Below are positions 1 to 32,980 of a stretch of 32,980 bases of DNA, in pieces. Both the position numbers and the translations under genes were made by a program. How positions within the stretch are numbered: position 1 is the stretch's first letter; the number at the start of each line of letters is the position of its first letter. The notes under the pieces are model-generated. The model saw only the letters and a list, made by a program, of their open reading frames with translations, had not been told where the DNA came from and ran no database searches. This stretch comes from Kiritimatiellia bacterium (GTDB lineage Bacteria; Verrucomicrobiota; Kiritimatiellia; CAIVKH01): NCBI GenBank assembly GCA_049451655.1, contig JBMTVS010000003.1, forward strand, positions 1-32,980, in the 5' to 3' direction.

Positions 1-406
1 GGTGGAACTGTTCGACGGCTCGTACCACGATGTTGACTCCAGCGACGTCGCGTTCCAGGAAGCCGCGCGCATGGCCTTTAAAGATCTTTTCATGAAGTCG
101 CAGCCGGAACTGCTCGAGCCGATCATGTCAGTGGAAGTGGTCACCCCGGAAGAATTCATGGGCGCAGTCACGGGTTCGATTGGCCAGCGCCGCGGACGTA
201 TTGAGTCCATGGAGCAGAAGGGCAACGCCAAGGTGATTCAGTGTATGGTGCCGCTCTCCGAAATGTTCGGTTATGCCAACAACCTCCGTACCCTCACGCA
301 GGGTCGCGCCGGTTTCAGCATGCAGTTTGAGCATTACGAAGCCGTGCCGTTCAGCCTTGCCCAGGAAATCATCGAGAAGCGCCGCGCCGCGAACAAAATT
401 CGTTAA
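1..406 (+). CDS. fusA: Elongation factor G, C-terminal part (domains IV-V), truncated by the window edge
   Basis: [35 protein letters not shown] and LRTLTQGRA are EF-G motifs; TAA at 404-406. Confidence 0.95.
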
Positions 407-447
407 CGATTTTTGATTTTCGACTGCGAATTTGCGATTGATGACCC

Positions 448-480
448 GGCGGGAAGGTCTTCGACTTTTCCCGCCCCTTT
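448..480 (+). terminator. Probable intrinsic terminator hairpin after fusA
   Basis: GGCGGGAA (448-455) pairs with TTCCCGCC (468-475); short CCTTT tail. Confidence 0.55.
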
Positions 481-508
481 CGCAAAAGGCGTTTCATGGG
501 CGCGAGTC

Positions 509-539
509 TTGACTTCAATGCGGGCGGGAAGTACATCTT
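509..539 (+). promoter_or_regulatory. Putative sigma70 promoter for tRNA-Gln
   Basis: TTGACT (509-514), 17 nt, then TACATCTT; the -10 match is imperfect. Confidence 0.45.
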
Positions 540-553
540 AAAACTTTGAGCGC

Positions 554-627
554 TGCCCGATGGTGTAATGGTAGCACAAGTGACTCTGAATCACTTTGTT
601 AAGGTTCAAATCCTTATCGGGCAACCA
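554..627 (+). tRNA. tRNA-Gln (anticodon CUG)
   Basis: Cloverleaf: acceptor TGCCCGA/TCGGGCA with U1-A72, anticodon arm AGTGA-CTCTGAA-TCACT (CTG at 586-588), T arm TAAGG-TTCAAAT-CCTTA, encoded CCA. Confidence 0.97.
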
Positions 628-639
628 TCTTGAATCGCC

Positions 640-1380
640 ATGAAGGCCCTTTATTTCGCTTTACTTGTGGTTGTTTTCACCCTGCCGGGTTGGGCGCTGG
701 AGGTTTATCCTGTTCCTATAGGTGGTTTGTACCCGCCAACCACCGATTCCAGCGCATTGCTTGATGTGCGGCTTGCCCGTCCGGGTCCCCCGCCAACCGC
801 CACGCGTGCCCGCGAATTGCTTTGGAGCATCCGTGATGGCTTGCAATTAAGCCGCATCATTGACGATTCCCGGTACCGCGAATACCTCACGTTCGAACTG
901 AATGAATTGGTGGATTACGCGCAAGCAACCTCGGGCGATCAAAAGGCCTGGACGGTTTTGGGGGTCCGGTATATTCAGGACCGGCAATATGACGCTGCCT
1001 TTGTAGCGATGTCGCATGCTCGCGCGATTGATCCCTCGGATATTCGTAGCGCGGAAATATTTTCCGCGGTGCTGGTGATAAACGATCACATTGAGCGGGC
1101 TACGCAGGAAAACCGGCGCATGCTGGATGCCATGCCTGATAATGTGACCATACGCTTTAATTTGGTCTGTGCGCTTTCTTTAAACGGCGATTATGACGAA
1201 GCGCTACATCATCTGGAGTTTTTGGCTTTGTCCGGCTGGGATGAGTTGATTTACAACCTTTACGATCGCGATCTGGACAACCTGGTCGCTCTCCCCGGGT
1301 TCGACGCATTGCTTGACCGCACGGTTGAGCATCGTCTTCAAGCCTTGCGGCAAGCGCTTATCGCATCCGGCCGCAAGTAA
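640..1380 (+). CDS. Exported TPR-repeat protein
   Basis: Signal-peptide-like N-terminus (MKALYFALLVVVFTLPGWA); TPR-like helices (AWTVLGVRY...AIDP; IRFNLVCALSLNGDYDEAL). Confidence 0.75.
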   Translation: MKALYFALLVVVFTLPGWALEVYPVPIGGLYPPTTDSSALLDVRLARPGPPPTATRARELLWSIRDGLQLSRIIDDSRYREYLTFELNELVDYAQATSGDQKAWTVLGVRYIQDRQYDAAFVAMSHARAIDPSDIRSAEIFSAVLVINDHIERATQENRRMLDAMPDNVTIRFNLVCALSLNGDYDEALHHLEFLALSGWDELIYNLYDRDLDNLVALPGFDALLDRTVEHRLQALRQALIASGRK

Positions 1381-1387
1381 CTAATCA

Positions 1388-2836
1388 TCAGGTTCCGCCT
1401 GGCGTGATTTGCATCTGCTCGCGGGCTTTGCGCGCAAGTCGCTCTTCGAATAGTTTGCCGCCCGGGGTCAGTTGAGCCGGGCGAAAAGCAGGCTGCTGAT
1501 AGACTTGGTAGACCACCCGCACGGGGGCGATTTCGAGCGCTACATCCAGCAGTCCGAGTGCGCGCTCTTCGTTACCTTCTTCTGCGTGAAGTAGCGCTGC
1601 ATCCAGCACGGGTTGCGGCCACGCGGGATCAACGGTTATGGCTTGTTGGAGGCGATAAAGTGCGCTGTCGCGATCGTTGGCTATCACCTCCAGGATAGCG
1701 AGTTCGCGGTAGGCGCGAGCATCATCGGGCGCGGTGCGGATACAGGTTTCGAACTGGCGACGAGCATCATCTGCACGACCCATTCGCTGATAAACCAGAC
1801 CGATGTTAAACTTGGGATCCTGCGCTTTCGGTTCCGCTTGCAGCGCGGCTTCAAAATTTTCGAGCGCCTTTTGCGTTTGTCCGGCATACAGGTGTGCCAC
1901 GCCTAGATCATTCAACAACTCGCCAAATTCGGTAGCGGAAGTAAGCGCGGCCTCGAAAAAGCTGATGGCTTTCTGATAGCGGCGCAAAACCAGCAGAAGG
2001 CGTCCGGCCTGCTGGTTGGCGTAGGACATTTGCGGATATAACTCAAGCGCCTCATAATAATGCGCCAAAGCATCTTCGAGCGCGCCCTTGGTCGTGTCAG
2101 CATCTGCTTCCCGCACCAGAAACATGACCCTCGACATGGCATCCTGCGGATCGAGTTTTTCGGTTTTTCCGAAGGGCAATAATCCATCGAAATCCCGCCA
2201 GGACTTTCTGTTCATCCCGAACATGTCGAGAATCGAGGGCATCGAGGATTGGCCAACGCTGGCCGTGATGCTGCGTTGGCCGGACAGGACGCGACGCCAA
2301 TCCTGCCGAATACTCTCTTCCGGCGAGGGTGCCAGCACCGCCTGCAGGTCGGGTGGAACGGCTTTCGATGCATCCGCTGCAGGGGGCGGTAAAGGGATGA
2401 TCTCCTCATTGCTGAGCATGAACTGTGCACGGGTATAGGGCGTGAAAATCGGGGATAAATCGCTTCGCCGTTTTGCTGAAGCAATAGCATCCTCGACCGG
2501 TTCTGACGCGGGCTTGTCCGCCTCGACGGACGGGGACATAGCTTGATGCGGCTTGCTCAAAAGGTCCCCGGGTTGAATGTCCAACATGATGGGAGAGCTA
2601 ATCACGGCGTTAGGCTTTATTGGTTTATCCGGATTAACGGATAAACTGGAGTCGCCGCCTGAAGATGACTGCGCCACATCTTCTATGTCCCCGTTCCGCG
2701 TGAGCAGGTAGATGGTGATTGTGGCGATGACTACGACCAGTACCAAAGATAACAGTTTTTTGGTGTATCCCTTTGTGGTGGAATCGGTTCTGATAACTGC
2801 TGCCTGACGGATTGGTGGGCGACGGGACGGGGACAT
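1388..2836 (-). CDS. Membrane-anchored TPR-repeat protein
   Basis: N-terminal TM segment (LLSLVLVVVIATITIYLL), low-complexity linker, multiple C-terminal TPRs (LLNDLGVAHLYAGQ...A; FNIGLVYQRMG). Confidence 0.8.
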   Translation of the reverse strand: MSPSRRPPIRQAAVIRTDSTTKGYTKKLLSLVLVVVIATITIYLLTRNGDIEDVAQSSSGGDSSLSVNPDKPIKPNAVISSPIMLDIQPGDLLSKPHQAMSPSVEADKPASEPVEDAIASAKRRSDLSPIFTPYTRAQFMLSNEEIIPLPPPAADASKAVPPDLQAVLAPSPEESIRQDWRRVLSGQRSITASVGQSSMPSILDMFGMNRKSWRDFDGLLPFGKTEKLDPQDAMSRVMFLVREADADTTKGALEDALAHYYEALELYPQMSYANQQAGRLLLVLRRYQKAISFFEAALTSATEFGELLNDLGVAHLYAGQTQKALENFEAALQAEPKAQDPKFNIGLVYQRMGRADDARRQFETCIRTAPDDARAYRELAILEVIANDRDSALYRLQQAITVDPAWPQPVLDAALLHAEEGNEERALGLLDVALEIAPVRVVYQVYQQPAFRPAQLTPGGKLFEERLARKAREQMQITPGGT

Positions 2837-3247
2837 AGACGTAACCTAGCGCAGGCCGATCAGCTCCAGTTGGACTTGCAGTCGTTCGGACGAGCCTCGC
2901 CGGGATGGGGACACAGAAATAGTGACCACCCGTAAAGGAGGTTGTGCGGTGGCGCATGCCTCAAGAAAACCGGCAAGGGGGGCAGATTCCACATCTTCGA
3001 GACGCACGTCGTAATGCTCCAGCACGCGACCATCGATTTCGGTGCTTGCCCGCGTCTGGATGTCGGGCTGAGCTCCGGGCAGGTGCGCCCGCAGCATATC
3101 CGCCAGATTGGGCGCGCCTTCAGGCGCACTGGCCAATGCACGGGCGATGGCGGTTTGTCGTGTATGCTCACCGGCCTTCAGTTCCTGCAATGTATTCCAT
3201 TGCGCACGGCGATTTTCGATTTGCCGCCGTTTATCGGCTATGTCCCC
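2532..3247. repeat. Cluster of five GGGGACAYAG motifs
   Basis: 2532-2541(+), 2683-2692(-), 2829-2838(+), 2907-2916(+, GGGGACACAG), 3238-3247(-). Confidence 0.85.
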
Positions 3248-3334
3248 GCACGAACGCGCCGTAATCAGCAAGGCAGCTGCGGTCATAGCTGTTGCCATGT
3301 AAACCGGCCATGATGAGGCGAGCCTCCCTTTCAT
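2846..3334 (-). CDS. Type II secretion GspM-like protein
   Basis: N-terminal TM, coiled segment and ferredoxin-like C-terminus (VRLEDV...LAGFL...LRVVTISVSP); ATGA overlap with the upstream gspL-like gene; position after gspK-L. Confidence 0.55.
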   Translation of the reverse strand: MKGRLASSWPVYMATAMTAAALLITARSCGDIADKRRQIENRRAQWNTLQELKAGEHTRQTAIARALASAPEGAPNLADMLRAHLPGAQPDIQTRASTEIDGRVLEHYDVRLEDVESAPLAGFLEACATAQPPLRVVTISVSPSRRGSSERLQVQLELIGLR

Positions 3335-4740
3335 GGAGCGGCCTCCCCTGTAACCGTGAAAAGAAAACGCCCATCTTCATCGACCCCGCCGGGATCAACC
3401 GCGGATGTCCATTGCTCCTGCTTCAACAATGCGACCAGATGATCGGCCTCGACTGCGCTGGCGGCCCGGCCGCGCAGCGATACCCGCTTGGGCCCGACCG
3501 ACATGGATTCCAGTTCAACCTCCCGCACGTGGGCCAAGCGCAACAACTGATAGAACAATGGATGAGCGCCCTGACCCAACCACATCGAGATGATTTCACT
3601 CGAATCCTGCGCCTGCTTAACATGTTGCTGCGCCACAAACTCCTCCTGGCCGCGCGGGACCGATGGCAGGCCGGTAATTTCGCGCGCGGTTTGCTGCACC
3701 AGCTCCTGCCATTGCCGGTGCGTGGAGTTAACCAGCCAGCTTGATACCGTCGATGCTAGCAACAAAGCGATTGCACTCGCGGTAACCCAGGCCGCGGCGT
3801 GCCGGATTTGCCGCTGCACCAGACGCCTTAGGTTCGGATGCGTGGCTTTACCCGAACGCAAGTTGCCGCTCCATTCATCGCCAACCAATGCCGATGCGGC
3901 GAGAGATCGAACCAGTCCGGTTTCAGGATGCGGACAAATACTCCATGCGTCCGGCTTTATATCGAGAGCTACACGCAGCGAGTCGGCATGTTCACGGGCT
4001 AGAGCACCAGCGACCAGAAAGCGGGGTTTTTCCATTCCGGGCTCGCGCGCTATACCGGCAAGAAAGGGCCGTAACCGGGCCATCAGTTTGCTGCGGGCTG
4101 TTTCACTACCGTCCCAAACCAGCCGGGCGCTAAAGGTCGATAGAGGTGCAGCATCCCGGCCCGCAACTGCCACCACGCGATCACGCCCCAGGTATAGTGC
4201 GACATGAGGTCCAGTCGCATGAACGTCCTCCCCCTCCGTGATGGTCATCCGCCAGAGCAACAGCGCTTCTTGCTCCATCCATTCCGGATCCAGTGACATG
4301 ACGCGCAGTTCTTGCAACGTAGCTTCAAGCCGCTCGTCCGGCACCGCCACTGCAACGGCCCGGGCACCGGTGCTGCCGGGTCGCCGGGTGAGGTTTACAA
4401 ATGCGCAAGCGCATCGTTCCACGGGCACCGGCAGCTCCACGTCGAGCCGTGAAGGCAGTACGGAACGTGCTTTGGACAATGAGGAAAAAGGCACTTCCAG
4501 CGAACGCATGAAACTGTCACGCGTCAACACCATCGCGGAGAGCAAAGCCTTGCCCTCTCGCTGTTCACGGGCAATCGTTTCGGCCAGCGACGGCCACGAT
4601 GCATCGGTGGCGGGATCAATGTCGCGGCCCAACACGTCAAACGCGATTCGCCCGCGCCGCCGAATTGCCCGCGCCACGGTAATCCGGCCACCACTCATTT
4701 CAACGCCGTAGGCCGCGCCCACCTGGATACGTTGGATCAT
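3331..4740 (-). CDS. Type II secretion GspL/PilM-N-like protein
   Basis: Actin-like cytoplasmic domain (YGVEMSGGRITVA; RSLEVPFSS...ELPVP), one TM, periplasmic PilN-like tail (ELESMSVGPKRVSLRG); 1-nt TGATG overlap with gspK. Confidence 0.65.
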   Translation of the reverse strand: MIQRIQVGAAYGVEMSGGRITVARAIRRRGRIAFDVLGRDIDPATDASWPSLAETIAREQREGKALLSAMVLTRDSFMRSLEVPFSSLSKARSVLPSRLDVELPVPVERCACAFVNLTRRPGSTGARAVAVAVPDERLEATLQELRVMSLDPEWMEQEALLLWRMTITEGEDVHATGPHVALYLGRDRVVAVAGRDAAPLSTFSARLVWDGSETARSKLMARLRPFLAGIAREPGMEKPRFLVAGALAREHADSLRVALDIKPDAWSICPHPETGLVRSLAASALVGDEWSGNLRSGKATHPNLRRLVQRQIRHAAAWVTASAIALLLASTVSSWLVNSTHRQWQELVQQTAREITGLPSVPRGQEEFVAQQHVKQAQDSSEIISMWLGQGAHPLFYQLLRLAHVREVELESMSVGPKRVSLRGRAASAVEADHLVALLKQEQWTSAVDPGGVDEDGRFLFTVTGEAAP

Positions 4741-5993
4741 CAGTAACTGGCCCTCACGATGTGCACCTCGCCCTCATCGGAGCGGCGGGCGACCACTTCG
4801 ATGCGCTCGGATCGCCCATCGCGATAAGCGGCGGATTGAATCAAAAACCACTCGCTGCGCATGGCGAGATAAGGAGCAAGGCGGGCATATTGAATCTCGC
4901 CAAGATCATGTGCGATGAAATCGAGACGGCTGATCGGTCCCTCGCGCCGGCGCGCGACAATACTTTCGACCACTGGTTCGCCGCCCAGTCCGATCAATCC
5001 CAGCAAGGCATCGGGCGAGGCGGTGTTGACGTTCAGCGGAATGACGCGGTCGCGCGGCGCGGGAATGATGGTGACGGCATCTACAAGTTCGCCGGCGAAC
5101 ATCCGGAGCCGGGATCGTGAAAGATCCCGTTCGAACATATCGGCATCCCACCCTTCGACCGCGAACAACTCATCGAAACCATAAAGTATCCGCCCGGCGG
5201 TTTGATAGGCGGGTTCCCGCTTCGCGTAATGATTGTTTTCGTACGTGCCTTCCCGGTCCGAATCGATCCAGTCTCGCAGAGCATCCACCTGCAAGCCTGG
5301 CGTAAAAATGCCGCAGGCATTCATGATGACGCGTAGCGCGTCATTAGGGCGAAGGCTTTCACCGGTCACCTCAACAGCGAGGTTGTTCATGTCGAACTTG
5401 GCCGTCATGTCTTCTACCCGCAGGATACGTTCGATACCGGACGGATCCGTGGATTCGCGCGGTTGCGCCCAGTCTTCGCTCCCGTGATCAACGGTCAGGT
5501 CGTCGTCATCGGCCAACATCTGGAGTGCAAATCGAGCCTCGTCCAGTGCGGCTAAACGTAACTGCTCACGATGCATCATCCGCGATGCACCTGCCTGGGA
5601 GGCACGAGCGCTGGTTATTACGTGAACCGAAAGCGTGGAAAGAATTCCCATCAAAACAAGAGCCATGACCAGGATGCTACCGCTCTGATTTCCTGGTCGG
5701 CTTTCATCCTCGGCATAAATACGTGCCTTCTGCCGGTTGGAACCATGACGACGCTGCCAAGTGGCCGAACGCCTGGTCCGTAATTGCTCCGGCAGGATGA
5801 AGAAAAGATATTGCGCTAGTAAAAGGAGTCCGCCCGCGCCCAAATAGACCGCAGAAATACGAAGAAAACGACCCTGTTCATGTGCCATGCGAGCGAGCGC
5901 CAACAAGCCGAACAATGCTGCGATGGCTACACAAATAAGCCCAAGGACCAACAAGAGGATATTTATTCTGCGTCTATATTTACGAAACGACAT
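4740..5993 (-). CDS. gspK: Type II secretion minor pseudopilin GspK with a long N-terminal extension
   Basis: QSG/SILVMALVLMGILSTL prepilin helix; DHGSEDWA, EDMTAKFDMNNL, DALRDWIDSD, LNVNTASPDAL (HhH). Start placed at ATG 5993 because the TTG at 6044 lies in the putative -35 box. Confidence 0.85.
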   Translation of the reverse strand: MSFRKYRRRINILLLVLGLICVAIAALFGLLALARMAHEQGRFLRISAVYLGAGGLLLLAQYLFFILPEQLRTRRSATWQRRHGSNRQKARIYAEDESRPGNQSGSILVMALVLMGILSTLSVHVITSARASQAGASRMMHREQLRLAALDEARFALQMLADDDDLTVDHGSEDWAQPRESTDPSGIERILRVEDMTAKFDMNNLAVEVTGESLRPNDALRVIMNACGIFTPGLQVDALRDWIDSDREGTYENNHYAKREPAYQTAGRILYGFDELFAVEGWDADMFERDLSRSRLRMFAGELVDAVTIIPAPRDRVIPLNVNTASPDALLGLIGLGGEPVVESIVARRREGPISRLDFIAHDLGEIQYARLAPYLAMRSEWFLIQSAAYRDGRSERIEVVARRSDEGEVHIVRASY

Positions 5994-6015
5994 ATGGAAC
6001 TGAATGATTGATCGG

Positions 6016-6044
6016 ATTATGCCCCACGCATTTTTGTTGGCCAA
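6016..6044 (-). promoter_or_regulatory. Putative sigma70 promoter for the gspK-L-M operon
   Basis: Minus strand TTGGCC-N17-CATAAT. Confidence 0.55.
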
Positions 6045-6058
6045 TCGTTTTTAATCCG

Positions 6059-6088
6059 TTGCGCGTGGTCACGGGCTCACCGCATACT
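6059..6088 (+). promoter_or_regulatory. Putative promoter for pdxB (leaderless spacing)
   Basis: TTGCGC-N18-CATACT, 6 nt before ATG 6095. Confidence 0.45.
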
Positions 6089-6094
6089 ATCACC

Positions 6095-7258
6095 ATGATC
6101 GGTACGCAATCATCATCGCGTTCATTAAATATCCTGTGCGCCACCAGTGTGGCGGCCGGCGAGGAGGCATTCAGCTCGCTGGGAAACGTTACCATGATGC
6201 CCGAGTCGGAAATCCGGGCCGGGGCATTGCGTGATGTTGATGTGTTGATAACGCGCTCGAAGGTAAAGGTGAACGATGAGTTGCTTCGCGGCAGTAATCT
6301 CCAATTTTACGGCACCGCGACCGCCGGATCAGACCATGTGGATGAGGCCGCGTTGGCCGCGCGGGGAATTACCTGGAGCGAGGCTGCGGGTTGTAATGCC
6401 CGAAGTGTTGCCGAATACGTGATCGCCTCGCTGGCCCACCTCGGCAGGAAGCGAACTATATCGTGGCGTGATCGCACGCTTGCGATCATCGGGGCCGGGC
6501 ATGTTGGTTCATGTCTCGGTGTTTTAGCCAAGGCTCTGGGTTTGCGGGTTCGTTATTGTGACCCACCCTTGGCTGAGCGCACCGGCGAGACGCGTTATGA
6601 GTCCCTCGATGATGTATTAGCGGGTGCGGATCTTGTCAGCCTGCATGTGCCACTGACCGATTCAGGACGCCATGCTACCCGCGGCATGGTGAATCAGCGT
6701 TTCCTGAACATGATGAAGCCCGGAGCCATATTCATCAATAGTTCGCGCGGCGAGGTGGTGGCGGACGAGTCCGAATTAATCGCGCGTCGGGCCGACGGGC
6801 GATTCGGTGGATTGGTTCTTGATGTTTATCACCATGAACCAGCGATTATGCCGGAGTTGATCGAGGCGGCCGATCTGGCTACCCCGCACATTGCCGGATA
6901 CTCGCTGGATGGACGTCTGATGGGTACACAGATGATTTACGAGGCCGCCTGTCGCCATTTTGGGCGCGAGCCGCGTTGGCACATGTCGGCGGATGAAGCA
7001 CCCAGGTCGCTGGCCGTTCCCTTGTCTCATGCCGGGTCTGATGACCTGCTGCACTCGACTATTCTGGCCGCCTATGATCCCTGGACTGATCATACCGCTC
7101 TAAAAAAAGGCGTCACGAATCCGTCGAGTCTGGCGCAACATTTCAGCGCGCTGCGGGCCAATTATCCCGACCGTCGCTCGTTTACCCGGTTCGCCACGGA
7201 GCTTGAGCGCGAGCCCCGACTGGCCATCCTGGGGTTCGCGGGGCGGGAACGATCGTGA
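6095..7258 (+). CDS. pdxB: Erythronate-4-phosphate dehydrogenase
   Basis: ITRSKVKVNDELL, GTATAGSDHVD, GCNARSVAEYV, GAGHVG, LHVPLT, INSSRGEVV, TPHIAGYSLDG. Confidence 0.93.
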   Translation: MIGTQSSSRSLNILCATSVAAGEEAFSSLGNVTMMPESEIRAGALRDVDVLITRSKVKVNDELLRGSNLQFYGTATAGSDHVDEAALAARGITWSEAAGCNARSVAEYVIASLAHLGRKRTISWRDRTLAIIGAGHVGSCLGVLAKALGLRVRYCDPPLAERTGETRYESLDDVLAGADLVSLHVPLTDSGRHATRGMVNQRFLNMMKPGAIFINSSRGEVVADESELIARRADGRFGGLVLDVYHHEPAIMPELIEAADLATPHIAGYSLDGRLMGTQMIYEAACRHFGREPRWHMSADEAPRSLAVPLSHAGSDDLLHSTILAAYDPWTDHTALKKGVTNPSSLAQHFSALRANYPDRRSFTRFATELEREPRLAILGFAGRERS

Positions 7259-7301
7259 GCAGGGGGCGCCCGCCATCATCCCCAAGGGCCGTGTGCATGG
7301 T

Positions 7302-7333
7302 TTGACGCCGCTCCCTTCGCGGTGCTATATCTT
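7302..7333 (+). promoter_or_regulatory. Putative promoter for the ABC ATPase-GGDEF-pdxJ-nnr unit
   Basis: TTGACG (7302-7307) then TGCTATATCTT, ending 6 nt before ATG 7340. Confidence 0.5.
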
Positions 7334-7339
7334 CCCGCC

Positions 7340-8440
7340 ATGGCCAAAGTCATTTTAGAAAACGTACACAAGATCTATCCAGGCAACGTGGTCGCGGTAA
7401 AAGACGCCAATCTCGAGATCGAGGATCGCGAGTTCGTTGTGCTGGTGGGACCTTCCGGTTGCGGCAAGTCCACCACCTTGCGCATGGTGGCCGGTCTCGA
7501 GGAAATCTCGCAGGGCAGCATCTACATCGATGGTAAAAAGGTGAACGATGTTCCGCCGAAGGATCGTGATATCGCGATGGTTTTCCAGAATTATGCCCTC
7601 TACCCGCACATGTCGGTCTACAAGAATATGGCCTTCGGGTTGAAGCTGCGCGGCTTCCCCAAAGCGGAAATCGACCAGCGCGTGCGCGAGGCGGCGGAGA
7701 TTTTGAGCATCGAGGAGCTCCTCGATCGCAAGCCCAAGGCTCTCTCCGGCGGACAGCGCCAGCGCGTGGCGGTCGGCCGGGCCATCGTGCGCAAGCCCAA
7801 GGCCTTTCTGTTTGACGAGCCTTTGTCCAATCTCGATGCGAAAATGCGCGTACAGATGCGCATGGAGATAAGCAAGTTACACACCCGGCTTTCCTCCACC
7901 ATGATTTATGTGACCCACGACCAGGTCGAAGCCATGACCATGGGTGATCGCATCGTCGTCATGAAGGACGGTTTGATTCAACAAGTCGCCGAGCCGCTCG
8001 AACTTTACGACCGCCCGGCGAATCAGTTCGTCGCCGGCTTCATTGGCAGTCCGCCCATGAACTTTTTTCGAGGCAAGCTTGAAAAAAGAACCGGTGGGAT
8101 ATGGTTTGTGGCCGGCGGTATAGCGCTGCGTCTGGACGATCTTCACGCAAGCCGTCTGGCCGATCTGGCTGGAAGTGAAATCGTATTCGGCATACGGCCC
8201 GAGGATATTGCCGACACCTTGTACGTGACCCAACCAAACCCTGACCAGCAACTAAAGGCACAAGTGGAGGTGGTTGAACCTATGGGAGCAGAGATTTATT
8301 TGTATCTCGGCACGCACGGTCAATCCTTCATCGCACGCGTTGGTGCCGCCCAATCCGTCTCGCCCAATCAGGAACTCACCCTGGTCATGAACATGAAAAA
8401 GGCGCACTTTTTTGATCCAACCAGCGGGAGCGCCCGCTAA
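7340..8440 (+). CDS. MalK/UgpC/MsmX-type sugar ABC transporter ATP-binding protein
   Basis: Walker A GPSGCGKST, VFQNYALYPHM, LSGGQRQRVA, FDEPLSNLDAK, YVTHDQVEAM, C-terminal TOBE (VEVVEPMG). Confidence 0.95.
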   Translation: MAKVILENVHKIYPGNVVAVKDANLEIEDREFVVLVGPSGCGKSTTLRMVAGLEEISQGSIYIDGKKVNDVPPKDRDIAMVFQNYALYPHMSVYKNMAFGLKLRGFPKAEIDQRVREAAEILSIEELLDRKPKALSGGQRQRVAVGRAIVRKPKAFLFDEPLSNLDAKMRVQMRMEISKLHTRLSSTMIYVTHDQVEAMTMGDRIVVMKDGLIQQVAEPLELYDRPANQFVAGFIGSPPMNFFRGKLEKRTGGIWFVAGGIALRLDDLHASRLADLAGSEIVFGIRPEDIADTLYVTQPNPDQQLKAQVEVVEPMGAEIYLYLGTHGQSFIARVGAAQSVSPNQELTLVMNMKKAHFFDPTSGSAR

Positions 8441-8442
8441 CC

Positions 8443-9570
8443 ATGGAAATGACCGCTGCCGAGTGGTTAAGCGCGCTGGGTCAGACGGCTCTGGTCACGA
8501 TTATTGTCTTCGTGGTGCTGTGCATCATAACCAGCCTTGTCCGTTTTCAGATGATGACCGAGGCGGCGGCCGAATCGGAAGAACTGGGCCTCGACGAAGA
8601 GCGATCTTTTCGTTTGCTGGTCATGAACCAGATTTCCGCCGCACGCAAGGCGCGCGAACCTCTTTCGGTGGTTTTGTTGCGGATCCCACCCGATGGTTCA
8701 CCTCAACCGGATGTGGAGCAGCGGATCAAGACACACCTGCGTTCATCGGATATGGTCATGTCTTGTGGCGATCAGCTGATCGGCATGCTGCTACTTTGCG
8801 GTTCCGAAAAAATCGAACGGGTCATGAAGCGGGTGATGGAAGACGAATCGAACGGTAATTTAGCCGGGCTTGACCGCTGGCACTTTGGCGTGGCCGGTTA
8901 CCCTGAACATGGATTCAAAACGTCGGAGCTCTATGCGCGTGCAGCGCAGATGCTTGAAGAGGCGGAACAAAACAAACGTCTCATCGCCGGCATGGCCCCG
9001 CCCGAGGAAGTGGCGGAGGAAAAATCCGCGCCCGACGGCATGGTCGACTCTTTGACCGGTCTGGTGAGCGAAGACAAGATGATCAACACCATGCGACGTT
9101 ATATCGCGCAAGCTCGCCGGGTAGACAAGGAGGCCTCGCTGATCTACATCCAAATTGATCAGTTTGAGCAACTTGCTGGACGCTTAAAGGAGGGCGTAAG
9201 CGACGCGCTGATCAAGGAACTCGCCGGTTTCATCGACCGCCAATTTCGTGAGCAGGATTTGTTATGTCGTTTCGGGTCGGCTGGTTTTGTAGCCGGTTTG
9301 ATGGTCCGTCCGGAAGATGCCATGGCGGTGACCCAGCGGGTAGCGTCATCTGTGCGTAAAAAAGTTTTCGCCGCCGGCAGCGCCACCAAACTGACCATTA
9401 GTGCAGGCATCGCCGGATACCCGGACGTGCAGGGAACCGCCGTGCAATACTTTGTGGCTGCGGAAATCGCCCTGCAACAAGCTCAAGGCAGAGGGCGGAA
9501 CCAAATCGTTCGCTACGAGCCTGCGATGCAGGCGAAAATTCGAACCGAATCGTCGGCCGACCGTTTATGA
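8443..9570 (+). CDS. Membrane-anchored protein with two degenerate GGDEF domains
   Basis: N-terminal TM; DSLTGL, LTISAGIAGYP, AQGRGRNQ; GGDEF replaced by GDQLI and GSAGF. Confidence 0.8.
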   Translation: MEMTAAEWLSALGQTALVTIIVFVVLCIITSLVRFQMMTEAAAESEELGLDEERSFRLLVMNQISAARKAREPLSVVLLRIPPDGSPQPDVEQRIKTHLRSSDMVMSCGDQLIGMLLLCGSEKIERVMKRVMEDESNGNLAGLDRWHFGVAGYPEHGFKTSELYARAAQMLEEAEQNKRLIAGMAPPEEVAEEKSAPDGMVDSLTGLVSEDKMINTMRRYIAQARRVDKEASLIYIQIDQFEQLAGRLKEGVSDALIKELAGFIDRQFREQDLLCRFGSAGFVAGLMVRPEDAMAVTQRVASSVRKKVFAAGSATKLTISAGIAGYPDVQGTAVQYFVAAEIALQQAQGRGRNQIVRYEPAMQAKIRTESSADRL

Positions 9571-10307
9571 GCAATGCCGGCATCAAGCTGGGGGTAAACG
9601 TGGATCATGTTGCCACGGTCCGGCAGGCACGCCGCGCCGCCTATCCCAATCCGCTGGAGGCGGCCCGGTACTGCGAGGCGGCGGGGGCTTACGGGATTAC
9701 CATTCATTTACGCGAGGATCGTCGCCATATTCAGGATCACGATGTTTGGGCGCTGAAGGCGTGGGGTAAACTGCCATTGAACCTCGAGATGGGAAACAAC
9801 CCTGAAATTGTGGATATCGCACTCGAGGTGAAGCCTGAAGAAGTCTGTTTGGTCCCGGAGAAACGACAGGAACTTACCACGGAAGGCGGACTTGATGTCG
9901 CCGGACAGTTTGATGTTTTGCGCGATACGGTCGACCGGTTGAAAGCAGCCGGCGCAATGGTCAGCATGTTCATAGACCCTGATCCGGTTCAGATCGAAGC
10001 TTCTGCGAAAATCGGCGCGCCGTTTATTGAGTTGCACACGGGCGCTTTTTGCGATCATGGCCAGCAAGAGGAAATGCAGCGCCTGATCGAGGGTGCCCGC
10101 ATGGCGCATCAGCTCGGCTTGCGGGTAAATGCCGGCCATGGCATCAACCTGGATAATATCCACGCTATACTACGCATACCGCATCTCGAAGTGCTCAACA
10201 TCGGGCACAGCATCGTTGCCCGCGCCGTGATGATCGGCATGGAGGCGGCTACCCGGGAAATGATGGACGCCATGTCCGCCTACCGGGGAGGCGAGCCCGC
10301 GCCGTGA
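9567..10307 (+). CDS. pdxJ: Pyridoxine 5'-phosphate synthase
   Basis: LGVNVDHVATVRQAR, ITIHLREDRRHIQD, LVPEKRQELTTEGGLDV, IELHTG, NAGHG, LNIGHSIVARA. Confidence 0.98.
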   Translation: MSNAGIKLGVNVDHVATVRQARRAAYPNPLEAARYCEAAGAYGITIHLREDRRHIQDHDVWALKAWGKLPLNLEMGNNPEIVDIALEVKPEEVCLVPEKRQELTTEGGLDVAGQFDVLRDTVDRLKAAGAMVSMFIDPDPVQIEASAKIGAPFIELHTGAFCDHGQQEEMQRLIEGARMAHQLGLRVNAGHGINLDNIHAILRIPHLEVLNIGHSIVARAVMIGMEAATREMMDAMSAYRGGEPAP

Positions 10308-11875
10308 AGATCGTCTCGACCGCGCAGATGCGGGAGATGGATCGCCGCGCCATGGAGGATTTCAACATCAAGGGGGAAGCCTTGATGGAACGGGCCGGTA
10401 GCGGCGTGGCCATGATCACCCGCCGGGTAGCCGAGATCGCCGGCTTCATGCATCCCGTCATTCACCTCATCGCGGGCCGGGGGCAAAATGGCGGGGATGT
10501 CTTCGTGGCGGCGCGTCACTTGAAGGAACAAGGTTTCGCGGTCGAGGTCTGGATCGCCGCGCACAAAAACCAGATTGCCGGCGATGCGCTAATTCATTTC
10601 AGTCGCATGAAGGCCGCCGGCATTGAGGCGTACGAAATACCCACGCTTGAAGATTGGCAGCAGGTCTCGGCCGAACCATTTTACGCGGAAATCATCGTGG
10701 ACGGTGTGCTTGGGACGGGTTTGCGCGGACCCGCCCGCGGTCCCTTGGCCGGGGCTATTCAATACATCCGGGAGCGCTCGCAGGAGTCGTTGGTCGTCTC
10801 GATAGATCTGCCCTCCGGACTTCACGGCGATACCGGCTTGGCGGAAGGACCGGCGGTAACCGCGGATGTAACCGCGACCATTGGTTTGCCCAAAGCGGGA
10901 CTCTTGAATCAGTCCGCCATCGACTTTGTGGGCAGCTTGGATGTAGTCGATATTGGACTGCCCGCTGAATTAATTGAGGAAGCTACGCCACCCGAGGATC
11001 TGGCGTTTATTCACCTCATGGATCTGCGACCCCTGTTCAAGCGTCGCCGTCGATCCTCGCACAAGGGTGACTATGGTCATCTTCTCGTGGTGGGTGGTTC
11101 GCGTAGATTCACCGGAGCGGTATCCTTGACCGCACGGGCGGCTTTGCGCAGCGGCGCAGGTTTAGTCACGGTGTTGGCGCCGCAAAGCCTGCGCCAGGCG
11201 ATCGCGTGTGATACCCCCGAGCTGATGGTCATGCCCGGTTTGGAGACCGAGGAGGGCGCGCTGGCCAGGGAGAACCTCGGTTGGATTGAACAGCATGCGG
11301 ACGAGTTCAGCGCGGTGGCTATCGGACCCGGGCTTACAGTTTGCGACGATACGCGCGACCTTTTGGCGGGCATGTTGAAGGTCTTAAAGGTTCCGTTGCT
11401 GCTCGATGCCGATGCGATCAACCTTTACGCCGCCTACCCGGAATTGGCGGCCAGCGTCGTGGCTCCATTGGTGATGACCCCTCATCCCGGTGAATGTGGC
11501 AGACTTTTGCGTTGCAGTGCCGCTGACGTGCAGGCCGACCGCCGAGCCGCCGCTAGTGCGGTGGTGGCCAAAACCGGAGCCACCATGGTGTTAAAGGGCG
11601 CGGGTAGTCTCATTGCCTCGCCCGGACAAACCACGCAAGTCAATCTAAACGGTAATCCGGGTATGGCGACCGGCGGCAGCGGCGATGTATTAACGGGGGT
11701 GATTGGGGGGTTGTTGGCCCAGCGATTTAGCACCTTTGACGCCTGCCGGGCCGGGGTCTATCTGCACGGACGGGCGGGTGATTATGCGGCTTGGCGGCGT
11801 TGCCAGGCGGGCGTGCTGGCTGGGGATTTGATCGAGGAAATCCCCTATGCATTGCGGGATATTGCTTTGCGCTGA
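10304..11875 (+). CDS. nnr: Bifunctional NAD(P)H-hydrate epimerase/dehydratase (YjeF)
   Basis: ALMERAG, GRGQNGGD, VDGVLGTG, SIDLPSG, HKGDYG, LDADA, TPHPGE, MATGGSGDVLTG, YLHGRAGD. Confidence 0.96.
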   Translation: MKIVSTAQMREMDRRAMEDFNIKGEALMERAGSGVAMITRRVAEIAGFMHPVIHLIAGRGQNGGDVFVAARHLKEQGFAVEVWIAAHKNQIAGDALIHFSRMKAAGIEAYEIPTLEDWQQVSAEPFYAEIIVDGVLGTGLRGPARGPLAGAIQYIRERSQESLVVSIDLPSGLHGDTGLAEGPAVTADVTATIGLPKAGLLNQSAIDFVGSLDVVDIGLPAELIEEATPPEDLAFIHLMDLRPLFKRRRRSSHKGDYGHLLVVGGSRRFTGAVSLTARAALRSGAGLVTVLAPQSLRQAIACDTPELMVMPGLETEEGALARENLGWIEQHADEFSAVAIGPGLTVCDDTRDLLAGMLKVLKVPLLLDADAINLYAAYPELAASVVAPLVMTPHPGECGRLLRCSAADVQADRRAAASAVVAKTGATMVLKGAGSLIASPGQTTQVNLNGNPGMATGGSGDVLTGVIGGLLAQRFSTFDACRAGVYLHGRAGDYAAWRRCQAGVLAGDLIEEIPYALRDIALR

Positions 11876-12002
11876 CCTCAGATTCCCGGGGTGAACCCGA
11901 AAACCCGCTGCCAATTACCCGATTCGCTAACTTTCGCTTGATTTCGGATTACGCCATCCATCATCTTCTCGCGCATTCACTCATTCAAAACAGGAGTAAT
12001 AC

Positions 12003-12845
12003 GTGAAAAAATATCAAGTGTGGATGCCGCTTTTGATCGCGGCTGGCTTGTTCGCAGGTTGCGGACAAAAAGATAATTCGGCATCGGATGCCCCGGCGGA
12101 GGAAGCTTCTCCGGAAACATCAATCGCCGAACAAGCGGAAGAAGTAACGCAGACGATTTCAGAGGAAATCGGCGAGGCTCAAGAGCAGTTGATCGAAGAG
12201 GTTAGCGAAATCAAAGAGCAAATCGGGAGTATGACCGAGGCCGCGCTTGAACAAGGCGGTGAGGTTGTTGAGCAAGTTGAGGAGGCCATCTCCGATGCTG
12301 TTGCCGTCGCTGCCGAGGAGATCGAGAAGATTCGTGATGAGTCGATGCAGGCTTTTGAGCAGGCTGAACAAGCCCTCACGAAAACAAATGTTCCGGAGGG
12401 CGCAGACGAAGCCCGCCTGGAAGCCATGGACGGCTTTGAGCAGGCCAAACAAGCCATCGATGAACTCGATATGGCTACTGCCGAAGGTTCTACCGGAAGC
12501 GATCAACCGGAAGTAATTTCGATTGAAGAAGGTGTCGTCGCTGAAGCGGCCGCAGAAGCCATCGAAGTTACCGAAGCTGAATTGGTCGAGGAAATCGAAT
12601 TGGATGCCACGCCTGTGCTTGCGACCGAACCGGAAGTCACGGAATCGGTTGTTATCGAAGAGCCGGTTGCGGAAGAAGTTGAAATTGCACCTGAGCTGGC
12701 GGTTGAGCCGGAAACGGTTGCGCCTGCCGTCATCGAGGAAACAGTCGAGCAAGCAGAAACAATTGCCCCCGAGCTTGCCATCGATCCCGAAATGGTTGCT
12801 CCTGCGGTCATTGAAGAGTCAACGGAGACGCCTCCGACTCCCTAA
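12003..12845 (+). CDS. Highly acidic lipoprotein of unknown function
   Basis: SD AGGAG before GTG; lipobox FAGC; Glu/Ala/Val-rich body. Confidence 0.8.
   Translation: MKKYQVWMPLLIAAGLFAGCGQKDNSASDAPAEEASPETSIAEQAEEVTQTISEEIGEAQEQLIEEVSEIKEQIGSMTEAALEQGGEVVEQVEEAISDAVAVAAEEIEKIRDESMQAFEQAEQALTKTNVPEGADEARLEAMDGFEQAKQAIDELDMATAEGSTGSDQPEVISIEEGVVAEAAAEAIEVTEAELVEEIELDATPVLATEPEVTESVVIEEPVAEEVEIAPELAVEPETVAPAVIEETVEQAETIAPELAIDPEMVAPAVIEESTETPPTP
12606..12830 (+). repeat. Three degenerate 78-nt (26-aa) coding tandem repeats
   Basis: Units start at 12606, 12684 and 12762: ATPVLATEPEVTESVVIEE / IAPELAVEPETVAPAVIEE / IAPELAIDPEMVAPAVIEE. Confidence 0.8.
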
Positions 12846-12868
12846 AGTCTACAGGAAATTGGTAGATG

Positions 12869-12911
12869 CGAGCGGAAGGGGACTGTAGCGGTTCCCTCCG
12901 CTCGTTTTTTT
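12869..12911 (+). terminator. Intrinsic terminator after the lipoprotein gene, between it and the convergent mfd
   Basis: CGAGCGGA...TCCGCTCG stem followed by T7. Confidence 0.85.
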
Positions 12912-12914
12912 GGG

Positions 12915-15900
12915 TCAAATTCGCGCGACCAATTTGAACAGATTTTTCAAACGATTCGTGGTGGCGGCTTGGGGTAGTCGTGGAAATTTACCGTCTTTCA
13001 TGATGAAGTCGCGACGACGGGTCATGATGACCTTTTCATCCTGAATCTCGATTTTCTGAATTCCTTTTTCGGCGGCGGCTATCTTGATGCGGGACAGCAG
13101 GAGTAGGCGCTGCGCCGGCTCGGGCAACACACCAAAGCGATCGCGCAACTCGGCCTCCAGTTCATCTACCAGGTTCAGCCGGTTGAGCGAAGCAATGCGC
13201 CGATAGAGCCGCACCCGCAACGTTTCATCCTCGATGAAGGTGATGGGTATGGCTGCCGCGTGATCCGCGATTTCCTCTTCCGCGCCGAGAGAAAGAAAAT
13301 CGACCGTTACCTCGACGTCAATCACCGGTTCTTCCGGATCACCCTTCATGCGCGCAACCGTGCGCTGTAAAAGCTGGCAATAGAGATCGAACCCGATGGC
13401 CGCAATATGACCACTTTGCTCGGACCCCAGAATGTTTCCGGCGCCGCGTATCTCGAGGTCGCGCATGGCCAGTTTGAATCCGGAGCCGAGGCTGGAGTAG
13501 CGTTTGATGGCGCCGATACGTTGCCGCGCCATAAAGAATAATTTTCCGTGCTTGGGCAACAACAGATAAGCGAAGGCTTTTCGCTTGTACCTTCCGACCC
13601 GTCCGCGCAACTGGTACAGCTCGGCAAGACCGAAGCGATCGGCACGATCGATGATGATGGTGTTGACATTGGGTATATTGAGACCGCTCTCGATAATCGT
13701 GGTACAAAGCAGGACATCGAAATCACCGTGACTAAATCCGCGCATCACCCGCGAAAGCTCGCCCTCCTTCATTTGCCCGTGCGCGACCCGTATGCGCGCT
13801 TCCGGCACCAGATTGGCTAACTTGAGGTGGAGTTGCTCAATAGTCCCCACGCGGTTGTGCAAAAAGTAGACCTGCCCCTCGCGGTTGATTTCGCGAAGGA
13901 TCGCCTCGCGAATGGTCTCGTCCTTGTGCTCGGTGATGATGGTCTCGATCGGTAACCGTTCAACCGGCGCGGTTTCGATGATGCTCAAATCCTTGGCCCC
14001 GGTAAGGCTCATGTACAGCGTCCGCGGAATCGGCGTGGCGGTCATGGTCAACACATCGACGAGCTGACGCATCCGCTTGAGGCGCTCCTTGTGCTTCACG
14101 CCGAAGCGCTGCTCCTCGTCTATAATCACCAGGCCGAGGTCGCGAAATCTCACATCGTTTTGCACCAGGCGGTGGGTACCGATGACGATGTCGACCGCGC
14201 CGTCCGCGAGGCGTTCGAGCACGTCTTGTTGCTCCGCCTTGCTCTTGAAGCGACTGAGCGACTCGATACGTACCGGAAACGCGGCCATGCGCTCGCTGAA
14301 AGAATCGTAATGTTGCTGGGCCAGCACCGTGGTGGGCACCAGCACCGCGACCTGCTTCCCGTCCATCACCGCCTTAAAGGAGGCACGCATCGCGACTTCG
14401 GTTTTACCATAGCCGACATCGCCACAAATCAGCCTGTCCATCGGTCGCGCGCTTTCCATGTCGTTCTTCACATCCGAGATGGCGCGGGCTTGATCGGGCG
14501 TTTCGTCGAATGGAAACGTGTTTTCAAATTCCAGTTGCCAGTGAGTGTCCTTGCTGTAGGCATGGCCCGGTTTTGCGTCCCGCTCCGCCTGGGTTTCGAG
14601 CAACATCGCCGCCATATCCTCGACCGCGCGCTCGGCAGCAATCTTTTCCTTGGTCCAGCGCTTGCCTCCGATGGCGTGCAGCTCGGGTCGCCGCTTACCC
14701 ACGCCGATATAGCGACTGAGTAAGTGGGTTTGACCAACCGGCAAATAGATTTTTGCCTGGCCGGCATACTCGATGGTGAGGACTTCGCGCGACTGACCGT
14801 TAACCTCGATCTCAAACAAGCCACGATAAATCCCAATCCCGTGATCGGTGTGTACAACGAAGTCGCCGGGCTGAATATCGGTCCAGGACTGCAGACGCTC
14901 ACCAGCCTGACTGCGGGCGCGCTCGCGCTTGGCCGATCGCTCGAAGCGTCCCGCTTGTTCGCGGCGCATGCCGTAGAAGTCGAGATCGCTCACGTAGAGG
15001 CAGTTAGTCTCCTCGCAATGAAAACTTTCAGAGAGCACGCCTTCGTGGAAACGAATCAAGGCATGCGCTGGTAACTCATCACGATAGGCTTCGGCAAATC
15101 TTTCCATGCCGCCCGGGCTGCTAAAAAAGAGAGTCACGCTCGATCCGGACTGCGCCTGCGCGACCAGATGGCGCAAAAATTGCAGGCGTTGCCCGGCGAT
15201 GACATCCAACGGAACCGGGCCACCGGGAGCGGCGGGTAAACCGTCAACATCTTTGGCATCAAGCGAGATGACGATTTCATGCTCGCACGGACTTAAAGCG
15301 AAGACCAGGTGTCCGGAACCCGGTATGGTATCCGGTCCAGGTAAGGTTTCCGGTGCCACTAATCCGCGCTCATGAAGCGATTCGAAATAGATGTCACGAT
15401 GATGTTCGATGCTTTCGCGATCGATCCAAAGCCAGAACGCATTGGATTCGACGAAATCAGCAAAGAAGTGCTGACCGGAAATATCCTCGGCGGCGGGCGG
15501 AAGTTCGGTGGCGAGGAGAATTTCGCGCGAGCGCTGCTCAACCGGATCGAACGACCGGATGGACTCAATGGTGTCACCAAAAAACTCGAGGCGCACCGGC
15601 CAGTCGAAACCGGGCGGCCATGCATCGAGAATTCCACCTCGCCAGGACGCCTGACCTGGTTGCAGTACTTCCGGCTCAAAAATATATCCAGAGGACTCGA
15701 GTTTCTCGAGCAAGGTTGACGGCTGGCATTCATCACCGACATTGAAGCTTGGCGTCTGCTCAAGCACGACATGTGGAGCTGACGTTGGTTGCATTAAAGC
15801 TTGGATACATGTAACCACGACCGGACGCGAGGTAAGCGCCTTCAACGCCAGCATTCGTTCGCCCATGGCGGAGGGTGAGCGATCCTCGGCTGAGGGAAAG

Positions 15901-16157
15901 CTATGGCAAACAGTCTGACTCCTAAAGTAATCCGCCAGTGTTTGCACGTCATTGACAACGCGTTCCATGGTGGTGGGGCCATCCGTAACGATAATCACCG
16001 TCGCGGATTCGCACAGCCTGGCAGCCGCCAGTCCCGCCGCCGCCATGCCGGGAACGGGCGTGATTTGGGCACAATACACCCCTCGCCGGTGGAAAATCTC
16101 CACCAGCGTTTCCGAGTCTTTTTTGCCAAGTATGGCTTGACCCTTAGGCGAGGGCAT
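12915..16157 (-). CDS. mfd: Transcription-repair coupling factor
   Basis: UvrB-homology region (RGGILDAWP...[16 protein letters not shown]), CarD/RID (VVHTDHGIG), [54 protein letters not shown]-terminus. Confidence 0.98.
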
Positions 16158-16229
16158 GACGGTAACTATACGCTATATTTTTGCCGGAACTACTTCCCGG
16201 TGAAAAACTTCCGGAACAGGGCGATATGA

Positions 16230-16643
16230 TTATTTCAGGCACATATGCCCGCGCTTCAAGGAAAGCATGCGTCCAGAAGCCTCCTCCACGGAAACAATGC
16301 GGATATTGAAGCAGCCGGGTCCGTCGGAACGATAGTAGAGGTCGTAGAAGTTATCACACTCGAGTTGCACGTTGGCGCCATCCAGTAAGCGCCAGGTTTG
16401 ATTGAGACGGGTCCTGCTTTCACCGGTCTCGATAATCAGGTCTACATCGACCGGGTCACAGTAGGGTCCCGGTGACGAACTGACTTGAAAATCGAACGGG
16501 ATCTGCCCGGTCATCGCGGGTGCTATAGAACCATCCGGCGTGTCCGGATGCGGCGTGCGCACCCGGACACCATCGGCGGCCCACACGAGGACGAGCGTAG
16601 CGAAGATAATCATGATGGTAATGATCGCTTTCTGCTGGTTCAT
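16230..16643 (-). CDS. Small secreted hypothetical protein (4 Cys)
   Basis: SD AGGAG 7 nt before ATG; signal peptide MNQQKAIITIMIIFATLVLVWA. Confidence 0.7.
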   Translation of the reverse strand: MNQQKAIITIMIIFATLVLVWAADGVRVRTPHPDTPDGSIAPAMTGQIPFDFQVSSSPGPYCDPVDVDLIIETGESRTRLNQTWRLLDGANVQLECDNFYDLYYRSDGPGCFNIRIVSVEEASGRMLSLKRGHMCLK

Positions 16644-16669
16644 GGTGTGTCTCCTTGATCCGGCTTGAT

Positions 16670-17326
16670 TCAGGCCGCTTTGCGCTGTCGAGGAATGGTG
16701 GTTTCGGGTATACCGGAATATCCAGGCGGGCGGCTGACCGCTTCGGATTTTCTCCGTCGCATAAACGAGGAGAAGGTGACGAAGAACAGCCCGGTCTGGA
16801 AGAGACAGCGCAATCCGGTGGCCTCGGCGTCGCTAAGGGTAATACCGAGCTTATAGGGCACAGCCTCTTTGTTGCGCTTGCAGGAGAGCGCGAGGAAGAA
16901 GGTGTTGTGCTCCAGGTTGCGCTGAAATGCGATGAGGGTGTTGCCGCCGCCGGAGGCATGAAAGAGCCCGTTGCGGTCGCCGCCGACGCGCAGCGTTCGG
17001 CCCTCGAGCACGGTGAGCATCTCGGCGATGTCCATGAAGTTAAGCTTCACGGTAATCTTGTTGACCCAATCGAAGGTCGCGGGTGACACGCCACCGCCAT
17101 CACGGTTCGCGGTAGTCTTCTGGGCCGCCATCTCCATAAAGAAGCAGTTATAACGGTCGGCATCGTCGCGGTTCACCCGGGGTTCGAGGCGCAGCGCGGT
17201 GCCGGTGCCACGGTTATTCTGGTGGTAGAACGCGATGGAGCGTCCCTTGTAGTCGGTCACGGGCGGCGTTTCCATAATGGGTTCGTTGGTGATTTCGGCT
17301 GTATTTATGTTCGTATTAATTGTCAT
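16670..17326 (-). CDS. Putative Whirly-like ssDNA-binding protein
   Basis: SD-like AAGGAAG; motifs ALRLEP, FDWVNKITVKL, GLFH, FFLALS and ITLSDAEATGLRCLF are colinear with plant Whirly motifs (recognised by eye). Confidence 0.6.
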   Translation of the reverse strand: MTINTNINTAEITNEPIMETPPVTDYKGRSIAFYHQNNRGTGTALRLEPRVNRDDADRYNCFFMEMAAQKTTANRDGGGVSPATFDWVNKITVKLNFMDIAEMLTVLEGRTLRVGGDRNGLFHASGGGNTLIAFQRNLEHNTFFLALSCKRNKEAVPYKLGITLSDAEATGLRCLFQTGLFFVTFSSFMRRRKSEAVSRPPGYSGIPETTIPRQRKAA

Positions 17327-17382
17327 TGGGTTCTTCCTTTTTGATGTTTTTCGGTTGATTGATTTTCAAAAACCGTGAGTGA

Positions 17383-17466
17383 GACCGGATGGCCGGGGTT
17401 GACGCATGAGCAGACAACAAGAGATTGTCGCGTCGCACCCGGCCATCATGGTCCACCCGCGGGGTG
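17383..17466 (-). other. Long structured inverted-repeat element between ssb and the Whirly-like gene
   Basis: Nested pairings GACC/GGTC, GATGGCCGGG/CCCGGCCATC, GACGC/GCGTC and GACAA/TTGTC; adjacent small hairpin CACCC-GCG-GGGTG. Confidence 0.7.
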
Positions 17467-17472
17467 CAGGTT

Positions 17473-17883
17473 TTAGAACGGCATGTGGTCTCCGTCGTCG
17501 TCGTCCATTACGCCAGCGGCCACGGCCTCGGTGCCGGGGCTATCCTTGACGGGGCCGCGCTGAAGAAACTGCACGCGGTTCGCACGGACGCGGAGCTTCG
17601 AGCGCTTTTCGCCGCTGTCCGTGTTCCACTGGTCGAACTGGAGTCGGCCTTCCACCAGAACCGGCGAACCTTTCTTAAGATACTGGGCGCAGGTTTCGGC
17701 GATACGGCCCCAGACGACGATGTCGGCAAAGCAGGCACGCTCGACGAGCTTGCCGTCCTTGTCCTTGTAGTTGTCATTCACGGCCAGGCCGAGTTCCGAA
17801 ACGGCCTGTCCGCCCGGCGTCACGCGCTTTTCAGGATCGCGGGTCAGGTTTCCCATCAGGAATACTTGGTTCATGGAATTCAT
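17473..17883 (-). CDS. ssb: Single-stranded DNA-binding protein
   Basis: MNQVFLMGNLTRDPE, VVWGRIAE...YLKKGSPVLVEGRL, acidic tail ending DHMPF; SD AGGAG before ATG 17883. Confidence 0.96.
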   Translation of the reverse strand: MNSMNQVFLMGNLTRDPEKRVTPGGQAVSELGLAVNDNYKDKDGKLVERACFADIVVWGRIAETCAQYLKKGSPVLVEGRLQFDQWNTDSGEKRSKLRVRANRVQFLQRGPVKDSPGTEAVAAGVMDDDDGDHMPF

Positions 17884-18044
17884 GTTTTTTCTCCTTCTAT
17901 GTTGTTGGTTTTCGTTGTTATGAATGAGCATGTGCTCTATTTCATGATTCCAATTACCAACAGCATCGAGGCGTTCATTTTTGGAAAAATATTTTTCATA
18001 AACTCTCTAAGCTGTTGATATTCAACGAATAAAAATTTTCAAAA

Positions 18045-18875
18045 ATGTCCGAAAACGTGCAAACAACCACGCCGGATACCTGGCGCGCATGGAAGAAACA
18101 TTGTGCCGCGGAGCGATGCGGGGAGGCGGAGGCCGCGATGCTGCGCCGTTTCGGTTCGGCGCGATTCTCCTATTATGTGCAACGTTATGCTGACCGGGTG
18201 GGTCATCGGGGTGGAGCGCTTCGGGTGGCCGAGGCAGCGGATGGCTGGAACTTGCTCGAGTCGCATGTCCAGATTTCAAAAACCCGGCCAGGAAAACGCT
18301 ACAAGGATTGGTTGTTCGCCAGGGCGAAACGGGGCGGCCCGGATCATTTTCTTGCTCTGATGGAGAGCGGGGCCACGCTATTGATGCGCACGGTGGTAAG
18401 GATTTATTTGCGCAAGGAGCATCACGCGCGATTCATGGCCTCGCTACAGGCCCCGCGTGGTGGCACCGACGGCGAGGGGACATACACGCTGGAGGATCTA
18501 ATCCCGGATGCGAGCGCGCACCCGGCGGATGAAGTTTCGGAGCGGGAGTGGCGTGAATTGGCCATCCGGCATGCAACGGATTTTTTTGAGACGATGGAAT
18601 TCCGGGAAGTTGTGACGCTGTGGGCGCGTGGCCGGGGGATTAATCTGTGCGATCGCAGACTGTTAAATTGGGCCGGTTACAGCGAAAGCGCGCTCTATAA
18701 GGAATACCGGAAATTTCTGGAAAAGATGGGGTCGGTGATAAAAAAGTTTTACCCCGAGGAAAGTCCGGAAGCCCTTGTCAGAATGGGGGTTATGATTCAC
18801 GAAGAACTGGGTGTGATGTGCGAGAAAAAAATTTCCGTACAAAAAGGCGTACCTCGTTGCTTTAGGAAAGCATGA
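18045..18875 (+). CDS. Divergent sigma70-family (alternative sigma-like) protein
   Basis: Region-2-like ATLLMRTVVRIYLRKE; region-3.2-like SLQAPRGGTDGEGTYTLEDLIPD...PADEV; region-4-like REVVTLW...AGYSESALYKEYRKFLEKM. Confidence 0.55.
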   Translation: MSENVQTTTPDTWRAWKKHCAAERCGEAEAAMLRRFGSARFSYYVQRYADRVGHRGGALRVAEAADGWNLLESHVQISKTRPGKRYKDWLFARAKRGGPDHFLALMESGATLLMRTVVRIYLRKEHHARFMASLQAPRGGTDGEGTYTLEDLIPDASAHPADEVSEREWRELAIRHATDFFETMEFREVVTLWARGRGINLCDRRLLNWAGYSESALYKEYRKFLEKMGSVIKKFYPEESPEALVRMGVMIHEELGVMCEKKISVQKGVPRCFRKA

Positions 18876-19615
18876 AATTTCCATCCTACAATTTAACGCG
18901 TCATCCCGGGCGCGGCAGGGAACGGGAGAAGTTGGCCGCGTGGCTGGCGGAGCGCGAGCTGGACCAGCACCTGGGCGGCGATGAGCCGCCGGTGAAGGCA
19001 TCAAACATACTGCGGTATGAAATGCAAAAAGACCGCGCTACCTCTGTGCCATTCCAGGCTGGTGACATCGCGCTCTTTAAACCGGCGACGAATGAATCAA
19101 GGGCGTGGGGACCGGTATATGCCTTTTTACTGGAGCGGATCGCGGAAAAGGGTAGATGGCTCGCAGTCCCTTTTTCGCGTTATGCGATGCCGGCGGTACC
19201 GGGAGAATGGCGAACGAAGCTATCGGCGGATGCTCTGCAGGTACTTTGCATATGGAATGCGCGAGAAGTGGTAGAACGAAGGTTTCTGCCCGGAGCGGTC
19301 AAGCACCTGCCTGATGAGCAACGCGAGCGGATTCGCGGCGTGTATCGCGAGGTGTTCGGGTTTCGGGATAGTGCTACGACCGCGTCTTTCAGTGATGATT
19401 TTGGCCCGCCTCTTTTGCATCCGGTTGATCCGCGCTACGCATATCTTGATGAGGAGCGCGTAAGATTGGATGAACACACCGGAGAGGCGGAGGCGCTTTC
19501 AGAGGATGAATCCGACGAGGAGGGTCCGCTTGAAAATGGCTTTTCACCAATTGAAAAGTCGGAGTGGTTATTGGCGGCCGAGGGTCGCCCGAAGTACGGA
19601 AAACCGCCGGATTAG
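18872..19615 (+). CDS. Hypothetical cytoplasmic protein coupled to the sigma-like gene (possible PemK/SH3-like core)
   Basis: ATGA overlap; GDIALF...GPVYAFLL...WLAVPFS pattern; GPPLLHPVDPRY and an acidic tail; no TM. Confidence 0.65.
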   Translation: MKFPSYNLTRHPGRGREREKLAAWLAERELDQHLGGDEPPVKASNILRYEMQKDRATSVPFQAGDIALFKPATNESRAWGPVYAFLLERIAEKGRWLAVPFSRYAMPAVPGEWRTKLSADALQVLCIWNAREVVERRFLPGAVKHLPDEQRERIRGVYREVFGFRDSATTASFSDDFGPPLLHPVDPRYAYLDEERVRLDEHTGEAEALSEDESDEEGPLENGFSPIEKSEWLLAAEGRPKYGKPPD

Positions 19616-20835
19616 CGGGTGGCAACGCGAAGCTTGGTTACGGCATGGCGCAGCGCTTCGCGAAGCCGGGCGTAATCCTCGTCCGTGGTGAAGCGACTTG
19701 AGCTGATGCGGATCACGGCGGCTGGTTGAGGCTGGTCGAGGCCCATCGCGGCGAGCACATGTGAGGGTTCGTGGGCACCAGAGGCGCAGGCGCTTCCCGA
19801 GGAGCAGGCCACACCGGCCATGTCGAGCAAAGCCAGCAGCGGCTCGGTTTCGATACCGGGAAAAATGGCCAGCGTGGTGTTGGGTAGCCGGGGCTGGTTT
19901 TTACCGGCGATGATGGCATCAGGAAACATTTCCAGCAGCCAGTCCTCGAACCCGTCCCGGCGCGTGCGCATTTCATCCGCGCCACCGCCCTTCAACCATT
20001 CTGTTGCCTCTGCCGCAGCCGCCCCGAGCGAGACGATCGAGGGTACCGCCTCCGTTCCCGGACGCAGCCCGCCTTCCTGCTCTCCACCCAGCAATAGCGG
20101 TGAAAATCCGGCTGTATCGCGGATGAAAAGAGCTCCTATCCCCTTGATGGCGTGAAACTTGTGTCCGCAAATCGCCGCCGAGTCCACCCCGGCGCCAAGT
20201 GGGGACATAGCAGTAATTATCCCGTCCGGCAATCCGTGTCCGGATTCCGTGACAGCGGACATACCTTCTATGTCCCCGCCTTGAAAGGGGATTTTTCCGG
20301 CGGCTTGGACGGCGTCAGTGTGGAGCCAGGCCCCAACTTCGCGGGTCAGTTTAGCGACCTCGTGAACCGGGTAAACGACACCGGTTTCGTTGTTGGCCAG
20401 CATGAGACAGACCAGAGCGGTGCGTTCTGTGATGAGGGAGGCGAGCTGGTCGAGGTCGAGGGCGCCATCGCGGTTTACGGGCGCGATATTAATTGTATGT
20501 CCCTTCTTCTCCAGCCGCGCCCGCCAGCCCCACACGGCGGCGTGCTCGACGGCGGAAAAGACCACTTCTCTCCGCTCAGGCCGGGCGGCCAGGGCGGCGT
20601 GGATGGCCATGGCGTTGCTCTCGGTGCCCCCGCTGGTGAAAACCAACGACGAAGAAGGGACAGACCATAAACCGGCGACCTGCTCACGGGCTTTTTTTAC
20701 CGCTAAAGCTGGTGTCCGCGCCATGGCGTGTGGACTGGATGGATTGCCATAATGCTCCCTCATATAAGGGAGCATGGCATCTACCACCGACGGGGTTACC
20801 GCAGTGGTGGCGTTATTATCGAAATAACTTATCAA
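19612..20835 (-). CDS. iscS: Cysteine desulfurase (NifS/IscS group I)
   Basis: YFDNNATT, YGNPSS, FTSGGTES, ANNETG, HTDAVQA, GHKFH (PLP lysine), SSGSAC (catalytic Cys). Confidence 0.93.
   Translation of the reverse strand: MISYFDNNATTAVTPSVVDAMLPYMREHYGNPSSPHAMARTPALAVKKAREQVAGLWSVPSSSLVFTSGGTESNAMAIHAALAARPERREVVFSAVEHAAVWGWRARLEKKGHTINIAPVNRDGALDLDQLASLITERTALVCLMLANNETGVVYPVHEVAKLTREVGAWLHTDAVQAAGKIPFQGGDIEGMSAVTESGHGLPDGIITAMSPLGAGVDSAAICGHKFHAIKGIGALFIRDTAGFSPLLLGGEQEGGLRPGTEAVPSIVSLGAAAAEATEWLKGGGADEMRTRRDGFEDWLLEMFPDAIIAGKNQPRLPNTTLAIFPGIETEPLLALLDMAGVACSSGSACASGAHEPSHVLAAMGLDQPQPAAVIRISSSRFTTDEDYARLREALRHAVTKLRVATR
20201..20277. repeat. 77-bp segment with 10-bp terminal inverted repeats, in frame within the desulfurase gene
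   Basis: GGGGACATAG (20201-20210) and CTATGTCCCC (20268-20277). Confidence 0.8.
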
Positions 20836-20841
20836 ACGTAA

Positions 20842-21807
20842 TCAGGGTGCTGACGTTTCCTCGCCCGTAGTCTCAACGTCCACTTCTGTTTCAGCAGCGG
20901 AATCCTCCGTCCCGGGCGCGGCTTCCGGTTCGCTAATAGCTTCTTCCCCGTCTTGGACTTCCCCGGCGACTTGCTCCTCCGCGACGAGTTCCGCTTCGAC
21001 CTGGTCGGCATCGCTGATCATCTCGTCGATTTCGGCGTCGGTAGGGGGCGCAGCTTCTGTGTCCCCGTCCAACGTGGCGGCCATGGCGGCTAGACGTTCG
21101 ATGGTTTGTTGGATGAGAACTTTCTGCTCTTCCTTCGACCGCTCGGTGGCTTCGGCAATAGCTTCGCGTTCCTCGACCAGGGCCATCTCGCGGCTGGCAA
21201 TTTCAGCGGTTTTTTCGTCGAGCACGTTCCGCACCTCTTCGCGGATCTGGTCTCGCTCGCCACGCACTGCAGTCAACTGCTCCTCAAACGTCCGCGCCAC
21301 GGTTTCCTGCGCGGAGCGATTGGCTTGAAGCTCCTGGCTGATACTTTGCGTGAGCCGCGCGGTCTCTTCACGGGTCGCTGCCACTTCGCCGCGTACATTG
21401 TCCAAACCGGCCGCTTGTTGATCCGCGGCCTCGGATAATGCGGCAGCCGAATCTTTCATGCTGGTCTCGACCGCCGATAGCGAACTGGCGGCGGTATCCA
21501 CCTTTTTGCCTTGCTCGGCGATCAGGTAGGCCACGCCTACCGCGACCAACACCGCTAATGTGCAGGTCAAAATAACATACCGGCTCAAGATGCCCTGTCG
21601 CTTGATGGCCTTGTGCATCTGCGCGATGGCCCGCTCCTGGCGTTCGGCCTCGCGCTGGCGAATCTCGGTCAGCTTGCGAAGCTGCGAAACCGCTTCATTT
21701 AATAAATCCGCCGATACCTCTACCCGGCCTCCCTCCGGCTTGACCACTTCGGCCGCGGCTTCTTCAATACCTGTAGATTCCAAATTTTCGTTTTTTTCTT
21801 CGCTCAT
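20842..21807 (-). CDS. Single-pass membrane coiled-coil protein with acidic tail
   Basis: SD AAGGAG; TM YVILTCTLAVLVAVGVAYLI; long heptad-like helical region. Confidence 0.8.
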   Translation of the reverse strand: MSEEKNENLESTGIEEAAAEVVKPEGGRVEVSADLLNEAVSQLRKLTEIRQREAERQERAIAQMHKAIKRQGILSRYVILTCTLAVLVAVGVAYLIAEQGKKVDTAASSLSAVETSMKDSAAALSEAADQQAAGLDNVRGEVAATREETARLTQSISQELQANRSAQETVARTFEEQLTAVRGERDQIREEVRNVLDEKTAEIASREMALVEEREAIAEATERSKEEQKVLIQQTIERLAAMAATLDGDTEAAPPTDAEIDEMISDADQVEAELVAEEQVAGEVQDGEEAISEPEAAPGTEDSAAETEVDVETTGEETSAP

Positions 21808-21862
21808 CGCGCTTCTCCTTATCTGCGAATGTAATCACTGCAAAGCTTAAGTTTTACAATAA

Positions 21863-21890
21863 AGCTTAGACCCAAAATCAACAAGGTCAA
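21863..21890 (-). promoter_or_regulatory. Putative promoter for the coiled-coil gene/desulfurase unit
   Basis: Minus strand TTGACC-N16-TAAGCT. Confidence 0.5.
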
Positions 21891-21980
21891 AGCCCTCGCC
21901 TAGGGTATTTGAGGCGACTTTTTAGCTTTTTTACTTGTCCGCCGTACAAGCTGCGTCACATAGTCCGCCCCGGTTAATCC

Positions 21981-23111
21981 ATGAGCAATCCCCTCGACAG
22001 CCGCCTCGCTTACATAGCGTTGAACATGCTGGACCAGATCGGCCCGGTTCGCACCCGTAAGCTCATCGCCGCCCTCGGTTCGCCGGAATCGATCTTTGCG
22101 GCCGGCGAGGATAAACTGGTTAAAATCCCCGGTATCGGACGCGACGTTGCCCGCTCGATTATCGAAGGCGGCGAAAAAGCCGATCCCGCCGCCGAGGAAA
22201 AGAAAGCCGCCAAACTCGGCCTGCGCATCATCACATTCCTCGACGACGAATACCCGCCCGCCCTGAAGGAAATCCACGATCCGCCACTCGCGCTCTATAT
22301 TAAGGGTGACATCCAACCCGCCGACCAACACGCCCTCGCCATCGTCGGCACCCGCCACGCCACCCATTACGGCTCCTCGGTCGCGGACCGCCTGGCCTAT
22401 GGCCTCGCGAAGGCCGGGTTTACCATCGTCAGCGGTCTTGCCCGCGGTATTGACACCATCGCCCATCAAGCGGCCCTCAAGGCAGGTGGCCGCACCCTCG
22501 GTGTGCTGGGCAGCGCCATCGACAAGTTCTACCCCGCGGAAAACAAGGAACTCGGCGACCGCATGGCGACGCAAGGCGCGATCATCAGCGAGTATCCGCT
22601 GGGCCGCCCGCCCGATCGCCAAACCTTTCCCTACCGCAACCGTATCGTCGCCGGCATGATCACCGGACTCATCGTAGTAGAAGCCGGCGAAAAGAGCGGC
22701 GCGGTGATCACTGCCAACGCCGCATTGGAGCAGGGACGCCACGTCTACGCGGTCCCCGGGCGCATCGATAATCCCGCCGCCCGTGGCTGCCACGCCCTCA
22801 TCAAAACCGGGGCAAAACTCGTCGAAACCATCGATGATATCCTCGATGACTTGCAGATGCTGCTGCCGAAAAAGATTGACCGACAAGCAACGGAGCTTAA
22901 AAAGACGCCCGATGTGATGCTCTCGCCCGAAGAAGCGGCGGTCATCAAGTCGCTCGGCGGGGGTGGGCGGCACGTCGATGAGATCGCCCGTGATTGCGGG
23001 CTGGCCCCGGCACGCTTGAATAGTTTATTGCTGGGGCTCGAAATGAAAAGGGTAGTGCGCACCCTGCCGGGACGCCTGGTGGAGTTGCGCGATGGATTAA
23101 ACGTGGGGTAG
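21981..23111 (+). CDS. dprA: DNA-processing protein A
   Basis: YPPALKEIHDPP, AIVGTRHATHYG, IVSGLARGIDTIAH, FPYRNRIVAG, VVEAGEKSGAVITA, C-terminal winged helix (LLGLEMK). Confidence 0.97.
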   Translation: MSNPLDSRLAYIALNMLDQIGPVRTRKLIAALGSPESIFAAGEDKLVKIPGIGRDVARSIIEGGEKADPAAEEKKAAKLGLRIITFLDDEYPPALKEIHDPPLALYIKGDIQPADQHALAIVGTRHATHYGSSVADRLAYGLAKAGFTIVSGLARGIDTIAHQAALKAGGRTLGVLGSAIDKFYPAENKELGDRMATQGAIISEYPLGRPPDRQTFPYRNRIVAGMITGLIVVEAGEKSGAVITANAALEQGRHVYAVPGRIDNPAARGCHALIKTGAKLVETIDDILDDLQMLLPKKIDRQATELKKTPDVMLSPEEAAVIKSLGGGGRHVDEIARDCGLAPARLNSLLLGLEMKRVVRTLPGRLVELRDGLNVG

Positions 23112-23120
23112 CAAAGACTT

Positions 23121-25661
23121 ATGTCAAAAAATCTGGTTATTGTGGAATCGCCGGCCAAGGCTAAAACCATCAACAAAATTCTCGGCAAGGATTATCTCGT
23201 AAAGGCCTCCATGGGGCACGTGCGGGATCTGCCGGAGAAGGAAATCGGCGTCGACCTCGAGAAAAACTTCAAGCCGAAGTATGTGAATATCTCTACCCGC
23301 GCGAAGGTGGTTAAGGAACTGAAGGAAGCGGCCAAAGGAGCCGAAACCATCATCCTCGCTCCCGACCCGGACCGCGAAGGGGAGGCCATTGCCTGGCATC
23401 TCAAGGCAGCGCTGAAAGGCGCGGTGCCCGAGGAAGGTTTCCAGCGCGTGACGTATAACGAAATCACCGCCCCCGCGATCCGCGAGGCCTTCGCCAACCC
23501 CCGTCACATCAACCAGCACAAAGTCGACGCCCAGCAGGCCCGCCGGGTTTTGGATCGCATCGTTGGTTACAAAGTCAGTCCACTGCTCTGGCGTCGCATC
23601 CGGGGTGCCTCCAGTGCCGGTCGCGTGCAGTCGGTAGCCCTGCGCATCGTCTGCGATCGCGAAAAGGAAATCTTGAATTTCAAACCCGAGGCCTACTGGC
23701 TCATCGGGGCACGCGTGAAAAAGCAAACCGCACCGACCGATCCCTTCGCGGTGCGGCTGGCCCGCATCGATAACGAAAAAGCGGAAATCAAATCCGCCGA
23801 GCAGGCTGAAGCCATTCGCCGCGATCTCGAAGGACGCAGCATGCGCGTCGCCTCGCTCGCCTCGCGCGAGATTTCCAAGCGTCCGCAGCCCGCCTACATC
23901 ACCAGTTCACTCCAGCAGGCGGGAAACCGCTTTTACGGTTTCGCTCCGACCCGAACCATGCGCATCGCCCAAAAGTTGTACGAGGGCGTCGATGTCGGCA
24001 ATGGCGTGGTCGGTCTGATCACCTACATGCGTACCGACTCGGTCAACATCTCCCCGGTGGCTCAACAGGCCGCGCGCGAATTTATCAATAACGAATACGG
24101 CACCGAATACTTGCCCGACCGCCCGCCGGTCTACAAGAGCAAGGGCGGGGCGCAGGAGGCACACGAAGCGATTCGCCCCACTGACGTCAACCTCACCCCG
24201 GAGAAGGTTGCCCACGCCCTCGACGCCGACGGCCTGAAACTCTACCGCATCATCTGGCAGCGTTTCGTGGCCAGTCAAATGGCCCCGGCCCGCATCGCCC
24301 AGCGTACCGCGGAAATCGAAGCGGTCAGCGAGAACCCCGGACAGGGACACAGCTATCTTTTCCGCGCCTCCGCCTCGGAGGTGATTTTTCCGGGTTACAT
24401 GAAGGTCACCGGTATCGAGAAGCAGAAGAAGAACGAGAACGAAGACGCCGAAGGCGAGGAAGAGGATATCGCACTCCCGCCGCTCACCGAGGGCGAGCCG
24501 CTGGATCACGTCGAGTGGCTGGAAGAGCGCAAGGAAACCCAGCCGCCGCCGCGCTTCACCGAATCCTCGCTGGTCAAGGCGCTCGAAGACAACGGGGTGG
24601 GGCGTCCCAGCACTTACGCGCAAACCGTCTCCACCATCGTCGACCGCGATTACGTCTCGAAGGACAAGCGCACCCTTAAACCGACCGACAAGGGTATGAA
24701 GGTGAACGACTTCCTCGTGCAATACCTGCCCGACCTGTTCGACATCGGCTTCACTGCCGCGATGGAGAAGCAACTCGACGACATCGAGGATGGTCACGTC
24801 GGTTGGACCGACATGATGGCCAAATTCTACGGCTCGTTTACCGGCTGGGTCGATCAAGCCAAAACCCCGCCCGCGAACATGGCGGTCATCGAAGGCTTGA
24901 TCGTGTTGCTCGGCGGGGTCAAGGAATGGGCGCCTGCCACCAAACGCGGCCGGAAGACCTACAGCGACGACGGCTTCGTGGAATCAGTCAAGGAACAGAA
25001 AGCCGCCGGCGACCCGCCCCTGACCGAACGCCAGCAGGAAGCGTTGGTGAAAATGGCCATGCGCTACAAGGACCAGTTACCGGAACTCGAAGCGAAATTT
25101 CACGACCTTGGCTTGGATGAGGAGTTGGTGAAGTTCCATGAAGCGACTCTGCCGCCACGTGCTGAAAGCTTGCTCAAGCTCGAACTCCTGCGCGGCGTCG
25201 AATGTGATCCGCCCCGCCAAGTCGGTAAGAAGACCTACGACGACAAGGAATTTATCACCTCGCTCGACCAACAGGTTCAGGGTGGTAAGCGCCTGAGCGA
25301 AAATCAAATCAAGTATCTCGATCGCCTCGTTTTGAAGTACGCCGAGAAAATCCCCGACTTCGAAAGCCGCAAGGACGAGCTAAAAATCGAAGAGGGGCCC
25401 GCGGTGGAAACCGATCCGGCTGCCGGCGAAATACTCGAGTTGCTAGGGAAAATCACCGCGTGGAAAGAACCGGTCAAGCGCGGCAATCGGGTATGGGATG
25501 ATCAGGAGTTTTACGCTTCGCTCAGCACCCAATTCCGGCAGAAGAAATCGCTCTCCCCCCGTCAGGTCGCGGCTATGCGCAAGATGGCATCGCGCTACGC
25601 TGCCGCCATTCCCGGTTACGGCGACCACGCCGAGCGGCTTGGTCTCAAGCCCGGCAAATAA
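23121..25661 (+). CDS. topA: DNA topoisomerase I
   Basis: LVIVESPAKAKTI, ASMGHVRDL, DPDREGEAI, SAGRVQS, LITYMRTDS (catalytic Tyr), AQEAHEAIRPT, GVGRPSTYA. Confidence 0.98.
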   Translation: MSKNLVIVESPAKAKTINKILGKDYLVKASMGHVRDLPEKEIGVDLEKNFKPKYVNISTRAKVVKELKEAAKGAETIILAPDPDREGEAIAWHLKAALKGAVPEEGFQRVTYNEITAPAIREAFANPRHINQHKVDAQQARRVLDRIVGYKVSPLLWRRIRGASSAGRVQSVALRIVCDREKEILNFKPEAYWLIGARVKKQTAPTDPFAVRLARIDNEKAEIKSAEQAEAIRRDLEGRSMRVASLASREISKRPQPAYITSSLQQAGNRFYGFAPTRTMRIAQKLYEGVDVGNGVVGLITYMRTDSVNISPVAQQAAREFINNEYGTEYLPDRPPVYKSKGGAQEAHEAIRPTDVNLTPEKVAHALDADGLKLYRIIWQRFVASQMAPARIAQRTAEIEAVSENPGQGHSYLFRASASEVIFPGYMKVTGIEKQKKNENEDAEGEEEDIALPPLTEGEPLDHVEWLEERKETQPPPRFTESSLVKALEDNGVGRPSTYAQTVSTIVDRDYVSKDKRTLKPTDKGMKVNDFLVQYLPDLFDIGFTAAMEKQLDDIEDGHVGWTDMMAKFYGSFTGWVDQAKTPPANMAVIEGLIVLLGGVKEWAPATKRGRKTYSDDGFVESVKEQKAAGDPPLTERQQEALVKMAMRYKDQLPELEAKFHDLGLDEELVKFHEATLPPRAESLLKLELLRGVECDPPRQVGKKTYDDKEFITSLDQQVQGGKRLSENQIKYLDRLVLKYAEKIPDFESRKDELKIEEGPAVETDPAAGEILELLGKITAWKEPVKRGNRVWDDQEFYASLSTQFRQKKSLSPRQVAAMRKMASRYAAAIPGYGDHAERLGLKPGK

Positions 25662-26444
25662 TCAGGCAGCGGGAGGTTCCGGAAACTTGCCATCGAGCGC
25701 ATTGCGGGCGATGGCGGTGACGTCGGGCGGAAAGCTGCTGGTGATCATCCAGCGCAGGAAGTTGGGCTCGTTTCTGGCCAGATCTTTGAGCAGTTTGCCC
25801 TGCTTTTTGCCGAAATTGATGATGACTTCTCCGTTGGACCACTTGAAGCGGCCCTTGCGATCGACCCAGCTCGGATCGCGCTGATCGCAAAACTCCGCAA
25901 GCGGCTCAATATCTCGGGGTAAATCCGGATACTTCTCGAACTGTCCTTCCAGCACGCGAACGGTGGCATCGACATCGTCCATGGCTCCATGGGCTCCGGT
26001 ATGCTCGTCGTCGCAATAGAATTTAAGAGCGGCGGTGAGGTCGCGGGGTTCGCGCTTGTGGAAAATTTTTTGCGCATCGACGATCCGGCGATTTTCCGTT
26101 TCGAACGGCACCGCCACGCGCTCGAATTCGGCCTCGAGAAGGGGGATGTCGTAGTGAATGACGTTGTATCCGCCGAGATCGCAGCCTTCGAGCAGATCGC
26201 GAATATGGGGAGCGACCTCGCTGAAGGTCGGACAATCTTTCACATCCTCGTCGGTAATGCCATGAATGGCAATCGAGTCGGCGGGAATCGACCGCTCGGG
26301 GTTAAACAGAAAGTGGTGGTTCTCCCGCTCGCCGCCGGGCAGGAGTTTGATAATGGCGAGTTCGATGATGCGATCGGTGCGGAAATTGATGCCGGTGGCC
26401 TCGATATCAAAAAACGCGATGGGTTTGTCGGTGATGAGTTTCAT
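25662..26444 (-). CDS. DEDDh 3'-5' exonuclease (DnaQ-like)
   Basis: ExoI FFDIEATG, ExoII GYNVIHYDIPLL, ExoIII AHGAMDD; C-terminal FGKKQG...FLRWM module. Confidence 0.92.
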   Translation of the reverse strand: MKLITDKPIAFFDIEATGINFRTDRIIELAIIKLLPGGERENHHFLFNPERSIPADSIAIHGITDEDVKDCPTFSEVAPHIRDLLEGCDLGGYNVIHYDIPLLEAEFERVAVPFETENRRIVDAQKIFHKREPRDLTAALKFYCDDEHTGAHGAMDDVDATVRVLEGQFEKYPDLPRDIEPLAEFCDQRDPSWVDRKGRFKWSNGEVIINFGKKQGKLLKDLARNEPNFLRWMITSSFPPDVTAIARNALDGKFPEPPAA

Positions 26445-26552
26445 GGGTCGTCGATTAACTCACGTTCAACAGGTCGAGGCAAGAAGAAGCTGGCGGCGCA
26501 TCGAGCGAGGCTTTCCTTTCGGCCGGGTTTACTCTATCTTTTGACTAAGACT

Positions 26553-28550
26553 ATGTTGAAAGCGCGTCATATAGGTTTCCGTTCCCTCTGTATTGTCCTA
26601 CCGCTGCTTGCGGTCATGCTGTTGTCGGCGTGTTCTGATCCGACGGGCGAACGCGATTTGAAGCGCGGCCTGCGCGAGTTGCGCCGGGAGAATTATCCTC
26701 GAGCCAAAGTATTGTTGGAGCGGGCTTTGGAGCAACGTCCGGGCCACCCTGATAACGCACCCGCTCACAACTACCTCGGGATCACCTTGTGGCGGCTCAA
26801 CCAGTTTGATGACGCCAGAAATGCATTCGAGGATAGTCGCCGGTTAAACCCTAATTTCGTCGAGCCCGTTTATAACCTTGGAGCACTCGCCGCTGAACGC
26901 GGTGATTTTCGCAACGCCGCGCGCTACCTGAACGAAGCCTCGGGCATGAACCGCGAGGATCCGCGCGCGCTGGAATATCTGGCCGGGCTGTATTTGCAAC
27001 GAAAGCAGTGGACACTGGCCCGCAATGCCCTTTACTCAGCCTTGGACCGGTCGCCTCGTTCACCCGGCATCTACAATGCGATCGCCGAGGCCCACGCCGG
27101 GCTCGATCAAATCGACGAGGCGGTCAAGGCGCTCATGTCCGCGTTGGAAATCGATAAGAATTTCGCGCCCGCGCTGCTGAATCTCGCGGTGCTTTATGAT
27201 CGTACGCTGGGTGACGCCGGCCAGGCGTCCGCCTATTACGAACGGTTTCTCGATCAGGCGCCGCGCGATCCCAGGGCGGGTGAAGCGCGTGCTGCCTTGC
27301 GTCGCGTTGAGAGGCTTGGCGCATACAAAACGATTAACGAGCAAGAGCAAGCACATGCATCAATTCCTCCGGCCAGCGTGGTTGAAATCGCCGAGCCAGC
27401 GCCGGCTGCCCGTCCTGATACAGGTAGTGAGCGCCCGGCGGAAACTCCGGAAGCGCCACCCGTTGCTCCCCGCGTTTCTGCTTACGATAACTTCATGAAG
27501 GAAGCATCAGACCGGGCGCGACGCGTTCAAATAAAGGAGGCCATGGACCTCTATCAACGTGCCGCCGATGCTGCCGCCGCCGAGCGTCGCGTTGATCTGG
27601 AAGAGAAAGCCTACCGCGAGGCCGCTCGCGTTGGCCTCGACCAGCCTCGCGCCCATGCCATGCTGGGTCAGCATCTCTACGACCGGGGTCTTTATAGCCA
27701 GGCTGGACGCTCCTTCCGCGCCGCCGCGACCATCAACCCCGAATACGCACCCGCCCAGCTCGGTTTGGCCCGCATCGCCGCGCGCGAGAACGAGGTGGAT
27801 GCCGCTGTGACGCATTACCGGCAAGCCATGGCCGCCGACCCGAAGTTGGCCGACGCATCGTGGGAACTTGCTCAGCTCTATGATAAGCAACTCGACTTAC
27901 CCGAAAATGCCGCCAAAGCCTACCGGAACTTCGCGGAAAAATTTCCGCGCGACGTCCGTCGAACCGTTGCGTTAAACAGAGCGGGAGAGTTGGCTCCCGC
28001 CCCGGAAGCGGTTACGCGTTCTCCTGCACCTTCCTCGACCGCTGCCACCGGTTCACTGATCGACTACCGACCGCCGGAAAATCCGAACCCCGCTGCCGCT
28101 GCCCAGGCCTTCGATCGCGGCGTGAATTACCAGAATCGTCAGGCTTGGGATCAGGCCATATTTTTCTATCTGCGCGCCCTCGAAAATGATGACCGTCAGT
28201 TTCGCACCTTCTATAATCTGGGGATTTGTCTAAGCATGACCGGCGAGCGTGCCGCCGCGAAGGAGGCTTACAACCGGGCGTTGCGGCTAAAACCTGACTT
28301 GCGCGATGCGCAGTACAATCTTGCCCTGCTGTTGCGCGAGGAAGGCGCAAACGAACAGGCCATAAGCCTGTTAAACGCCATTCTGCGTGCCGACGAAACC
28401 TACGCCGCGGCTCATTATTTGCTGGGTGCCATTTATGCGTCATCGCCACAGACCCTTGCCCAGGCTCGTCGGCACTATGAGCGCTTCGTAGCGCTTTCGC
28501 CCAACGATCGCTCGGCGGCGGTAATTCGCCAGTGGTTGAACAGCAACTAG
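26553..28550 (+). CDS. TPR-repeat lipoprotein
   Basis: Start ATG 26553 (the upstream part of the ORF is antisense to the exonuclease); lipobox LSAC; three TPR blocks separated by Pro/Ala linkers. Confidence 0.85.
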   Translation: MLKARHIGFRSLCIVLPLLAVMLLSACSDPTGERDLKRGLRELRRENYPRAKVLLERALEQRPGHPDNAPAHNYLGITLWRLNQFDDARNAFEDSRRLNPNFVEPVYNLGALAAERGDFRNAARYLNEASGMNREDPRALEYLAGLYLQRKQWTLARNALYSALDRSPRSPGIYNAIAEAHAGLDQIDEAVKALMSALEIDKNFAPALLNLAVLYDRTLGDAGQASAYYERFLDQAPRDPRAGEARAALRRVERLGAYKTINEQEQAHASIPPASVVEIAEPAPAARPDTGSERPAETPEAPPVAPRVSAYDNFMKEASDRARRVQIKEAMDLYQRAADAAAAERRVDLEEKAYREAARVGLDQPRAHAMLGQHLYDRGLYSQAGRSFRAAATINPEYAPAQLGLARIAARENEVDAAVTHYRQAMAADPKLADASWELAQLYDKQLDLPENAAKAYRNFAEKFPRDVRRTVALNRAGELAPAPEAVTRSPAPSSTAATGSLIDYRPPENPNPAAAAQAFDRGVNYQNRQAWDQAIFFYLRALENDDRQFRTFYNLGICLSMTGERAAAKEAYNRALRLKPDLRDAQYNLALLLREEGANEQAISLLNAILRADETYAAAHYLLGAIYASSPQTLAQARRHYERFVALSPNDRSAAVIRQWLNSN

Positions 28551-28555
28551 TCAAG

Positions 28556-30772
28556 ATGGATCAAGAACTTAGATCGGCCCCGGTCACGCACCTAAAGTGT
28601 TCGGCCTGCGGGCACGAGATGAATGTAGAGGGGCGCACGCCCTTTTCCACTGTGCCCTGCGCGGCTTGCGGCACCATGCTGACCGTGCCGGTAACGTTGG
28701 GTGCGTTCTTGTTGGTTGAACGCATGGGCACCGGCGGTATGGGCGCGGTTTATCGCGCCCTTGATACAGCGTTGAACCGCTTCGTGGCCATCAAGGTGAT
28801 GAAACCGGCCCTCGGCGAGGATGCGAAGCTTGTGAATAGCTTCATTCGCGAGGCGCAGGCCGCTGCCGCCCTGAACCATCCCAACATCGTGCAGATTTAT
28901 TCCTGCGGGCAGGAAAAGGGTCAACCCTACATTGTCATGGAGTTGGTGACCGGTGGCCGGATGGATAAGATGTTCAGCTGCGAGCGTCCCATGAAGGAGG
29001 TCGAGCTGTTAAAAATCGCGCTCGACGTGGCCGAAGGTTTAAAAGCAGCCGAAGCGGTGGGCCTGGTTCATGGCGACATCAAACCAGAAAACATCCTTAT
29101 TGATGGCGCCGGTACGGCTAAGATTGTGGATTTTGGCCTGGCGCAATTCGTAAATGCGCAAAAATCGCGCGGCGAAATCTGGGGTACGCCCTACTATATC
29201 TCCCCGGAGCGGGCGAGAGGGAAACCCGCCGATCATCGTTCCGACATCTACAGCCTTGGCGCGACGTTGTTTCACGCTTTGACCGGTCAGCCGCCGTTCG
29301 ATGGGAATACACCGGTGGATGTCGTTCTGGCCCGCCTCAAACAGCCTCCACCTGATCTTGCGGCAACTTGTCCGGGGCTACAGGTTGAGACCGTTGATTT
29401 GATCAATCGCATGATTGAGGCGGATCCCGCGCATCGTTTCCCTACTTCGACATCTTTGATTGGAAACACGCGTCGCGCACTGGAGGCTGCGAAAACCGCG
29501 GCGCAAGAGGCGAGCCATGCTAGGCCCAAAAAGCAAAATACCACCTCGATCGTCATTGCCGGTATCGCCGCGCTGGCGGTGGGTGCGCTGGGGGCCTGGT
29601 TGTTCACGCAAGCGGACGAAAAACAGGCAACGGCTCCGGTGGTTCGTTCCACCCCGGTCCCTCCGCCCGTGCCCGAGCAGCCGGTTGAACCAACGCCTCC
29701 GGAGCCTCCCCCTCCATTAAGGATGGCGACCATGACCTTGGGCGGGCCATACGGCGGGATGACGGTGAATGTACCGCTGGCTTTAGCTCAACAACTAGAG
29801 GGTCACTCAAATCTTGTCGAGGAGGCGAACTACAAGGACCGATTTCCGGGCTTGATCGAAAACGCGCGCCAGTTCGTGCAATTCGCCAATGCTCGCGACC
29901 GGGGTGATCTCGATCAGGCGAGACGCTTGCTGCAACAACTCCAACAATTGGATGCGCCGATTGAGTCCGGATTTCCTGCCTTACAGCCGTATCTGGAGGT
30001 CTGGCGACGAGCGATGTTGGCGTTAGAGGATGGACAACGCGCCGTCAGGGAGTCTGTTGCGGCGGGACAGCCGGATGAGGCGAGGCGCGCGCTCGCAACC
30101 TACCGGACTTTGTTGCCGGAAAAACTGGCGAGCGGGCTGGAAGGCGTGGAAGGTGAAATCGGCATCCTGGAGCAGCAACAGGAAGCGGCCCGGCGCGCGG
30201 AGGAAGCGCGGGCCTATCGCGAAATCGTGCAGCGGGATCTCGACCGTATTGACGCCAAGCTATCCGAATTACAATCGCATTTCATGCGACAACGCGATTT
30301 CCGGCGGGCCGCAATACTGCTCGATGGTTTGGCCGCTCAAATGGAAACCCAAGAGGGAAGAGAGACTGTGGCTTTAGCGGTAGAGAAATTGGAGCGCCTT
30401 GATGGCTTGAAACAATTCATCATGCGCTACGCAAACGGGCTCCCCTTCACGCGCGCGCTTGGCTCCGATCTGAATGGCGATGTTGTTGGGGCGACTTCGC
30501 TCGGCGTTCGGTTGACGATGGATGGCCGGTCATTGTTCACGTCGGGCTGGGATGAAATTCCACCGCTCAGCCTGGTGCGCATAGGCGACTTCTATGCCTC
30601 CAGCAAACGCCCACCCGACGAAGAGCGTGCCGGGGCCCTGGTCGGGCTGGCCTTGTACAGCTTGTTGAATGGAGCCTTCGAAGCGGCGCAAGCCTTCGCG
30701 CAGCGCGCGGTCGAGCTGCAGCCCGCTATAGCGACCGAGGTGAATCGATTGATGTCCGGACTTTTACCCTGA
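28556..30772 (+). CDS. Membrane Hanks-type Ser/Thr protein kinase with N-terminal zinc ribbon
   Basis: CSAC...CAAC; GTGGMGAVY, VAIK, HGDIKPEN, DFG, GTPYYISPE, DIYSLG; TM segment and Pro-rich linker. Confidence 0.92.
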   Translation: MDQELRSAPVTHLKCSACGHEMNVEGRTPFSTVPCAACGTMLTVPVTLGAFLLVERMGTGGMGAVYRALDTALNRFVAIKVMKPALGEDAKLVNSFIREAQAAAALNHPNIVQIYSCGQEKGQPYIVMELVTGGRMDKMFSCERPMKEVELLKIALDVAEGLKAAEAVGLVHGDIKPENILIDGAGTAKIVDFGLAQFVNAQKSRGEIWGTPYYISPERARGKPADHRSDIYSLGATLFHALTGQPPFDGNTPVDVVLARLKQPPPDLAATCPGLQVETVDLINRMIEADPAHRFPTSTSLIGNTRRALEAAKTAAQEASHARPKKQNTTSIVIAGIAALAVGALGAWLFTQADEKQATAPVVRSTPVPPPVPEQPVEPTPPEPPPPLRMATMTLGGPYGGMTVNVPLALAQQLEGHSNLVEEANYKDRFPGLIENARQFVQFANARDRGDLDQARRLLQQLQQLDAPIESGFPALQPYLEVWRRAMLALEDGQRAVRESVAAGQPDEARRALATYRTLLPEKLASGLEGVEGEIGILEQQQEAARRAEEARAYREIVQRDLDRIDAKLSELQSHFMRQRDFRRAAILLDGLAAQMETQEGRETVALAVEKLERLDGLKQFIMRYANGLPFTRALGSDLNGDVVGATSLGVRLTMDGRSLFTSGWDEIPPLSLVRIGDFYASSKRPPDEERAGALVGLALYSLLNGAFEAAQAFAQRAVELQPAIATEVNRLMSGLLP

Positions 30773-30804
30773 TGCGCTGATCTGCAGATAAAGGAGATAC
30801 GAAC

Positions 30805-31143
30805 ATGGACGAAACGACCTGCGCGCTGCGTGAAAAGAAATGCAATTCCTGCGAGGGCGGTATACCGCCGTTGGCGGATGACGATGTTCAACGCCTGCTC
30901 CCCGGAATTCCCGAATGGAAGCTCGAGGGCAAGGAGATCGCGCGGACCTTCAGCTTCAAGAACTACTACCAGACCGTTTCTTTCGTGAATGCCGCCGCCT
31001 GGATTGCCCACCGCGAGGATCATCATCCAGACATCAGCTTCGGCTACAAGACCTGCGCGATTCGCTACACCACTCACGCGGTAGGCGGATTGTCGGAAAA
31101 CGACTTTATCTGTGCCGCCAAGATCGACGCGCTATTGGGGTGA
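30805..31143 (+). CDS. phhB: Pterin-4-alpha-carbinolamine dehydratase
   Basis: CNSCEGG, EDHHPDI, YTTHAVGGLSENDFICAAKID; SD AAGGAG. Confidence 0.93.
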   Translation: MDETTCALREKKCNSCEGGIPPLADDDVQRLLPGIPEWKLEGKEIARTFSFKNYYQTVSFVNAAAWIAHREDHHPDISFGYKTCAIRYTTHAVGGLSENDFICAAKIDALLG

Positions 31144-31146
31144 TTG

Positions 31147-31797
31147 TTAAACCGCCGCATGCAGATAAAGCGGATTGAGGGGTTCCGGGTCGGCGTGATT
31201 CTCGAGGCGCAGCAGCGCGAGTGAAGCGACATCAAACGCGGCGGGATGCTGGCTTTCCTTGATCCAATTCGCCTGCGACAACTGTTCACGAATTTTTTCC
31301 AGCGCGGGCCAATGCGGGGTGGCAATGAGGCCGTCGCCGGTTAATTGGTTTACCGCCTCGTTTGCTGGAACAATTACCCAGCTGGTTGGCGTAGCACGAA
31401 GTTCATCCATCACGCAACGCCCCAGCCAGACCGAATCGCGTCGCGCATCGCCAATGATCGTAATGCGATTGATTTCATGTTCTCGCATCAGTCGAAACGC
31501 CAATGCGTCCATGCTGCTCAACGCCATCACCGGTGTGTGCGAAGGTGCCGCCAGCGCCTGGGCAGCGAGAAGGGAAGCGCGCAAGCCCGAATAGGCGCCG
31601 GGTCCCCGCCCGACTGCGATACGCTCGACATCATCGAAGCTCCAACCGCCCCGCTCCATCAGGCGCGCGATGTGATCGACGATGTTTTCATGACGGGCCC
31701 CGGCCGTCTCCCACGTTTGCTCGTGAATGAGGTCGCAGTTTTCCAGCAAAGCAATACTGGCCCGCACCGTGGAGCAGTCGAGGGCGAGTAGTTTCAT
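31147..31797 (-). CDS. tsaB: tRNA t6A biosynthesis protein TsaB
   Basis: MKLLALDCST, IAVGRGPGAYSGLR, DARR, LNPLYL; ATGA overlap with tsaE. Confidence 0.93.
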   Translation of the reverse strand: MKLLALDCSTVRASIALLENCDLIHEQTWETAGARHENIVDHIARLMERGGWSFDDVERIAVGRGPGAYSGLRASLLAAQALAAPSHTPVMALSSMDALAFRLMREHEINRITIIGDARRDSVWLGRCVMDELRATPTSWVIVPANEAVNQLTGDGLIATPHWPALEKIREQLSQANWIKESQHPAAFDVASLALLRLENHADPEPLNPLYLHAAV

Positions 31798-32237
31798 AGC
31801 GCCTCCGGTGGCGTGATCATAATGCGGCGTTGATCGGGCCTGTCGCCATGCTCGATGACCACGCGAATGGTGGCTGCGGGCAGTAGACCCTCGATCCGGT
31901 CCGCCCACTCGATGGCAGTGACACCATCGCCGGGCAGGTATTGATCGATTCCGATCTCCAGCGCATCAGCTTCGCCGCGCAGACGATAGAGATCGAGGTG
32001 ATAAAGCGGAAGGCGGCCTCCGGAATATTCGTTAATGAGAGTGAAGGTTGGGCTGTGTGCGCCGCCCTGGGTATCGAGTCCTCGAGCCAAGCCTTGTACC
32101 AGGCAGGTCTTTCCTGCGCCGAGATCGCCGTGTAAGGCGATGACGGTTCCCGCTGGCAATCGATGCGCCCACGCCATCGCCCACGCCATGGTCTCCTCCG
32201 GGCTGGTAGAGATGAAAGTCTTCGTCGTTTTCTTCAC
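31794..32237 (-). CDS. tsaE: tRNA t6A biosynthesis ATPase TsaE
   Basis: LHGDLGAGKT, SPTFTLINEY, YHLDLYRL, IEWAD; start placed at GTG 32237. Confidence 0.95.
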   Translation of the reverse strand: MKKTTKTFISTSPEETMAWAMAWAHRLPAGTVIALHGDLGAGKTCLVQGLARGLDTQGGAHSPTFTLINEYSGGRLPLYHLDLYRLRGEADALEIGIDQYLPGDGVTAIEWADRIEGLLPAATIRVVIEHGDRPDQRRIMITPPEAL

Positions 32238-32244
32238 GTGGGCA

Positions 32245-32273
32245 AGTATAGCGAGCCTGCTAACGCTGTACAA
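32245..32273 (-). promoter_or_regulatory. Sigma70 promoter for tsaE-tsaB (leaderless spacing)
   Basis: Minus strand TTGTAC-N17-TATACT-N7-GTG. Confidence 0.7.
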
Positions 32274-32318
32274 TTTGCGCTTCGGCTTTTTTCCCCATGG
32301 AGAACGTGGCCTGCTGCA

Positions 32319-32980
32319 TCAGGTGGCGGCATGTTTGCCAAGATGCCGGGCGAAGGCGTGCATGACCAGGAGGTGGAGGCGGGCCTGGGTGAGGATGTAG
32401 ATGAACCAGGGCAGCGAGGGACGAAATTCGTGGATGGCGGCGAGGACAGATTGGCCATCGCGGGTGACGCGAAACTCGAGTCGCCCGCGGTCATGGCGCG
32501 AGGCCAGCCAGCCGCCGGTGATGTAGAGAAGAACGCGGTCATCGCTACTACGCTCGCGGCTCAGTTCGAGTTCGAGTAGCACAGGTCGCGCGGCAAAAAC
32601 AGAAAAACGCACCCGCGCCCCGTCAACCTTCGCCTTAATGAAGGGGCTTAAATAGCGTGGCAACCATTGCAGGTATTGGTCCATCACCCATTGTGCATCG
32701 CGGCCGGGCGGAAGGGGAAGTCGTTGAATAGAGCGTACGGTTCCGCTGTTCGCCTTGAAGCGAAAAAACGAGCTACCGGGTTTGATTCTCAAGGACACCT
32801 CATCCAGCAGGTCGAAGTAGGACTTGTCCAGACCGGCACGGCTGAACAAATGATCCTCGCGTGCCACCATGGGATGCTCGAGCGATTCGACCAGAGGATA
32901 GACGAGATTTTTTGGTGTGTTGGTGATCAGGCTGACCCAGAGCCGGGAGAGGGTGGGGGTGAAGAAGGGCACGGGCAGGA
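32319..32980 (-). CDS. C-terminal part of a YbjT-like atypical SDR/NAD(P)-binding protein, truncated by the window edge
   Basis: PFFTPTLSRLWVSLIT...PLVESLEH resembles the YbjT-type SDR tail, followed by an SRPBCC-like region; frame open to the edge. Confidence 0.55.
   Translation of the reverse strand, partial: LPVPFFTPTLSRLWVSLITNTPKNLVYPLVESLEHPMVAREDHLFSRAGLDKSYFDLLDEVSLRIKPGSSFFRFKANSGTVRSIQRLPLPPGRDAQWVMDQYLQWLPRYLSPFIKAKVDGARVRFSVFAARPVLLELELSRERSSDDRVLLYITGGWLASRHDRGRLEFRVTRDGQSVLAAIHEFRPSLPWFIYILTQARLHLLVMHAFARHLGKHAAT

Follow-up and report, generated by a model that had tools for sequence, protein, structure and literature searches.

A short repeat in a Kiritimatiellia bacterium, probably the terminal inverted repeat of a family linked to RAYT-like transposases, with genic copies that appear to replace codons without a change in length

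The 10-nt word GGGGACATAG, which is strongly over-represented in the genome of a Kiritimatiellia bacterium, is very probably the head, or terminal inverted repeat, of a transposase-linked repeat family of the REP/REPIN-like kind, and when the copies located in genes are included, a repeat family linked to RAYT-like Y1 (HUH) transposases is likely to be the best explanation overall. By likeness to a published description, the family can be assigned to the 'TIRYT/TIRtron' type, whose repeats share GGGGWSAS. The same repeat motif would be both the end of a mobile hairpin and an overwriter of codons in conserved genes, leaving their length unchanged.

The window (the whole stretch of 32,980 nucleotides that was analysed) contains six exact copies, all at the positions and on the strands given in the preliminary description, as well as the three variants it had listed, every one of them inside a long ORF. 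The features are as follows:
2532..2541, + strand: exact copy, read A-M-S-P in ORF 1388-2836(-), a TPR protein
2683..2692, - strand: exact copy, read G-D-I-E in ORF 1388-2836(-), directly past a predicted membrane helix
2829..2838, + strand: exact copy, supplying the M-S-P start of ORF 1388-2836(-)
2907..2916, + strand: variant GGGGACACAG, read V-S-P in ORF 2846-3334(-)
3238..3247, - strand: exact copy, read G-D-I-A in ORF 2846-3334(-), 162 aa, no Pfam family
1388..3334, - strand: two adjacent ORFs (TPR protein and 162-aa protein), a local motif cluster
18476..18485, + strand: variant GGGGACATAC, in ORF 18045-18875(+), no Pfam family
20201..20277, no strand assigned: REPIN-like hairpin doublet, its ends formed by exact copies in inverted orientation (20201+ and 20268-)
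19612..20835, - strand: Aminotran_5 gene (E 1.9e-62) that harbours the in-frame insertion
21057..21066, - strand: variant GGGGACACAG, in ORF 20842-21807(-), no Pfam family

Dinucleotide shuffles of the window gave a mean of 0.03 exact copies, with none of 100 reaching six, and GGGGACAYAS, which covers the three variants as well, has nine matches against 0.14 expected. GGGGACA alone is only ~2.5-fold over-represented in the window (9 vs 3.56), and all nine occurrences run on into YAS, as had been noticed by eye; also as noticed, the base preceding the exact copy is C in five cases out of six, the exception being the T at 20201. The whole genome (G000; 2,215,414 bases in 270 contigs of at least 2 kb) has 125 exact copies, compared with roughly 5 estimated from base composition, which places the word fourth among 10-mers, after GC-rich simple words, while the motif reversed, used as a control word, has a single copy; GGGGACATAC and GGGGACACAG occur 28 and 24 times, respectively. 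Synonymous-codon shuffling within 1766 ORF 'genes' of this genome yielded 3.57 +/- 1.6 copies (maximum 7 in 100), whereas 52 are observed. Given these shuffles and the genome count, the excess is genuine, and codon or peptide usage, the null that the preliminary description had itself proposed as a refutation, does not account for it.

The bias is visible in the codons used: 19 of the 83 G-D-I-[ADEGV] peptides are encoded GGG-GAC-ATA-G, where GGG accounts for 14% of Gly codons and ATA for 7% of Ile codons, and the tripeptides GDI and YVP are 1.3-1.5x over composition-based expectation. An extended motif, approximately C-GGGGACATAG-[A/C][A/C/T]-G (C at -1, A/C at +10, no G at +11 and G at +12), is the same in non-coding and genic copies. 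Among 31 genomes, only this one and G005, of the same genus (79 copies), are enriched, i.e., two of the six genomes in the genus, with 0-10 copies in the others.

The copies, present at a density of ~1 per 18 kb, are clustered, 67 of the 125 having a neighbour within 300 nt (3.9 at random), and 64 are non-coding, compared with 9% of random positions, which corresponds to a 5-6 fold extragenic enrichment. Adjacent convergent pairs lie within 200 nt of each other in 31 of 48 cases with a spacing peak at 97-124 nt; 16 doublets have a common interior with two TTCCAAnnnTTGGAA blocks, and the predicted folding of three of these gave z-scores of -3.3 to -6.9. The inverted doublets bear out the part of the earlier interpretation in which the copies were the ends of a REP/MITE family. 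The repeat shows no strand polarity with respect to GC skew (51:42 for the copies in this genome), no target-site duplication is evident in the copy flanks, the GTAG tag is absent from the repeat and a single unit is only weakly palindromic. A 'master' sequence is also lacking, the commonest 18-mer having 3 copies, unlike in REPIN populations.

The link with transposases, for which the preliminary description had proposed a search for RAYT genes, is provided by the sister species G005, where three of five Y1_Tnp genes are flanked by inverted motif copies (upstream of the gene + copies at 100-280 nt, downstream of it - copies at 200-340 nt). Their products are matched by Y1_Tnp of Pfam (E 8e-10) and, across positions 11-146 of 146, by REP_Tyr_transpos of NCBIfam, with clade scores of 45-53 bits that are below the cut-off of 80. 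A HUH motif, in the form HYH or HFH, is present in these proteins, as is the tyrosine of a Y-I-E-x-N-P sequence. Their AlphaFold model (pLDDT 74.9, C-terminal third poorly modelled) has as its best PDB match 4ER8 (E 9.4e-7, TM 0.64 on target, 16% identity), a REP-associated tyrosine transposase in complex with a REP hairpin, followed by the IS200, ISDra2 and IS608 transposases; a sequence-level PDB search with the clade gave no match. In named MAG records of Verrucomicrobiota, Kiritimatiellae and Lentisphaerae, repeats headed by GGGGACA accompany 19 of the 20 full-length clade genes on at least one flank and 13 on both, in the dialects ...TAG, ...CAG, ...GAGA, ...GGTAATT and ...GTGA. Counted in five genomes where it flanks clade genes, the GGGGACAGAGA dialect reaches 21, 159, 70, 20 and 74 copies, compared with 0-2 for the controls. 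Among the 270 contigs of G000 itself, none yielded a transposase gene with GGGGACATAG in its flanks: the only clade homologue there, 50-60% identical and truncated at both ends of contig C185, is accompanied by another dialect, GGGACAGTCAA, and the motif is absent from the flanks of the other RAYT of this genome (contig C32). The cognate gene may be unassembled or lost.

One doublet in the window is located inside a gene for a class-V aminotransferase / cysteine-desulfurase-like protein. Positions 20201-20277 plus one base constitute a 78-nt, 26-aa in-frame insertion, at which the Pfam match is broken (residue 185): all 12 relatives match the product as two abutting pieces, and in the alignment all 11 of the 11 orthologues, including that of G005, lack exactly these 26 aa. 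As single-stranded DNA the segment is predicted to fold at -21 kcal/mol (z -4.5 and -5.8), with none of 200 shuffles as good, and it is bridged gap-free by a contig of another run. Judged from these alignments, it is a clean in-frame hairpin insertion.

The remaining window copies differ in kind. Five of the nine lie in the two adjacent ORFs at 1388..3334, downstream of a T2SS-K-like gene. The 2532 copy falls in a weakly conserved N-terminal region of the TPR protein, and the sequence between it and the 2683 copy contains native residues (PIMLDIQPGDLLSK can be aligned to 5 orthologues), which means that the two copies do not bound a single inserted element; at the 2683 copy (DIEDVAQ) two of the five orthologues lack 7 aa in the alignment and the remaining three lack 2 aa. 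Folding compared with shuffles detected no local hairpin at 2683 (z 0.0) or at 2829 (z 0.5). The ATG within the 2829 copy (2836-2834, - strand) supplies, as had been noticed, a start codon; it is the first possible one of its ORF, the preceding stop lying 3 codons upstream with no in-frame ATG, GTG or TTG intervening. Both copies in ORF 2846-3334(-) align without gaps to the sole orthologue found, in G005: SVSPS against QVSAA at 2907, where identity is low, and CGDIADKRRQ against VKAGDDRRQ at 3238, which on this single orthologue would be of the replacement type. The ORFs carrying the 18476 and 21057 copies had no orthologue among the loci compared.

Genome-wide, 35-61 of the 125 copies are genic (28-49% in coding-like ORFs). 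When 21 of these were compared with orthologues, 13 proved to be same-length replacements of native codons, and the insertions comprised one of 26 aa and one of 16 aa. Examples of replacement include YTP -> YVP in MurA and TGDIA recoded with rare codons; GGG and ATA are often used, and several copies alter residues conserved across all congeners. At one copy (C14:15192), G000 and G005 have the same GGGGACATAGAACG but differ at adjoining synonymous sites; none of the 11 other replacement sites with a G005 orthologue is shared with that species. On the evidence of these alignments, most genic copies are same-length rewritings of native codons and not parts of longer inserted elements, and confinement of the copies to longer elements, which had been suggested as a sign of a MITE, holds for some inserted hairpins only. 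No transposition reaction is known to yield same-length replacement. Since 22 of 35 genic copies are without an inverted partner (<=2 mismatches) within 300 nt, local quasi-palindrome correction cannot have made those copies. Presence/absence polymorphism, which would be direct evidence of current mobility, was not detected at the sites bridged by contigs of four other runs.

In the mechanism that we propose, the elements would be small and non-autonomous and recognised by a clade of ~290-aa RAYT-like Y1 (HUH) tyrosine transposases whose hosts are Verrucomicrobiota, Kiritimatiellae and Lentisphaerae. E. coli TnpA-REP and IS608 serve as models here: the transposase may bind and cut single-stranded DNA at the motif and mobilise the doublets. 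The same-length genic copies would be written by a process linked to the transposase, for which there are two candidates: a short patch templated by the abundant single-stranded copies of the repeat, through template switching or conversion, or a motif-directed drive favouring near-cognate sites. A one-step templated patch as their origin is put forward tentatively, at somewhat below even chances.

One reading offered in the preliminary description was a DUS/USS-like uptake sequence: the competence machinery would favour motif-bearing DNA, and uptake and recombination would spread the motif by substitution, genes included. DUS and USS occur at about 1 per kb, ~20-fold more densely than the motif here, which is moreover strongly clustered, is enriched in two of six genus genomes although ComEC was found in five of five tested (motif-poor ones included), forms the termini of ~105-nt elements with a conserved interior and co-varies with a transposase clade, whose genes it and its dialects flank in three phyla or classes. 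What it does share with the DUS of Neisseriaceae and Pasteurellaceae (PMC2817400) is a short word on both strands, genic gain by substitution, codon and tripeptide bias and inverted pairs; uptake sequences raise the tripeptides they encode (Findlay & Redfield 2009, PMC2817400), and the genic share is close to the 653 of 1892 in that source, taken as referring to N. meningitidis. Also in keeping with uptake are the ComEC gene of this bacterium and the recoding of conserved peptides at unchanged length, with some residues altered. The uptake-like behaviour inside genes stands, in the form of codon rewriting, but an uptake sequence as the primary explanation is unlikely.

A site selected to serve the host, whether bound by a nucleoid, segregation or recombination protein (Chi/KOPS-like) or by a domesticated transposase useful to the cell, and kept or created locally by selection, would agree with the over-representation on both strands and with the copy shared at C14:15192. 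The lack of GC-skew polarity leaves the chromosome-organising site of the preliminary description unsupported, the copies are clustered instead of spaced, the 11 other replacement sites are unshared, and altered conserved residues in essential genes such as MurA are hard to see as locally adaptive; we regard this reading as quite improbable. Even less credence is given to an ordinary DDE-transposon MITE (e.g., with Tn3-like GGGG ends) whose genic copies are insertion remnants trimmed by deletion: the ends are terminal inverted repeats and true in-frame insertions exist, yet the motif-flanked genes found encode Y1 HUH transposases and not DDE enzymes, target-site duplications are not evident, and each of the 13 replacements, several of them inside invariant motifs of essential genes, needs an insertion plus an exactly compensating deletion. 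Chance, or codon and peptide usage, is refuted by the window shuffles, the synonymous shuffle and the reversed control word, common as YVP and GDI fairly are as peptides, and retains next to no probability.

The transposase-linked repeat family finds its closest description in Di Nocera et al. 2013 (PMC3733652), where TIRYT genes, which are RAYT-like Y1 genes, are flanked by TIRs with GGGGWSAS in common, inverted at fairly constant distances, the families being moderately abundant and found in dimers and clusters. The dialects GGGGACAG... fit GGGGWSAS at 8 of 8 positions and the G000/G005 dialect GGGGACAT at 7 of 8; the clade differs in coming from uncultured PVC bacteria and in its length of ~290 aa. 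Same-length codon overwriting is not mentioned in the available portions of that source, which does describe intragenic REPs, most numerous in Opitutus terrae (Verrucomicrobia). These, like the Rickettsia palindromic elements, are in-frame insertions in varied proteins, ~20-30 aa long in the case of dimers (PMC3733652), and the 26-aa insertion at 20201-20277 is of the same kind; they are treated there as insertions, whereas 13 of the 21 genic copies compared here are replacements without added residues.

REPIN-RAYT systems (Bertels & Rainey 2011, PMC3116915) likewise have an over-represented short word, a Y1 transposase gene flanked by the repeat and hairpin doublets with preferred spacing (71 and 110 bp, compared with 97-124 nt here), but their REPs are described as extragenic and form large populations of identical 16-mers (1053 copies of three 16-mers), while only 10-14 nt are conserved in the present family and 28-49% of copies lie in coding-like ORFs. 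HIP1 (GCGATCGC, cyanobacteria, PMC5861425) is also a hyper-abundant word whose excess is unexplained by composition; it is, however, a perfect 8-nt palindrome, methyltransferase-linked and far denser, and the available text reports no transposase link. E. coli TnpA-REP (4ER8), the best structural match of the clade model, shares the HUH and tyrosine motifs with the modelled protein, which is ~125 residues longer and is associated here with repeats other than GTAG-tagged REPs.

All of the window copies of GGGGACATAG listed in the preliminary description, six exact ones together with two of GGGGACACAG and one of GGGGACATAC, were recovered at the positions it gave, and its remark that every GGGGACA in the window continues YAS is borne out in 9/9 cases:

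2532, forward strand: exact copy of GGGGACATAG
2683, reverse strand: exact copy
2829, forward strand: exact copy
2907, forward strand: variant GGGGACACAG
3238, reverse strand: exact copy
18476, forward strand: variant GGGGACATAC
20201, forward strand: exact copy
20268, reverse strand: exact copy
21057, reverse strand: variant GGGGACACAG

Dinucleotide shuffles of the window lead one to expect 0.03 exact copies, against the 6 present. The genome-wide k-mer count proposed earlier places GGGGACATAG fourth among the 10-mers of the assembly (2.2 Mb in 270 contigs, 58% G+C; hereafter G000, the window being its contig C3), with 125 exact copies and 160 one-mismatch relatives led by AGGGACATAG (32), GGGGACATAC (28) and GGGGACACAG (24). 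When all copies are aligned, the motif is seen to be longer, with C at -1 (79/123), A or C at +10, any base but G at +11 and G at +12, followed by a weaker T-rich stretch able to pair back on the head; this extended form is the same in genic as in non-coding copies. A sub-family of 35 copies of GGGACATACAA occurs beside 51 of GGGACATAGAA.

The gene context within the window (3331-6044, 12915-16157, 23121-25661) comprises a T2SS-K-like gene with two unassigned neighbours, Mfd/TRCF and a topoisomerase I-type gene, in addition to PdxJ, a YjeF-type NAD(P)HX repair fusion, a GGDEF protein, a MalK-like ABC ATPase and a Ser/Thr kinase, and no Pfam family was found for the ORFs at 2846-3334, 3331-4740, 12003-12845, 16670-17326, 17425-18018, 18045-18875, 18872-19615 and 20842-21807. 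Sequence near-identical to window positions 1401-11400 is present in 20 public runs from 13 studies, labelled as marine, estuary, aquatic and freshwater metagenomes.

The 125 copies were assigned to location classes by ORF context and flanking codon scores, with 3000 random positions for comparison.

Location of exact motif copies (random positions in brackets)
Non-coding: 64 copies, 51% (9%)
ORF edge: 26 copies, 21% (17%)
Internal to a coding-like ORF: 35 copies, 28% (74%)

With 51% versus 9% in non-coding sequence, the family favours extragenic space 5-6 fold, as REPs do, and the share of its copies that lies within genes is nevertheless unusual. The copies are also clustered, 67/125 having a neighbour within 300 nt when 3.9 would be expected (maximum 14 in 500 trials). 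Among 31 genomes (G000 itself and others of its genus, family and class), only G000 (125 copies) and a congener, G005 (79 copies), are enriched, the remainder carrying 0-10 copies, with 0-7 per strand for the control word.

Adjacent convergent copies in G000 peak at 97-124 nt spacing, and 16 such doublets have a common interior made of two TTCCAAnnnTTGGAA blocks and one GGAAATCAAC box, others having either unrelated interiors or the form of 41-50-nt perfect hairpins. As single-stranded DNA, four doublets fold with z values of -3.3 to -6.9 (0/200 shuffles as good), and no Rfam match was obtained for four doublets at E up to 1; the solo window copies fold no better than shuffles. The second arm of the motif (TATGTC) is weak, with T at +16 in 78% of non-coding copies. 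REP units are recognized as imperfect palindromes of 20-40 nt that carry a GTAG or CGTC tag; the motif differs, its head being GGGGACATAG with no GTAG. Active homogenisation of element ends was considered by locating elements through their interior (70 anchors): 28 right and 31 left ends were intact with 0-1 mismatch, the others being mostly at background level with a few intermediate and some clearly decayed, a pattern that ordinary decay, together with TTCCAA palindromes unrelated to the elements, could also produce. The palindrome TTCCAAnnnTTGGAA itself has 55 exact copies and 144 with up to two mismatches (e.g., C97:535-590 and C26:15596 of G000); since only 47 of these 144 lie within 120 nt of the motif, it also stands alone and is a candidate for another repeat or a binding site.

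The search for RAYT transposases suggested in the preliminary description proved productive in G005, where three of the five Y1_Tnp matches (proteins of about 290 aa, 56-77% identical to each other) are RAYT-like genes flanked by inverted motif, with forward copies 100-280 nt upstream and reverse copies 200-340 nt downstream. In G005 and relatives, the proteins hit Pfam Y1_Tnp with E values of 8e-10 and 4.5e-7 and cover most of the NCBIfam REP_Tyr_transpos profile at 53.5 and 45.3 bits, below its 80-bit cut-off. All of 13 clade sequences keep the HUH histidines and the tyrosine of Y-I-E-x-N, and a structure model based on these 13 (pLDDT 74.9, last ~70 residues unmodelled) has as its best predicted fold match in the PDB 4ER8, the E. 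coli REP-associated tyrosine transposase on its REP hairpin, followed by the IS200, ISDra2 and IS608 transposases; a sequence-only PDB search with the clade proteins returned nothing significant. With one genome scanned per species, 34 clade loci were recovered, in records whose titles name Verrucomicrobiota/Verrucomicrobia, Kiritimatiellae, Lentisphaerae/Lentisphaerales or 'uncultured bacterium'. GGGGACA-headed repeats lie at similar distances on at least one flank of 19/20 full-length loci and on both flanks of 13, each genome having its own tail dialect: GGGGACAGAGA reaches 21, 159, 70, 20 and 74 copies in its five genomes, against 0-2 for controls, and one genome in which the gene itself is present many times has 13 of GGGGACAGGTA. 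Repeats of the GGGGTCAG... type lie beside other Y1 genes in the genus. Copies of GGGGACAGAGA also form regular arrays in two other-dialect genomes (G033:C43:1011-1705 and G032:C19:38147-38272), one with five copies exactly 171 nt apart, and in further arrays same-strand copies are 19-34 nt apart; no regular motif arrays were found in G000.

The weak point of the transposase link lies in G000 itself, where no clade gene flanked by GGGGACATAG was found, tblastn with the G005 proteins giving only contig C185, where a clade homologue is cut at both contig ends and flanked by GGGACAGTCAA. This contig (locus L155:1-4012; 4,012 nt) has the same ~55 nt at its start and end, with the RAYT-like gene split over both ends and repeats of the GGGACAGTCAA type as three forward copies upstream and two reverse copies downstream; either a small circle or the collapse of a repeat during assembly could explain this. 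GGGACAG[AT]CAA has 18 copies in the genome. The assembly contains no contigs under 2 kb, and one guess is that a 1-kb cognate gene boxed by repeats dropped out of the bin. A second, canonical RAYT of 198 aa with an HVH motif lies at C32:5629-6222 (locus L015:1363-1956) and scores 82.6 bits with REP_Tyr_transpos, above the cut-off; GGGGACATAG is absent from its flanks, which have GGATGCAGAA(AT) words in common in inverted orientation.

Within genes, the copies are of at least two kinds. The window pair 20201/20268 is an in-frame insertion: the Pfam match of a class-V aminotransferase is split there, 12/12 relatives match the host gene in two abutting pieces, and the alignment has an exact 26-aa gap in 11/11 orthologues. 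The insert forms a strong hairpin and is bridged by a contig from another study's run. A solo copy at C38:11236 is a second insertion, of 16 aa, and C45:8985 adjoins a 9-aa gap, with one orthologue covering the site. The pair 2532/2683 was rejected as a single inserted element, its interior aligning with orthologues, and 2907/3238 is doubtful as one, spanning most of a 162-aa protein that is ungapped against its G005 orthologue; no orthologues of the genes at 18476 and 21057 were found among the loci searched. In a population check on contigs (rather than reads) from 4 runs of 4 studies, representing near-identical strains with 40 of 288 base differences listed, the listed contigs (2079-2715, 2652-3714 and 19142-20592) have no gaps at the motif sites they bridge and so give no sign of gain or loss.

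Orthologues from up to five congeners were available for 21 of the 61 copies in genes or at ORF edges, and codon-by-codon alignment placed 13 of these 21 exact genic copies at native positions with no gap. Examples of the 13 same-length copies, which differ in kind from the insertions, are as follows.

Same-length replacements (congeners, then G000)
AMP-binding enzyme, TGDIA kept: GGC GAC ATC GCG in G005; GGG GAC ATA GCA
MurA: Y-T-P in 5/5 congeners; Y-V-P (TAT GTC CCC)
Glycosyltransferase, site 1: RRAGGY; RRGHSY
Glycosyltransferase, site 2: FRYVPL; FIYVPL
Glycosyltransferase, site 3: PGDAAAMT; SGDIEGMT, a 20-nt stretch equalling the hairpin form of the repeat
C14:15338: RGK in 5/5 congeners; RGH
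Asparagine synthase: GYIP; SYVP
C205: FFP in 4/4 congeners; YVP

At C14:15192 the motif is present in both G000 and G005, and at the other replacement sites it is found in 0/11 G005 orthologues. By our reading, the ancestral sites at several replacements were motif-like (6-8 of 10 bases) and two were unlike it (3-4 of 10). Four copies (C105:3702 and window 2532, 2683 and 2829) are ambiguous. In G032, with 159 copies of its dialect, a few of the 19 solitary copies examined lie in long ORFs, and one falls within the L-C-P-H-C motif native to a GspE/PilB-like ATPase, numbers too low for calling the overwriting general.

The ATG of the reverse-strand motif (CT-ATG-TCC-CC) is also the first possible start of at least three coding-like ORFs, beginning M-S-P, and ORFs at C14:12770, C105:3702 and C181:38 may use it as well.

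Motif-borne first possible starts
Window 2834-2836, reverse strand
G000 C9:19738
G000 C219:2051

Codon and tripeptide usage, which the preliminary description had considered as a possible source of the excess, is rejected as its cause. Shuffling synonymous codons within 1766 coding-like stop-to-stop ORFs (84% of the genome, scored by codon log-odds; rough calls of our own) yields 3.57 +/- 1.6 copies (maximum 7 in 100) versus 52 present. GGG-GAC-ATA-G spells 19/83 G-D-I-[ADEGV] peptides (23%), GGG and ATA having 14% and 7% of their codon families, and the motif raises the frequency of its encoded tripeptides. A polar motif of the Chi or KOPS kind, which would be biased in strand with replication direction, finds no support: copies do not follow local GC skew (51 on the G-rich strand, 42 on the C-rich strand, 32 in weak-skew regions), and those within ORFs are 25 sense and 27 antisense. 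Template-switch correction of local quasi-palindromes from a nearby inverted copy does not account for the genic copies, as 22/35 have no inverted partner within 300 nt, and a master sequence carried into genes is rejected by the diversity of the extended sequences.

Over-represented words within genes are usually read as uptake sequences, for which the DUS/USS yardstick is hundreds to thousands of dispersed copies, about one per kb. The 13/21 genic copies that accumulated by substitution are what such a sequence would leave, but 125 copies in 2.2 Mb, more than half of them clustered (67/125), fall short of that density, and a word shared by a whole competent family would not be enriched in 2/31 genomes with dialects that track a transposase clade; together these argue against an uptake sequence as the cause. 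The organism is uncultured; ComEC is present in 5/5 congeners tested, whether motif-rich or not, and the only ComEC (Competence family) fragment found in G000, at C123:550, carries the motif as S-Y-V-P. Findlay & Redfield 2009 (PMC2817400) give uptake-sequence copy numbers of 1471, 765 and 1892, and it is the effects of uptake sequences as treated there that the same-length copies resemble. Such copies are not what transposition makes; they are uptake-like in genes, but given the low density, clustering, restriction to two congeners and co-variation with the transposase clade, we favour an inferred, transposase-coupled process as their source. A mobile-element motif can produce an uptake-sequence signature within genes.

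This transposase-coupled process would overwrite near-cognate sites with a short piece of the repeat, or would favour alleles that carry the piece. Tied to the HUH transposase, it would copy 10-20 nt of the repeat over such sites chromosome-wide with length kept; the patch might be synthesized on single-stranded repeat copies that had been excised, or DNA nicked at the motif might be transmitted preferentially. One templated event is suggested by changes of several bases where the site was dissimilar and by the 20-nt patch in hairpin form, and the lack of a master sequence and of nearby templates speaks against simple copy-paste of a longer unit. That the repeat is a self-propagating short word besides a mobile hairpin, with transposase-tied same-length rewriting of essential-gene codons, is proposed tentatively, and we give it somewhat less than an even chance.

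REP-type repeats are treated as passengers of extragenic space, and the way they spread is still unsettled. In G000, native codons of conserved genes, among them MurA, an AMP-binding enzyme and asparagine synthase, have been rewritten by a repeat linked to a transposase. The tentative reading above, if true, would add a new way for REP-type elements to spread, analogous to uptake-sequence drive but powered by a transposase. Should the rewriting depend on that enzyme, a selfish element would be shaping proteins through conversion instead of insertion, in a system open to testing.

There is good support for identifying the motif as the head of a RAYT/TIRYT-type repeat family. Di Nocera et al. 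2013 (PMC3733652) describe TIRYT/TIRtrons as RAYT-like genes with flanking inverted repeats containing GGGGWSAS, in moderately abundant families found in dimers and clusters, and the genes of G005 and the clade with their flanking inverted repeats match this description, the GGGGACAG dialects fitting GGGGWSAS at 8/8 positions and GGGGACAT at 7/8. REP/REPIN-RAYT systems, TIRtrons with GGGGWSAS and intragenic REPs in a verrucomicrobium are already known; as far as the literature searches go, what is new is the PVC clade with its dialects and the same-length overwriting of conserved codons by a REP-type repeat.

Follow-up and report, generated by a model that had tools for sequence, protein, structure and literature searches.

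A palindromic element, probably derived from transposon ends, inserted in frame near the catalytic lysine of a Kiritimatiellia cysteine desulfurase

The window that we analysed is a stretch of 32,980 nucleotides from a Kiritimatiellia bacterium whose genome assembly (2.2 Mb, 270 contigs, 93.7% complete) is called G000 below. It contains a cysteine desulfurase gene with an insert close to its active-site lysine codon. The features discussed are the following, with coordinates counted from the first letter of the window.

19612..20835, minus strand: gene for a NifS/IscS-like class-V PLP cysteine desulfurase, 407 aa, whose ORF is open through the insert
20158..20160, minus strand: codon of the PLP-binding lysine, K226 of the invariant pair H225-K226, read from the sequence and the ORF
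20201..20277, no strand assigned: inserted hairpin element, 77 bp from arm to arm, recognized by a 26-column gap in orthologues and by fold z-scores
20201..20210, plus strand: left arm GGGGACATAG, a copy of a 125-member family; on the gene strand it is the end encoding ..AMSP
20224..20253, no strand assigned: central stem-loop of the element (inverted repeat I2), arms 20224-20236 and 20241-20253
20255..20264, plus strand: degenerate direct copy GCGGACATAC, paired in the predicted fold, where it forms a small terminal stem-loop with the right arm
20268..20277, minus strand: right arm CTATGTCCCC, the exact reverse complement of the left arm; on the gene strand GGG GAC ATA G, encoding GDI
2532..2692: two exact motif copies facing each other (2532-2541, plus; 2683-2692, minus) in a gene for a TPR protein (1391-2845, minus strand)
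2829..3247: two more exact copies of the motif in the window (2829-2838, plus; 3238-3247, minus)

The desulfurase reads GKIP-FQG-GDIEGMSAVTESGHGLPDGIITAMSP-LGAG-VDSAAICGHK, with 33 residues from GKIP to VDS, and the codon of the PLP lysine lies 14 residues past the insert. The reading frame runs open through the insert and the catalytic motifs are retained, as judged from the ORF and the homologue alignment: H225, K226 and C350 are invariant among 42 aligned homologues, and the query has both the HK motif and the SSGSAC cysteine loop. Its top matches in the PDB are the cysteine desulfurases 5zsp and 5wt2. The Pfam Aminotran_5 model matches with 211.8 bits, in two separate stretches, and the top NCBIfam model is FeS_nifS (393 bits), which, like every NCBIfam equivalog, scores under its cut-off, partly because the insert splits the profile match. 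Modelling of the loop, which the sequence-only reading had proposed, gave a predicted structure with a mean pLDDT of 90.2 in which residues 196-210 fall below 50. From this low model confidence we read the insert as a 26-residue floppy or disordered surface loop near the active-site lysine; the loop is presumably translated and the enzyme presumably still works.

The distance of 33 residues had been singled out as anomalous against a usual length of about 7, and the comparison with relatives bears this out: in all 29 aligned orthologues from relatives' genomes, which include five congeners, the empty site has 7 residues and appears as a 26-column gap, and an equally long loop was not found among them. 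Solved cysteine desulfurases have two residues opposite query residues 185-212. The net insertion is thus 78 bp, or 26 codons, the identity of the flanking 78th base not being readable. Among the 42 aligned database homologues, 40 lack the insert, the other two being the query and P0003, a protein 86% identical overall that retains the insert with its ends (GDI...MSP) kept and its interior diverged. Deduced from the genetic code, the replacements E-to-Q and A-to-C in P0003 would force a change from G:C to C:G at stem pair 10. A metagenome scan for DNA of the P0003 lineage returned only the near-identical window strain (L042, L043) and distant homologues, and a genus search returned only the five known congeners.

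The insert is no assembly artefact, because three further contigs contain it: one from the independent run X2 covers 19859-20835 without a gap, one from run X16 covers 20198-20328 with one letter changed, and the metagenome contig L042, 99.0% identical, carries an identical insert, none of its seven codon differences from the window falling there. Metatranscriptome contigs from two runs cover parts of the gene (20415-20565; 19612-19853, 19976-20140 and 20757-20835), the insert itself lying outside them. No joint skipping the insert was found in four runs; the RNA contigs stop short of it and are therefore silent on its translation or removal. Translational bypass and splicing of the insert were considered, and nothing calls for such a step, since two diverged lineages both have an open frame.

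The inverted repeat GGGGACATAG/CTATGTCCCC bounding the 26 residues and its degenerate internal copy were all recovered where the sequence-only reading had placed them. By chance alone, perfect 10-bp inverted repeats within 100 bp are not rare, occurring in 679 of 5000 codon-shuffled versions of the desulfurase gene; the significance of the insert lies instead in the position of the arms at the borders of the 26-residue insertion, in a fold that beats shuffles and in the recurrence of the 10-mer throughout the genome. The 89-nt stretch folds with -47.9 kcal/mol as RNA (z -6.75; none of 200 shuffles was as good) and with -23.2 kcal/mol as DNA (z -5.27), and the flanks CAAG/CTTG lengthen the stem by four pairs. 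The bases after the right arm, GGGGACATAGAAGGTATG on the gene strand, agree with the extended consensus of the family, and a search of the genome against itself showed that the final 25-30 bases of the insert resemble the ends of other copies at 85-93%. The element thus recurs in its own genome in its ends but not in its interior, of which a second copy is absent from G000 and the five congeners, and a source copy was not found there. Neither a target-site duplication nor a defined target is readable and no direct repeats flank the copies, the flanking C...G merely lengthening the inverted repeat.

The 10-mer GGGGACATAG has 125 copies in G000 against about 5.1 expected, which makes it the fourth commonest 10-mer. 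Its orientations are equally frequent (59 and 66), its density is one copy per 17.7 kb, and 56 of the 125 copies lie inside gene calls. The end unit of the family consists of the 10-mer and about seven weakly conserved bases (consensus cGGGGACATAG-M-W-G-y-w-r-T), a single unit being weakly or partly palindromic. Inverted pairs of at most 200 bp number 31: 20 intergenic, 7 at gene ends and 4 inside gene calls. Some of them form a class 97-114 bp long whose interior is conserved, and motif arms around a variable spacer of 41-124 bp recur about 30 times, mostly between genes. In nine cases the terminal TAG of the repeat provides a neighbouring gene with its stop codon. The motif is abundant in only two of the 31 genomes searched, G000 (125 copies) and the congener G005 (79), other genomes having 0-10 and a control pattern giving 0-11. 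A scan of the collection for GGGGACATAG-N57-87-CTATGTCCCC found 33 places, a count that means little alone because about half (some 17, at equal base frequencies) are expected by chance. Among the matches listed in a full-text literature search for the 10-mer, there were only primers and unrelated uses.

We found a single clean in-frame hairpin insertion in G000. The pair in the TPR gene (2532/2683) was rejected as a second one, the sequence between its arms aligning with orthologues. Other pairs inside gene calls were likewise set aside: that in C55 (PyrG) has no exact arm and is chance-like, that in C78 sits in a weak gene call, and those in C171 and C10 are located at or before likely start codons. 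Motif-adjacent insertions in CopA (16 aa) and in a GH13-like gene (9 aa) fold no better than shuffles (z +0.81 and -1.74) and were not accepted as hairpin elements.

On the evidence of sequences flanking transposase genes, the repeat family can be tied to a candidate transposase class, the Y1/HUH enzymes of the TIRYT type. G005 has two paralogous 317-aa ORFs (loci L149 and L150; 75.5% identical over 929 bp), each bracketed by the motif, with a plus-strand copy upstream and a minus-strand copy downstream. Both pass the Pfam Y1_Tnp cut-off of 23 (39 and 34.8 bits) and contain HUH (HYH) and YIxxNP motifs; their top NCBIfam model, the REP-associated tyrosine transposase (REP_Tyr_transpos), scores 53 and 52 bits, under its cut-off of 80. 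A search of the 317-aa protein for the C-terminal helix-turn-helix extension of TIRYT subclass 2.1 gave no HTH family at E 0.01 in Pfam. At 13 of 27 flanked homologous loci in other PVC genomes, inverted repeats with a GGGACA core are the best upstream/downstream repeat, some 115-365 nt upstream and 186-348 nt downstream of the transposase homologues; locus L198 likewise has them. In one PVC genome, four copies match L194 at 91.3-94.4% identity over 1,309-1,323 bp, with the homology stopping at the repeats AAAGGGACAGGTAATT ... AATTACCTGTCCCC; a fifth (92.1% identical over 1,217 bp) begins some 90 bp inward of the left repeat.

The G000 assembly yielded no transposase gene with GGGGACATAG on its flanks; with 93.7% completeness in 270 contigs, the cognate gene may be missing from it or lost. 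The sole G000 homologue of the transposase, C185 (50-53% identical), has another motif, AGGGACAG[AT]CAATTTCC, on its flanks. A classical RAYT (C32:5629-6222, 82.6 bits) was rejected as the mobiliser, as it is flanked by a different, GTAG-tagged REP.

From these observations, we consider it probable that the insert is a miniature non-autonomous palindromic element, REPIN- or MITE-like, whose ends come from a TIRYT-type transposon, and that it was moved in by a transposase and tolerated as a loop. What moved it, and how, we infer as follows. The element would be built from a transposon end present twice, in inverted orientation, with a short self-complementary spacer in between. These ends would be the terminal inverted repeats (TIRs) found on a family of PVC elements of about 1.3 kb, which code for a TIRYT-type Y1/HUH tyrosine transposase related to the RAYT and IS200 transposases. 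An enzyme of this kind would have worked in trans on the ends that form the hairpin, using single-stranded DNA as its relatives do, and put the element into the desulfurase gene after the split from G005 and before that from the P0003 lineage. By chance the copy would have been a multiple of three bases and free of stops, and it would have landed in a turn at the surface, with the strand after GKIP on one side and the strand bearing the PLP lysine on the other. We propose that, with such a size, no stop codon and such a site, the insert is translated as a disordered 26-residue loop and tolerated.

Transposition might not be what mainly keeps the family; a drive acting on the sequence itself could do so instead. 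DNA uptake sequences of Neisseria and Pasteurellaceae are over-represented 10-mers that spread in genes by substitution, show a reading-frame bias and often form inverted pairs. The G000 10-mer shares over-representation, genic copies arising by substitution, a frame bias and inverted pairs, and a transformation bias of this kind, or a selected host function, might maintain it, the insert being a motif pair such as uptake sequences form. Where a motif copy sits in conserved sequence of another gene that can be aligned and shows no change of length at the motif, it arose by clustered substitutions in all seven cases (MurA, PrpD twice, GT4 three times, CopA site 2), ordinary codons being replaced. 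The codons GGG-GAC-ATA encode 24 of the 208 in-frame GDI tripeptides (0.9 expected from codon usage), and TAT-GTC-CCC encodes 19 of 88 YVP (about 4 expected). The near-equal orientations, the 56 copies in gene calls and the presence of ComEC-like and DprA genes in the genome also fit. We nevertheless think this explanation unlikely: the motif is far less dense than uptake sequences and is directly associated with transposase genes, it is abundant in just the two genomes, and neither the one-step 78-bp insertion with its self-complementary interior, nor the motif-bracketed Y1 transposase genes of G005 and other PVC bacteria, nor the 1.3-kb copies ending at the motif would be explained.

The substitution-made copies are of interest in their own right. 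The rewritten tracts are at most 20 nt long and alter no more than three residues in conserved enzymes, and one rewritten site is common to G000 and G005, rare ATA codon included. Tentatively, and with more doubt than confidence, we suggest that the transposon-end motif has a second route of spread besides the insertion of hairpin elements, namely a directional, length-neutral rewriting of coding sequence. A possible cause is the copying by template of element ends into look-alike 'pseudo-ends' after transposase cleavage; a drive of the uptake-sequence kind is possible as well. If the suggestion is true, either cause would give mobile-element motifs a means of editing proteins that has not been described so far. 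The copies made by substitution could also be relevant to the way in which REP- and TIR-type repeat families seed new copies.

Because motif copies also form by substitution, the arms could in principle have formed in place. The loop would then have arisen locally, by template switching, quasi-palindrome correction or a replication duplication, with its arms converted later and its likeness to the family secondary. The conversion seen at other genes, the unique interior, the four stem pairs added by the flanks and the hairpin-free insertions beside the motif in CopA and the GH13-like gene are in keeping with this. It is quite improbable given that the same build of arms and spacer recurs some 30 times, that the last bases of the insert match the ends of other copies, and that no internal direct duplication of neighbouring gene sequence was seen in the insert. 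That the loop is ancestral and every other lineage lost it, or that it was mis-assembled, is hardly credible: the break of run X16 contigs at the left border of the element is all that favours it, against absence from the 29 relatives, 40 homologues and PDB structures and presence in independent assemblies.

The transposon-derived element that we favour has counterparts in described systems. TIRYTs (TIRtrons) are Y1 tyrosine transposases flanked by TIRs with the consensus GGGGWSAS (Di Nocera et al. 2013, PMC3733652; Quentin et al. 2018, subclass 2.1, PMC6006769). As described there, the likeness lies in a Y1/HUH homologue between inverted repeats starting GGGGACA, in a protein longer than classical RAYTs and in repeats also moderately abundant as singles, dimers and clusters; the TIR-flanked gene (L149 and L150 in G005, the 13 of 27 loci) and the four copies ending at the TIRs are such features. 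The present lineage differs in the eighth base, which is T and not S (GGGGACAT agrees with the consensus at 7 of 8 positions, the TIRs GGGGACAG of the homologues at 8 of 8), and in that the cognate gene is in the congener and not in the G000 assembly. In-frame intragenic copies are described for GTAG and CGTC REPs; for TIR repeats, the relevant sections of the two papers make no mention of them.

With REPIN/RAYT systems, as outlined in Bertels and Rainey 2011 (PMC3116915) and Bertels et al. 2017 (PMC5581495), the family shares two inverted short repeats and a spacer folding into a single hairpin, a Y1 transposase gene flanked by repeats in inverted orientation, and strong intergenic over-representation. 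It differs from the extragenic, GTAG-tagged palindromes in that the G000 motif has no GTAG tag, its unit is weakly palindromic and the copy in the insert is intragenic; the transposase homologue is multi-copy in some genomes, and G000 separately has a classical RAYT with its own GTAG-REP. Like MITEs, as reviewed in PMC10969869, the element is short, non-coding and shares its TIRs with a larger transposase-bearing element; unlike them, it shows no target-site duplication at its copies, and the transposase is Y1/HUH and not DDE.

The analogy with Rickettsia palindromic elements (RPEs; Ogata et al. 2000, as summarised in PMC10969869 and PMC3733652), which the sequence-only reading had drawn, is sound as a functional one. 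As in RPEs and intragenic REP dimers, a palindromic repeat lies in frame within a housekeeping enzyme that gains some 20-30 residues while the gene stays open, and the terminal TAG gives neighbouring genes their stop codons. Judged by the descriptions, sequence and host are unrelated, RPE-1 is longer (about 100-150 bp), and G000 has one clean case and not dozens. The claim of a palindromic element inserted in frame is supported by the empty site in 29 of 29 relatives, the 125-copy arm family, the open frame, the kept motifs and the persistence in P0003. Its novelty is lower than was assumed, because intragenic REP dimers encoding 20-30 residues are already in print (PMC3733652).

We stress that the insert is a further example of a known way in which small mobile repeats alter proteins, described already for intragenic REP dimers and RPEs. 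For the classic Rickettsia elements these sources give no known mobilising enzyme (PMC10969869, PMC3733652), whereas the present in-frame palindromic insertion can be linked to a specific candidate class of transposase, the TIRYT-type Y1 enzymes of PVC bacteria. Such inserts also matter for annotation: they split profile matches and push good enzymes under equivalog cut-offs, as in the present gene. In a central enzyme of Fe-S and sulfur transfer, a hairpin repeat sits only 14 residues away from the catalytic lysine, and has yet been kept through speciation-level divergence, which makes it a natural experiment on the tolerance of the PLP fold to insertion.

The window carries a gene for a class-V PLP enzyme with 26 extra codons (78 bp), bounded by inverted repeats, close to the PLP lysine.

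Features of the gene and its insert (window coordinates)
19612-20835, minus strand: ORF, class-V PLP enzyme gene, 407 aa
20158-20160, minus strand: codon of the PLP lysine (K226), 14 residues beyond the insert
20201-20210, read on the plus strand: left arm, GGGGACATAG
20255-20264, read on the plus strand: degenerate copy, GCGGACATAC
20268-20277, read on the plus strand: right arm, exact reverse complement of GGGGACATAG

Pfam Aminotran_5 matches the protein in two stretches (211.8 bits), NifS is its top NCBIfam model and its top PDB matches are cysteine desulfurases. Its translation on the gene strand reads GKIP-FQG-GDIEGMSAVTESGHGLPDGIITAMSP-LGAG-VDSAAICGHK, in which GDIEGMSAVTESGHGLPDGIITAMSP is the insert. 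Searching 40 relatives' genomes and the source genome, G000, we found a match in 39 of the 41, most of them split into query 1-184 and approximately 214-405, the two pieces lying only a few codons apart. In each of the 29 best orthologous frames extracted from the relatives' genomes, a 26-column gap leaves 7 residues from GKIP to (V/A)D, and a codon alignment of all five congeners confirmed the empty site. In structures 5zsp and 5wt2, which match query 4-184 and 213-404, two residues stand in place of query 185-212. The sequence-only reading, which had proposed a 26-aa in-frame insertion bounded by inverted repeats, with a degenerate internal copy, into a loop of 7 residues, is thus borne out, and an equally long loop is absent from those 29 relatives. 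The names of database hits place the source organism in Kiritimatiellia. Among 42 aligned database homologues, the insert is carried only by the query and by P0003, a JGI metagenome protein 86% identical to it. The P0003 insert, GDIQVMSAAPAAVGGSAGAVTNCMSP, has kept its ends and diverged in its interior. Relative to the query, E (GAA) is replaced by Q (CAR) and A (GCT) by C (TGY), as deduced from the protein via the genetic code; these replacements would turn stem pair 10 from G:C to C:G and add an A:T pair, a putative compensatory change.

An assembly artefact does not explain the insert. A metagenome contig (L042) that is 99.0% identical contains the same insert, with 7 codon differences, none of them within it; a contig from an independent run covers 19859-20835 without gaps, and another covers 20198-20328 with a single altered letter. 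Among the contigs of the sequencing runs searched at the locus, none had a joint that skips the insert. In a contig of one freshwater run, position 20231 within the insert is changed from A to C, which would replace a Leu of the loop by Trp; populations therefore differ in the insert.

Codon shuffling of the gene yields a perfect 10-bp inverted repeat within 100 bp in 679 of 5000 cases, so that such a repeat is not rare by itself. The 89-nt stretch, which folds as one long hairpin, has an RNA folding energy of -47.9 kcal/mol (z -6.75, equalled by 0 of 200 shuffles) and a DNA folding energy of -23.2 kcal/mol (z -5.27). Modelling the loop, as had been suggested, gave a low-confidence segment (residues 196-210, pLDDT <50) on an otherwise confident AlphaFold model (mean pLDDT 90.2, pTM 0.89), consistent with a disordered loop at the surface of a fold that is otherwise intact. 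G000 contains a second Aminotran_5 gene (contig C14, 5488-6597), which we take to be SufS-like, and the cell may therefore not rely on the window desulfurase alone. The neighbourhood (17473-17931, 21981-23111 and 23121-25661) includes SSB, DprA and topoisomerase I; none of the three ORFs immediately adjacent to the desulfurase (18045-18875, 18872-19615 and 20842-21807) gave a Pfam family.

The arm sequence, hereafter the motif, belongs to a repeat family. It occurs 125 times (59 on the plus strand, 66 on the minus) in the 2.2 Mb, 58% GC genome of G000, where about 5.1 copies are expected, and ranks as its fourth commonest 10-mer, the sole word among the 14 commonest that is not of the GC-rich simple type. 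Among 31 genomes searched it is abundant only in G000 and in a congener, G005 (79 copies); the remainder have 0-10 copies, versus 0-11 for a reversed control pattern. The extended consensus is cGGGGACATAG-M-W-G-y-w-r-T. G000 holds 31 inverted pairs of at most 200 bp (at most one mismatch per arm), in size classes of 41-50, 76-78 and 97-114 bp, the last sharing a conserved interior (TTCCAATCGTTGGAAATCAACG...). By gene calls from a rough purpose-built codon model (1897 genes, 86.5% coding), 20 pairs fall between genes, 7 across a gene end and 4 within gene calls. Comparing the insert with the genome gave a divided answer: its last 25-30 bases resemble other family copies at 85-93%, so that its ends are shared with the family, but its interior has no second copy in G000 or the five congeners. 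Nine G000 gene calls end in the TAG internal to the motif (e.g. C4:29221, C13:21582, C15:17993 and C30:5198), and elements at 3' ends therefore supply the stop codon; the ATG in the reverse arm may act as a start codon, for example of an ABC ATPase at C10:18912-18960. One G005 locus (L151, C39:19388-28185) has eight copies in one orientation inside 9 kb, interspersed with small genes of unknown function, unlike the paired arrangement elsewhere; from the appearance of PIN-like and Fic-like ORFs, our guess is that these are toxin-antitoxin genes.

The motif also lies within genes (56 of 125 copies), at about 29 per Mb; the intergenic density is 231 per Mb and the chance expectation 2.3 per Mb. 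Genic copies favour two frames, GDI (19) and xYVP (15): GGG-GAC-ATA encodes 24 of 208 in-frame GDI (0.9 expected from codon usage), and TAT-GTC-CCC 19 of 88 YVP (about 4 expected). Judging origin by codon alignments with the five congeners, we observed that clustered substitutions made all seven copies in alignable, conserved sequence lacking a length difference at the motif: MurA (C240), PrpD (two, C14), a GT4 glycosyltransferase (three, C105) and CopA site 2 (C38), at loci L089-L092. At most three residues changed at such sites; the converted tract in GT4 agrees with 20 nt of the family's extended end, and one PrpD site is common to G000 and G005, rare ATA codon included. Three further tested copies (one in GT4, two in a TPR gene) lie in poorly alignable sequence. 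Two others adjoin in-frame insertions, as judged against congeners: a CopA-like P-type ATPase has 16 extra aa (L091, C38, codons ~370-386, immediately following DKTGT) and a GH13-like gene has 9 (L093, C45, codons ~285-300, where two direct motif copies stand 24 nt from each other). The hairpin fold is absent from both insertions. Length-neutral conversion to the motif is predicted by no transposition model. Candidate causes are an uptake-sequence-like drive, beside which we list the presence of ComEC-like and DprA genes, templated repair at pseudo-ends, and quasi-palindrome correction.

A transposase is linked to the motif in G005, where two loci have the order motif (+), 317-aa ORF, motif (-). 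Over 929 bp the two ORF regions share 75.5% identity; the DNA from ORF to motif is unalignable between the loci, yet the motif stands on both sides of each. The ORFs contain HUH (HYH) and YIxxNP motifs and pass Pfam Y1_Tnp; REP-associated tyrosine transposase is their top NCBIfam model, scoring below the cut-off. Their only G000 homologue, a TIRYT-like Y1 transposase gene, is 50-53% identical and is split over both ends of contig C185 (1-720 and 3754-4011), an arrangement suggestive of a collapsed repeat or of at least two copies. On either side of it stands a second, related motif, AGGGACAG[AT]CAATTTCC, in three copies upstream and two inverted downstream, whose 9-nt core GGGACAG[AT]C has 40 sites in G000. 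With the G005 protein as query, a scan of species genomes yielded 32 loci, distributed over Kiritimatiellae, Verrucomicrobia, Lentisphaerae and Victivallales. At 13 of 27 loci examined the best upstream/downstream repeat is an inverted repeat with a GGGACA core; of the other 14, three have different repeats of at least 11 nt and the remaining 11 show no repeat or just unrelated 9-mers. Locus L198 also has a GGGACA-type repeat, beyond the span used for the repeat search. One Verrucomicrobia genome holds four copies 91.3-94.4% identical to locus L194 over 1,309-1,323 bp, with homology stopping at AAAGGGACAGGTAATT ... AATTACCTGTCCCC, and further copies at 92.1% over 1,217 bp, beginning ~90 bp inside the left repeat, and at 84% (the sixth). 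These copies are transposase-bearing units with terminal inverted repeats. In that genome, loci L194-L199 and L204 comprise at least six 1.3-kb Y1-transposase elements, which share 84-94% identity with L194 and have the ends AAAGGGACAGGTAATT / AATTACCTGTCCCCTTTTT; truncated 3' halves directly adjoin full copies.

G000 also encodes a classical RAYT of 198 aa (within the stretch C32:5330-6650; NCBIfam REP_Tyr_transpos 82.6 bits, above cut-off), flanked on both sides by several GTAG-tagged REP copies (GTAGGGGCCGCGCTCGCGCG...), words from which occur ~20 times in the genome; G000 therefore has three separate Y1-transposase/repeat systems. In records of Isosphaeraceae and Planctomycetota, loci L119, L124, L133 and L147, also L126 and L140, carry a 77-bp hairpin family whose arms agree with the motif in their first 10-12 bases but are longer (GGGGACATAGCGAATATCGACA...), with A-rich/T-rich flanks; it may be a planctomycete sister family.

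The L194-type units and motif-flanked Y1 genes match the published description of TIRtrons or TIRYTs, Y1 transposases with terminal inverted repeats, named by Di Nocera et al. 2013 with the TIR consensus GGGGWSAS (PMC3733652) and placed mostly in subclass 2.1 by Quentin et al. 2018 (PMC6006769). Given this match and the motif-bracketed Y1 genes, we interpret the 78 bp as a miniature form derived from such an element. Two transposon ends would enclose its short spacer, and it would have been mobilised in trans by an enzyme that, on sequence grounds, is likely a TIRYT-type Y1 transposase and would act on single strands. Insertion would have followed the split from G005 and preceded that from the P0003 lineage, adding 26 stop-free codons in the turn that joins the strand after GKIP to the H225-K226 strand.

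The proposed analogy with Rickettsia palindromic elements, which are in-frame insertions in many genes (PMC10969869), finds support in the hairpin fold, the empty sites and the arms drawn from a repeat family. Intragenic GTAG/CGTC REPs are described in several species, above all the verrucomicrobium O. terrae and R. conorii; dimers coding 20-30 residues make up more than half of them, and REP termini often provide TAG stop codons (PMC3733652). REPINs are inverted REP doublets linked to RAYTs (PMC3116915, PMC5581495). The desulfurase insert fits this picture, as far as the cited passages describe it; there the repeat is a GTAG or CGTC REP, whereas here a TIRYT-type repeat forms the insert. Additional file 3 of PMC3733652, a target ORF list, could hold similar cases. 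Relative to the cases in the passages cited, what is new is an in-frame insert of TIRYT type, its site beside the catalytic lysine and its retention across two diverged lineages.
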